Shown one piece after another: positions 1 to 64,000 of a stretch of DNA of 64,000 nt (the first letter of the stretch is position 1; every line of letters starts with the position of its first letter). The position numbers were made by a program, and so were the translations under genes. The notes beneath the pieces are model-generated. The model saw only the letters and a program-made list of their open reading frames with translations, made no database searches and had not been told where the DNA came from. Origin of the DNA: Eledone cirrhosa. Taxonomy: Eukaryota. Location of the stretch: NCBI GenBank assembly GCA_964016885.1, contig OZ024743.1, positions 364,188,001-364,252,000 of the forward strand. The letters are read 5' to 3'.

Positions 1-210
1 TGGCAATATTGGTAGAGCGTCGAACAACATGCTTCGTGGCATAGAATTACGCCCCTTTACGTTCTGAGCTCAAATCTCACCGAGGTTAGCTTTGCCTTTC
101 ATCCTTACAAGGTCGATAAAATAAAGTACCAGCAACACACTGGAGTCGATTTAATCGACTTCCCCCTCCCCCAGAATTGCTGGCTTTGTGCCTAAAGTAG
201 AAACAATTAT
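1..210 (+). mobile_element. tRNA-derived SINE (abundant family in this window), 5' end at window edge
   Basis: Box-B-like GAGCTCAAATCTC, conserved core TTTGCCTTTCATCC...GTCGATAAAATAAAGTACCAG and tail TTTGTGCCTAAAGTAGAAACAATTAT shared with copies at 10148, 10348, 19177, 54060, 58195, 59150. Confidence 0.85.
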
Positions 211-414
211 CGTTATCATCATTATGGCTTATATTGGCACAATAGCAGAATTTTGTGGGGAGTAAACAGTCTATTATGTAGGTCCCAATACTTATCTGAT
301 ACTTTAGTTAATCCATTAATCATTTAAACCATATCGAAATAATTATTTAACCATGGGCTGCTCTTTTTCCTTGTTAAACAATGTTAAAGCTAGCTCCACT
401 CCAATACACTAACC

Positions 415-600
415 ACGAGGCATATCGACTAGTAGTTGGAGTGTTGAGATCGATTTCTGGCCCGGGCAATGAGTACCAGCAGCAGTTAGAAGTTAACCTC
501 ACAATCGACTGGTGTCCCGTTCATAGAGAAGGTTTATACACTTAGTTGCTTCATGCCTCATGAAGAGACGACCTGATGAGCCTTTAGGCTTGAAACAAAT
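415..600 (+). mobile_element. degenerate SINE of a second family
   Basis: AATGAGTACC...GACTGGTGTCCCG...GTTGCTTCATGC...CTGATGAGCC resembles widespread invertebrate tRNA-SINE central/tail domains. Confidence 0.4.
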
Positions 601-764
601 TTTGACATTTAACTCCAGATCAACTCTGCTCGAGCAAATCTAAGATCAAAGACGCTTTAATCATGTCAACTTCATCCTTCCCTCCGCTTTCCAGTATCTA
701 GCATCACATTATCCATTGCTACTATCCTACGTTTTTATGGCGGCGGTGTGTAATTTGCACTAAC

Positions 765-1785
765 TCTTGAGCCACTACTGAATAAGTTAGAGGCGCTGAG
801 AAGCATCCCCCGCGAACTAGGACGCATCACTGTAGCGGTGTCGTGCCCCAATCTTATCGAGTTGATCGGCACTGTTCTAAGGGAATACGAGATGGTGTCG
901 AGAGCAAGAGTTAACCATCAAATGTCAGTGAACCTGTGGCTCGGCACCTGGAGAGGCTGGTCCAAACCATCCAACAGCGTCGTTCGGCGCTAGATGGATG
1001 GGCCGGCTAAGCTGCTTGGAATCTGGTTTGGTCCAGATCTCCAAGTGGACAAAAACTGGGATGAAGTAACGAGCAGGATGGTAACTTTCATCCAGAAATG
1101 AGCTGAGACGGAGCTGTCACTGAAAGGTTGGTCAGAGATGCCGAATGCGTATATTGCTTCCACCATCTACTACTACATGACCGTCATACCTTGTGCTGAT
1201 GCGCGCCTGACTGCATTAGACCACCAACTCTTTCACTTTTTCTGGAAGGGGCGGTTCCAAAGGTCAGGTAGTCCAACTGCTGCCAACACCCGCTGCGTAG
1301 AAGGCTGGGCTTTCCGTGACTGATGATGCGCAGGTACGCGCTGAAACTGCAGTACCTGCAGTGTTTGCTTGCCGGTGAACAGCACGTGTTTCCCCAGCTC
1401 GCTTCACTTGAAAAGAAAAGTGGGAGTGGGGAGGGATGTACTGCCTTCCAGCTAATTTGTTAAAGGTGGATGAAAGTGACAAGCATGGTCCGAATGAAGG
1501 AGCCTGCTCTGAGTATGCACCTGTAGACTGGCGGAGTACACCTGGGAGAAGGCACTTAGCTTAGTGGTCAGAGTAGCCATGATTTGTTTTATATTCTTCC
1601 ATGAGTAGTCTTCGGAAGTCTGCCCCCTTATTTAGGAATTTTCCTTTATTTATTTTATTGTTACCTATTTCGTTTTTATTTTCGTTATTTCCCTTTTTAC
1701 ACATTTTCACATAAACCAACATTGTGTTGTTCTGTCCCGTCCTCGGTTTTTATGTAAAGCCTTGTAGTTAATAAAGAAATCATGA
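765..1785 (+). mobile_element. degenerate 3' fragment of Tx1/L1-clade non-LTR retrotransposon
   Basis: Homologous by eye to the 3' part of ORF2 and 3' UTR of the 40146-46096 copy (NAYIASTIYYYMTVIPC peptide); ends CCTTGTAGTTAATAAAGAAATCATGATT. Confidence 0.85.
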
Positions 1786-3909
1786 TTCTTTTCAGTAGTC
1801 CTGTTTTTATTGCGTGCTTTCAGTACACAATTGAGCGCAACTTGCAGTCTGTGTGCAAGGGCTTAGTAATGCTATTTTCGGTATAGTGGATTATTTTAAA
1901 GTCTTGAGGTTTTTGGTTATGTATTAATCTTAATGTTTTCTTATTATTTCTACAACACCTATTATCATAGGGACTGTTTCTCTTTCCCCCAGATTCAGGT
2001 TATCTTTATTTCGAGATTTTTTAATTTTGATAATTTCTTTATTTCTTTGGAAGATACATCATTATTCAGTGGGACTGATACTTCCATTAGAGGACATTCC
2101 TTTCCTGGTGGTCTTTCAAATGCGATGGATGGCCAAATCAATGAAGCAGAACATGGTTTGCAGTCTTTCATTAAATCCCTTTACATTTTGATCTCAATAT
2201 TTTTATACTGGTTAGTCAGCGGAGGAGGGTAAAGCCCATGACCCTTACCAAGCTTTCTGAGACTTGTGGAAGAGGGGAAGGTGGTACCCAGGGACTTGAC
2301 CCGAATATTTACAACAGATTGGACCCCACTAAAACACCCATAGTCTACTTTCCTACCATCCTTCTGTGAGCGACAAAAGTAAGTATCAATGAAATTCTGA
2401 GATTGATTTAATCAACTGTACCCACTCAAATATGTGTAACTTTGTGCCAACGTCATAAAATACTATTATCATTGTTGTTGTTGTTACTATTATTTTTAAC
2501 ACTGTCGCTCCACCGAAGACTAGGTTTTTAGAATAACATGGTACCAATTCAAGGTAATACAGTCGGTTAATTCTTCGCATTAAAACAAAGGTTTACAACC
2601 TTTCCACTACCAAGAACACTATTTATTTCAATGAATTGTGAAAGGCGTGTTTATTTAACCAGCACGTTAACCACCTTTACTACTCTTGCGGACCTCCAGT
2701 TATCCGTGGACCACGGATTAGAAACAGCTGATATAGTAACGTGCTTTTACTACACTTAAACACTCATGGAATTAAAATCAGTTATCTTATTTTTAATACC
2801 GGAATGTTGGAGATGTGTTCACTCTCTCAACTTAACCATTTCTCACGAGCCAATGAGGGCATGTCTTTGTCGTTGCTTGGCCTGCTAGAAATGGCAGTTA
2901 AATCTTATTCAAATCACACAGTTATCGTCTTAAAAAAGGGGAAGTAGATATTGGATGATGTAGCTCTATATACACTGTATACACTAAGACCGTATGGCCA
3001 TAGTGAGAACACGATCTATGATAGGTCTGCTCGATCAGGGATGACAAGAGACTAAACAACAACCCATTGGAAACATATAGAACAAAACCAGCAATAAAAA
3101 GAACAGTTATATAAATTCACTATCCTTAGGACCCCAATTCTAATGGAGTCGTAGAGGCGTTATCGTGATATAAATTTTAAGGGACCACATCCCTCTGAGC
3201 TTGGCCGATTTCTTCTAGAGAAAATGTGGAAACTGGACTGTTACTATTTATCAACTTCGAAATGACGAAAACCAAAATTGACCTGACCAGTATTTGAACT
3301 CTGGGTACAGAGAATCGGGATTGTGTCCGATGCATTAATGACTATGCCAATTGGTTGCCATGTATTCATTATATGAACAAACAGTTCTTGAAAATGAAGT
3401 GCAATGGAATGATTAAAACGTGTGACCGTCGGTTCTCCAGTATGACCCTAGCCGCGATGGTTGGAATAATCCAAGTGACTAAAGGACTTATAAGAGAACC
3501 ACTAGTTTACTTTGGAGTTCCGTGTTCTACTTTGGCTGTCTAAATGTCCTACACCATTTAATTACGTCCTTTTTCGTTCTAGATTCAGATTCCACAAACC
3601 TTGACTTTGCTTTTCATCTCTTTACTGTCCATAAAATAAGTACCAGTAATGTGCTGAAAGTATTAATTCAGACCATTATGTCTGTTGCCTACATGTTTGT
3701 GGCCTGATGCTAGGAAATTATTCGGGCCACCGTATCTCTTGTGAGACCGTGAATCTGCACGTGAAGATTTCCTCTCCAATGCGGAGGCAATGGAAAGATG
3801 TTTGTGTAAACCCAGCAGTCACCCATGCATACAAGTACTCTCCTCACCACGTGGCTGATGTTATCAAAGAAAAAGCCCATACTGTTGGTTACAAGTGACT
3901 ATACAGGTA

Positions 3910-4115
3910 AACTCAGAACGCAAAAGACCGAAAGGCATTACGTCCGGCACTTTAACAATTCTGCCAATCCATCACTCTTCGACTTATACTTGATTTATCG
4001 ACCCCGAAATGATGGAAAACAAAGTTGACTTCGGCGAGATTTGAACAGAGAACCAGAACAAATATCGTGAGGCATATAATCCAGCACCCTAAAGAATCTG
4101 CCAAATTGCTGCTTT
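3910..4115 (-). mobile_element. degenerate SINE remnants
   Basis: TTTATCGACCCC...AAAGTTGACTTCGGCGAGATTTGAAC is the reverse complement of the SINE core; a + strand remnant is also at ~3545-3720. Confidence 0.6.
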
Positions 4116-4237
4116 GTTAGAAATTATTATCATTATTATTTAGGAATGTTGATAATTCTGAAGAAAATAATTTACTATTCTATCAAAGCACCAGGTATTG
4201 TAGGGGGTATAATTTTTATCTGATCATTTGGCGAACG

Positions 4238-4433
4238 ATATATATATATATATATACACCCACACATATATATATATGTATACATATACACACACACATA
4301 TATACACATATATACACACACACACACACACACATATATACACATATATACACACACACACATATATACACATATATACACACACACATATATATACACA
4401 TATATACACACACACATATATATACACATATAT

Positions 4434-4476
<43 letters not shown>

Positions 4477-4515
4477 TACACACACACACACATATATATA
4501 TATATACACATATAT

Positions 4516-4546
<31 letters not shown>

Positions 4547-4555
4547 CACATATAT

Positions 4556-4586
<31 letters not shown>

Positions 4587-4595
4587 CACATATAT

Positions 4596-4650
<55 letters not shown>

Positions 4651-4651
4651 T

Positions 4652-4706
<55 letters not shown>

Positions 4707-4707
4707 T

Positions 4708-4758
<51 letters not shown>

Positions 4759-4759
4759 T

Positions 4760-4808
<49 letters not shown>

Positions 4809-4823
4809 TACACACACACACAC

Positions 4824-4860
<37 letters not shown>

Positions 4861-4953
4861 CACAAATATACACACACACACAAATATATATATTTATATA
4901 TATATATACACATATACACATACACACAAATATATACACATACACACACACAC

Positions 4954-5002
<49 letters not shown>

Positions 5003-5144
5003 ACAGAAATATATATATATATATATATATATACATACACATATATATACACACACACACATATATACACACACACATATATATATATATGCACACACAC
5101 ACACATATATATATACACACACACATATATACACACACACATAT

Positions 5145-5177
<33 letters not shown>

Positions 5178-5250
5178 CACACATATATATATATATACAC
5201 ACACATATATATATATACACACACATATATATATACACACACATATATAT

Positions 5251-5331
<81 letters not shown>
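4238..5331. repeat. 1.1-kb compound (TA)n/(CA)n microsatellite array
   Basis: Direct reading; recurring higher-order unit (CA)n(TA)m-CACA-TATA. Confidence 0.97.
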
Positions 5332-5332
<1 letters not shown>

Positions 5333-5401
5333 GTAGGTCCCGGGTTGAGTCGGGGATAACCACAGTAAGTAAGGTACTCAATACATGGCAGAGTAAAAAA
5401 A

Positions 5402-5482
5402 ATTTTATTTTATAGAAGGAGCTTCTACAGGACTGAATGAAACAGTACTAGTCCTGTAGAAGCTCCTTCTATAAAATAAAAT
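5402..5482. repeat. perfect 33-bp inverted repeat with 15-nt loop
   Basis: ATTTTATTTTATAGAAGGAGCTTCTACAGGACT (5402-5434) and its exact reverse complement (5450-5482). Confidence 0.95.
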
Positions 5483-5485
5483 AAA

Positions 5486-5529
<44 letters not shown>

Positions 5530-6993
5530 TACAGAGAGAGAGAGATTGGGAATTACCAGTTTAGATTAGTAAGACCATTGTTTAGTTAAATACTCGATAT
5601 ATTCTTTTATATGTTTCAGTCAATAGACGCAGCCATATATTAAAGTTAGTGTTGACTTTTAAAATTATAAATAGCAACACAAATATAGTGTTTTTGTGAA
5701 GGTACTCAATACTGATCGTTCAGTCAAATTTATTATACATTCTGAAACACCGAGTTTTGAAAGGCTGGACTACTAAACTGCATTACTCGGAGTCATAAGT
5801 AATCCATGATATATATATAAGGAAGAGAGAGATAGAGACACAGAAGGTGGGGGAGATGTTCCTATTCTCATTTACTGGTTTCAATCATTGGACTGTAACT
5901 ATACTGAGGTACCTTATATTTTCTTAAAATGTTATTCAACCAACTGTTTGTAGAAATAGGATATTCGTACATGTATATTTGTAAACATTTTGTATAAATG
6001 TGTTTCTCTTGTAATATTAAACTATGTCCAAAAGATATATGAAATGTCCATAAAGACCTACTGCAATATTTATCCTCACATACAAGATCAGTTTTATCAA
6101 TCCAGCAGTAAATATAGAACAATAACATTAAGAGTAGCAATAACAGTAACATTGTTTACCTTGTTTAACTGGCTTTGTTTTTAAACAGACGTGCAACGTA
6201 CAATGATTAAAAGCTCCTCTTGCCTTGATTTCTGAGTCGTTTAGGCAACGTTCCAGAAAGTACTAATCCTTTTGTTCAACGGGACGAGATGATGTACTGT
6301 GCCAAATTATATTTGCTCATTTGGCGCTTGGATTTTATAGTTACACATATATATATATATAGTTCTGGTTTCTAGCTATAACTAACTAGCCTGTGTCCGA
6401 TAAGACGTCTAATCTAAGAAATATACATTCACATTGAAAATATACAAATACGTGTGTGAGGAAGATAAACTGATTTATCAGTTGGACGCCTTCTTATCGT
6501 CAACCAATCAGAGCGCTGTTTAGAAAGGCTCACAAGCAATCGAATTGACCGTGCCAATCATTTATCTAATGTACGATAACACACACACACGTACACACAC
6601 ACGCACACACACAGATACTCACACACACACACGCGCATACACATACACAAAGACACACACACTTAAACATAAACGTATAATACATATAGACAATAGTGAT
6701 TTGACAAAAATCAATGCACGTATATTCGCATTAATGCACAGACAAAAAACTTCCACGAACGCACGCATACACAGGCACATTCATACACGCACAGACGCTA
6801 ACACATCCATACATGTACATACACACAAATGCAGTATAGCTGTATACAGACCGCTGCAACGTTGTGAAATGAATCGCTGATTACACCACATCACAGAATG
6901 AACAATAATAAATGATCCTGCTGATTTCACTTAAATACCATCTTAAACGTATTTTAAATCACTCTCTCTCTCTCTCTCTCCTTCCCTCTCTCC

Positions 6994-7050
<57 letters not shown>

Positions 7051-7210
7051 ACACTCACACATACATATATTTATAAATATACATATATTTATATACATAT
7101 ATATATATATATACATACACACACATACACACATATATATATATTTATATACATACACACGCATATATATGTATACGTGTATATATATATATGTGTGTGT
7201 GTGTGCGTGT

Positions 7211-9309
7211 GACTGGGGAGCTTTCAAGGAAGATGATAAGCTACAGGAGAGGTACACAGTAGAAGTGAGGAACAGGTTCAGTGCTCTGTGTGGAGAGGCA
7301 GAGGAGAGAGAGATTGGAGGGACTGAGGAGAGTGTGACGAGGAGGTACGGGCACTTCACCAATGCAGTGGCGGAAGCAAGTGAGACCCTGGTGCCGAGGA
7401 GAGAGAAGAAGAGGAAGCACATCAGCTCTGTAGACCCTAAAGTGTGTGCAGCCAGAGAACACCTGAAAGCTGCCAAGGATCAATTCTATGATGATCCTAC
7501 GGAGGAGAGGATGGAGACTATGGAGGTGATGAGGGAAGAACTCTGTACCGCTTACACTGAGGCCAGAGAGGAGGCACTGATAGAGAAGATCAGAAGTGTG
7601 GAGAGAGCGGTTGACAGGTATGGGTGTAAGGAGAGCTGGATGATCAGCAACGAGATCACAGAGAGGAAGAGAGGGAGTTCGAATCAGATCCAGAGAACAG
7701 GGCCCGAGGATAGGAAGGTGAAATGGCTAGACCATTTTAGGACCCTACTGGGATAGCCACCCTCCACAGCCCAGAACACTGGGGAGATCAGATAGCTGTT
7801 TTAGGAACTGGATATTGAGACAAGACCCTTCACCAGAGCGGAGCTTCAAAGAGCCAAGAAGCAGATCAAGGAGGGCAAGGCTCATGGAGAAGATGGAGTG
7901 GCATCAGAGGTGATGAAGGGGTGTGATTTTGATGATATCATCCTGGGGTTCAGTAACCAAGCACTGGAGAAAGGAGTTGCCCCGCATTTAGTGGAGAATC
8001 AGTAACATCGTCCCAAAGAAGGGAGATCTCTATAATACCAACAACTACAGGGGGATTTCACTGACGTCACTTGTGGCAAAGACCCTCAACAGGATGATTC
8101 TTAACAGGATCCAGCCTGAGATGGAGAAGAAGCTCAGGGACAACCAGAACGGCTTCAGAGATGGAAGATCAACCACCAGTCACATCCTGATGCTGAGGAG
8201 GATAGTAGAGGGAGCTAGAGCAAAGAGCCTTCCTGCTGCTGTTATGGTTTTCATTGACTTTAGGAAGGCCTTTGATTCTGTGGACCGTTACTGCCTGATG
8301 AAGATCTTACAGGCTTATTGAATTCCCAAGAAGATAGTGGACCTGATATCACTGCTCTACACCAATACCAAAGCCCATGTCATTACACCTGATGAGATGA
8401 CGGAGTTCTTTGAGATACTAGCTGGAGTGCTCCAGGGAGATACATTGGCTCCCTACCTTTTTATCGTCGCAGTGGACTATTGTATGCGCCTTGCGCTGGA
8501 GAAACACCAGGACTCTGGCTTTACTGTAACACTGGCTCAGAGCAGGAGAGTTAAGGCGAAAAAGATATCAGATGCTGAATTTGCTGACGACATAGTTCTG
8601 GTGATAAACACAGTGAAGGGGGAAAAGGAGTTAATGCAGGAGGTGGAGACTATGTCGATGAGTGTGGGGATGAGAATGAATGAGATTAAGACGAAGTATC
8701 TGGTAGAGAATATGAAGAAGCCAGAAAAGATTATGAATGTAGACGGGAAGCCGCTAGAATTGGTTGAGGACTTCCTGTATCTGGGAGCAAAGATTGGAAA
8801 CACAGAGGATGATGTGGTGGAGAGAAAGAGAAAAGCCTGGGCGGCGTGTCACAGTTTGAGATCGGTGTAGAAGTCGCACCTTCGTAAAGCCCTGAAGATC
8901 CGTCTCTTCGTTGCTACAGTGGAGTCTGTGCTGCTGTACGGATCTGAGACTTGGACACTGACCAAGAGACTCACTCAGATGGTGGATGGGTGCTATACGA
9001 GAATGCTGAGGATGGCTCTGAACATTAATCAGTATACACTGAGGGTGAAGAACTGTACGGGAGCCTCTCAAAAGTCAGCTCGAAAGTAACAGAGAGGAGA
9101 TTGATGTTAGCTGGACATGCTCACCGAGATCCAGAGTTGACATTGCACTCAGTGCTCCTGTGGGAGACTCTGCACGGACACACTAGAAGAGGGAAACCGA
9201 GGTTGACATATGTTGATGCCCTAAGGACAAACACCGGTCTCTTGGAGACGCAGGACATGGCAGCGATGATGAGGGACAGAGACCGCTGGAGAGAACTCGT
9301 CCATGGATC

Positions 9310-9310
<1 letters not shown>
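7211..9310 (+). mobile_element. 5'-truncated, frameshifted RTE-like non-LTR retrotransposon
   Basis: RT motifs NYRGISL, QNGFRDGRST, FIDFRKAFDSV, GVLQGDTLAPYLF, FADDI, FLYLG; C-terminal RRGKPRLTYVDAL...DRDRWR; starts in (GT)n and ends in (GA)n tail 9311-9349. Confidence 0.9.
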
Positions 9311-9352
<42 letters not shown>

Positions 9353-9481
9353 GTATATAGAGAGAAAGAGAGATTTAGCCTATACTGTCCATGGTCATTG
9401 TTTTAATTTACACACACACACACGGTGTGTTATCGTAAACATACAAGTGCTCAAACATCTATATATGTGTATTGTGTGTGT

Positions 9482-9552
<71 letters not shown>

Positions 9553-9729
9553 TGTTCGTTATGCGAGTATACATACATCCTACTTTTAATAATAGTGCCA
9601 TCCAAGTCATTACAGTTGTTTTGTCTAACAACATCTGATAATTTCTCATGATGATTCCATATTATATAGTAAGACCATTGTTCGGATAGTACTCGATACT
9701 TGAAGAGGTAGAGTGTAGGTATTGTAAAT

Positions 9730-9773
<44 letters not shown>

Positions 9774-10147
9774 AATATTTATAAGTCGTTTGGAAGCCTC
9801 GACAATGCAAATGGGTAAATCTCCGGGTAACAAGGTCCGGTGGTGGAGAGAGAGATATGTAAGTGGGTGTACGTTGAGATGCGTGGTGTTTATAAGATGT
9901 GTGAGATGTGTAGAATGAAGGGAAGAGTAAAAGAATAAAAATATATATATATATATATCAAGAAAGAAGAGTGACATGCTTTGCTATACAATAAGGGCTT
10001 TATTCAGTGGACTACCTATAACAATAATTTGTTATCCCGTACATATATATATATATAAATTATTTAGCCTGTCAAAATACGGCGATAGCTTACATTTATA
10101 ATAATTTCAAACTCGCTCGCTGATTCGAAAATATTATTACATATAGA

Positions 10148-10539
10148 GGGCGGTGGATTGGCAGTATAGGTAGAGGGTCGGACGCCATGCTTTCCAGCAT
10201 AGTTACGTCCCTTTACAATCCGAGTTCAAATCCCGCCGAGGTTGACTTTGCCTTTCATCCTTACGGGGTCGATAAAATAAAGTACCAGTAATGCACTGGA
10301 TAATTGCTGGCCTTGTGCCTAAAGTAGAAACAATTATTACATATAGAGGGCGGTGGATTGGCAGTATTGGTAGAGGGTCGGACGCCATGCTTTCCAGCAT
10401 AGTTACGTCCCTTTGCGGTCTGAGTTCAAATCCTGCCGAGGTTAACTTTGCCTTTCATCCTTACGGGGTCGATAAAATAAAGTACCAGTAATACACTGGG
10501 TAATTGATGACCTTGTGCCAAAAGTAGAAACAATTATTA
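10148..10539 (+). mobile_element. two SINE copies in exact 200-bp tandem
   Basis: Two near-identical units; ATTATTACATATA at 10133, 10333 and 10533. Confidence 0.92.
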
Positions 10540-10699
10540 CATATATATATATTTCTGGCACTTTTAATTGACCTACATAACTGTCATTCTGATACATCCT
10601 TGATATAGTTATAATAAGCTAACATGCCAAATCTTCTAAGCTTCGGGTCGCTACACCACTTTAAACACTAACCTTGATACACGTCTTGTCACAGCTAAC

Positions 10700-11255
10700 T
10701 GATTCCACAATGCAATCGTGACGTGAGAACAACTTGGGAACACAATATGCAATAACGTTTTGTGTCAAGTTCGGAAAAACGCTGCAGAAACCTATGAAAT
10801 GGTCAAAACTGCTTACGGACTGACTTTTATGAGCCGGGCGACTGTTTTCCTCTGGCACAAGAGGTTCCAGGAGGGCAGGGAGCGGGTGAAAGACGACAAG
10901 TGATGGTACAGAGATAGGTACATCAGGACGTCAAAGCTGGTTGACAAAATTCGTAAATTTCTGGACAAGGACCGTCGTGCATCTCTTCTGATGACTGCTA
11001 AACAATTTGAAGTGGCTGATGGCACTGAGCACAGAGTCATTCACGACGATCCAAACATGCACAAAGTTTGTGCAAAGTTTGTTCCTACGGTGTTCAATGA
11101 AGATCAAAGGCAGAGGCACATTGATGACAACAGGAAGATGGTCGAGTTGATCGCTTCGAGGCCAAGTGTCCTTGAGTCGCTGGTAACCTGTGACGAGAGC
11201 TGTGAAAATATTCTGACTCCCCAAGACCCAAGAAGGCCAGACAAAACATGACCCC
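10700..11255 (+). pseudogene. mariner transposase remnant (HTH and start of DDD domain)
   Basis: Fragments FCVKFGKT, MSRATVFLWHKRFQEGRERVKDD, MHKVCAKFVP, LESLVTCDES. Confidence 0.85.
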
Positions 11256-11409
11256 ATTTTTCGACAGCAAAGAGTGTATTATTATTTCTGACAATATTAT
11301 AACAATATTTTTTAAAGGAACGATCGACTTTCGTCAAATCGGACTGAGGGAACAATGTTTCCGTTGGTCTTTCCAATTGCTAATACTATCTATCGGTCGC
11401 AACTCGAGG

Positions 11410-11535
11410 TAGAAGGAGCAACGTGAAATAAAGTGTCTTGCTCAAGGACATAACGCATCACCTGGTCCAGGAATCGAACTCACAACCTTACGATTGCGAG
11501 TCCAATTCTCTAACCACTCAGCCACACGCCTTCAC
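11410..11535 (-). mobile_element. tRNA-derived SINE head and core (third family)
   Basis: Reverse complement reads GGCGTGTGGCTGAGTGGTTAGAG...GAGTTCGATTCCTGGACC...GTCCTTGAGCAAGACACTTTATTTCAC (A and B boxes). Confidence 0.8.
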
Positions 11536-11652
11536 TATGACCCTCCCCAAATATAACAATATAATATATAAACAAACAAACAGGGTGTGGTAAGATGCCA
11601 GGTGGACCATAACGCACCAGAGTACTCAATAGTGAGGGTAGTAGAGTCGATA

Positions 11653-11768
11653 ATAGGAAAAGTGTCAGGACCCCGACGGCTGAGCTCCGGCCGTTTCGAC
11701 AGCTAGATCCGAATCTAGCTGTCAAAACGTCCGGAGCTCAGCCGTCGGGATCCTGACTCTTTTCCTAT
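11653..11768. repeat. 56-bp inverted repeat (4 mismatches, 4-nt loop)
   Basis: Arms 11653-11708 and 11713-11768; followed by (TA)n. Confidence 0.93.
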
Positions 11769-11884
11769 ATATATATATATATGGGGGTGGGGTATTCGTG
11801 AATGAATAATAATAATATCATAATATTTTTAATATTCAGTTTGTTTGCAAGTAAACAGCCTCATAAACACCACGTGGTAGATGA

Positions 11885-14800
11885 CAACGTCATCCTTTTG
11901 TTCCAGCGATAGCTGAGAGAAAGCAATTGACAATTGACAATTGTTTCGGAGTGTTTTGCTCTTTGTCAAGAAGAGGAAAGTGATTGTGATTCGCCATGGC
12001 CACCAGGTAGATAAAAACTTCCTGTCCGTCTCCTCTAAAGGAAGACTGTGGAGCAATCTTCACAATGGACTCAGTTGATAGTCGGATCCGTCCTGCACAT
12101 GACACCAGGTGTTCGACATAAACCCACAAGTCAGCAATACTCGGACACTCGATGAGTGCAGGTAGGACGGTTTCGTCGCCATGCGCTCACCTCAGCCAGG
12201 CTCCGTTGACGGCACTTCCATGCCTGTTGAATTTATGTCGAAATGGCAAAGCTCCTCAGTAGCACTCCAAGCCAGGGATTTCAGGAAATTGTCTATGGTG
12301 CCTAGACCTAAAGTCCTCAGGAAAAGAGTGGCTAGTTGATTTTCGTCAAAGCTCAGAGTCTCCCCAAGGACGTCATCGCTCTTACTCCCAACTAACCCTC
12401 TATAGAACGCTAAGCTGGAGTTCCCACCGATCGTACTGTCCGATTGGTTGAGGGCTGTGAGCGCTTGAAGAGCGATTCCAGTCTCCAAGTGCTTCCTCTC
12501 GGTCTTCGCTTGACCCAAGACTGCTTCTCCGTTAAGGAGATGAGCGGGGGGAGGTGGTAAATTGTGTTTAGCGAACGACAACCTCACCTGTTCACTATCA
12601 CGGAAAAATTGGACATGTTGCCTTAGCGCACGTTTGGACATCATTAGCCATGGCATACCCAATCCTCCACGTAGCGGGTGTTAACAGCAGATGAAAAGCG
12701 AAAGGGTAGACGTTCCAGTGCAGTCAGACGTGGGCAAGAACAAGGCACGACGTAAAACGGACGCGATGTACGCGTTCACCACATCCACCCGACCTTTCAA
12801 GGATAGCTTCCTCTCGGCCCATTTCTGGGTGGGAGGGGCCACCTAGCACGTTACCTAGTCCATCTGGAGGTCTGGTCGAAACCAGATCCCGAGTAATTTA
12901 ATCGGCCCGTCCGTCCAGTATCCGACGACACTGTTGGACAGCATGGACATGCCTCTCCAGGTGCCGAGCTGCAATCTCACCCACTTTTCCTAGTTAAGTT
13001 TTGCTCCTGTTACCACTTTGTCCACCCTGAGAGTGGTGCTAATCATCTCAATGAGTTTGATGATCGACACCACTATGGCGACGTCATCATCATATGCTAA
13101 TACGGATCTCCCACATCCTAGTTTTCCGCGGGCTGCCCTTCAAAGTCTCTAATTTATGTAGTAATGACAAGAGCGGACAACCTTGGCGGACCGATGTTGA
13201 ATGGTTCTGAAAGGTGACCGTTCGCTCTAACCACAGAGCAGATGTCACTATGCATTGAGCGATCCAGCTTCTGAAAACGGGTCCAAAGCCTTTGATTGAT
13301 CTAAATTGGTCAGGGCCCCAACCGTGCCTGTTCCTAAGCCACCCTCCCTATGATGTATTGAATGAGTAGGAGGTTGTCGTGGATGGATCTGTCCGGAATG
13401 GCGCATGTTTGTGCCTCTCCTACCAGACCACCGATGACAAGCACCAGCCTCGTTGATAACATCTTGGCCAAAATTTTAAACTCTGCGTTTAGCAGTGCTA
13501 TGGGCCTGAATTGCCTATATTGTTTGGGTCTTTTCTCAGCAACGCTACCACCCCTCGACTCATAGAACTGGGAATACTCCCTTTCTGCTACCACTTGGCA
13601 TAGACGTCCGCTAGGATTTCGACGAACATGTCTGGCATGTTTGAGTAAAGCTCGTAGGGCTGACCATCTAATCCTGGGGATTTACCCCTCGTGCAGCTAG
13701 CCATTGCGTCCACTATTCCTCGGCTGTTATCGGTTTTTAGCAACACTCCACCTCCCTCACCGAGAGCCGTGGTATGCTATTGAAGTAGGCTCTGAAATCC
13801 ATCCTTGGATCCGACCCACCACTGCTCCCTAACATTTGAGATAAGAGTCGTTAAAAAACCATACACATCTGCTTGAGATTAAGTACCATGTACCCGTCGT
13901 GGTCCGCCAAAGACCGGATTGTGGCTTTGTTGTCACGTCGCGTCTCCGCTACTCGGCCCATTGAACGGCTTTCGTCTCCTCGCGTCTAAGAACACGCGTC
14001 TTAGCTCTGACAACGCAGGCTTCGTGCTTAGCATTGGAGAATTGGTCCAGAGCCAATCTCACCACGGGCACTTTGGCTGTGACGCCTTTAGTAAGTGCCT
14101 CTTCTAGTTTTCTAACTAGATCTCCCTCTACTCTAGTTTTCTCTATCGTTATAACCTTACTAAACTTTATCGATTCTACTCTAATATCACTTTTTAAGGC
14201 AAACCACCTTTTGTTGTTGACGATGCTCCCGTCAACGCTCGCTTAACTAATTTACTAATTCTGTCGTTGTAGTCGTTGCGCAACGGGAATGATGCGTTTA
14301 GCTTCCAGTACCCAGGTCCCTGTTTATGAAGCTTATCTAGATTAACCGCACTTATCACAAATTTATGGTCTGTGTAGTCGACTACTTTGAATTGTGGACA
14401 ACTTATACTAGACTTATCTATTTCCCTACAGAATACCCTATCTAAATACGATCTGGATGACCCGATGCGGTTTGTCCATGTCCACATTGGCACATTTGGG
14501 AAATCCAGTCGGTACCTGTCAGACAGCTGGAAGCGTTTGAGTAAGGTGGTGGGGATTTTACACCATTCTCCTCTATCTGCTAGACCCACACAGTCCCAGT
14601 TTGCATCCAAAATACCGTTCCAGTCTCCCACTAGCACGAAAGAGCGGGACGTTGCTAGAAAGGTCACGAGGTATCACGTCCAGTACCACCAACTTATTTT
14701 CTGGATTCAGGAAGATTGTCCGTATCGCGAGATCCAGGCCTTTCCGAAATAGCACAACGACTCGGCCCCCAGATCCAGGCTTTGGAGATGCGTATATCTC

Positions 14801-16020
14801 GTAGGTGCTGAAGATGCGTGCAAAATTTCGAACGCTGGAAATTCTGGTCTCGCTGATAGCCACTACATCTATGTTTAGTGACCTAAGGTCGTTGAGCAGG
14901 TAACCCTGCGTCCAAGACGATCCCAGGTCACATGCATTTACACTACCTATCCTGAATGAAGCCATGTTCTATGAAGAAGAGGAAAAAGGGAGAAACGCCA
15001 CCTACGTTAGTCTTTGGGGGAAGGACGGTTGGTCCGCTCCCCTGGCCACATGTGGGTTCGTTTACAAGTATATCTGGTGGTGGTGGTAGTGGTAGTGGTG
15101 GTGGTGGTGATGGGGGTGGGGGTGCTGCTGCTGCTGCTGCTGCTGGTGCTGGTGGTGCTGGTGCTGGTGGTGCTGGTGCTGGTGCTGGTGCTGGTGTTGT
15201 AGGTGTTGGTAATAACTGCCTCAAGGCTTTAGCTTTTTTCCTTTATTTTTTTTTTTTTTTTTAAGATGAAGTCAGAGATTGTTTTCTCTTTTTGTTGTTG
15301 TGAAAGACGGTTTGCCACTCCTCGCCTTCGTCACAATTTGTATCCAATTGTGTGACGTCGGGTAGGGGCATGTTTCACGTGCGTGGGTATTGCTGTTGGT
15401 GGTGGTGCTGCTGCATCAGTCTCTGTCGTGTTTGTTTCTGCTGCTGTTGTTACTGCCTCTTTTTCTTGCTGTCGTTGTAGATGTTCTTGCTGTTGTTGGT
15501 GTTGTTGCTGCTGCTGGTTGAGTGTTGGTAATAGTGCATATTTACGTTCTTTTATTCCCTGTTTAGGGTAGAAAACCCTTAGATGAGTGTTTACACTGCA
15601 GATATAATATCGGGGTATCCTCCCTTTCACGATTACAAACAGTTGTGTACCATTTGGCAGTCCGGTGATATCAGGAATCCTTCGTAGCTTTTCCCGATTT
15701 CTTTGGAGCAAAAGCTCCACCCCCAAACCGCTCCAGCTCTCCTGGCATGATTATTTAATTTGGAAGACATTTTCATTATTCTCTTCGTCCTCCAGGATGA
15801 CTGCTACATTTTTTACTATAACCTTTGTGCGTATTTTCCCATGTAAATTGAGATTGATAAGAAACTCTCGCTCTTTAAAGGGTTGATAGAGTGAGCGTTC
15901 GCTTCGAGTTCCGATGCGAATTTCACTTCTGTCGTCCCGTATTCTCTTCCCCTCAAGACAAAAGTTTGTTTCTTTTTTGTCCATATCTCCTTTAACACCT
16001 GTTGAGCTTCCTGAATAGAG
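11885..16020 (-). mobile_element. old, near full-length Tx1/L1-clade element (ORF1 and ORF2 broken)
   Basis: ORF2 start MASFRIGSVNA...VVAISET (14965), APE motifs LVGDWN, SYLDRVF, TDHK; RT FRPIALLNAEFKILAK; ORF1 remnants 15331-15984. Confidence 0.9.
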
Positions 16021-16840
16021 GATCGTTCCCGCGTTCCCGGCGTTTTTTTACGTCACTTGGAACGTGTGGACGATGCGTATGAACTGGTATTTTTATGTCT
16101 ACGAGAGTTACATATTGACGTTAATTAAATTTAATTATTTAATATTTATTTTGTAATAATATCTATCTGACTTTATTTTATTCTTTATTTTATCTTATAT
16201 TGTTTCATTTTATTTTATATCTATACTTATATATTTTATTTTTTACATTTATTTGATATCCTTTTTATTTTATTTTATATTATTTTATTTCATTTTTTTT
16301 TTTCTTTTGTAATTTGTACTTATCTGATAGATATATGGAGAGTAATTTGTACACCCGGGTGTACAAAGCATCACCTAATTACGTCTTCAACATTTATACC
16401 TCTATAAACGTTTCTTTATGTATCCACGTATATTCAAATAGGGTCGTTTTGCAAAAGAATTGTTATGCATTATATGTATCACAGTTTCCATATTCTCTGC
16501 ACTGTATAGTTTCTGTTCTGTATATTATGTATATTATGTTGTTATATAATGATATAATCAGGACATGGTGCGTTTTATATTGTGTGGTATAGTTTATACT
16601 ATATACTCTAATTTGTTTACTTTATATATCTATATATATATACTACTAAAACTTTGTGGTTGCTTACTTGCTTGCTTGCTTGCCTGCTTGCTTGTCTGTA
16701 ATAAAATACAGTCAAAAGACCGCATAATGGGAAAATACTTTGAAAGGAAGTTGACCCTGAAATGGGAATACGAATGGAATTAAACAAGTTTCGGAGAAAG
16801 AAACATAGAGAAGGAGAGAAAAGGAGACAGAGGATGAAAG

Positions 16841-17229
<389 letters not shown>

Positions 17230-17933
17230 ATACGTTGCTGACGATAGCTAATAAGCTTGAAACTAGTACAGCGTTCCTTTGTCAGTGTTGAACAAACGAT
17301 CAACGATGGTTGCTGGACACAACGGCTTAATACGGGATGTTTGTTTACAAACACACCGAGCATTATAATAAATGTTCGGTGAATCCATACGTACATATAT
17401 ATATGTGTGCATGTATGTATATATATATACATACTACTGTACGTCTGTATACATATATGTATGTACGTGTACATACTTATATTTAAGTAACAGCCGTACT
17501 AAGAGTGGGAAATGAAATTTCGTTTCATTTTTTCCGTTTATCGTTTTCGGTGCACCCGGACGATTAACCCACTCGATATGCAAATTGGGCTACTCAGCCG
17601 TTAATATGCTTAAGGTAAGTATATACGTTCAACAATCTGGCAGGAAGGTATACGTTGCTGACGATAGCTAATAAGCTTGAAACTAGAACAGCGTTCCTTT
17701 GTCAGTGTTGAACAAACGACCATCGTAATTCGGGCTGTTTGTTTACAAACACACCGAGCATTATAATAAATATTCAGTGAATCCATACGTACATATATAT
17801 ATGTGTGCATGTATGTATATATATATACATACTACTGTACGTCTGTATACATATATGTGTGTACGTGTACATACTTATATTTAAGTAACAGCCGTACTAA
17901 GAGTGGGAAATGAAATTTCGTTTCATTTTTTCC

Positions 17934-17938
<5 letters not shown>
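17230..17938. repeat. unclassified ~420-bp tandem-unit repeat (about 1.7 units), also at 53310-53880
   Basis: Repeated blocks CTGACGATAGCTAATAAGCTTGAAACTAG and CAGCCGTACTAAGAGTGGGAAATGAAATTTC. Confidence 0.85.
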
Positions 17939-17997
<59 letters not shown>

Positions 17998-17999
<2 letters not shown>

Positions 18000-19072
18000 G
18001 TCTTCCAATTTCATTTGGGATACTTAGGGATGCGATCATCATCCATTCTCACCACATGACCACTCCATCGTAATCAATGCTGAAATATGAGAGACTCTAT
18101 GCTGGTATACTGGCTGTGTTCGAGAGCTTCAGTGACACTCACATACATGTTCTAGTGAATGCTATGTATATGTCGAAGACACTGTTGGTGAATCCTTTTG
18201 GATTGCCTCCGGTGTGTGACTCAAATCTCACATTTATACAACACAGAAGTCAGAACAGAGCCATTATACACTTACAACTTGGTCTCTATGGAAATACTAT
18301 GCTGTGACCAAAGACGTCCATCCACTTTTCTAAATACATCACTTGCCTTCTTGATTCGGAGGGAGATTTCTTCATCTAGAGTATTGGTCATATTCACAGT
18401 GCTGCCTAGATACACAAACTTATCTACGACTTTCAATCTCTGGCCGTACACATATATATTTGGCGTTGTGTAAGCTTTGCCTGATGCAGATCGGTACATC
18501 ACCATAGTCTTTTTCAGACTGACTGATAGGCCTAGTATGCTGCATGCTTTCGAAAAAGAATCCATGAGATGTTGTATGTCACTCTCGGAATGAGCGACAA
18601 AATCACGGTCGTTTGCATACAGGAATTTGCGTATCAGTGATGTAAATATCTTCGTTTTGGCAGCAACATTCTAACATTGAATATTTTACCTGTTGTTTTA
18701 TATTTAATGTAGACCCCATGTGAGCAACCCTCAAAATCTATCACGGAAACCATAGCAGAGTACGACGCAAAGAGAGTCGGCGCCGGAATGTCTCCTTGCT
18801 TAACACCATTTTCAACCACAATGAAATCAGAGAGCTTACCACCCACGTTGACACTTGCCTTCGTTTTCACATGGAAACTTCTCAGCACAGAAACACATTT
18901 ATCAGGACACCCAAGTACCTTCAGAATCTTCCACAGGACAATTCTACTGACTATATCAAAAGCCTTTGTCAGATCGACAAACACCTAAAAATGATCCATT
19001 ATCTGGTCAATGCATTTCTCTTGCAACTGTCTCACAGTAAAGATCATGCCTGTTGTCTCCATACCATTTCTG
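17998..19072 (-). mobile_element. RTE (BovB-like) RT fragment, degenerate
   Basis: FVDLTKAFD, NGVKQGDIPAPTLF, GLSVSLKKTMVMY, VDKFVYLGS, EEISLRIKKAS. Confidence 0.88.
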
Positions 19073-19114
19073 ACACAACATATACAAATACACATACATA
19101 CATACATACATACA

Positions 19115-19146
<32 letters not shown>

Positions 19147-19176
19147 AACCTTTATTATATATATATATATAATAAA

Positions 19177-19359
19177 GGCGGTGGATTGGCAGTATCGGTA
19201 GAGGCTCGGACGCCATGCTTTCCAGCATAGTTACATCCCTTTACGATCTGAGTTCAAATCCCGCCGAGGTTGACTTTGCCTTTCATCCTTACGGGGTCGA
19301 TAAAATAAAGTACCAGTAATGCACTGGGTAATTGCTGGCCTTGTGCCTAAAGTAGAAAC

Positions 19360-19364
<5 letters not shown>
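19177..19364 (+). mobile_element. full-length tRNA-derived SINE
   Basis: Near-identical to the 10148 copy; lies between (TA)n tracts. Confidence 0.92.
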
Positions 19365-19399
<35 letters not shown>

Positions 19400-19475
19400 A
19401 GGGTTTAGAGCGATATCCACACTCATATATATGTGTGTGTGTGTGTGTATAGATATATATCGATTGTATTTCTCA

Positions 19476-19508
<33 letters not shown>

Positions 19509-21043
19509 ATGTGAGGCTATGTCAGTAACTCGAGTAAATGAGTGAGAGAGAGAAAGAAAGAGAGAAAGATGTGTTGGTTGTTCAAAACAGATGGGAAAAG
19601 AGCAATGAACAAGTTTTTTTATTAAAAGGTACAGCTTTACTCCGTCACTGCTTCGAGTTTCACTTTCTTGCATGTTTACACACACACTAACACACACACA
19701 CATACATATAGTATATGGAAGGAATATATTAATTTAACGCTTGAAATAACAGGAAGAGGGTCTTAACGTTTATATATAGAGAGATATAGAGAGATAAATA
19801 GATAGAGAGAGAGAGAGAGGGGGGAGAGAGATAGAGAGGGAGAGAGAAAAAGAGAGAAGGGGTGAACATATATGCACAATATATCGCCAAGTAGCACATT
19901 AATATAAACCAGTAGGCACACAGAAATATCTACCTAAAATATCAAACATTCTCACACACCTATCTAAAAGCCACTTGCTACGAAGTCAGTATTATCATTA
20001 GTATCCATGCCAAAACAAAACAATCTGACATTTACAAACAGGAAGCAATCAGGTGAAGCCTAGAGGGCACCTTTATTCAAATGACATTCCAAAATCTAAC
20101 AAGTGGATCAGTTAAGAAAGCATGAGACGTCAGTTTTCTAAATAGTTTTCCCCCACTCGACCGGCAGATACCGTTTTGACCCACACAGACCAAACAAGTG
20201 ATTAACTTGAGACAATGTGATAAGCGGCTTTCCCTTGACGAAGGTCAAAGGTTCTCAGTTTTAGAGACCTCCTCGTGAGTAGTCAAACACAAGAGTTTGT
20301 TAAGTAGCTGCCATACAGAATACGGTAGCATTTTCAGGGATAAATTAAGCAAACATAGATATATACATTTAGTTTCGCTTCATCAGAATCTATTTTGGCA
20401 AGAAGGTTGATTGGAGACGTATTCACTTAACCCTCATGTGTGGGACTCACTATCATGGATTAGTTGTCCAGCAGTATAAATCATTGTCTGAAGTGACGTA
20501 ATGAAAACAGAGACAGACCGGTGGAAGTGTGATCAAGTTAGGAAAGATTAGAAAGGATTATATCACATGATCTAGGAAGCTAATTGGCCACACATAGTCT
20601 TTAAAGACAAGTTCCACTAATGAATTCAGTTTAAGATAAACCTGTGATCAGTCTCGTGCAAAGCAAGGCTGGTAATAAATCCAGACCAGGTGTGAAATAT
20701 AGGCCCCATTTCAAAATGTTATTAAGTGTTTTAATAATCGTGTATGTATGAGTTATGGGTATAAACATCTGCATGTGGTATACATGATGTACTAAAGAAG
20801 AAAAAAGAATTTGAGAAGAGTAGGCCTCCTCATAATCGTAGGTTGATGCCAACTGGCCTACCTGTCAACCCCTCTCGTCTGGTCTGCTTATAATGAGTCA
20901 GGATTGTAAATAGAGAAACGTTTTGAGTATTTTTTTATTTATTTGTATACCAAAAAACATTAAATATTTGACACAGTGGAATACATTTTATGCCGTTAAG
21001 AAGAGAATTCTCAAATTTAGAAAAGAAGACCAAAAGACTCATA

Positions 21044-21147
<104 letters not shown>

Positions 21148-21335
21148 CATAATTATATATATATATATATTAATTCAAAATATTAACAAAATAGATATTC
21201 TTGTGATCAAGTATATTTTATTATACATATTTCACATATTTCAGAGGTACTGAGTTAAGTTCAACAGTACGTCCCCATCAGATAAAATAAGATTATGCAT
21301 GACATACCCTGACATAGTAGATAGTTAAGATTCAG

Positions 21336-21444
<109 letters not shown>

Positions 21445-21699
21445 AGTCTTTCCGAAGCGTTAGATTTCTCTTCTGCTTTGTGTCATAACATTTATTTTAC
21501 TGTTTCAAAAACTTTTACTACTTTCTAATTCAAAACATTACTAACTTCTCTGGATACTCCTGTTTTGCAACAACTAATAATAGTTTTAAGACTTCACATT
21601 CGCATTGATCATAGCTTCAACTAATTTCTACATCAGTAAATAAATGCCTCTATTAGATGAATTGGAATGTGCTTTTCGTTCGTGTGTGTCTAGTTGCCA

Positions 21700-21810
21700 T
21701 ATAAATGTCATCTATAGCATGCATTAAATGTCTTTTCTGTAGTCACATATACATTGGACAGACCGGCTACGTGTTGGTAGATCGTTTTGCTAAACATCTA
21801 CGAGACATCT
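21700..21810 (+). pseudogene. Penelope-like element GIY-YIG endonuclease remnant
   Basis: NVIY (other frame)...KCLFCSHIYIGQTGYVLVDRFAKHLRDI matches the PLE GIY-YIG pattern CxxC-x-YIGQT...RF.EH. Confidence 0.75.
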
Positions 21811-22614
21811 GTGCAGTTCTTCAGTCGACAAAAAGAAATGAACGAAATAACTTGATTGAGGTTCCACAAACGATGACACGCCGCATGTCGAATTATACGG
21901 ATTGTTCAATTTTCATTGGTTGGTTTTAGGCGACGTTCTAAAAATTCCGCCAATCAACAGCGTTGAACTGGTTCTTTATTTCATTGACCTCGAAGAAAAT
22001 TTGGCCTCGGTAGGATTTGAACTCAGAGTGCAGAAATATATTGAGTATCTAGTATAGAGTAACATATTAAGATTTTTGAGCTTTAAACTTTAAATCGTAT
22101 CATATGCTTCCTTACGTTGTGTGAAGGTAGTTTCAAGTGAACGGTGTTTTAAGGAAATTGTTATTAACATCGAGAGAAAATATTTTCAGACTGAACATTC
22201 TTTGTTAAAGAATAGAGATAAAATTTAACGGAAATCTAGCAGCAGTAGCAGCAACAAAAACAACAGCAGCATCGAGAACAACAATAGCTACCATCAAAAT
22301 AGCTACCATCAAAACAACAACCACCACAACAACCATCATAACAATAAGAACACTAACGAAAATCCTTTCCACAAAAATAACAAAAACAAAGCCAATCTAT
22401 TTAGCGATCATGAAGACGGTCACTAAGACTTCTGGCTTAAAGATCAAAGCTAACGATAGTAGTGGTGAGCTGGGTATTTCCTATGTAACCTGGGAAATGT
22501 CTAACTGCACTAGTTCAACCTACTTATACTAACACCAACTATTGAGACCATTGGGGTAACACTGATCCTAGGCCCTTTTACAATGGTACAGCTCACGTCA
22601 CACACTAACCCCTC

Positions 22615-22674
<60 letters not shown>

Positions 22675-23240
22675 TTATCTCTATTTCTATCTCTATCTCG
22701 TACTACTCCTCACCATATATCCAATATAGTCAACTATTGCAGATCTGTTTTATTTTAGTTTTGATTTGTTTTCTTTTGTTTTGTTTTGCTTTTTTTTTTG
22801 TTGTTGTTTTATTTTGTTTTGTTTTGTTTGTTTATTTTTTGTTTAAAAGCTGTTGTTTGTTGAATAGTTATATCAGCTCAGAACACCGGATGAGGGTTTA
22901 CGAATTCCTTCTCCGTTTAATGTCGTTGTCCACAGTTGGATAGTACATAAATGAATAGATAGATGGATAGATAGGAATAATTATATTATATAAATATATA
23001 TATAGAGAGAGAGAGATAGGGGGGAGATGGGGAGAGAGAGGGAGAAAGAGAGGGGGGAGAATACATAAATGGATAGATACATTGATTAGTAGATTGATAG
23101 ATACTTTGATGTACACGCATACACGCGGGCGCACATAAACATACACATACACATATACACACATATATACATACATACATACATACATAAATACATAAAT
23201 ATATACATATATATGTATATATATATATATTTATATATAT

Positions 23241-23356
<116 letters not shown>

Positions 23357-23683
23357 TATATATATATATCAGGATAGATTGGTAAGAAGATAAATAGAGA
23401 TGGTTTGAGGGATAGATAAATAGATAGAGAGACAGATAAATTGATAGAAATTTAGGTAGGTAGTCAGATTAATAGATACACAGATAGATTTAAGAGAGAA
23501 ATCGGGAAATAAATAGAAGTAAACAGAGATTATTTTATAGATAAGATATATAAATAATACATTAATTTATTGACAGATAAGGCACAAAAATAACTACATC
23601 CATTTAACATTCGTACACACATACACGCAAACACGCATACCTCTATAATAGATGCACCCAGCCACACTGCACGCACGCTCATA

Positions 23684-23765
23684 TATTGGGTCGTCAAGTA
23701 TGAAATGTGTAGAAATTTGTTTTTTTCTACAAATTTCTACAAATTTCATACTTGTCGACCCAATA
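23684..23765. mobile_element. 82-bp Tc1/mariner-type MITE
   Basis: 37-bp TIRs (TATTGGGTCGTCAAGTATGAAAT...; 2 mismatches), TA termini, 8-bp spacer. Confidence 0.8.
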
Positions 23766-25369
23766 TAAATGTGTGCGTGTGTATGGAATTATTCTAAGAG
23801 GGAGAAAGAAAAAGTATTGGATCATGTAGTTATACCAGTCTTATGAGATACTGGCTATATAGCCCCCTATGGAGTCCTTTCCATATGGTCCCCCATGGGA
23901 TCCTAATCATATAGCCCACTGTGGTCCCTAGTTTATTGAATGCGAGCCACAGACTGAAAACTGAAAAGAACGGTCCTGATATATTTGAAGGACGTCACTG
24001 TTGGGATTGGTCGATGCAAAGGATTCATCGTCCGTATAAAATAACCTATATGCATATCTCTATTATTCATTGCGTCCTTTACAGAGGAGCACCCAACTTT
24101 TTTACTTCCAAGGAGCCCAAATATTTAAGCAATTTTCCCCACTGACACCCCGCTACAATTACTTCCCTCCCAGATCGTTATATGGCGAGAATAACAATCG
24201 AAAGAGAGAAGTGTTTAATCACAAAGTACTTAGCTCACATTTTGAACTTAGCTCACAGACACCCAGTTCGACGTTTGTGGACCCCAGGTGGATAACTGCT
24301 GACTTAGCAGCTATAAGCTAAGGTGGACGCCTCAATCTTTTGCTTTCAGTTGTCATAAAATAAGTAAATTTCAAGTTCCATGTCATTCAGGGTGTCTTTT
24401 CCAGTAGCTATATGAAGAAAATGTAGAAACCTTCCGGACGATGCAAGGTGTTTTTTCAAGAGAAACTATTTTCAACATTTTGTTATTTACTGGGACTGCA
24501 TAGTTTTATTTATGTCTAATAAAGAGCGTGAAGAAAAATCTGTTGTTGCCAAGGAGATGTATTCTTTAATAGGTATTGTTTGGAAATTTAATTTGTTAAA
24601 TAATTTTTCATCCCCGGTTTAACACACCAACATAGTCTATGCGTAGTCCACTCTAATGCAAGCGTTGTGGCCTGGTCTCCGCTTTGATGATACTTTCCAC
24701 CCTCCCTTCCACCAGTCTTCGTGGCCCTAGAAAGACCATGGTGTCTTATATATATATATAAAACTTGCATAAAACTTTCCTGTATTACAGCCCCACATTA
24801 TACCCTAACAGATAATACGAACAATACGCGGATAATTTACGTCTTCATGTGGTAGCTAAGTATATTTTATGTTTATACCATTACTTATTTGTATAGGTAA
24901 GTATACCTTACCCGTATGTTTGTGGAGGGAACGTCTTCACGTACTAAAGTATCGTCTTCCTGTTTTCTTTAGGTTGCAACGTTTTTCGAAATATTTACTT
25001 CTGCGTCCACAGATTGATATTTTAGTTTCAGAAGATCCTGTTAAGGGTGAAAGCAGCGATTCTTTGCTTAAACTTTAATCTGTTATTTTAATATATATAG
25101 GAGAGGTTTTAATATATATATTAATATATTTTAATATATATATATATATAGGAGAGGTTAGAGATTCTAGTACTGATACTATTTACGGAGTTTCTAAAAA
25201 CAGTAGAGGGGTGGCATGAGTCCTTGTGTTTTTCGTTTAGCATGGCCTCAGCCAGATGGCTGGAGCAGGTAAAAGAGTAAAAGAATATATATATATAGTT
25301 CAAAAGGTCAAACAAACGTAGGAGTCAATAGTACATAGTTGTATTAGGTTCGCGATTGGTGAGAGTGGG

Positions 25370-25424
25370 GGAGGTTTCGACGTTTCGGACATAATCCTTC
25401 ATCAGGAAAGTAGAGAGAAACTCC
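25370..25424 (-). ncRNA. minimal type I hammerhead ribozyme (Penelope-like pLTR type)
   Basis: Minus strand reads UUUC-CUGAUGA-a-GGA-uuaug-UCC-GAAA-C-GUC-GAAA: intact core, stem I UUUC/GAAA, palindromic ACGU stem III, GUC cleavage triplet. Confidence 0.72.
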
Positions 25425-26087
25425 GAGAGGAAATAAGGAGGGTAGTAAGGAGGGAAGTTAACAAGGAGAACACGAAAAGAAGGGGAAAATAAAAATAAAA
25501 ACAGAATTTCTTTTTAAATGAAAACAAAGGGGGTGGGAGAAGTGTACAGGTCCGGGATGACAATAGTGTGGTAGTGTGTATAGAGTGGGTGGAGGGGGAC
25601 AGGGGGAAAGAAAGGGGAGGGTGAAGCAAGAAAATCAGAGTCCGGGCGGGAATGGCAGAAGGTAAGGTGTGTGTGTATGTGTAGATGTAAGTGTATGTGT
25701 CTGTGTGGATGTAAGTATGGAAGTCTGGAAAGAAGCTGGTGTATGTGAATGTAGGTTTTCAAAAACCATTGTGTGTGTGTGTTGGAGTGGAGTATATGTC
25801 TGTGCGTGTATAGTCCCTGTATGAGTGTTGGTGTGTGTGTGTGGATGGAGGGGGCCGGATGGGATGAGATAAGATCGTGTCAAATCCGGAGGTGGTGTGG
25901 GGTGAAGTGTAGGTGTGTGTGTAGATGTGCATGTGTGTGTGTGTTTGTGTGGTTAAAAGAATGGGATGCGTGGTGTGTCTGTAGGTGATGTGAGTTCGTG
26001 TAAGGTGCGTAGTTGCGTGTGTGCGGAAATGGTGTAAGTGCCTGTGTGTCTATGTTTCTGTATGGATGTTGGTGAGTGTGTGTGTGG

Positions 26088-26137
<50 letters not shown>

Positions 26138-26198
26138 TTGGTGGTCACCGATCTGTCCAGCTCATTTGTCTACCAGCATATCATGAAAAAAATTATAC

Positions 26199-26289
26199 AT
26201 CTCATATGTATTTTGTCTGACGAGGACATGTTTTGGTTTATGTTATATAAAACTTTTCATCTTCGAAATATATATAATAAAATAGAGAT
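26199..26289 (+). ncRNA. type I hammerhead ribozyme-like fold
   Basis: AUCUC..UAUUUUGU-CUGACGA-GGAcAUG...CAUcUUC-GAAA-UAUAUAUA-AUAAAAUA-GAGAU; stems I, II and III can all pair. Confidence 0.6.
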
Positions 26290-26327
26290 ATAAAGTATAT
26301 ATCTTTCGTTTATTACTATTATATATA

Positions 26328-26413
<86 letters not shown>

Positions 26414-26419
26414 CAGATT

Positions 26420-28100
26420 AAAAGTTTAAGCAAAGAATTTCTGCTTTCACTCGAAGCGAGATCATCCGAAACTGTTCATTTTAGAACAGCCGAATAATTT
26501 ATAGCTCGACTGTTCGGTGAGGGCAGGGGGTCAGAGACGGTTACAGACTTCAGTTCCTACCTCGACGGTCTCCCCCGGCGATGTTGAGTGCTGCAAAAGG
26601 CCGATAACACATAAAGACCGAGATTTGGGATGCTTTGGTTGGTTTCACGAGGCGCAAGTCACCCGGTTTGGATGGTCTGCTCTACGAATTTTGCCTAGAT
26701 GCGCCAGACTTGTTCTCCAATCTCCTTGAAATGATCTCCTGCAACTGGCAGCAGAACAGAGTGTTCCCAGTTCTGTGAGCCGGGGTGTAGTAACGCTGAT
26801 AAGGAATGGCGAGAACAAGAAGGATACAGTAGATAATTTCCGGTCCATAACTCTGTTGAACACAGAGTTTAAGATTTGGGCCAAGGTGTTAACGAAGAGG
26901 TTGGTGCTTGTGGTCTAGGTTCGGATAGGGAAGGCGCAAACTTGTGCAATCCCGACCAGGTCCATACACGACAACCTCCGCCTCATGCGATACATCATAG
27001 AGAGGGAAGGGTGTAAACCTGGTTTCAGTGGGGTTCTGATCAATTTAGATCAATCAAAAGCCCACGATGAGGTTGACCATCCATACCTAGAGGCTGTCCT
27101 CCAGGCAGCTAGCTTCGGTCCCGTATTCAGGCGCTGTATCGCTGCAATGAACAGCGGCATCTGTTCGGTGGTCAAAGTAAATGGTCATCTTTCGGAACCG
27201 TTTCAGCTCGCGCGATCGCTCTCCCCTCCCTTCTGAACGTATTGACTCTCGAGCCTTTACTGCGGAAGATGGAGATGTTGCAGTGCATCCCGCGCGAAGC
27301 GTAGCTTGGAAGGGCTGTATCGGCATGTGCGGATGACATCTCTGTGATGGTGTGGAACACCTCGGAAATCGAGATGGTCGACACCTTCCTTCGAGAATAT
27401 GAAAGGTTGACGGGAGCAAAACTGAAACCAGAAAAGACAGTGGGTTTGAAGCTCGGCACCTGGAGAGGCAAATCCATGCCGTTCAACAGCATCGTCGGAC
27501 GCTGGATGGACGACCAGTAAAGTTGCTCGGGGTTTGGCTTGGACCAGACCTCCTGGTGGATACAAACTGGAATGCTAGAGGTGACTAGCAGGGTGGTCAC
27601 TCTCACCCAGAAATGGGTCGACAGGAAGCTGTCCCTGAAAGGTCAGGTGGAGATGGAGAATGTGTACACCGTGTCTGTCATCTACTATCACCTGACCGTC
27701 GTGCTTTGCTCACGTTCGCACCTCACCAAATTAAAACGTCTTCTCTTCTGCTTTTTTAAGGAAGGGACAGTTTCCATTGGTGAGTCGGTCTATCTGCTGC
27801 CAGCACCTTCTTCGCGGATCGCTGGGCATGCCATGGCGGATGATGCACAAGCTACGGCATCTTCAGATATCCTTAAACGGTGAATAGTTGTGGTTGCTGT
27901 TTGTAAGACCGGGCTTTCCAGAGCTCCTCTCTTTGACTGAGCTGCAGTCCTGGATCAGGAAGAAACCGAGACTGGACGCCTGGTATCTGGAATGTTTGCA
28001 GGTGCTCACTGCCCAGGCTGGCAATGCGGTCAATGGAAATTCCACTCTAGAATTCTATAGAAGGTTAGGGGTGGGCAAGTACGACGACGCTCTTGGAGAG
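26420..28100 (+). mobile_element. degenerate Tx1/L1-clade ORF2 fragment
   Basis: MRYIIER, LINLDQSKA, RKLSLKGQ; homologous to the 41-42.6 kb region. Confidence 0.88.
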
Positions 28101-28620
28101 TCAGCAATATTTTCTTTATTTATTGCAGTGATGTTTTTTCAGGCATCCGTTCCACATATTTTTTAGTTCCCTTTTTTATCGTTCCAAGTGCACCGACTAT
28201 CACTGGTATTGTATAGGCTTTAAGATGCCACATTTTCTCAATTTCAATTGATAGATCTTTATACTTACTGAGCTTTCTGAACTTTTTCGAGATGTTACGA
28301 ACTGATAGAATGCTCATGTCAATTAAAAAACATGTTTTCTCTTTATGGTCCTTCACAATTATATCAGGTTTGTTGGCCTTGATTGTTCTGTCAGTGTTCA
28401 CAGGGAAATCACAGTGGATTGTTACATTACTGCATCTAAGTGATGGTTGTACCATTTTCCCTCCGTGTTCAGACCATAAACCCTGCACATTACCCATTGT
28501 AAATATTTCCCCACTCTATCATGCATCGTTTTATATTGCTGGGGAGCTAATACTCTGCAGCCTGAAACCACACCTGAAACCACAATGGTCTCAATTTTGC
28601 TCATCACATAATTGACACAT
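28101..28620 (-). mobile_element. R4/Dong-like C-terminal (RLE) fragment
   Basis: NKPDIIVKD...LIDMSI...KLSKYKDLSIEIEKMW...IPVIVGALG. Confidence 0.88.
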
Positions 28621-28649
28621 TGGCTTTAAAGTTGCGCGTTGACCGACAC

Positions 28650-29580
28650 TGGTTATCTGTAGCCAAAATCTCTACCTTCCCCTAACTTTCTATAGAACGT
28701 AAGTGTTGTTTTCTGGCCACCTATCACGTTGTTCAGTTGGTAATGTGCCGTGAATGCCTGATAGCATGCTAGATGCCAGTCACCCAACCTTCGTCTGCGC
28801 TTGAGCCAGGACTGTAACTCGATGACCAAGGAGACGAGCTGTGGAAATATATGACGTTCGAAAGGCGGCCACACTGGTTGTGCTTCGCTTTCGTTATCAT
28901 CGTTATTACTGTTCTTGATGTAATAAGACAGGTGCGTTAGTCACGGCGCGTATCTGCGCATCTAATTGATGGCATCCTGAAGGCACCATGGAGTGGATGT
29001 TGGAAGCAGATTGATTTTTTGATCAGCGGGACTTCCCCCTTCCACAAAAAAGTAGAAAAGCATGCGTTCCAATTTGGTCAAGTGTTTTGGGGGACATGGT
29101 ACAAGGGTCATATAGTAATATACCACTGAAGTGATGTGCCAACACATAAAGAAGGGGGAATGGGACATCCCTGGTGGACCGAGCGTTTGATAAGGAATGA
29201 TTCCGGTATGTAGCCATTTAGTTTGACTAGCGAACAGGTGTTGCAGTAGAATGTAGCGATCCATCTTCTGAAATCAGGGTCAAATCTAGTTGCTCGTAGG
29301 ACAGCCTCAAGGTAGCAATGGTCTACTCACTCAAATGCTTTGGACTGATCTAAATTAACCAGGGCTGCAGCAAAGTTATGTCTATTTTTGACTCGTTCTA
29401 CGATATATCTCATGAAACTGATATTGTCATGGATCTGTCAGGGATTGCACAGGTTTGTGCAGCTCCGATTACACTAGAAATGGCACATGTCAACCCTCTG
29501 GCAATCACCTTCGCTCTATGTTCAGCTCTATGTTCAGGCGAGTTATGAGCCTCAAATTTTCAATTACGTCCCCCATGTAA
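28650..29580 (-). mobile_element. highly degenerate Tx1/L1-clade ORF2 pieces
   Basis: FPQLVSL..LQSW, YYYMTLVPCP..LTKLERMLF, NLDQSKAF remnants. Confidence 0.75.
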
Positions 29581-29669
29581 TGCTGTAAACGTAGGTCCGA
29601 TGTTTATAAAATTGAACTTCCCATCAATAAGATGATTTGGGAAGATCGTCACAACCAGAGCAAGAAGTT

Positions 29670-29930
29670 TGAACAGACTATAAAAAAGCTTTTGACAGTA
29701 ATGCCACATAGTTGGATCGAGAAATGTTTGGCAACTTATAAGATATGACCTATTTTAAGAAACTGTCTATTTGTTTGTATGAAATCATGGAAAACTACAC
29801 TGGTTTTGAATAATGAGAACTCTCTGAATGTTGAAAACTCTCGTCGTATTTTTCAGGGGGATTCTCTATCACTTCCCTTCTTTTGTCTAGCTCTGATACC
29901 TCTATCCAGATTACTCAGTGAAACACACCA
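29670..29930 (+). mobile_element. R4/Dong-like RT fragment
   Basis: DYKKAFD, HSWIEKCL, MKSWKTTL, IFQGDSLS, FCLALIPLS, collinear with ~37965-38225. Confidence 0.85.
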
Positions 29931-29934
29931 TAAT

Positions 29935-32900
29935 ATATATAGAAAACAAAAACAAAGGATGTAACAAAAAAAAATAAAAACAAAGGAAAAATTCCCCAAT
30001 AGGGGGAAGACTTCCGATGGTCACTCGTTGAAAAAGCCCACAAAAAGCCACGGTCACCCTGACCGCTAGAGCAAGCGCCCTATCCCAGTTTTCCTCCTAC
30101 GCTACTACAGGCACACACTCAGAGAAGACCTATTCACACGGGCCATTCTTGCCTCTCTCATCCATCTTTCAACAAACTGGCTGGAAGGCAGCACATCCCT
30201 CTCCACCGTGATTTTCTTTTTCAAGTAAAACCTGAAAAAGTTAATGAGGGCGTCACCGAAGAGGAACGTGCCTGTCTTCAGCCCTTTCAGACGCATCCAC
30301 CATACAACCTCTTTCACCATGGCCACCAGGCAGATAAATATCACCTGCCCATTCTGGTTAAAAGAGGATGGCGGGGCAATCTTCATGATGGACAGGCCCG
30401 GCTAACGGCACTTCCATGCCTGTAAAGTTTAACTCGAATTGGCAGTGCTCCCCGGTAACACTGCCAGGCCAGGGACTTCTGGAAGCTATACATTGACCCT
30501 GGACCAAAAGTCTTCCCGAAGAGCTAGTTGGCTTTCGCCGAAACCCAGAGTTTCCCCAAGGACGTCGTCGCTCTTGCCCTCCATTAACCCTCTATAGAAC
30601 GTCAGGGTGGAGTTTCCATCGATCGCATCGCCCAACTGGTCGAGGGCTGTGAGCGCCTGAAGACATTCCAGTCTCCAAGCGCTTCCTCTCGGTCTTCGCT
30701 TGACTGCAGCTCCGTCAAGGAGACGAGCTGGGGGAAACGTGTCTAGCAAACGGCGACGCACCTGTTCACCGTCGAGAAAGAGGTGGACATGCCGTAGCCT
30801 CAGTGCATGTCTGCGCATCATCAACAACGGCAATCCCAGCGCTCCACGTAGCGGGTGTTGACAGCAGATAGACACCTGACCATCGGAGGTCCCTTCTACA
30901 AAAAGCGAAAGAGCAAACGCTCCAGCGCAGTCAGGCGAGGCTTAGGACAAGGCACGATGGTCAGGTGGTAATAGATGAGAGAGGTCACCCCGCTCGTCAC
31001 CTTGTCCCAGGTGTTGTCCGTCTGGAGGTCCTGACCGAACCAGACCCCTATCAATGTAACCAGTCCGTCCGTCCAGCGCCCGAAGACGCTGTTGGATGGC
31101 ATGGATCTGCCTCTCCGGGTTCCGAGCCGCAGACCCACCAACTTTTCCTGGTTGATCATTGTTCCTATCTCCGCCTCGTAATCTCTTAGAGTAGTGCCGA
31201 TCGCCTCGATGTGTTTGGCGTTCGACACTACTACGTTGACGTCGTCGGCTTATGCTGACACGGTTCTCCCGCATCCCAGTTCGGACGGGACGCCCCTCAA
31301 CGTCTCCAGTTCGTGCATTAAAGACTCGAGAGTCAATACGTACAACAGGGACGAGAGGGGATATTTTCGGCGGATCGAGCGCATGATGTTGAACGGTTCT
31401 GAAAGGTGACCGTTCACTCTCACCACAGAGCGGATGTTATTGTGCATGACAGTATCCTACCTCCAAAGACGGGCCCAAATCTGGACGCTCTCGGGATCGC
31501 CGCCAGATAACGAGAGTCGACCCTATCAAAAGCTGAATTAATCAAGGCGTCACCCGTGCCATGTTCGTTAGCTATCCTCTCCACGATGTATCGCATGAGG
31601 TGGAGGTCATGGATGGATCTGTTTGGAATGGCGTATGTCTGCGCCTCTCTCACCAGACCACCGACGACAAACGCCAACCTCTTTACTAGCACCTTGTGTT
31701 TAGCAGAGTTATCTATGTTGTTCTCCTTGTTCGGGTCCTTTCTCAGCAGCGCCGCCGCTCCTCGGCTCACAGAGCTGGAAATTCTCCCGTTCTGCCGCCA
31801 GTTGCAGTAGACGTCCGTCAAGAGGTCGTCGAGCAAGTCTGGCATGTGTACGTAAAGCTCGTAGGGCAGACCATCCAAACCAGCAGATTTACCCCTTGTG
31901 CAGTCAGTCATTGCCTCCCGTACTTCAGCGGTTGTTATTGGCTTTTCGCAACACTCCGCCTCAGTGGCCGAGAGCCACGGCAACCGTCGAGGTAGGCACA
32001 AAAGTCCATCATGCGATCCGACCGACTCCTGCCTCCGAACAGCTGAGCGAAGTTCCACTGAAAAGCCGCACACATTTGCTCGGGTTCGAGTAATATGCGC
32101 CCGTCGTGGTCCTCCAAAGACCGGATCATGGCTTTGTTGCCACGATACGCCTCCGCCTCTCGGGCCTATCGAACGGCTTTCGTCCCCTCGTGTCTGACAA
32201 TGCAGCCTTCGTGCTTTGCGTTGAAGAATTGGTTGAGGGCAAATCTAGTCACAAGCACGTCGGTCACAATGCCTTTACTAAGCACCTCGTCTAATTTTCT
32301 AACTAGTTCTCCCATCTGCTCTATTTTTCTCTATTACTAACACCTTACTAAACCTAATGGACTCTATTCTAATCGCCCTTTTTCAGGACGAACCACCATT
32401 TGTTGTTGACGATTGTCTCCTTCAATGCCCGCTTAATTAGTTTGCTAATCCGGTCTCTGTGGGCTTTGCGCGCTGTTAACGATGCGTTTAGCTTCCAGTA
32501 GGCGTCTATGAAGCCTATCTAAGTCGACCACACAGATCACGACTTTGTGGTTCGTGTAGTCGACTATTTTGAATTGTGGACAACCTATTCTAGAACTATA
32601 TATTTACTTACAAAATACTCTATCAAGATACGATCTGGATGACCCGATGCGGTTTGTCCATGTCCACATTGGCACATTCGGGAAATCCAGTCGGTACCTG
32701 TCAGACAGTTGGAAACGTCTGAGCAGGTTTGTGAGGCTTTTACACTCTCCTCTCCTATCCGCTAATTTCATATAATCCCAGCCTGCATCCAAGATCCCGT
32801 TCCAATCACCCACTAACATTAAAGAGCGGGACGTTCCTAGGAGGGTCTCCAGTCACCTGAAGAAATCAGGCCGTCCTGCCCGCCGGGGCTTAAACAGCCA

Positions 32901-33060
32901 CTAGCCTAAAAGCATAACTTTCGCTGCTGGTCACGTCCAGCACCACCAACTTACTTTCTGGGTCTAGGAAGATGGTCAGTATCACGAGATCCAGGCCTCT
33001 TCGAAACAACACAGCAACTCCACCTCCCAATCCCGGCCGGCTTGAAGATGCGTACACATC
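29935..33060 (-). mobile_element. degenerate Tx1/L1-clade element (nearly whole ORF2 plus 3' UTR)
   Basis: Collinear with ~40240-43660; APE and RT motifs with frameshifts. Confidence 0.92.
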
Positions 33061-33370
33061 TTGGTTGTGGTGTTCGACATTATGGCGGTGGAGATGGCGG
33101 CTTCAACACCTGTAGACATTGGCAAATGCGGGAAGTCTACGTCTGCACGTGGCAAACTTTGGCGATTTCTATTGTTGCTGATGCTGTTAGTGAAAACGTT
33201 ATCGGTTTTGGCAATTATAGCAAGGTTCACAATGGTGGTAGTGGTAGTAGTGTGTATGTTAGAGCCGCTGTCGCGTGACAGCTGGCTTAATTTGGGGAGG
33301 CGTATACCGTCCATGTTTTTTTTTTCAAAACAATTGCTTGGTTGATAAAATAAAGTTTTAATAATAAGTT

Positions 33371-33372
<2 letters not shown>

Positions 33373-33423
<51 letters not shown>
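33373..33423 (+). repeat. (AAT)n tract, 5' flank of Dong insertion
   Basis: Direct reading. Confidence 0.97.
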
Positions 33424-33424
<1 letters not shown>

Positions 33425-34858
33425 GACGATCTTAAGCTCTTCGGGAAAAGTGAGAAGGAGTTGGATGTGCTTGTTGACACTGTCCGTATTTTCAGCAGTG
33501 ATATATGTATGCAGTTTGGTATTGGTAAATGTAGAGTCATTGTGATGAAGAGGGGTAGGTTGAGCAGAAGTAACGGGATCCAGATACCAACAGGTGAGAT
33601 GATAAAGGAAATTGACTCTGGGGAAGGATACAAGTATTTGGGCGTTCTGGAGGCTGATGGCATAAAGAACAAAAAAATGAAGGAATTGTTAAGAACTGAA
33701 TACATTCGAAGAGTAAGGAGCGTATTGAAGTCACATCTGAACAGCAGAAATGCCATAAGCGCAGTAAATTCCCGAGCTGTGTCTATTATTAGGTACAGTG
33801 CGGGAATTCTGAGATGGAATGTTGCTGAACAAAAAGAAATGGATAGGAAGACTAGGAAGCTATTGACTATCTACAACATGTTCCACAAGAGGAGTGATGT
33901 CGATAGACTCTACCTAAGGAGATCTGAGGGTGGAAGAGGTCTTATCAGCATAGAGGACTGTGTTCAGATGGAGAAAAACAACCTATACAAATACATGACC
34001 TATAGTAAGGAGCCAATGCTCAGAACTGTACTGAAGGAGGGGACAGTAGGCCAGGGGATGTCCAAGGAGGAAATAACATCAAGGAGGAAGAGCAGCCTTA
34101 AGGGAAAATCCCTTCATAGTACCTTCTTTGAGAAAACTGAATTTAGAGATCCACAGACATGGAACTGGTTGAGAAGAGGAGACCTCAAAAAGGCTACAGA
34201 AGGAATGCTAATGGCTGCGCAGGAGCAGGCCCTCAAAACGAAGTGGTTGAAGCACCATATCTACAAGGAGGAGGCTAGCCCACTGTGCAGGATCTGTGGA
34301 GAGAGAGAGGAGACTGTGGCTCACATTGTGTCCGAGTGTAAACACCTAGCCCAGACCCACTATAAGGGCTGGAGACACGATGTGATGGGCAGGGTGATCC
34401 ACTGGCACCTGTGCAAAGTAAACAATCTACCACATTCTGAGAAATGGTATGAGCATAGGCCAGAGGCGGTGATGGAGAACAGTCAGGTGAAGGTGCTGTG
34501 GGATTTTAGGATACAGACGGACAAAAAACTGGAACACAATAGACCTGACCTGGTGGTTGTGGACAAAGAAAAAAGATCGTGCCTGATTGTGGATGTGGCC
34601 TGCCCGTTCGACACGAGAGTGCAAGAGAAGGAGAGGGAGAAAATTAACCGATACCAGGACCTAAAGTGGGAGGTGAAAAGGATCTGGAACTGCCATGAAG
34701 TCAAAGTGATCCCGATTGTCATAGGCGCACTGGGGACTATCTCCAAAGGTTTCCAGGGATGGTTAAAGAAAATCGGCCCCTTCACGCTTTTTGGAACGCT
34801 TCAAAAGGCATGCTTGCTTGGAACAGCAAGAACCCTCCGATACGTCCTGAATATCTGA
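33422..34858 (+). CDS. uninterrupted C-terminal 478 aa of Dong-like RT/RLE protein (truncated, not functional alone)
   Basis: MDDLKL, YKYLG, RSEGGRGL, CRIC...HIVSEC, RHD, RPDLVV...VDVACP...K..Y. Confidence 0.8.
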
Positions 34859-34927
34859 GGCTGCAGGTAGTGGCTTGATATTCAACGGACTTTCCAGTTA
34901 ACCAACATCAATGACTGAGATTCAAGG
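33422..34927 (+). mobile_element. 5'-truncated R4/Dong-like element (family B), flanked by (AAT)n on both sides
   Basis: Close sibling of 48858-50364; (AAT)n tail at 34928-35013. Confidence 0.93.
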
Positions 34928-34939
34928 AATAACAATAAC

Positions 34940-35013
<74 letters not shown>

Positions 35014-36011
35014 GGAATACCTAGGGAAGAAGACGCACGAGGTGGTAGAAGGTCATGAAATCGCTCCCGTAAGTTTTTGATTTTTAACATATTTAAATCA
35101 ATTGTGAAATAACAATTCTTAGTACAAATGTTGCATAAACCAACGAATGAAGTCCCATAAAATTTCGGATCCACATTATATTGTTATATCGCTCAAATAT
35201 TCAATTTTGTATTATATATTTTGTATTCAAAAAAAGAAAATGGTTATAAATGGAAGAAAACACCCTGTCTACACTATATAGAACAGCCAAATAACAGCAA
35301 TTTCACCAACACCAGAAACTTGATACACCACCTATCCCATCACACTAAATATAACAGCCAGATAACGGCAATTTCACCACCACCAACATCAATCCCGGCA
35401 TGATAATAATAATTACTATTATTATTGTCTCAAATTTTAACAAAATGTTTAATTCCAATTTTACGGGAATATGTCAACACAATATATATTAAACATACGA
35501 AGACAAACTCATAGATACTACATATCACAAAACCCAGTAACCACAACGCCACCGCCGCCACCACCCCATCCATCATCTTGCTACCACTATCCCATCGCCG
35601 CCGCCACCACTCCTTCATTGCTACCACCACTATTCCCCTGTTAACTTGAGAGAGAAAGGGGAAGGTGGCGGTATCACTAGACAAGGGAGAGGCTAGCAAA
35701 AGATATAAATAGATTGACTTAGTGACCTGGCCACCGGCCAAACGTCAACATCAACAACTATGGGACTGCTGACTCACCCCTTCCTCACCAACAATATAAA
35801 AAGCCCCGGCACCACCACCGACATAGCCAACAACAATAACAGGCAACTACAGCAAAAAGTATATTATATTATTGTAATGCACTGGGTGATTGCTGGCCTT
35901 GTGCCTGGAGTGGAGACAATTATTAATAATTTCATTCTTAAGCCACGCAATGCTCACATTAAGGAACCACTCATGATAATAACAATTTAAAAAAAACAAC
36001 AAAAAGAAAAC

Positions 36012-39000
36012 CCCGTGACCAAGAAATACCGGGATGGCGGCCGGCGGGGAATAGCCGTGTCTCTAGGGGAGAACGACCCCTCTAGTCTTGGTTGACACTC
36101 GTTCTAGAAGTGGTAACACGAAATGATTACCCCTTGGCGGATAAGGATAAAACGCGACAAAATAAAGTAAAGGTCTAATGATAAAATCTCATACCGGATC
36201 GGCCGTCACCCGGGTAAAAAAGGGCCGCGTCCCTCAGAGAGGAACCAGACTGGGGTCGAAAAATCAGCTAATGGTTCAAACCTTCCCATCACTTCGGAGC
36301 TGGAGACCTCCCATAACCGGAATACTCCTACTGTTGGCCCTCCATGCTCACCACCAAGAAATCCAAAGAAAAAGAGAGAAAAATGGTCAAGGGAAGATAA
36401 TAAAGAAGTCCTTGAGGCTTTCTACACTGCCATGTACTACCCATCAAATACATCGAATACAGAACAGACATATATCAACTGGAAAAAGAAACATCCCGAA
36501 AACAGAGGCTATACTGACAGTAACAAACTAGCCAATATACGAAGAAATATTGTAAGAAAAAGGTTACTAACTGATATAGAAATTGATCAGATCAAGCTAT
36601 TAGCACAAAGTCAGCGAAGGGAAAATGAAACATGTGTCAGTGAAAACGAGGTAAACTGTAACACTTCGAACCCCAGGGTTGGGGCGGAATCACTGGCAAC
36701 AGAACAAATTAAAGAAAGGATCGAAAAAGTGGAGGGAGTGCATGCTCAGGATGAAACTCCAAATGAAAATAATGAGATCGTAAATGATAAAGAAATGAAT
36801 GAGAATGAACTTGCCAACTTGAAGGATGAAATTATGATCGAATGGATGAAAATGAAAGAATCTGACATGGGGCAACGAGACACCCTCCCTAAGATCCAGA
36901 ACTTCAAACAGAACCAAAAGATAATACACAAGACTAACATAATTCTCAAAAACATTATCATCACAAACAAACTAAACATTACTGATTTAAATCATCTCTA
37001 TTATGCATCGGCTAAAGTCACCACTCACTTATGTGGAGTGAAGATGCAAAAACAAAGGAATTCCCACAAGAAATCTACTTGGCAAGAGAACATCAATCGC
37101 CAAATAAACCTTCTCCGATCTGACATAGAAATTTTAACAAACTATAAAGTAGGTGAACATGTTAAACAAACTAAACTTAGAAAATTGAAAAAAAAGTACA
37201 GTATAAAATCAACATGTGACATAGACATGCTGATAGAAATAATCAAGCAAAAAGTGTCGGCCAAAGCTGCTCGTATAAGGCGCTTTGAAAAACGATCTAG
37301 ATTCTATAAGGACAATAATATGTTCAAAAACAACCAAAGAAACTTCTACAGAAAAATTGGTAAGTCAACAATAACTGCTAAATCAATACCACCCAAGGAG
37401 GAAGTGCAAGAATTCTGGGAAAAGATCTGGGCCGAAGAAAAAGTTCATAACATACATGCCCCATGGATAGACAGACAAATGAAAGATACAGCTCACCTTG
37501 AGGAACAAATATGGGAAAATATAACAGTTGAACAGTTGCGCTTGGCTCTAAGAAAAACCAGCAAATGGAAATCCCCAGGAAAAGACAAAATACAAAACTT
37601 TTGGATAAATGCCTTCACAGAGTCTCATGAGCTGTTAGCCCAACTTTACAATGAAATAGTTAAGGAGCCAGAAAAAATACCATCATGGCTAGTTAACGGC
37701 ATTACATTCCTGCTTCCGAAGAATGATGAGACAAACAATCCCAAAAATTACAGACCGATAACTTGCTTGACCACAATGTATAAAATTTTAACATCAGTCC
37801 TAACTGAATACACATATGACCACCTGATAACAAATGACCTATTTCCCATTGAGCAGAAAGGGTGTAAACGAGGCTCATATGGCTGTAAGGATCAGCTTCT
37901 GGTTAACAAAATGATACTGGAAGATTGTCATAATAGACACAAAAATCTATCGATTGCTTGGATAGATTATAAAAAAGCATTCGATAGTTTGCCACACAGT
38001 TGGATTGAAAAATGTTTAGAGATTTTCAAAATATCCCCCGTTGTCAGGAGGTTTTTGTCATTCAGTATGAAGACATGGAAAACGACACTCCTTTTGAATA
38101 GTGAAACAAAATCACTGGAAGCTGGAGAAGTTAATATTAATTGTGGAATTTTTCAGGGTGACTCTTTATCACCGCTTTTATTCTGCATTGCACTTATACC
38201 ATTAAGTAAAATGCTCAATGAAACGAAACATGGATATAAAGTCTATGACAAAACCATTAATCACCTGTTCTACATGGATGACCTGAAACTATTTGCAAAA
38301 AATGATGAACAATTGCAAGGGCTATTATCCACTGTGGAGCAGTTCAGTGATGACATTAAAATGGAGTTTGGACTAGATAAATGCGCCAAAGCAACGTTCA
38401 CCAGAGGAAAGCTGCTGAAGAGTTCAGACATTAATCTTGATCGGGGGAACGTGATAAGAGAACTTGATCAAGAAAAAACTTACAAATATCTAGGTGTTTG
38501 TGAAGGAGACGGAATCAAGCACTCGACAATGAGGGAAAGGATAAGGAAGGAATGTTACCGCAGAGTAAGAGCAATCTTAAGAACGGAATTGAATGCAAGG
38601 AATAGGATCGATGCCATAAACACGCTTGCCATACCAGTAGTAACCTACAGTTACAATATCATCAACTGGTCAAGCACAGAGATCCGTAGGCTCGATACAA
38701 AAATTCGAAAATTCTTAACCATGCACAGAATGCATCACCCTAAGGCAGATATAGATAGAATATATCTCCCTAGGAAAGAAGGAGGACGTGGGTTAATCCA
38801 GTTAGACATTGCGTTGAAAACTGCAACAATTGGATTATCTACATATCTAAGGGAATCACATGATTGGATGATCAAACTCGTTTTGAAACACGAAAGCATC
38901 AAAAGATCATATTCCATTACAAAAGATGCACAAAGATACAGTAATGGACTACAAATTTCAGAAGTCCCATTTACTGCTGAAATGGAAAACACAGAAAAAG

Positions 39001-39966
39001 CAAAGCAGGTAAAAGTAACTGCAAAGAAAGAACTGCTACAGAAACTGGCTAAGAAATGGCAAGAAAAGCCTCTGTATGGAAAATACCCAGAACGAGCTAA
39101 CAATCCTGATGTTGACAAAACTTTAACCCATCAGTGGTTGGCATCCTCTGGACTGAAATCGGAGACTGAAGGACTGATTATATCAGCACAAGATCAGTGT
39201 CTGCCAACAAAAAATTACCAAGCCAACATAATAAAAAATGGATGCAGCCCATTATGCCGTGTATGCAAAAAACAACCAGAGACCATTGACCATATAATTT
39301 CAATGTGCAGTCCTATAGCTCCAACCGAATACCTAAACAGGCATGACAGAGCTGCACAATACATACATTGGATAATGTGTAAGCATTTTGACTTGCCCCA
39401 TCAAAAGAATTGGTGGGAGCATCAACCACCTCCCATACTTGAAAAAGATCACATCTCAATCTTGTGGAACTTTAGCATCCAAACAGACCAAAAAATAGAT
39501 GCAAATAGACCTGATATAATATTGAAGGACTTTCAAAAGAGGGTATGCCTGCTAATTGATATGTCTGTTCCAATAGACAAGAATGTATCTATAAAAACAT
39601 TTGAAAAATTGAGCAAGTATAAGGACCTGGAGATAGAAATTGGAAAAATGTGGAAATTGAGAACTAAAACAATACCAGTGGTTGTAGGCGCTCTGGGAAT
39701 GATACCTAAGGGGTCTAATGATTACTTATCGCAGATCCCAGGAAACCCGCGTATAGGAGAAATACAAAAGATAGTACTAATGGGAACTGCCCATATACTA
39801 AGGAAGATTCTGTCAATATAAGTACATCATAAATCTAAACACTAAAGATGCATGTGTGAGTATGTATGTTCTTCCTTGAACATGGCGGACCTTGTTGTCT
39901 CTTGAGGTCACTGGTTGTGACTTGGTGATAACTCGTATGAACATAAAGCAAGATAAATTCAACTGT
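36012..39966 (+). mobile_element. apparently full-length R4/Dong-like non-LTR retrotransposon (family A)
   Basis: GC-rich structured 5' UTR, single long ORF, ~145-bp 3' UTR, (AAT)n tail; 5' boundary approximate. Confidence 0.93.
36432..39821 (+). CDS. reverse transcriptase / CCHC / restriction-like endonuclease polyprotein (1129 aa; frame is open from 36171)
   Basis: KSPGKD, NYRPITCL, WIDYKKAFDSLPHSW, GIFQGDSLSPLLF, YMDD, CRVC..HIISMC, RHD, RPDII..LIDMSVP..KLSKY. Confidence 0.95.
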   Translation: MYYPSNTSNTEQTYINWKKKHPENRGYTDSNKLANIRRNIVRKRLLTDIEIDQIKLLAQSQRRENETCVSENEVNCNTSNPRVGAESLATEQIKERIEKVEGVHAQDETPNENNEIVNDKEMNENELANLKDEIMIEWMKMKESDMGQRDTLPKIQNFKQNQKIIHKTNIILKNIIITNKLNITDLNHLYYASAKVTTHLCGVKMQKQRNSHKKSTWQENINRQINLLRSDIEILTNYKVGEHVKQTKLRKLKKKYSIKSTCDIDMLIEIIKQKVSAKAARIRRFEKRSRFYKDNNMFKNNQRNFYRKIGKSTITAKSIPPKEEVQEFWEKIWAEEKVHNIHAPWIDRQMKDTAHLEEQIWENITVEQLRLALRKTSKWKSPGKDKIQNFWINAFTESHELLAQLYNEIVKEPEKIPSWLVNGITFLLPKNDETNNPKNYRPITCLTTMYKILTSVLTEYTYDHLITNDLFPIEQKGCKRGSYGCKDQLLVNKMILEDCHNRHKNLSIAWIDYKKAFDSLPHSWIEKCLEIFKISPVVRRFLSFSMKTWKTTLLLNSETKSLEAGEVNINCGIFQGDSLSPLLFCIALIPLSKMLNETKHGYKVYDKTINHLFYMDDLKLFAKNDEQLQGLLSTVEQFSDDIKMEFGLDKCAKATFTRGKLLKSSDINLDRGNVIRELDQEKTYKYLGVCEGDGIKHSTMRERIRKECYRRVRAILRTELNARNRIDAINTLAIPVVTYSYNIINWSSTEIRRLDTKIRKFLTMHRMHHPKADIDRIYLPRKEGGRGLIQLDIALKTATIGLSTYLRESHDWMIKLVLKHESIKRSYSITKDAQRYSNGLQISEVPFTAEMENTEKAKQVKVTAKKELLQKLAKKWQEKPLYGKYPERANNPDVDKTLTHQWLASSGLKSETEGLIISAQDQCLPTKNYQANIIKNGCSPLCRVCKKQPETIDHIISMCSPIAPTEYLNRHDRAAQYIHWIMCKHFDLPHQKNWWEHQPPPILEKDHISILWNFSIQTDQKIDANRPDIILKDFQKRVCLLIDMSVPIDKNVSIKTFEKLSKYKDLEIEIGKMWKLRTKTIPVVVGALGMIPKGSNDYLSQIPGNPRIGEIQKIVLMGTAHILRKILSI

Positions 39967-39980
39967 AATAATAATAATAA

Positions 39981-40130
39981 TATAAGTACATCACAAGTCT
40001 AAACACTAAAGATGCATGTGTGAGTATGTATGTTCTTTCTTGAACATGGCGGACCTTGTTGTCTCTTGAGGTCACTGGTTGTGACTTGGTGATAACTCGT
40101 ATGAACATAAAGCAAGATAAATGCAACTGT
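39981..40130 (+). mobile_element. second copy of the family-A 3' UTR with its own (AAT)n tail
   Basis: Near-identical to 39817-39966 with a few substitutions. Confidence 0.9.
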
Positions 40131-40398
40131 AATAATAATAATAATTATTATTTCTTTATTAACCACAAGGGTTTACATGAAGTAGACATTAAGGACAGTG
40201 CAGGACAATACAGGACGGTACAAATGGGCATTTCTGCGTGTAAAGAACAAAAACAGAGGATGTAACAAAAACTAACAATGAAAATTTCCCCAATAGGGGG
40301 GAGACTTCGGAGGGACATTTGTGGAGAAAGCCCAGTAAAAGGCCCCAGTGACCCTGACCACCAAGGCAAGTGCCCTCTCCCAGTTTTCCACCTTTAAT

Positions 40399-43300
40399 TT
40401 ACAGATACGTACTCAGAGTAGGCCCATTCACTCGGGCCATTCTTGCTTCTCTCACCCATCTTTCAACAAAATGCTGGGAAGAGAGCACTTCCCTCTCTAC
40501 CCTGATTTTCCTTTTCAAATGAAATTTGAAAAAGTTAATCAGGGCATCACCGAAGAGGTAAGTGCTCGTCTTCAGCCCTTTCAAACGTGTCCACCATACT
40601 ATCTCTTTCGCCATGGCCACCAGACAGATAAAAATTGCCTGCCCTTCCCGGCTAAATGAAGAGGGCGGGGCAATCCTCACGATGGACTCAGATGATAGCC
40701 GGATCCGTCCTACACGCGACAGCAGGTGTTCGACATAAACCCACAAGTCAGCAATTTTCGGACACTGGACGAGTGCGTGCAGGACGGTTTCGTCGCCCTG
40801 CGCGCATCTCGGACATGCCCGGCTGACGGCACCTCCATGCCTGTAGAGTTTATCCCGAACTGGCAAGGCTCCTCGGTAGCACTGCCAGGCCAGAGATTTC
40901 TGGAAGTTGTCCATAGGTCCCGGCCCGAAAGTTCTTCCGAAGAGATTGGCTAGTTGATTTTCGTCGACGCCTAGAGTTTCCCCCAAGTACGTCGTCGCTC
41001 TTCCCCTCCACTAATCCTCTATAGAACGCCGAGGTGGAGTTTCCACCGATCACATTGCCCGATTGGTCGAGGGCCGTGAGCGCCTGAAGACATTCCAGTC
41101 TCCAGGCGCTCCCTCTCGGTCTTCGCTTGACCCAGGACTGCAGCTCCGTCAAGGAAACGAGCTGGGGAAATACGTGTCTAGCAAACGGTGACCACACCTG
41201 ATCACCGTCGAGGAAGAGGTGGAGATGTAGCCTGAGTGCGTGTCTGCGCATCATCAGCCACGGCATGCCCAGCCCTCCACGTAGCGGGTGTTGACAGCAG
41301 ATGGACCGCCTGACCATCGGAGCGCGTCCCTTCCACAAAAAGCGAAAGAGCAAACGCTCCAGCGCAGTCAGGCGGGGCTTAGGACAAGGTGCGACGGTCA
41401 GCCGGTAGCAGATGACAGACGCGATGTACGCGTTAGCCACCTCCGCTCGACCTTTCAGGGATAGCTTCCTCTCCGCCCATTTCTGGGTGAGAGAAGCCAC
41501 CCTGCTCGTCACCTCGTCCTAGTTTTTGTCCGTCTGGAGGTCCGGACAGAAACAGACCCCTAGCAATTTAACCGGTCCGTCCGTCCAGCGTCCGACGACG
41601 CTGTTGGACGGCATGGATCTGCCTCTCCAGGTGCCGAGCTGCAGGCCCACTGACTTTTCCTGGTTGATCATTGCTCCTGTCACCGCTTCGTATTCTCTTA
41701 GTGTAGTGCCGATCGCCTCGATGTGTTTGGCGTTCGACACCACTACGGTGACATCGTCCGCATATGCTGACACGGATTTTCCGCATCCTAGTTCGCGCGG
41801 GACGCCCCTCAACGTCTCCAGTTTGTGCAGTAATGGCTCGAGAGTCAATACGTACAAGAGGGACGAGAGGGGACATCCTTGGCGGACCGAGCGCATGATG
41901 TTGAACGGTTCCGAAAGGTGACCGTTCACTCTCACCACAGAGCAGATGTCGCTGTGCATGGCAGCGATCCAGCCTCTGAAGACGGGCCCAAAGCCAGCCG
42001 CCCTCAGGACTGCCGCTAGGTAACGATGGTCGACCCTATCGAAAGATTTCGACTGATCTAAATTGATCAAGGACCTACCCGTGCCAGGTTCCCTAGCTAC
42101 CCTCTCTACGATGTATCGCATGAGGTGGAGGTTGTCGTGGATGGATCTGTCGGGAATGGCGCATGTCTGCGCCTCTCCCACCAGACCACCAACGACAAGC
42201 GCCAACCTCTTTGCTAGCACCTTGGCCAAAATCTTGAACTCTGTGTTTAGCAGAGTTATGGGCCGGAAATTATCTATGTTATCCTCCTTGTTCGGATCCT
42301 TTCTCAGCAGTGCCACCGCTCCTCGGCTCACAGAACTGGGAATTCTCCCGTTCTGTTGCCAGTTGCAGTAGACGTCCGCCAAGAGGCCTCCGAACAAGTC
42401 TGGCATCTGTACGTAAAGTTCATAGGGCAGACCATCAAAACCAGGCGATTTACCCCTTGTGCAGCCAGTCATTGCCTCCCTTACTTCAGCGGCTGTTATC
42501 GGCTTTTCGCAACACTCCGCCTCAGTGGCCGAGAGCCGCGGCAGTCCGTCGAAGTAGACACTAAAGTCCATCCCTCGACCCGGCCCACCGCTGCCCCCGA
42601 ACAACTGAGCGAAGTGTCGCTGAAAAGCTTCACACATTTGCCCGGGATCGAGTAGCATGCGCCCGTCGTGGTCCACCAAAGACCGGATCGTGGCTTTGTT
42701 GCCACGACGCGCCTCCGCCACTCGGGCCCATTGAACGGCTTTCGTTCCCTCGTGTCTGAGAGCACGGACCCTAGCTCTGACAATGCAGCCTTCGTCCTTT
42801 GCATTGAAGAATTGGTCAAGGACCAATTTCGCCGCAAGCACGTCGGTCGCAATGCCTTTGCTAAGCGCCTCGTCTAATTTTCTAACTAGTTCTCCCTCTG
42901 CTCTATTTTTCTCTATTGCTAAAGCCTTACTAAACCTAATCGATTCTATTCTAATCGCTCTTTTCAGAGCAAACCACCACTTGTTGTTGACGATGGCCCC
43001 CGTCAACGCCCGCTTAACTAGTTCTCTAATCCGGTCTCTGTAGGCCTTGCGCGCTGGTATGGACGCGTTTAGCTTCCAGTAGCCGGGTCCTCGTCTATGA
43101 AGCCTATCTAAGTCAAGCACACAGATCACGAATTTGTGGTCCGTGTAGCTGACTATCTTGAATTGTGGACAGCCTATGCTAGACCTATCTATTTCCCTAC
43201 AAAATACTCTATCTAGATATGATCTGGATGACCCTATGCGATTTGTCCAAGTCCACATTGGCACATTCGGGAAATCCAATCGGTACCTGTCAGACAGTTC

Positions 43301-43815
43301 AAAACGCCTGAGCAGGTTGGTGAGGCTCTTGCACCCTCCACCCCTATCCGCTAATCCCACACAGTCCCAGCGTGCATCTAAGATCCCGTTCCAGTCGCCC
43401 ACTAACACTAAAGAGCGGGACGTTCCAAGAAAGGTCTCCAGACGCCGGAAGAAATCAGGCCACCCTGCTCCTGTCGGGGCATAGACGGCCACTAGCCTGA
43501 AAGCTTGCCCGTCTCCGCTGGTCACGTCCAGCACCACCAACTTACCCTCTGGGTCCAGGAAGATGGCCCGTATGGCGAGATCCAAACCTCTCCGAAAAAG
43601 CACAGCAACTCCTCCCCCGATCCAGGACGGCTGGGAGATGCGTACACATCGTAGCTGCCGAAGATCGGTGCGAAGGCCCGTGCTTCGGAGATTCTGGTCT
43701 CGCTGATGGCCACTACATCTATGTTTAGTGACCTGAGGTCGTTGAGCAGGTGACCCTGCTTCCATGACGACCCCAAGCCACGTGCATATATGCTGCCTAT
43801 TCTGAGTGAGGTCAT
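40399..43815 (-). pseudogene. ORF2, APE endonuclease plus reverse transcriptase (about 2 frameshifts and 1 stop)
   Basis: MTSLRIGSI..ISET, VYAP, LVGDWN, SYLDR, TDHK; FRPITLLN, LDQSKSFDRVDH, VRQGCPLS, YADD; C-terminal CPRC..ETVLHAL..C. Confidence 0.92.
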
Positions 43816-43817
43816 AT

Positions 43818-45881
43818 TTAAAATAGAGTGGAAAAGATGGGAAAGACCACTTACCGTACTTTTCGTAGAGGAGGGATGGTTTTTCCATCCCTTTGCACTT
43901 GATCGTCTGGTGAAGGGACCGTTGAATCGTCCCTTCGGCTGGTCGTCGGCTCTTCTATGAGTATGTCCGAATATACTCTTCGGTTGAGTGTCCCTCCTAG
44001 GTCTCTGAAATCACCAACTGCGTTGGGGAATTTCGTTTTAAGGTTTGTGTATTGTTTCTGTGCTATTTTTAGCAGTCTTATGTTAGTTGGCGTTTTGATT
44101 GGTGCTGGTATTATGTAGTCGTGTTGTGAAATGTCTTTGTGTTCAATTATGCAAGTCATTAGTTTCTTGCTGTGTGTATTTATTGCCGTGCATTTGTTTT
44201 TCTGGGGGTGGGGGTGGTTCTGCTATTTTCTTGTCGCTGTTGCTGGGTGTGTGTGTTTTGTTGTTGTGTTTGCGATGTTGGTGCTTGTGGTGGTGGTGTT
44301 GAAGGTGTTGTTGTTGTTGGCGGTGGGGTTGTCGCCGGTGGTGATGGTGGTGCTAGTGTGGGTGGTGATGGTGTTGGTGATGTTGCTTCTGTGAGTCTCT
44401 TTGCAGTAGCCTTTACCTTTTTTTCATTTCTTTCCTCCCTTTTCAAAGGCGACGATGCGCTGCTTCTGCGTTTGTGCCTTCTTACGACCTTTTGCCATCC
44501 CTCTCCCACCTCACACTCCATGTCTGATTCTGTGAGGTCGGGGAGGGGTACCAGCTCCACTCTTTCACTTGTTATTGTTGGTGATGTTTGCACTGGAGTC
44601 TCTGTTGCAGCTGCATTTGGTATTGCTGTTGTTGTTGTTAATACTTCCACTGCTGCTGCTGTTTTTGATTTCCGTGGCGTGGGTATGGGTGCCACGGACC
44701 TATCGTTCCTGGTTGCCGCTTGTCCTGTTGCTGGTAGCCGTGGAGCCGGTTTCGGAAGGAGGGGGGTTTTCTCCTTTCTCAGGGTCTTCTCGTTGCAGAA
44801 GGCCCTGAGGTGAGTCTTCGATCCACAGCGAAAGCATTTCGGGCGTTTGCCCTCAACACTTATGGGCAGTTGAGTGCTGTTATCGAAGTCTATCACATCC
44901 GAGATAGCTTCGATGCACTCCTGGTTGGTTTGGATTAACATCTCAATGGAGGTGCCGACCCAATCTTCTCTTACTTTTTTCTGTACTTGCAGTACAGTTG
45001 TTTTGTCCTCGATTCCGACGAGGACAGACGCGGCCAGCCAAGAAGGGGCCATCCTGGGGTGTGGCAAAAAGTACGTCTACGGTGGCATATTTTTTGCCTC
45101 GGGTGATGTGCGTTTTCCGCTGCCACACAGACCCCAAGGCTTTTTGTATTTGAGCCTCTGTGGCTCTTTCAACCCTACGGGATTTTGTACTTACTGTACG
45201 GTACGTGACCGTACAGTGCTGTTGGGTTTCGAAAAATTTTTCGGCTGCCTTGCAGATTGCTCGGTGTTCAGTTTTTGTCACCATCTTCTTCGCTTCCTCT
45301 AATTCCTCATTTGTTATGAGGATGGTTTCCAGGTTCTTTGCGATACCAGCAAACGAGATTGGTTTTTCTTTGCTGCTGTTGTTGTTGTTGTTGTTGTTGT
45401 TGTCGTCAGAGCTGCTATTACTTTTGTTGTTGCTGCAGGTACTACGACTACTGCCGCCGCCGCTGTTGCTGTGGTTGTTGTTGTTGTTGTTGTTGCTGCA
45501 GCTGTTGTTGTTGCTGCTAATGCTGTTGTTGTTTATGCTGCTGCTGATGCTGTTGCGGCTGCTACTGTTGTTTTCCTTGTCACTGTTGCTGCTGTTATTA
45601 CGGCTGCTACTGCTATTATTCCTGACGTCAGACGAATGAAATCGGTTTTCGTATTTCCCGTACACCTTTTTCGTCGTTGTCGTCGTCGTCGTGGAGAAAT
45701 CTTGCTCGCTTTGCACGTGATTTTTCTTTTCTGGCGTCGCTTGCGAAAGAGAAGGGAGGGAGAGAGACACATTTAGAGAAGGGAGGGAGAGAGACAATCT
45801 TCTCTCTGCTGTAGTGACGATTGAGGAAGAAGAAGACGGAATGAGTGGGAGTGACCTATGAAAATTCTTTTTCGTAGCCAT
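43818..45881 (-). pseudogene. ORF1, nucleic-acid-binding protein with Asn/Ser-rich N-terminus and CCHC knuckle (frameshifted)
   Basis: CFRCGSKTHLRAFC = C-x2-C-x4-H-x4-C; a TAA lies 2 nt before the ORF2 ATG. Confidence 0.8.
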
Positions 45882-46785
45882 GTTGTTTTTTTGTTTAAAA
45901 TAAATATTGGGCACAAAACCCCAATAAGCGGTTATTTAACCCCGAAGGGCCAAATAACGGGCAGAAAGACCCCTCTCACGAGGAGGAGGGTGTTTTTGTC
46001 TACAAGTTGGTTAAAGTTTTAAACAATTTACAATTGTTATAGCGGTCAAAATTTACAATACCTTACAGAGCCGAGCCTCCGTCAACCATAGCATTCAATA
46101 ATAATAATAATAATAATAATATATTTAAAACAACTGTGATAGAATGATTCTTATTACAAATGAAGTATAAGATTACAGTTTCTACGCTCAGCAAGCCACA
46201 ACACAACGCATCACTTTACGGCATAGGGCCCCAATATTTAATATTTAATTTTGGATCAGAAATGTTATAGTCGAAAAAGAGGAAAATAGCAAAATGGCTA
46301 AGTGGACAGACAGGCAAATAATTTCACCACCAACACCATCACCACTACCACGCCAAAAACTCTAGTCAAGTTACCTCAAATTCTATTTCTACTTCAACTT
46401 CAACACCATCACTACAGTACTACGATCACATCACCACCACCACTGCCTCATTATCGCTACCGCCGCTATTCTCTCCCACTACCTCCTGCTAAGACATGCA
46501 TCGTAGTGTCCCCACTAAAAGAGGAAGGCATCAAAAGATATAAATAGACTGATTTGATGACCCGGTCAAATAATCAGAAAACCAAAATTCAAAATCAAAA
46601 CAGCAAAGCAACAACGAAAAACGTAAAGAAAAGAAAAATGAAAAGAAAAACAAACAGACAGACAGAGAGGGGAAAAGAAAAACTAAGTCAGACATTCAAA
46701 CATTACATTACAATGAAACTTATGTTTATTCTTTTGGTTTTTTTTTTTACCTATTTGTTTGTTTGTTTATTTATGTTCGTCTACA

Positions 46786-49700
46786 CCGTGATAGTGCCAC
46801 ACTAAAATCACCGGGGGTGATGAAATCACCGGTGGTTATGTAAGCATACATTCACCAATCCTCGATAAGAGTGTTTAAATGTCGAACCTAAACAGTTCGA
46901 ATAACGGTGAAGTGGAGACTGGAATGTCATGTGACAGACTCTCACCCAGCAGGTGCTCCCTGGCTCAGCAGCAGGGACCTGGCTGTCAACCAAAAACTGC
47001 TGGTGCCGGAGGAAGAAGAAGGAAAGGGACCAGAACCAACTGGATGAAAGAATTGAATAGAACTGTTATGCAATGTTACTTGAAGAGTAACCCCAAGGAG
47101 AAAGGCTATAGGAAACGGATGCATAACATCTGGAACGAGATTGGTCTATTTAAATTAGATGAACAAAAATTGGCCGGGCAGGCTCGGGTAATAAGAACTA
47201 ATGGGTGGATAAGCGAGCTGGAACTGGAGGAACTGAGCAGAGAGATTAAGTTGGAAATGGAGAGTGGAGTATGCCAGGCAAACGAGCCAGTGGGAAATGA
47301 AGGCGAAGAGGTTGAGAGAACGGAGGAACCATCTGAAGCAGACAATGATCTGAATGCTGAAATAAATAATACCTGGAACAAAGATACGGCCATTGAGGAG
47401 ATGAATGCTGACGGGCTAGGACAAGATTTGGTTGATATCCTAAACTTAGTGGTAGATGAATTGAACAATGATAGTGGGAAACCTATGAACCTAAGATTTG
47501 TAGACAGGAAAAAGTTAAAAGAAACAACAGCTAAGTTAAACAAAGTCATCCCATACCTTGAGGCGAGGAGCCTTCACCAGTGCAACAATATCCTCAAAGC
47601 AACAGCAAATGCGGTGAGGAAATTACTTGGCATAAAAGCGAGAGGAAACACAAACAAGAAAGATCAGAACCTTGGTGGAAGAAACGACTGAATGGTCAAA
47701 TCAGGGAAATGAGAAATGACATTGGAAAGCTTGAGTCCCTACTGAATGGGACACTAAAAAACATAGACACTAAAAATAGACTGGAAATAAAGTACAAAAC
47801 TAGGAGGAAAAAGCTAAATATTATCATAGAGGAACTGAAGCAACGCATTGTAGCAAAGAGTGCAAAAATTAGGCGATACGAGAGCAGAGTCAGTCAGTAT
47901 AGACAGAACCGCATGTTTGACAACAACCAGAAGATGTTTGGACAGCTTGAAGGGAAAGAAAGAGGCAACGACTTAATCCCTGAGGCGGAACAAACTAAGA
48001 CATTCTGGAGAGGAATATGGGAGCAGGATGTTAAACATAATGACCAGGCAGTGTGGATTGAGACAGTACAAAAGGAGATTAGTGAACAGGCACACCAACA
48101 AACTGATTTGAGTATCACAGTTGAAACTCTTAAAGGGCAGGCCAAAAAACTAACCAACTGGAAATCACCAGGCCCAGATGGTGTGCAGGGGTATTGGATT
48201 AAAAATATAACATCCCTCCACCCGAAACTGACAACCATGTTCAATGACTGCTTGATGTCAGGTGAGGTACCAGAGTGGTTGACAAAAGGTACCACAGTTC
48301 TGGTAATGAAAGACCGAATCAAGGGTAATGATGTTACCAACTATAGACCTATCACATGTCTGTCCGTAATGTGGAAACTGTTAACAAGCATTATGTCTGA
48401 GGAAATCTACCATCACCTCCACACAAACAACTTCTTACCGGACGAACAGAAAGGATGCCGAAAGAAGTTCCGTGGTACAAAGGACCAGTTACTTATTGAT
48501 GAGGAATGAGGAATTGCAAGAGGAGACACACTGGTCTTGCCATGGGATGGATAGACTACAAAAAGGCATTTGACATGGTGCCTCATTCTTGGATCACCAA
48601 AAGCCTAGAGATCTTCAAGGTGGCAGCTAACATCAGACAGTTGTTGGGCAAAAGTATGAAGTCCTGGAAAACAGAGTTAACATCAGCTGGAGAATCCTTG
48701 GGAGGCGTGAAGATCAAGAGAGGTATCTTCCAGGGAGATAGTCTGTCCCCTCTTTTGTTTTTCCTTGCCCTGATGCCCCTGACCATTATACTGCGAAAAG
48801 TGAGAGCAGGATACAAGTTGGGAAAGGGAGAGCTTACCATCAATCACCTCCTCTTCATGGACGATCTTAAGCTCTTCGGAAAGAGTGAGAATGAGTTGGA
48901 TGTGCTTGTTGACACTGTCCGTATTTTCAGCAATGATATATGTATGCAATTTGGTATTAGTAAGTGTGGAGTCCTTGTGATGAAGAGGGGTAAATTGGGC
49001 AGAAGCAACGGAATCCAGGTACCAACAGGTGATGATAAAGGAAATTGACACTGAAGAAGGATACAAGTATTTGGGTGTTCTGGAGGCTGATGACATCAAG
49101 AACGAAAAAATGAAGGAATTGATAAGATCTGAATACATTCGGAGAGTAAGGAGCGTATTAAAGTCACATCTGAACAGTAGGAATGCCATAAGTGCAGTAA
49201 ATTCCCGAGCTGTGTCTATTATTAGGTACAGTGCTGGAATTCTGAGATGGAATGTTGCTGAACAAAAAGAAATGGATAGGAAGACTAGGAAGCTATTGAC
49301 TATCTACAACATGTTCCACAAGAGGAGTGATGTCGATAGACTCTACTTAAGGAGATCTGAAGGTGGAAGAGGTCTTATCAGTATAGAAGACTGTGTTCAG
49401 ATGGAGAAAAACAACCTACACAAATACGTGACTGATAGTAAGGAGCCAATGCTCAGAATTGTACTGAAGGAGAGGACAATAGACCAGGGGATGTCCAAGG
49501 AGGAAATAACAACAAGGAGAAAGAGCAGCCTTCATGAAAAATCCCTTCATAGTACCTTCTTTGAGAAAACTGAATTCAGAGATCCACAGACATGGAACTG
49601 GTTGAAAAGAGGAAACCTTAAAAAGGCTACAGAATGAATGCTAATGGCTGCGCAAGAGCAGGCCCTCAAAACGAGTGGTTGAAACACCATATTTACAAGG

Positions 49701-50364
49701 AGGAGGCTAGCCCACTGTGCAGGATCTGTGGAGAGAGAGAGGAGACTGTGGCTCACATTGTATCCGAGTGTAAACACCTAGCCCAGACTCACTATAAGGG
49801 CTGGAGACATGATGTGATGGGCAGGGTGATCCACTGGCACCTATGCAAAGTAAACAATTTACCACATTCTGAGAAGTGGTATGAGCATAAGCCAGAGTCG
49901 GTGATAGAAAACGATCAGGTGAAGGTGCTGTGGGATTTTAGAATACGGACGGACAAGAAACTGGAACACAATAAACCTGACCTGGTGGTTTTGGACAAGG
50001 AAAAAAGATCGTGTCTGATTGTGGATGTGGCCTGCCCATTCGACACGAGAGTGCAAGAGAAGGAGAGGGAGAAAATTAACCGATACCAGGACTTAAAGTG
50101 GGAGGTAAAAAGGATTTGGAACTGCCATGAAGTCAAAGTGGTCCCGATTGTCATAGGCGCACTAGGTACTATCTCAAAGAGTTTCCAGGGATGGTTAAAG
50201 AAAATTGGCCCCGCCCCGCTTTTTGGAACACTTCAAAAGGCATGCTTGCTAGGAACAGCAAGAACCCTCCGATACGTCCTGAATATCTGAGGCTGCAGGT
50301 AGTGGCTTGATATTCATTTTAACAAACTTTCCAGTTAACTAACATCAATGACTGAGACTCAAAG
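46786..50364 (+). mobile_element. full-length R4/Dong-like element (family B), mildly decayed
   Basis: ORF pieces 46879-50290 cover the N-terminal RTNWMKELN motif, RT (FMDD), CCHC and RLE; (AAT)n tail 50365-50397; 5' boundary approximate. Confidence 0.92.
46879..50290 (+). pseudogene. Dong-like RT/RLE ORF split by several frameshifts and a stop
   Basis: Five overlapping ORF-track segments that join into one polyprotein. Confidence 0.9.
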
Positions 50365-50367
50365 AAC

Positions 50368-50397
<30 letters not shown>

Positions 50398-50399
<2 letters not shown>

Positions 50400-52986
50400 T
50401 TTCTTTATTGGCCACAAGGGCTGACATCAAGAAAAACATTACAGACGGCACAGGACGGTACAGGACGGTACAATGTGGGTTTTGTGCGTGTAAATATTTG
50501 TATTATTTATATAAGAAAAGAAAAAAAGGACATAGAAACATATATATATATAAACAATAAAAATGAAAATTGAAACAATGAAAAAATTCCCCAATAGGGG
50601 GGGAAACCTCCGAGGGTTACTCGTGGCGAAAACCACACATCCCTCGGTCTTTTTCTGACCCAGGACTGCAGCTCCGTCAAGGAGACGAGCTGTGGAAAAA
50701 CGTGCCTGGCGAACGGCGACCACACCTGTTCACCGTCAAGGAAGCACCAGAGATGTCGCAGCCTCAGCATGTTTGCGCATCATCAGCTATGGCATGCCCA
50801 GTCCTCCACGCAACGGGTGTTGACAGCAGATGGATCGTCTGACCATGGGAGCGCGTCCCTTCCACAAAAAGCGGAAGAGGAGGCGCTCCATTTCGGTGAG
50901 AGTTGGGCCGGGAGAAGGGACGACGGTGAGGCGGTAGCAGATGACGGATGCGATGTACGCATTCGCCACCTCCGCCCGGCCTTTCAGGGACAGCTTCCTC
51001 TTTGCCCATTTCTGGGTGAGGGAGGCCACCTTGCTCGTCTTCTCGCTCCAGTTTTTCTCCATCTGGAGGTCCGGTCCGAACCAGACCCCGAGCAATTTAA
51101 CCAATCCGTCCGTCCAACGCCCCCACGACGCTATCGGACGGCATGGACATGCCTCGCCAGGTGCCGAGCTGCAAGCCCACCGACTTTTCCTGGTTTATCA
51201 TTGCTCCTGTCACCGCTTCGTATTCCTTGAGAGCTGTGCCGAGCATCTGGACGTGTCTGGTGCTCGATACCACCACGGTGACGTCGTCAGCGTAAGCCGA
51301 CTCGGATTTCCCGCAACCTAGTTCGCGTGGGACGCCGATCATCGCCTCCAGTTTGTGCAGTAACGGCTCGAGAGTCAATGCGTACAAGAGAGACGAGGCG
51401 GGACAACCCTGGCGGACCGAGCGCATGATGCTGAACGGCTACGACAGGTTACCGTTCACCCTCACAACTGGACAGATGTCGCTGTACATCGCCGTGATCA
51501 AACCCCTGAAAACGGGCCCGAAACCGAATGCATCGAGGACCGCCGCCAGGTACCGATGGTCGACCCTATCGAATGCTTTGGATTGATCCAAGTTGATCAG
51601 GGCGCCACCCGTGCCAGGTTCCTTAACCACCCTCTCTATGATGTATCGCATGAGGTGGAGGTTGTCGTGTATGGATCTGTCCGGAATGGCGCATATCTGC
51701 GCCTCTCCCACCACACCCTTGACGTCACTTTGACCCTCACAATTTTCTGCCTGCAGTAGGAGGGCACCAAGACTATCTCCTCACTCTTTAGGATTTCCAA
51801 AGAGTGTGACTTCGCCTCTTGGGGGGTGACGAAAAGTACGTCTACAGTGGCGTACTTTTTGCCTCGGGTGATGTGGGTTTTGCGCGCCCAGACGCACCCC
51901 AAGGCCTTTTGGATTTGAGCCTCCGTGGCTCTCTCCACCCGATGTGACTGTTTGCTTACGGTGCGGTATGTCACCGTGCGCAGCCGCTGGTCTTTGAAGA
52001 AATCGGTTGGAGGTTTCAGGGAAATTCTATTGTCGTTTCTTGTCACCATGTCTCTTGCGATTGCCATCTCCTCCGTGACTAGCACTGTTTCTATATTTCG
52101 GGCTACACCTGCGAAAGAAGTGGCCCCTTTTTCAGCGGCACCATTATTGCTGCCGCTACTGGTCTTGTTGTTGGTGCTGTTGCTGTTGCTACTGCTACAA
52201 ACGGTATTGTTGGTGTTGTTGCTGTTATCACTGTTGTAGTTGGTTGTGTTTTCGGTGCCACCGTTGTTGTTGTTCTCAGTGCAATTTGTATTGTTGCTGT
52301 TGGTGTTGTCGTTGTTTATTTTCTTGTTAGTGGTGTTAATATCGTTGTTGCATTTGTTGTCATTTTTTCTGTTGTCTGTATTTTGGTTGTCGCTGTTGTA
52401 GTTGGTGTGGTAATTTTTTCAAAATTAGTGTTCCCAGTGTTGTCTTTGTTCACGTTGTTTGTGGTGGTGTCTGTTGTAACAATGTTTGCAACCCTCCTCT
52501 CAACTTTTACGCCATTGTCAGACGACAGCAGACATATTGCTGGGGGCGTGGCTCAGCTATGTTTTTTTTTAAACAATTTTTTTTTTATTAAGTGAAATGT
52601 TCGAATATTTGGGCCAAAAAGCCCAAATATTATACTTCCCCCTTCACAGGGCAAAGTCTAAGGGCTTATATCCCTTACACAACAAGAAATATTTAACAAC
52701 AAATAATGTTAACAGGCAAATAAGCGACTTACTGGGAGCGAGCAAAAAGCGTCCGAACAGACCTGTAGTGACTAGCGCCACCTTTGCCCGGGGAACAAAA
52801 CTAATTGGAATTACTTTCCCGTGGCCCGAATATAAGGGAGTGTTCTGGCGCCTCTCTCTCTCTTGCAGCTTGACCTTGCTAAGGTAAACACCAATTCTTC
52901 TTTTGCTCCGCAAGCACAAACAATATGTAACGACAAAACATTACTACGGGCCTGGCCAATGTCTCAGCCAGTCGACCGTACCTTCT
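50398..52986 (-). mobile_element. internally deleted Tx1/L1-clade element with both ends retained
   Basis: 3' UTR 50398-50635, RT middle 50640-51715, ORF1 N-part and 5' UTR 51716-52986; 5' end GAAGGTACGGTCGAC resembles GAATGCTATGGTTGAC at 46096. Confidence 0.88.
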
Positions 52987-53309
52987 CTTGCAATCTTAAT
53001 TGGTTTATTTCATTTCTTTTGGCATGCCAGCTTAACCTTGTTAATAAATAATGTAAAAACATGCTAAAGTCTTGGTGAGATATCTATCATATAATATTGC
53101 TAAAATGGTGACCCCCGACGGAGGAGTATTTAAGTACGAAATATTCCTTTAAAATAATTAAAAAAGAAATTAAAAAAATTAGCAGTATTTTCAAAAAATT
53201 TCAACACGAACACGCAGCAAAACAAATCACCATCGCTAAAAATGGAAAAAACACAAACAAACTCTTTCGTTGCAGCAAACTCAACCCGAAAGAACAAAAA
53301 AATAAGGAA

Positions 53310-53880
53310 CGTATACATATTTATATTTAAGTATATCCCAGTAAGTCGCTTATTTGCCTGTTAACATTATTTGTTGTTAAATATTACTTATATTTAAGTA
53401 TCAGCCGTACTAAGAGTGAGAAATGAAATTTCCTTTCATTCTTTCCCATTTATCGTTTTCGGTGCACCCGGCCGACTAACTCACTCGATGTGCAAATTAG
53501 GCTGCTCAGCCGTTAATATGCATAAGGAAAGTATATACTTTCAAACGTTCAATCATCTGACAGAAAGGTATACGATGCTGACGATAGCTAATAAGCTTGA
53601 AACTAGTACATCGTTCCTGTGTCAGTGTTGAACAAAAGGGTGACGATGGTTGCCGAGCACTGTACGGCGTAATTCGGGATGTTTGTTTACAAACAAACCG
53701 AACATTATAATAAATGTTCGGTAAACCCATACGTACATATATATATGTGTGCATGTATGTATATATATACATACTACTGTACGTCTGTACACATATATGT
53801 ATGTACGTATACATACTTATATTTAGGTATCAGCCGTACTAAAAGTGAGAAATGAAATTTCGTTTCATTCTTTTCCATTT
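53310..53880. repeat. further copy of the 17230-17938 unclassified repeat
   Basis: Shared blocks, same orientation. Confidence 0.85.
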
Positions 53881-54059
53881 ATATATATATTAGTTTGACA
53901 CTTGATATAGTAAGAGAAGAGTCAACGTTTCGGAAGCTAGTCATCCATCAGAAACCTTTTAAAAAATGGAAAGATAGACAGTGAAAAGAAAAGATGGCGG
54001 GAAAAATTGTTTGAAGAAGCTCGTGTGTGTTCAGTCAGACATTGGGGGGTGTTATTATT

Positions 54060-54168
54060 GCTGAGGTTAACTTTGTCTTTCATCCTTACGGGGTCGATAA
54101 AATAAAGTACCAGTAATGTACTGGGTAATTGCTGGCCTTGTGCCAAAAGTAGAAACAATTATTATTAT
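54060..54168 (+). mobile_element. 5'-truncated SINE with (ATT)n tail, followed by (AGT)n/(GGT)n
   Basis: Core and 3' end match the 10148 family. Confidence 0.88.
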
Positions 54169-54169
54169 C

Positions 54170-54211
<42 letters not shown>

Positions 54212-54257
54212 GGTGGTGGTGGTGGTGGTGGTGGTGGTGGTGGTGGTGGTAGTAGTA

Positions 54258-54310
<53 letters not shown>

Positions 54311-54686
54311 CATACAACATAACTGTTTCTACTTTTAACATAACATTCACATAACATGTATTGCACTACCTTAAGTTTCAAGGCATGTGTGTGGCACCAA
54401 TTGCCGACTATACACGGCGGAGCAGAATTCATGAAGCAGTGGTGTAACGCCTTAGTTATCTCAGCCTGGTGTTTTAGACCTAAGCGTTGCACGGCTAGTT
54501 CATGCATTCTGCACTGCTGTGTATAGCCTGCAGCTGCCACCACGTCTATGCCATGAAACGCAAGGTTACGCAGTATATGTTACGTGTATTAATCATGATA
54601 AATTAGCTCTGTTGCACTAGATAGAGTGCTCTTTTCCTTTTTCATTCCCACACGCATCTTCGCTGCATATACACACAGATACACAC

Positions 54687-54764
<78 letters not shown>

Positions 54765-55977
54765 CCAAAATAGGGCACGCACAGGACAAAGACTGGAAAA
54801 AACGACGGAAAGACGGACACTCCCATCTCTTCAGTCAACCTCTGGAAATCACTACAGTTTCGGCTCATTAAGGTTCATACCTTGCGTGTATCTGCGTATG
54901 TCTACCATTTGTTCCAATGCACATTGGGACATAACAGAACAGGTAGAGACAAGTTATGCCTTTAGCCAAATTACACAAATATAGAAGAAAAAGCATCCCA
55001 AGTGCTTCAACAGACAAAGAAGGGGGAGAATGGTGCGATTCGTTTGTGTATCGTTCATGATAAATGCGCGTGCGTGTATCTGCGTGTGTCTGTGAATTTT
55101 TATGTCATTTTGTGTGTGTGTACGCGCATGCTTGCGTGTATATTTTTGTATGAGTGTGAGTGTATATAGACGTATGTGTCTGTGAAATCTTTGTATTGTT
55201 TGTGTGTGCACATTTGTGTGTGCGTGTATACATGTGTGTGTCTATGAATCCTTCTGTGTTTATTATGTGTGTATGTGGAAGAATGTACGTGTGTATATAT
55301 TTATTTGTGCGTGTTTTTGTTTTTTGTTTTTTGTTTGTGTATGTGCACGTGTGTGAGTATGATTTGGTATGAGTGTTGTGTATATGTTTATGTATGAGTA
55401 CGTGTATGTGTAAATATTCGTGTGTGTCTGTGACTTTTTGTATTATTTGTATGTGCGTAAATGTGCACCTTTGTGTGTATGTGTGTGTGTACACGAGTGT
55501 GTCTGTAAATATTTTATTTTTGTGTATGCGTAAGTATGTGTGTGTATGTTTATATATTGGTATATGTGAGTAAGTCTATGTATAAGCGAGTGTATGTGTA
55601 TGCGAATATACATGTGTGTCTCTATCGTTTTGTGTGCACGTCTATGCACATGTGTGTCTGTGGATTCTTCAGACCCACCTATATATACTACACGCACACA
55701 CACGTACATATATACACCTGTACATTCATGTATACACGTTGATGAGCTTTTTGTATGATAGTTGGTCTCTGTATGTGAATGGTAAGGCGTAAAGGTCCTG
55801 GTCTGTCGTGTGGGTGAGGGTGAAGATGTGTGTGCGTAAACTTGTCTTGTACATCGCCTTTCTTTTTTTTCCATCTTCCAGTCACTTCTATGCGCCAGCG
55901 CACTTCTCCCTGTCCTCCTCCTCTTTCAATCTTTTCTATATTTCATCTGCCTGTCAGCCACTTGTGGATTGTCTCTC

Positions 55978-56082
55978 TGTTGACCACTGGCCGTTGGTCT
56001 CTGTCCTCTGAGGCATTTTTCCCATTGCTGTCTTCGACAGCATTTAGCTGCTTTAACGCCTGCTCTAGCGATGAGTTTCCTC

Positions 56083-56135
<53 letters not shown>

Positions 56136-56390
56136 TTTACATATACATAAACTAGACAGAGCCATAGATATATATGGCAACCATTCACAGTGTGGCTCAA
56201 TGACGAATTAATTAGTTTATGTATGAGTGCGTGTATGTGTAAATATTCGTGTGTGTCTGTGACTTTTGGGATTATGTGTATGTGCGTAAATGTGCACCTT
56301 TGTGTGTATGTGTGTGTGCCACACTGTGAATGGTTGCCAAAAACACATATATATATATCTATGGCTCTGTCTAGTTTATGTATATGTAAA

Positions 56391-56427
<37 letters not shown>

Positions 56428-56532
56428 GAGGAAACTCATCGCTAGAACAGGCGTTAAAGCAGCTAAATGCTGCCGAAGACAGCAATGGGGAAAATGCCTC
56501 AGAGGACAGAGACCAACGGCCAGTGGTCAACA
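55978..56532. repeat. ~215-bp inverted repeat with 121-bp spacer
   Basis: Arms 55978-56196 and 56318-56532, each containing an internal (TA)n. Confidence 0.93.
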
Positions 56533-56863
56533 ATCAGAGCAATATATAAGAAAGTAAGTCCATAGAATCATTTGATAAAATATATACAGTATTTCTCCAC
56601 CATAATTAACCACACAAAAAATCAATTAAACGAGGCTATAAGTTTAAAATGAAGAAACAATAGATAAATAAATGGTAGCTATTTTATCCGCGATCAACAG
56701 CCACAGAAGATTTATACAGTATTTCTAATAGCCCGTAGAAATTGATTAGACATATAGTTAACCATACTCAGTTAGGTACAAAATCAAAGTTAGAAGAAAA
56801 AATGTACATAAACATACCAAAATGGTGTATATATTTTATCAAATGATTCTATGGACTTACTTT

Positions 56864-56921
<58 letters not shown>

Positions 56922-57220
56922 ATGTAGAAAGGTAACACACGAGTTGATATATATAAAATAGTAGAAAGGAAAAAGATTTTTTGTGTAGAAAATGTTGAAA
57001 AGATATTTTTAGTGAAATTTGAAAGCATTAATTTATTTACAATACCGGTTTTTAGCATTAAATGCATTGTCAATTGCGGATATTGTTAAGTTGCATATTT
57101 GTACAAATAGTGAAAATAATAATAACAAAAAAAAATATATAAAGAGGGGAAGAAAAGTTAATTTTCACATACGTGGTCCTTCAAAGAAGAAAGTCATTTT
57201 GTCAGTCCATCCTTCTCTGC

Positions 57221-57561
<341 letters not shown>

Positions 57562-57759
57562 GTAGAATAAACTCAACACACATCTAGCCCCTGATTTCTG
57601 TCCTTTGAGGTAGATTTTACCCGACGCTGTCACTGATGGGATTTTGCTGTTTTAACAACTTCCTTGCGTTGAGTTCTCATTATTCTACGAATTCTAATAC
57701 ACTCGCGCTTTAAATACGATCTTCAAGATAAATTTATTCATATACACACACACATATAT

Positions 57760-57837
<78 letters not shown>

Positions 57838-57840
<3 letters not shown>

Positions 57841-58056
57841 TTATAGTTTCAACGAACGTTTTTTACTATGGAAAATAGTCTATGTTGGACATAGAAGCCC
57901 CCTGGGCGGAAAAAAAGTGGACAGCTCCACCAGTGAAATTCGAAATTATTCCTGTGTAGTGTTTCATGTTATTTCAGGTCACTCGGGTAATGCTGTCCAC
58001 TTTTATCCATCCAGGGGCTTATATGCCCAATATATTAACTAAGTTAACTTTAAACT
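57838..58056. mobile_element. imperfect palindromic MITE-like element
   Basis: TATGTTGGACATAGAAGCCCCCTGG..AAAAGTGGACAGC mirrors GCTGTCCACTTTT..CCAGGGGCTTATATGCCCAATATA. Confidence 0.6.
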
Positions 58057-58194
58057 GAAAAATTCGCAATTCCCTCTACACGTCTAAAATAGACTGCTTT
58101 ATACAACGACGAGATACAATATTGGGGTCGCTATTAACATTAACAATAATGTATGTTGTAGAATATAAAAGAGAACATTATTAGCATCAACCTA

Positions 58195-58405
58195 GGACGG
58201 TATCAGTAGAGTGCCGGACACCATTCTTTGCGGCATATAGTTACAGTTCTTTACGTTCTGAGTTCAAATTCCACTGAGGTTAGCTTTGCCTTTCATGTTT
58301 ATGGAGTCAATAAAATAATGCCAGTAATGCACTGGGGTCGATTTAATCGACTTTCCTCTTCCCTGAAAATTGATGGCCTTGTGCCAAAGGTAGAAACAAT
58401 TATTA
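58195..58405 (+). mobile_element. tRNA-derived SINE, older copy
   Basis: Same core and tail as 1-210. Confidence 0.85.
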
Positions 58406-59149
58406 GCATCAACAAATCCATCTACGATAATTTCTTACGGAAACTTCATATTCTTTCCATGGTCAATATAATATCACGTACACTGAACTCTCTTCTAAAA
58501 CCACTTTGACTCTGACAGCTAATAGAAAATACATATTCGAAAAGAATACTTCTGGTTCATACACATTTCAGAAAAATAAATATGGAGATTTATTGTAGAA
58601 TTGTTTTTGAAATATCTATAGAATATGACGGTTAATAGGCTGGAAGACAATATCAGTAGAGTAACTGTAAAAGTGGATTCAGTGATATTCCTTTTCTTCT
58701 GGTGTATACATTTTTTTCACTTTTACATAACTTTACCCAACAAAATAAATAAATTACAATAAACCTAAGCTACCCGACATATACAAAATACAATTACAAA
58801 GCTACCACAACCAAAATTATTCATCAGAATACTTTACATGTAATCAACAAAATCCTATAGTTACAACAAACGTAAGCCAACCTAGTCACCAAATACAAAA
58901 TACAAATACTCAGTTACAAAAAGAAACAGCGTGTAGCACAATCAAACAACGTCATTACAACTAAAATATTGCGCCATCTACAATATATCTAACCAACAAA
59001 AAAAATATGAAACTTATAATAAAGTTTTAAAAAACTACAGAAACCAAAATTGTAACATCTGAAAAGAAACATTAACGTAATTAAACTAAAATAAAACCAA
59101 CCTATTATATGTTCTAACAACAATAGCCCATATATTAATGAAGTGACAG

Positions 59150-59462
59150 ATAATTGTTTCTACTTTTGGCACAAAGTGAACCTCGGCGGGATTTGAACTC
59201 AGACTATAAAGCGGCGTAACTCTATGCTGCAAAGCATGGCGTCCGACCTTCTACCGATACTGTCAATCCCCCGACAGATAATTGTTTCTACTTTAGGCAC
59301 CAGGCCAGCAAATTACCCAGTGCATTACTGGTACTTTATTTTATCGACCCCGTAAGGATGAAAGGCAAAGTCAACCTTGGCGGGATTTGAACTCAGCTCG
59401 TAAAGGGACGTAACTATGCTGGAAAGTATGGCGTCTGACTCTCTACTGATACTGCCAATCCC
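59150..59462 (-). mobile_element. two adjacent SINE copies (one internally deleted)
   Basis: Reverse complement of the 10148 family; GACAGATAAT occurs three times at the junctions. Confidence 0.88.
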
Positions 59463-59724
59463 CCGACAGATAATATTAAGACATTACAACAGATACTAGA
59501 CAGCAGCCATTATAGTTGTTATCTTTGAATTCATTGTTAGTACCATAATACAATACAACTATGACAATAACAGGATTGAAGCCAATTATAATAGTGTTTA
59601 TATAGAAACCTTTCCGGGGTGTGAGTAGAAAAGAATGTGGTCAAGATTAATGTACCTGACAAAATCAGTGCAGATAACAGGCTATCAATTGACAGATAAA
59701 AATCATTCGTGTTGAAATCAAATA

Positions 59725-60199
59725 TACTCTTGGGTCTCAAATAATGATAGGGGGGAAATAATCGGGTGGGTGGGGGTTGAAAAAAGCGGGGGAGTTGGAA
59801 TAAGCGGGGATTGGAAAAATCGGGGTGGGGGGATAAGTGTGGGGGGTGGAATAAGCGGGGGGAATAAGCTGGGAGGGGGGGAATCAGTAATTTTTCTAGG
59901 TTGTCTTCGTTGATTTTATTTAAAAACCAGAATTAGTCGTTTAGTTTACATATTGACGTTCCAACCCATCCTATTTATTTTATAACATATGGGATTTCTA
60001 ATGTACTTTTTTTGCATAATGTATAATGTTTTTTTATTTTTTTTATTTATAAAGAAAATTAATTGTTGCAGGAATTCTACCATTTAAAATATAATTTCGC
60101 CGGAAATAGATTAACAAAATTTAATAAGCAGTGGTGTGGTGGAGTAAGAGCTGAAAAATTAATAAGCGGGGGGGGGGAGCTATTCGAGACCTGAGAGTA
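59725..60199. mobile_element. Tc1/pogo-type non-autonomous DNA transposon (MITE) with G-rich subterminal repeats
   Basis: TIRs TACTCTTGGGTCTCAAATA / TATTCGAGACCTGAGAGTA with TA ends; AATAAGCGGG repeated internally. Confidence 0.72.
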
Positions 60200-60289
60200 T
60201 GTACATTTATATAAATATGGACAAATACGATGATGATGATGACGACGACGGAAAGTGGAGGAGGAGGAGGAGGAGGAGGAGGAGGATTT

Positions 60290-60480
60290 ATGCGTAGAGC
60301 TATTCCCTGTTGCTGGTAAATGTGTTGTCTCTATTAAACCCAATACTACGCCAATCCTTCGCACATCAAGGGCAGCAATTTCAGGTCTCTTCTCAGATAT
60401 ATCTCTTCGGTTGTCTGCCTCTTTTTCTCGGGTCTTGGAAATATCCTTTGAATGCTCGGCCACAAATGTGGCCTGTAAGT
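60290..60480 (-). mobile_element. possible RTE 3'-end remnant
   Basis: Charged helix followed by a C..C..RIG-like segment and a (TCC)n/(TCA)n tail; degenerate. Confidence 0.4.
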
Positions 60481-61185
60481 AAACGACGTGGCCAAACTAC
60501 TGGAATCGAGGTTTCTAAATGACTTGGGTAATCGTTATATTGGCTCCCACCTTTGTGGCACATCATATAATATCAATGATAAACCTGGTGTATCTGGGTT
60601 CATAAGAAGAAACATTTATCATATGACAGAAGATTACATCGCTTTTTTAAATATATTTTTAGAGTGTGCAGTTGTAATTAATATGACCAGATTCTTATTA
60701 TTGGCTGGTTGCTATGTTATGTAACATGTTTAATGCCTCCGTCAGTCAGGAATGACCAGGTTTCTGTATCTGAAAAGTTCATCCCGGGACGCAGGCCTGA
60801 ACAAGATTATTTTTTTATGGATGACCTGCAATAACCTTTGCAACAAGTTTCTTCTCGCCATGACACTGGTGTCGTTCAAAAGAAAGACAGGGGCTGATAC
60901 AGTTTGGCGCTTTGTGTCGTCGCAGAACATATAGAGCTGGCACAAATACTGCAAAGCATTCTATCCAACACTCTAACAATTCTGCCAGACCACTGCTCTG
61001 AACTGATACTTTATTTTTTCGACCTCGGAAAGGTGAAAGGCAAAGTTTGCCTCTGAGATTACATAGCTATCAAAATAAGAGTGAGAGAGTGTTACATATA
61101 GACCGGCACAGCGTGATACAAAAGACATCGTTTATGAGAAAATAGCACAGAACATGTAAGACACCATCACTAGATCCCTAGTCAA

Positions 61186-61797
61186 GTTTTTTTTTTCTTT
61201 TCTTTCTTGGGGAACCGATACTTTATTAGTATATATACAAAACATAGCCATAATTTTAAAGAAACAGAAAGAAAGAGACGTTCGAATGAGTATCCTCCAC
61301 AGCCAAATAACTTACCTCTGCCTCTGGGTCCCGCCCGACAGGATGGAGAATACATTGCCGCGGACGACGGTGAGGGAGACGCGCTGGAACAGCCACTCCA
61401 GCTCGCGGGGATTGTACCGGCAGGGAGCCAACTCCACTCCGATGGCAGTGAGCAGGGATGTGGTCCGGGGGTTAAGAACGCCGGAAGTCTCCACTGTTAC
61501 AGGCTCTACCACAAACCTATCAGAGAGCCGCCGGTACTTCAACAGCTTACTCTCTTCGGCTTGGCGGGCAGCAGAGCCTGAGCTGGTAGCTGAACACACC
61601 AGGTTGACACTAGAGTAGGTGTCACAGCACGTGGCATCCCAGATGAGGGGCCTACCCCCACGGAACGGAAAGATCGTTATGCCGTCCCCTCGTTCCAGCC
61701 CCGCTTGTTCGAGCTGGGAAGGGGAGCCTGCGCCGTCTACGCCATGCTATATGATCTCATTGAGAGCAGCATGACGTGGGAGACGGCCAGCACTGAA
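61186..61797 (-). mobile_element. 5'-truncated CRE-clade non-LTR retrotransposon (RLE domain)
   Basis: RHAALNEII..AG.PSQLE..GLERGDGITIFPFRGGRPLIWDATCCDTY...AEESKLLKY...PVTVETSG...LFQRVSLTVVRGN; A-rich tail at 61186-61206; (TAAA)n at the 5' junction 61799-61853. Confidence 0.82.
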
Positions 61798-61799
61798 TG

Positions 61800-61850
<51 letters not shown>

Positions 61851-62978
61851 TTTGTGAACAATAGCACCGTTGGTTACAGATTTCGAACAGGCCAATCACT
61901 GGTTCATTGACGTAAAGACATACATACATACATACATACATACATACATACATACATACATACATACATACATACATACATACATACATACATACATACA
62001 TACATACATACATGTATGTATGTATGTATGTATGTTATCGAGTATGGCCATTGCACGATATACCATTATTAATAATTATTAATTAATTCTATCGTGCAAT
62101 GCGTGTGCGTGAAGATATTTTTTAAAGTGAAGAAAGACTGTGCATTGAGCCAATCCCACTGTCTGAGCGACAGTAGCTATAACCCGAAAAGAAGAAAAGA
62201 TCAACATCATCGGTAACTACTGAGCCGCAGGTTTTATATCGGAGTTATCCCAGTTTCCTGAGTTGCCTTCTCCTAGAAGAATGCCCTGACAAAGGCTAGG
62301 GGTCCTTCACTCCCAGAGGTTTAACCGCGCGGTACATGTGTATATACATATTTACACACTTTTGGATGGCCGTTGACTCTTATGAGTTCTTCCGCCCTTT
62401 GTCAGGTTTTGTTTTTTGTCCTGCAGAGTGTCCAAAATCACACTCCTCACCAAGTAAACTTGGTGGGGCTGTCGGTTTAGTCGCCGACGACCCGTCCATG
62501 CGACAGGTTGTACTGGGTTACATGTTACCAATAGCACTCAAGAGTGACCCGATAATAACATACATACATACATGCATACATACATGGTGGCTGCCAACTC
62601 GTTTTCGAGTACGGCCACTACTTTATATCCATGTAGGAGAACCCCTACCGATGCGCTGAACGAGTGTGACTTTTTAGTGCAGCCAGCGACTTGAAAACTC
62701 TGGTACAAACACTACACTTGTGACAATTATTGACACATAGTGCTGGGCCCATGGTACCATGTGACGACAAGTGCAGAGAGATATCCAGATATAAAGCAAT
62801 GCCTGTGCCGTGAAGCTTTTATAGTGAGCAAAGGCACTGCACAAAGCCAGTCCCACTCTCTTAACCAAGATGATATTTACCAAAAAGAAGAACAAGTCAA
62901 CATCATTGGATACCATCAGGTTTGCAGGTGTTATATCAGAGTTTTCCTTCTAGAATTCTGCATACATACATACATACA

Positions 62979-63009
<31 letters not shown>

Positions 63010-63019
63010 TACCTATTTG

Positions 63020-63074
<55 letters not shown>

Positions 63075-64000
63075 TTCAGTATATGTACTATAATATATGT
63101 ATCACAAGCCACTAAAACTAAAGTTAACAGTCACATTTAATAACATGGTTACATATATAATAAATGAGTATATCTGATATATATATATATATATATATCA
63201 TAAACTCGCCACCTACGTAAACCCCTTGTTGAGTCAAACAACGCCGTACGCTAAAACTGTCCATAATACGAAGTATTCACAACCTCTAACTGGATTACCT
63301 ATAACGATATTTTGTTATCCCTTATATATATATATACAGTTCAAGAGTAACCAATCTTAAAGAGAGAGATGGAGATAGGAGAGGAGATAGGAGAGGAGAA
63401 GAGAGATTGGTGAATTAGTTAGAAGCCAAAGCGTAAAGGCATGTGCTCAATGTGCAATATGCAGTGGAAGGCAGCTAGGTGGCTGGGTTCATGCAGAGGT
63501 TAGGTGCACAGAGCTGGAAATATTCATTAGTTAAGCAAAACAAGACCACAAATTTCACAAAGAAGACATTATTAAAAGATTGTCAACATATTTTAGTTTG
63601 ATGTAAGGAATGTAGAGAATAATAATAATAATATTAATGTCCGTTTACAATTGTTTCGCTACTCCATTTAATATTTCTGGATCAAATGATTATAGATCAT
63701 TATTGATCTGGTTCAGTTGAAAATAATTAACTTAGGTAAAAATAGAGCAGCTCATCGGAACTTCAAAAGGAATATAAATTAAAATAAGGAAAGAATGTTA
63801 CATGAATGTAATGTTCCATATATTGGTATTTCACTATGGTGTCCTGGGTATATCTATTGTCTGCCATAGTTGAGCAGTATTCTTCTGTCGAGGCTGCATT
63901 GTGTGAGATCTGCCTATGGGTGACAAGATGGCCGCCAATGAACATATTTACCTTACTAATTAGAGAGTGGTTTCAGGGGAATTAACTCCTCGAGAGATTA

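Follow-up and report, generated by a model that had tools for sequence, protein, structure and literature searches.

Antiparallel Dong-like and Tx1-like retrotransposons nested in one (TAA)n microsatellite of Eledone cirrhosa: probable targeting of opposite repeat strands

Why do two kinds of LINE, one Dong-like and one Tx1-like, lie in opposite orientations within a single simple repeat? The question is raised by an array of about 26 kb in a 64,000-nucleotide stretch of the Eledone cirrhosa genome (the window), in which at least 12 retrotransposon copies are piled in one TAA repeat. The initial annotation had described four tail-to-tail Dong/Tx1 pairs, numbered here 1 to 4 from the left, and had proposed a self-reinforcing nest of the two retrotransposons on a single microsatellite, their polarities being fixed and opposite. 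All four pairs were found in the reported orientations by tblastn, self-blastn and annotation, with Tx1(+)/Dong(-) in pair 1 and Dong(+)/Tx1(-) in pairs 2-4, although the parse was incomplete, three pieces having been missed. The multi-insertion nest with its fixed polarity was borne out. Very probably, it was built by independent insertions into one (TAA)n, the Dong and Tx1 copies being antiparallel because the two kinds would begin reverse transcription on opposite strands of the repeat.

The Dong-A frame encodes a reverse transcriptase, a CCHC motif and a restriction-like endonuclease; RVT_1 is the sole Pfam domain detected, an AP endonuclease being absent. Solved R2 proteins align with residues 449-1161, a match that covers the reverse transcriptase and continues through the C-terminal endonuclease region (E 2.5e-27). 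In the translation, C-x2-C...H...C and PD...D...K motifs can be read, which we take to be the CCHC and the PD-(D/E)xK signature of a restriction-like endonuclease. The Tx1 ORF2 contains Exo_endo_phos and RVT_1 domains (Pfam) and aligns with human L1 ORF2p over residues 114-771 (E 6e-38). The Dong/R4 label is a putative one, based on architecture and target. The label 'Tx1-like' was taken over from the initial annotation; an ORF2 with an N-terminal AP-type endonuclease and a reverse transcriptase, and the sequence-specific target, would fit the Tx1 clade. It also agrees with the 'L1-Tx1' class in use for octopus repeat annotation, as given in PMC13282606.

Pair 1 begins with an old Tx1-like piece (26504..28097, +; tblastn, blastn, annotation) truncated at both ends: its ORF2 starts at about residue 449, it breaks off near position 5114 of the young copy (5951 nt), and it is 72% identical to 40983-42568 (blastn). 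Its partner, an old Dong-like C-terminal piece (28102..28669, -; tblastn, direct reading), corresponds to residues 1003-1203 of the 1216-codon Dong-A frame, ends 13 codons short of the frame's end, without 3' UTR or tail, and shows 48% amino-acid identity to Dong-A (tblastn) and 30-41% to Dong-B. An old Tx1-like piece absent from the initial list follows (28668..29564, -; tblastn, blastn at 66%, annotation), its 3' part missing from about reference position 5100. In pair 2, an old Dong-like reverse-transcriptase fragment (29584..29934, +; residues 565-688, tblastn, 50% amino-acid identity to Dong-A) faces a Tx1-like copy (29942..33060, -) that is 5'-truncated inside the endonuclease domain, has neither the final ~97 nt at the 3' end nor a tail, and is at best 83% identical to its nearest genomic relatives. 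These two older pairs were correctly described as lacking both 3' ends and the microsatellite; the shared repeat and these ends, which the initial annotation calls deleted, were likely lost by later deletion.

The polarity of the nest flips at 28668. This counts against strand targeting, which leaves the flip unexplained and likewise does not account for the two inverted old Tx1 pieces breaking at near-identical internal points (~5114 and ~5100). When these inverted pieces are read as a fold-back duplication, the arms are ~68% alike over 254 nt and no closer to one another than to other copies.

To the right of pair 2 lies a (TAA)21 segment (33359..33423; TRF and direct reading), followed by a Dong-B copy that had also been overlooked (33422..34927, +). 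This copy is 5'-truncated at the YMDD motif, 93% identical to 48857-50400 and flanked by (TAA)21 and (AAT)28. The (AAT)28 (34928..35013; TRF) is both its tail and the 5' flank of a full-length Dong-A (35014..39981, +), which has an open 1216-codon frame (36171-39821), ends in (TAA)5 and carries a 46-nt SINE fragment in its 5' UTR (35873-35919). The Dong-A start had been placed at 36012; the real one lies ~1 kb further left, at ~35014 directly after (AAT)28, and six loci align back to 34928-35023. A second Dong-A 3' fragment of 164 nt (39982..40145, +), a segment present once in other genomic copies, ends in (TAA)6 (TRF). Against this repeat abuts the 3' end of the pair-3 Tx1-like copy, which is full-length (40146..46096, -; 5951 nt); its ORF2 has one in-frame stop (41519-41521) and shifts frame between 40850 and 41010, and its ORF1, with a CCHC knuckle, lies at 44180-45076. 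At an (AAT)8 (46097..46121; TRF), this Tx1 meets the pair-4 Dong-B copy head-to-head, 5' end to 5' end. The Dong-B copy (46122..50367, +; 4246 nt) has its reading frame split over several frames, and its start, previously set at 46786, lies 0.66 kb further left, at 46122 directly after (AAT)8. Beyond the tail-to-tail junction of pair 4, an (AAT)10 (50368..50397; TRF), comes a Tx1-like copy of another subfamily (50398..52763, -), with ~2.9 kb absent internally relative to the pair-3 copy and 91-95% identity to its nearest copies; similarity to three other loci sets its 5' end near 52763 instead of 52986. From 28668 rightwards, the order is therefore Tx1-, Dong+, Tx1-, Dong+, Dong+, Dong+, Tx1-, Dong+, Tx1-, with three tail-to-tail and three head-to-head Dong/Tx1 junctions.

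Did these copies arrive separately, or was one composite block copied? At least 39 other genomic copies match Dong-A at 99% identity, the genome yielding ~2000 first-look candidates for this family alone, and the partner of Dong-A, the pair-3 Tx1, matches 39 others at 97-98%. Protein identity of the old Dong pieces is 48-50% to Dong-A and 30-44% to Dong-B, and that between Dong-A and Dong-B is 34-52%. Compared with the pair-3 copy, the other Tx1 copies show identities of 72%, 66%, 80-85% and 78-84%, and truncation points all differ. The earlier statement that the pairs involve different Dong families and differently decayed Tx1 copies thus agrees with identities that vary widely, both within the window and against the genome; since partner families and ages differ so much, the pairs represent independent insertions and not one recent duplication. 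That they are copies of one block made by segmental duplication, or an assembly artefact, is barely credible given these distinct families, ages and truncation points, even though a 3554-bp tandem duplication of a Tx1/Dong-B/Tx1/Dong-B block at another locus (L056) demonstrates that composite blocks can be copied as DNA, and repeats of such youth are difficult to assemble. Contigs from four public runs over 33300-53200 were short and repeat-collapsed, with none bridging a junction, and their base differences were ordinary copy-to-copy transitions. Locus L021, colinear with window positions 33600-39982 at 98.3%, was considered as a segmental duplication and rejected, its Dong-B/Dong-A junction being of the commonest kind and its tails different.

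Which strand does each element use? Direct reading of 40125-40170 gives the Dong-A end, then (TAA)6, then the reverse-complemented Tx1 end; 50360-50420 reads as the Dong-B end, then (AAT)10, then the reverse-complemented Tx1 end. On their own strands, Dong copies end in (TAA)n and Tx1 copies in (TTA)n. Among 3'-complete copies, a TAA end was found in 57/57 Dong-A (though the reference end itself contains 5 units), in 40 of 45 Dong-B and in none of the Tx1 copies, 56 of 61 of which carry at least 4 terminal TTA units. All six full-length solitary Tx1 copies also have 3 to 15 TTA units immediately upstream, and (TTA)n thus lies on both sides. The remaining five of the 61 Tx1 tails depart from clean TTA: one (L043) is followed by (TTC)n, and another belongs to a copy outside any repeat, with a target duplication of ~9 nt.

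The fixed opposite polarity is most likely due to strand-specific targeting of one microsatellite, with strand choice deduced from these tails. Dong would nick the TTA strand, where its UAA-ending RNA would prime target-primed reverse transcription, and Tx1 would nick the TAA strand and prime in the same manner with UUA-ending RNA. Each insertion would keep the repeat on both sides and add a new tail, so that, by reasoning that sets no rate, an occupied repeat would offer more landing sites and the array would grow. Tail-to-tail and head-to-head neighbours would arise at similar rates, set by the landing point of the next element.

Does the same polarity recur elsewhere? Neighbours with a gap of at most 120 nt were scored in 76 loci of the same genome outside the window; these were selected for their resemblance to the young Dong-A and Tx1 of the window, so that young copies of two subfamilies are over-represented, and neighbours inside one locus are non-independent. 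Dong and Tx1 neighbours were antiparallel in 48 cases and parallel in one (L064), a split with a probability of ~1e-13 under 1:1 by our own arithmetic, in keeping with the non-random orientation expected from the initial annotation. The 48 comprise 26 tail-to-tail and 22 head-to-head pairs, counts that include one and two duplicate rows, respectively, from the internal tandem duplication at L056. Dong/Dong neighbours were in the same orientation in 67 of 71 cases and opposite in 4, and Tx1/Tx1 (10) and SINE/Tx1 (15) neighbours were always in the same orientation. The commonest neighbour of a Dong is another Dong, and Dong-B followed by Dong-A is the commonest junction kind. In one 25-kb stretch, 19 pieces were annotated, one of them a Tx1 and the others alignment segments of Dong-A or Dong-B, some of which probably belong to a single copy; all Dong there point the same way, and the Tx1 is antiparallel. 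The target (TAA)n is interstitial and scattered across all large contigs sampled. Because the polarity recurs genome-wide, the four 'convergent pairs' are a side effect of this arrangement, not a unit in their own right; the emphasis formerly placed on the tail-to-tail pair does not hold, head-to-head junctions being equally common both here and in the window. A 'self-reinforcing' nest is plausible, since each of the 12 (TAA)>=12 arrays listed first, all in the initial 2.8 Mb of contig 1, has a Dong, Tx1 or SINE copy in contact with it or no more than ~100 bp away. At five of the 22 head-to-head junctions, no repeat remains between two 5'-truncated partners; such junctions could form when the two 3' ends of one (TAA)n break each prime a different element's RNA.

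Might the tail-to-tail pair nonetheless be a true target unit, formed by a Tx1 lineage that homes to Dong 3' ends as a parasite of a parasite? For 12 of the 37 focal Tx1 copies, a Dong 3' end lies opposite their own within 150 nt, and the TAA-polarity part of the window contains three clean or decayed tail-to-tail junctions. However, 9/37 have a Dong on the 5' side and 16/37 have no annotated element by the 3' side; the six solitary copies described above lie in plain (TTA)n that extends to either side of them; and tandem Tx1/Tx1 and SINE/Tx1 junctions also exist, which together make this reading very improbable. Of 38 focal Dong-A copies, 5 have a Tx1 beyond their 3' end and 6 have one beyond their 5' end.

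Strand-specific targeting also bears on whether the layout serves silencing. As the initial annotation had suggested speculatively for piRNA and ADAR substrates, convergent or read-through transcription might yield double-stranded RNA for piRNA, siRNA or A-to-I editing, silencing both families, and the antiparallel layout might have been kept for this reason. The geometry permits it, and a poly(A) signal hexamer was found in the last 40 nt of 0/106 Dong copies, making read-through into antisense Tx1 conceivable. In contrast, AATAAA or ATTAAA lies 10-15 nt before the tail in 63/63 Tx1 3' ends, and Tx1 transcripts would therefore tend to stop before the partner. Tail-to-tail pairs are also no more frequent than head-to-head ones and, with polarity fully accounted for by targeting, selection is not needed; preservation for silencing is accordingly unlikely. 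A related proposal, that each nest would be a built-in dual-strand transcription unit, the two kinds having to lie antiparallel wherever they share a repeat, in which Dong reads into antisense Tx1, with thousands of nests acting as small-RNA or double-stranded RNA sources that check both families, is judged unlikely.

Mobilisation of the SINE by the Tx1 lineage would predict homologous 3' ends. The SINE and Tx1 3' ends have in common a CCTTGTG...AGAAA..A motif at equal distance from the ATT tail, but their local alignment score of 22 lies within those of shuffles, which reach 27, and only 17/55 SINE copies carry at least 4 TTA units. At gathering scores Rfam had no hit anywhere in the window, nor at E<=1 in the Dong-A 5' region (34900-36300), and hence gave neither an HDV-like ribozyme nor a tRNA call for the SINE; ARAGORN likewise found no tRNA.

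Overall, the locus offers a natural side-by-side case in which two unrelated endonuclease types read one simple repeat from opposite strands, and can be used to ask how LINE endonucleases and RNA tails determine target and strand choice. The process may account for much of the genome's (TAA)n landscape and its repeat hotspots. For annotation, 'convergent pairs' in such arrays have no meaning by themselves. LINEs that home to microsatellites are also of interest in genome engineering, as tools for insertion at safe sites.

How does the nest compare with known systems? Insertion of Dong in (TAA)n is already known: these microsatellites are described as the target of R4-clade Dong elements, including Bombyx Dong, DongAg and snail DongBg (PMC3812793). 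The window Dong resembles them in its single long frame, its reverse transcriptase and C-terminal restriction-like endonuclease region, and its own-strand TAA tails, but at least two young families (Dong-A and Dong-B) and older ones occur here in one genome. Microsatellite-homing Tx1-clade LINEs are reported to include Kibi in (TC)n, Koshi in (TTC)n and crocodilian Tx1 families in (TTCC)n/(TTTC)n (PMC4494074). Like these, the present Tx1 is an AP-endonuclease LINE homing to a microsatellite; unlike them, its target is (TTA)n, the complement of Dong's target, and no (TTA)n-seeking Tx1-type lineage was found in open-access papers and preprints. In Bombyx mori, TRAS1 and SART1 are described as inserting in opposite directions into the same telomeric (TTAGG)n (PMC7265360). 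That system, too, has two LINE families in the same tandem repeat in opposite directions; however, TRAS1 and SART1 are related AP-endonuclease elements at telomeres, whereas two unrelated endonuclease classes meet here in an interstitial trinucleotide repeat. In 28S rDNA, R1 and R2 combine an AP-endonuclease LINE and a restriction-like-endonuclease LINE on one multicopy target, at two fixed sites in the gene and in the same orientation. The present nest likewise brings both endonuclease types to a common target, but on opposite strands of one simple repeat.

The window sits on a 379-Mb contig of a 3.0-Gb genome. Self-comparison of the window, combined with tblastn searches using the region's two long open frames, showed that the stretch from 26504 to 52763, referred to here as the nest, holds two kinds of element in at least 12 pieces. 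The best copy of the first kind, belonging to the family Dong-A, contains an open frame of 1216 codons (36171-39821), in which reverse transcriptase is the sole Pfam match and an AP endonuclease is absent; residues 449-1161 align to solved R2 retrotransposon proteins (E 2.5e-27), from the reverse transcriptase through the C-terminal endonuclease region. The second kind contains an AP-type endonuclease and a reverse transcriptase in ORF2 (Pfam), residues 114-771 of which align to human L1 ORF2p (E 6e-38), and a CCHC knuckle was read in the sequence of ORF1, upstream of ORF2. As putative clade names, the label Dong follows from protein architecture and target, and the label Tx1 is that of the initial annotation.

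The four tail-to-tail Dong/Tx1 pairs listed in the initial annotation are all present and oriented as described: Tx1(+) 26504-28097 with Dong(-) 28102-28669 (pair 1), Dong(+) 29584-29934 with Tx1(-) 29942-33060 (pair 2), Dong-A(+) with a young Tx1(-) reference copy of 5951 nt at 40146-46096 (pair 3), and a member of a second family, Dong-B(+), with Tx1(-) from 50398 (pair 4). Three pieces had been missed, however, leaving that parse incomplete: a Tx1-like piece (28668-29564, minus strand), a 5'-truncated Dong-B (33422-34927, plus strand) between (TAA)21 and (AAT)28, and a second 3' fragment of Dong-A (39982-40145, 164 nt, plus strand), a segment that is single in other copies. Several borders also had to be moved. 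Genomic copies put the start of the full-length Dong-A at ~35014, right after (AAT)28, six fetched loci aligning back to 34928-35023, and the start proposed earlier (36012) was ~1 kb too far right; the Dong-B of pair 4 was placed by genomic copies and annotation at 46122 on the plus strand, right after (AAT)8, instead of 46786; and the pair-4 Tx1, which is on the minus strand and lacks an internal part of ~2.9 kb, has its 5' end near 52763, not 52986. Rightwards from 28668 the pieces follow one another as Tx1-, Dong+, Tx1-, Dong+, Dong+, Dong+, Tx1-, Dong+, Tx1-, so that Dong and Tx1 meet tail to tail three times and head to head three times.

Beyond the nest, two further old Tx1-like copies were found at 754-1785(+), with the 3' terminus ...AATAAAGAAATCA and no repeat after its end, and at 11986-15843(-), with the 3' end lost. 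The window also contains part of the reverse transcriptase of a different non-LTR element (7998-8711, plus strand), 22-26% identical to the Dong and Tx1 families, and a repeat pair of 343 bp (16887-17229 and 21378-21720; identity 99.4%).

Direct reading of the two young junctions showed how the partners meet. At 40125-40170, the Dong-A end leads through (TAA)6 into the reverse complement of the Tx1 3' end with no gap, and at 50360-50420 the Dong-B end leads through (AAT)10 into a reverse-complemented Tx1 end. Read on its own strand, each element has a distinct terminal repeat, TAA for Dong and TTA for Tx1. Thus, the two use opposite strands of the same double-stranded repeat, and their relative orientation is thereby fixed with further assumptions being unnecessary. 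A TTA tail of at least four units was present in 56 of 61 3'-complete Tx1 copies and a TAA tail in none of the 61, whereas TAA tails were present in 40/45 Dong-B copies and in 57/57 Dong-A copies, the last count being partly trivial since the reference end itself includes five units. All six full-length solitary Tx1 copies were also found to have a TTA repeat upstream, indicating that the repeat is a target and not merely a tail borne by the element. Among the 76 loci fetched from the same genome (L001-L076), one full-length Tx1 has (TTA)14 upstream yet (TTC)n past its 3' end (L043:2998-8841), and one 5'-truncated Tx1 lies outside any repeat with a target duplication of ~9 nt (L044:2998-3836); in a lineage otherwise bound to the repeat, such off-target events are rare. 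At L045, near 2998, the six TTA units of a Tx1 tail lead directly into (TAG)n, and (TAG)28 is located ~90 nt left of the nest (26328-26413); (TAG)n and the TAA/TTA repeats may be linked.

The polarity rule was evaluated across the genome in 39 loci surrounding the best Dong-A matches and 37 loci surrounding the best Tx1 3'-end matches (one overlapping hit and one small-contig hit being left out), the sequence on either side of the 12 (TAA)>=12 arrays listed first serving as an unselected control. Annotation of all loci used the copies of the window itself as references, and neighbours were counted at gaps of at most 120 nt, the window being excluded. Adjacent Dong and Tx1 copies were antiparallel in 48 cases and parallel in one. 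Dong/Dong neighbours were co-oriented 67 times versus 4 opposed, and Tx1/Tx1 neighbours 10 versus 0; a SINE described below was co-oriented with adjacent Tx1 in 15 cases and opposed in none, and opposed to adjacent Dong in 13 versus 3. Relative orientation is therefore not random in the 76 loci, and the opposite polarity on one microsatellite proposed from the window alone holds genome-wide. The convergent pair is not a unit. The 48 antiparallel neighbours comprise 26 tail-to-tail and 22 head-to-head cases, of which an internal tandem duplication in L056 contributes one and two duplicate rows, respectively. Focal Tx1 copies had a Dong on the 3' side in 12/37 loci and on the 5' side in 9/37, and focal Dong-A copies a Tx1 in 5/38 and 6/38, one locus having no recognised focal copy. 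Tail-to-tail is thus not preferred, and "four convergent pairs" is one of two equally valid bracketings of an alternating array.

At each of the 12 control arrays, a Dong, Tx1 or SINE copy either touches the array or is located within ~100 bp. In a 25-kb stretch among them, 19 pieces were annotated, counted as alignment segments, some of which probably belong to one copy; these are Dong-A and Dong-B segments and one Tx1, with every Dong co-oriented and the Tx1 antiparallel. The nest is one among very many in this genome. Head-to-head Dong/Tx1 junctions without a repeat, both partners being 5'-truncated, were observed in 5 of the 22 cases, four of them independent (L009:2459-2538/2534, L011:5233-5238, L054:4081, L056:1201/1202), and in the window at 29564/29584; at some of them, 5-6 nt match both elements. 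Such junctions may have arisen by deletion of the target or by priming of two RNAs at the same break.

The mechanism proposed here is based on the two protein architectures, the strand-specific tails, the repeats flanking solitary Tx1 copies on either side and the genome-wide polarity rule; we infer the strand-choice steps from established features of target-primed reverse transcription (compare the passages of PMC7265360 on TRAS1/SART1). Dong would nick the TTA strand and prime on RNA with a UAA-repeat end, and Tx1 would nick the TAA strand and prime on RNA with a UUA-repeat end. Every insertion would cut the repeat into two and add a new tail, so that occupied repeats would hold more sites and expand. 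Among 3'-complete copies of the window and the 76 loci, AATAAA or ATTAAA was found 10-15 nt ahead of the tail at 63/63 Tx1 3' ends, whereas neither was found in the last 40 nt of 106 Dong copies. Judged from these signals, read-through from Dong into antisense Tx1 would be more plausible than the reverse. The role in silencing, through piRNA or RNA editing, that the initial annotation suggested for such antisense RNA is a speculative possibility.

The pairs differ widely in age. The nearest other copies are 99% identical for Dong-A, 97-98% for its partner Tx1 in pair 3, 91-95% for the pair-4 Tx1, which falls inside another subfamily, and at most 83% for the pair-2 Tx1; the pair-1 Tx1 is 72% identical to the young copy. 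At the protein level, Dong-A and Dong-B are 34-52% identical, and the old Dong pieces show 48-50% identity with Dong-A and 30-44% with Dong-B. Since partner families and these identities vary so widely and truncation points differ among all window elements, derivation of the pairs from one duplication was rejected, in agreement with the initial annotation. Nests are sometimes copied as DNA elsewhere, as in L056:1-6525, where a composite Tx1/Dong-B/Tx1/Dong-B block is duplicated in tandem over 3554 bp, with no sign of such copying within the window. In another locus, the first 417 nt of a Dong-B copy are inverted versus the remainder, resembling a twin-priming product (L036:6384-9550).

Pairs 1 and 2 lack the repeat and the 3' ends of both partners, as was already recognized, which is most simply read as a deletion spanning the shared repeat. 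At 28668 the nest switches polarity; a 570-bp Dong piece here separates two inverted old Tx1 pieces (26504-29564). Their break points, at ~5114 and ~5100 of the 5951-nt copy, agree within ~15 nt, yet the arms are only ~68% alike over 254 nt in self-comparison; the two pieces may stem from an old fold-back duplication.

The tRNA-like SINE, ~188 nt long and closing with a CCTTGTG...AGAAACA motif and ATTATTA, was found at 1-210, 10146-10333, 10346-10533, 19177-19365, 58206-58403 and 59172-59465(-) of the window, and was not called by ARAGORN or Rfam. Within nests it follows the orientation of Tx1 (15/15). A real TTA repeat hosts only 17 of 55 SINE copies, and likeness to the Tx1 3' end was not above shuffles in a simple alignment test. 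In the 5' UTR of Dong-A, an active-looking family, 46 nt of the SINE 3' end recur in sense (35873-35919), followed by ATTATTAATAAT; the Dong-A founder seems to have acquired a piece of a nest.

How do these nests compare with known systems? In open-access papers and preprints, neither a Tx1-type lineage aimed at (TTA)n nor a description of Dong and Tx1 sharing one repeat was found. Dong-R4 and L1-Tx1 both figure among the recently active LINEs of a repeat annotation for octopus, in passages that leave such nests unmentioned (PMC13282606). Insertion of Dong in (TAA)n is already well known (passages of PMC3812793), and this target is common to the known Dong elements and the Dong-like copies here. 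Microsatellite-homing families of the Tx1 clade are described, in the relevant passages of PMC4494074, as targeting (TC)n, (TTC)n and (TTCC)n/(TTTC)n, unlike the (TTA)n used here; judged from these papers and preprints, (TTA)n is a new target for a Tx1-type lineage, the underlying behaviour being already known. Finally, TRAS1 and SART1, two LINE families, insert into one tandem repeat in opposite directions, according to the same passages of PMC7265360, just as Dong and Tx1 do here.

Follow-up and report, generated by a model that had tools for sequence, protein, structure and literature searches.

A family of APE-type LINEs in the genome of Eledone cirrhosa is real and strongly target-specific, and lies in (ATT)n microsatellite tracts as thousands of young copies. 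The initial annotation of the window, by which we mean the whole 64,000-nucleotide stretch analysed (contig OZ024743.1, positions 364,188,001–364,252,000), had proposed a sequence-specific APE-type family that uses the (ATT)n strand opposite to Dong elements, and the counts of both ends bear this out. When exact patterns were counted over the 3.0-Gb genome, ATTATTATT directly preceded 2,330 of the 2,413 5′ ends of the type present in the window (E-type), always in register (96.6%); (ATT)3 is hence missing at few 5′ flanks and not at most of them. The background of ATTATTATT, measured in 40 stretches of 10 kb at even spacing, was 171 per 800,000 strand positions. This corresponds to an enrichment of approximately 4,500-fold, which rules out chance and shows that insertion does not merely follow the microsatellite density. 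At the opposite end, (ATT)4 directly followed 5,003 of 6,468 LINE 3′ ends (77.4%; exact pattern, genome-wide), and ATTAT followed by A, C or G was detected at only 147 of them. These proportions lie above the threshold of >20% of flanks that Kojima used for target-sequence preference (PMC4494074), as does that of a second subfamily (G-type), for which ATTATTATT preceded 2,124 of 2,279 5′ ends (93.2%; genome-wide). The G-type, seen for example at loci L271, L272, L273, L277, and L288, combines the ORF2 and 3′ UTR of the E-type (~95%) with a 5′ UTR and ORF1 of its own, and its 5′ half looks like a 5′ replacement, as in L1. The 400 kb of background (40 stretches of 10 kb) contained 18 tracts of (ATT)4 or longer, 534 bp in total, which is a small sample in which one stretch (L230) happened to contain a previously found locus; only 152 of 1,059 background YATTAT sites were located within tracts. 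A total of 4,692 5′ ends (E- and G-type) against 6,468 3′ ends indicates that a rough majority of the copies is full length, a ratio that is approximate because the patterns were unequal in length and some 5′ ends may pair with sibling 3′ ends.

Some further arrangements of LINE ends were observed. Head-to-tail runs with a spacing of ~6–7 kb, joined by (ATT)n, were found at G000:C1:55423678-55455624 and C28:82505004-82511144; some of their units are near identical, and tandem duplication may add to repeated insertion. At L085, L086, L088, L279, L155, and L158, LINE ends pass from one ATT into (CTT)n, or truncated 5′ ends follow (CTT)n, which possibly points to a further element having (AAG)n as its tail or target. 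The 3′ flank of L003 contains tiny LINE 3′-end and Dong B 3′-end fragments stacked within one tract in both orientations.

The full-length LINE of the window is a defective copy with an E-type 5′ end, located on the minus strand at 40149–46096, whose ends were set by exact genomic matches (2,413 for the 5′ end and 6,468 for the 3′ end). Its ORF1 (43851–45881, minus strand), which contains one CCHC knuckle and encodes ~700 aa in other copies, has a frameshift near 44943–45076 and lacks ~100 bases near 45055. ORF2 (40399–43815, minus strand) encodes an APE endonuclease, a reverse transcriptase (RT), and a zf-RVT motif, identified as the Pfam domains Exo_endo_phos, RVT_1, and zf-RVT; it is broken by frameshifts near 43600 and 41000 and by a stop codon at 41519–41521. 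An intact ORF2 of 1,139 aa is carried by copy L068. The 3′ UTR (40149–40398, minus strand), of which the last ~30 bases are common to a SINE described below, includes AATAAA at 40155–40160, six bases short of the end.

This element is flanked by (AAT)n on both sides, as had been noted initially. An (AAT)5 tract (40130–40148, with the repeat at 40131–40145) separates its 3′ end from that of an element designated Dong B, and an (AAT)8 tract (46097–46120) separates its 5′ end from the right flank (46121–46820), which is 5′ UTR sequence belonging to another Dong family, Dong A. The LINE is thus sandwiched between two Dongs. Dong B (35021–40129, plus strand) is full length with an unbroken 1,216-codon ORF (36171–39821), and its 3′ UTR is duplicated (164 bp); the tandem duplication (97%) comprises the terminal 164 bp including the tract and spans 39815–40145. 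Dong A (46121–50367, plus strand) is nearly full length and frameshifted, with the first ~70 bases of its 5′ UTR absent. An (AAT)10 tract (50368–50397) connects its 3′ end to a sibling LINE on the minus strand (50398–52800, outer end approximate), which is internally deleted and 84% identical in ORF2. The earlier readings of the left tract as a Dong tail and of the copy at 50398 as ending in the tail of another Dong family were both correct, the left tract following the 3′ UTR of an element with RT and restriction-like nuclease. On the other side, a 5′-truncated Dong A (33422–34929, plus strand) lies between (AAT)n tracts at 33372–33422 and 34940–35011, and is preceded by an older sibling LINE (29945–33358, minus strand; 80–85% identical), of which the apparent 5′ end, judged by eye, adjoins the tract 33359–33422. 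From ~29.9 to 52.8 kb, the window therefore consists of three Dongs on the plus strand and three LINEs on the minus strand chained via (AAT)n tracts. Older and more diverged copies of the LINE lineage (66–77% DNA identity) were also located at 827–1342, 11990–15030, 26546–28096, and 29162–29564.

The name Dong/R4 is used here on the basis of anatomy and target, namely a single ORF (1,216 codons) with RT and restriction-like nuclease and insertion at (TAA)n; the PDB matches of the Dong B ORF were R2 proteins only, extending up to its C-terminal part. The first ~120 bases of the ~1 kb 5′ UTR are common to both Dong families, and at the 5′ ends of full-length Dongs, the preceding sequence is often (AAT)n(AAG)m and the first letters are AAG-like (L026, L033, L035, and L306).

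The LINE itself exhibits the anatomy of the L1 group, in which ORF1 is followed by an ORF2 that encodes an APE endonuclease, an RT, and a zinc motif at the C-terminus. The best PDB match of its ORF2 was human L1 ORF2 (178 bits, compared with 74 bits for R2), and phmmer gave 333 bits to a medaka protein of the YTX2/TX1 group versus 178 to human L1. In an RT tree of 35 rows, which contains no vertebrate L1, Kibi, Koshi, Keno, or Dewa row, the family formed its own lineage (100/100) and joined vertebrate proteins named YTX2/TX1 at 88/92, below the starred level. A single CX2CX4HX4C motif is present in ORF1 of both E- and G-type; such a CCHC knuckle was named for Tx1 (PMC5203782), though it is not exclusive to that clade. 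Membership of the Tx1 clade is plausible but not firm, and the element is hence called Tx1-like: of the initial assignment to the Tx1/L1 clade, the L1-group part stands by anatomy, while the tree lends weak support to the Tx1 part. The nearest named relative was found in Argonauta hians (73% over the matched part), followed by unnamed proteins at 42–46% identity. Several sibling LINEs exist at 72–85% identity, and a large unnamed sister lineage (proteins P0003–P0073, 42–52% identical) has hundreds of members in ENA assemblies. Named Kibi, Koshi, Keno, and Dewa proteins did not occur among the homologs and cluster members retrieved. The relatives on metagenome contigs comprised 80 loci, nearly all ≤35% identical, and an (ATT)4 or (AAT)4 run was present in 4 of the 80, so that the target is not traceable beyond this genome.

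The origin of the ATT repeats was evaluated from a junction sample of 184 distinct LINE 3′ ends, deliberately enriched for non-tract sites, for which both junctions were obtained in 107 copies (45 full-length and 62 truncated). Forty of the loci (L161–L200) were hand-picked from the 3′-end list after removal of ends already paired with listed 5′ ends, and were excluded from the Dong-tail proportions given below. ATTAT followed 173 of the 184 ends (a tally including sibling ends), and poly(A) followed none of them. Truncated copies outside tracts possess no ATT tail, and 17 of the 33 truncated copies without a 3′ (ATT)4 exhibited a duplication of 9–21 bp (microhomology counted) starting exactly at ATTAT. 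This indicates that the repeat is target DNA, cut on the element strand just before ATTAT, and that the ATT run is not simply a self-made 3′ tail. On the 5′ side, (ATT)3 was detected in all 45 full-length copies and in 18 of the 62 truncated copies, where the head of the LINE cannot be its source. Among 29 truncated copies that have a tract at the 3′ side, 15 have none at the 5′ side, in some cases probably owing to later deletion or insertion. Full-length copies differed from truncated ones in that none of the 15 with a 3′ flank other than (ATT)4 carried a duplication (p = 0.0003). Plainly unique 3′ flanks were seen in only three of these 15 (L271, L272, and L276); the other 12 comprised five imperfect tracts, four with a SINE or LINE fragment, and three running into (CTT)n. 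Later events, such as decay or insertion, could account for most of the 15 non-duplicated junctions.

A SINE of ~190 bp was found to share the tail and the insertion signature of this LINE. Two tandem copies are located on the plus strand of the window at 10141–10535, and further matches occur at 19177–19363 and 59172–59465. The last ~30–32 bases of the SINE align ungapped to the LINE tail with a score exceeding that of 4,999 of 5,000 shuffles, and the genome contains at least 123,857 of its 3′ ends, as counted with an exact pattern that was chosen to end in ATTAT. Among 30 position-ordered copies, 23 exhibited a duplication of 7–19 bp from ATTAT, six had none, and one was located in a long tract ((ATT)4). 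Of 71 SINE ends examined, 30 showed a clear duplication, and in 29 of these the preceding base was C or T. Residence in tracts thus amounts to 77% for the LINE versus 1/30 for the SINE. As both features of a SINE–LINE partnership, the common 3′ tail and the common insertion signature, are present, the enzyme of the LINE likely spreads this abundant SINE in trans. The ~190-bp SINE was not matched to the octopus families OR1 and OR2 when compared with their mentions in publications; nor was it matched to the octopus family OK.

The mechanism that we favor, with rather better than even confidence and on the basis of the junctions and ORFs, is that of an APE-type LINE inserting in (ATT)n tracts opposite Dong. 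In this mechanism, Y/ATTAT on the AAT strand is the likely nicking site of the LINE endonuclease, and the LINE RNA likely carries target repeats that pair with the tract at both ends. A nick opposite ATTAT would prime reverse transcription. With AATAAA positioned so close to the LINE end, the transcript would read through into the downstream tract, making (AUU)n available for base pairing with the (AAT)n primer at the nick. Where a copy is truncated, or is a SINE, the duplication would arise from a second nick ~10–18 bases further on. For full-length copies, an (AUU)n leader at the upstream end of the RNA would be the template for a terminal (AAT)n on the cDNA, and this (AAT)n would anneal to the tract, leading to one exact junction and to many complete copies. 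The single fixed register in front of two unrelated 5′ UTRs fits such annealing of an (AAT)n-ended cDNA, in a manner resembling R2. No ribozyme or promoter capable of making an (AUU)n leader was found at the LINE 5′ end; Rfam gave seven matches there, all far under the gathering score, and a TCCTCGT stretch in the 5′ UTR showed no fit to the HDV fold when inspected by hand.

The difference between LINE and SINE bears on how the target is chosen. The SINE has the LINE tail and the Y/ATTAT signature yet resides mostly outside tracts, from which we infer that recognition by the nuclease likely concerns a short motif, with the tract fidelity added by pairing of the LINE RNA. In other words, since the SINE follows the short motif while the LINE keeps to tracts, the LINE needs a second filter, for which RNA–target pairing would be the simplest candidate. 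A more specific and tentative extension, to which we give somewhat less than even weight, is that target choice has two layers: the nuclease would read only Y/ATTAT, and (AUU)n at both RNA ends would steer the LINE into microsatellites and make most insertions full length, the same machine driving a SINE that lacks the second layer, with Dong on the other strand. A competing explanation is that the endonuclease, or the complex containing it, prefers long (ATT)n by itself and cuts both strands in register with no RNA–DNA pairing, the SINE being moved by a looser sibling. Target choice in such elements is generally credited to the endonuclease (PMC4494074), siblings that could play this role do exist, and a single register is obtainable from a fixed cut phase. 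However, truncated copies of the same family occur at lone ATTAT sites with duplications of varied length, and full-length and truncated copies have different junction types although they are made by one protein; we therefore consider this explanation rather unlikely, though it is the best of the alternatives.

The relation to Dong was examined by comparing the neighbors of LINE ends with those of background tracts. AAT followed 85 of 86 Dong 3′ ends and ATT followed none, indicating that Dong and the LINE occupy opposite strands of the tracts. Dong A alone has 9,992 exact 3′ ends. Dong tails adjoined 13 of 30 position-ordered LINE 3′ ends, a share no higher than in the background, where they account for 8 of the 18 tracts (Fisher p = 1.0). 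They also adjoined 13 of 38 3′ ends of full-length LINEs (two of 40 had no located 3′ end); the pooled share was 26/68 versus 6/14 (p = 0.77). At 30 full LINE 5′ ends, the neighbors were Dong 5′ sides in 13 cases, 3′ ends of the LINE itself in nine, and SINE tails in four. Counted from the printed flanks, one of these LINEs was present on 9 of 30 Dong A tails, and (AAT)n was present at the 5′ junction of 14 of 16 truncated Dong A copies, which indicates that the “tail” is largely an older tract split by Dong. Private differences were ~1–2% in both Dong and LINE (median 1.1–1.9%), and 20 tail-to-tail pairs revealed no age order, the greater divergence lying with the Dong 11 times and with the LINE nine times. 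Dong tails thus constitute a large share of the LINE sites, but without preference. It had been suggested initially that Dong tails keep creating landing sites for the LINE; the large share is consistent with this, whereas a special dependence on Dong tails is not supported, there being no excess over background, an equal frequency of Dong 5′ sides, and no order of insertion. A stronger version, in which the LINE depends on Dong with fresh (AAT)n tails as its main landing sites, could draw on the share of Dong tails at both sets of LINE 3′ ends and among background tracts and on the LINEs borne by Dong A tails, but is improbable given the same comparisons, the 5′ tracts of truncated Dong A, and the additional sites arising from the tandem arrays of the LINE and from SINE tails. 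As Dong, LINE, and SINE all split the same tracts, each renews sites for the others and there is no single feeder.

Very improbable is the view that the ATT runs belong to the element itself, as a self-made head and tail inserted near randomly, or that tracts are merely where insertions survive selection: the fixed 5′ register does suggest that the RNA probably includes at least part of the upstream ATT, but no tail is present on truncated copies outside repeats, (ATT)3 still occurs at the 5′ junction of some headless copies, a unique duplication surrounds the tracts in none of the full-length copies, and the tracts occupy so few bases of the background.

With this family, (ATT)n joins the targets of sequence-specific APE-type LINEs, and two unrelated nucleases use opposite strands of one microsatellite, which creates arrays of mixed composition over tens of kb. 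With their common tail and cut signature and their sharply different tract fidelity, the LINE and SINE constitute a natural experiment on the parts played by the nuclease and by RNA–target pairing in specificity, and a candidate partner LINE is named for a very abundant SINE. A family of which a rough majority is full length with one exact 5′ junction is also of interest for LINE-based gene insertion.

The (ATT)n target and the SINE partner appear to be new, while microsatellite-targeting Tx1 families, Dong on (TAA)n, and Tx1 families moving a SINE were known already. The literature search found neither an ATT-specific Tx1 family nor a Tx1–Dong pairing; Repbase, the 2004 screen, and supplements lay outside this search and may list one. 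In the sections consulted of octopus repeat surveys, L1-Tx1 and Dong-R4 are described as abundant and recently active, and those sections hold nothing on target sites or a Tx1–Dong pairing (PMC13282606, PMC8967140). Microsatellite-specific Tx1 families have been reported as Kibi on (TC)n and Koshi on (TTC)n of teleosts and as crocodilian families on (TTCC)n/(TTTC)n (PMC4494074, PMC3812793). Like the present LINE, they are microsatellite-inserted members of the L1/Tx1 group with an APE-type endonuclease and two ORFs, but the target here is (ATT)n and not (TC)n or (TTC)n, as the prevalence of ATTAT after the 3′ ends illustrates. The RT of the LINE is ~35–38% identical to vertebrate proteins named Tx1, and the comparison with Kibi and Koshi was made by their descriptions alone. 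Tx1 families that insert into other transposons and mobilize a SINE have also been described, the related cases being Tx1-Mar with SINEU of crocodilians and Xenopus Tx1 in Tx1D (PMC4494074). As in the present genome, a Tx1-group LINE lands beside other transposons and seems to mobilize a SINE with which it shares its target. Unlike these, the present LINE targets a repeat motif rather than a site within another transposon, and its SINE carries the 3′ tail of the LINE, is far more numerous, and lies mostly outside the tracts that the LINE prefers. For R2, upstream 28S sequence on the RNA was proposed to give uniform 5′ junctions (PMC3774820), and 3′ target pairing was described for SART1/R1Bm (PMC7265360). 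The uniform 5′ and exact 3′ junctions attributed there to target sequence on the RNA are similar to those of the LINE, although these elements belong to other clades with other targets, and pairing in the LINE is deduced from its junctions alone. Finally, Dong/R4 elements insert at (TAA)n (PMC7998251, PMC3812793) and share with the LINE the same microsatellite, the same genome, and a similarly young age, but they do so with a restriction-like nuclease, a single ORF, and the opposite strand.
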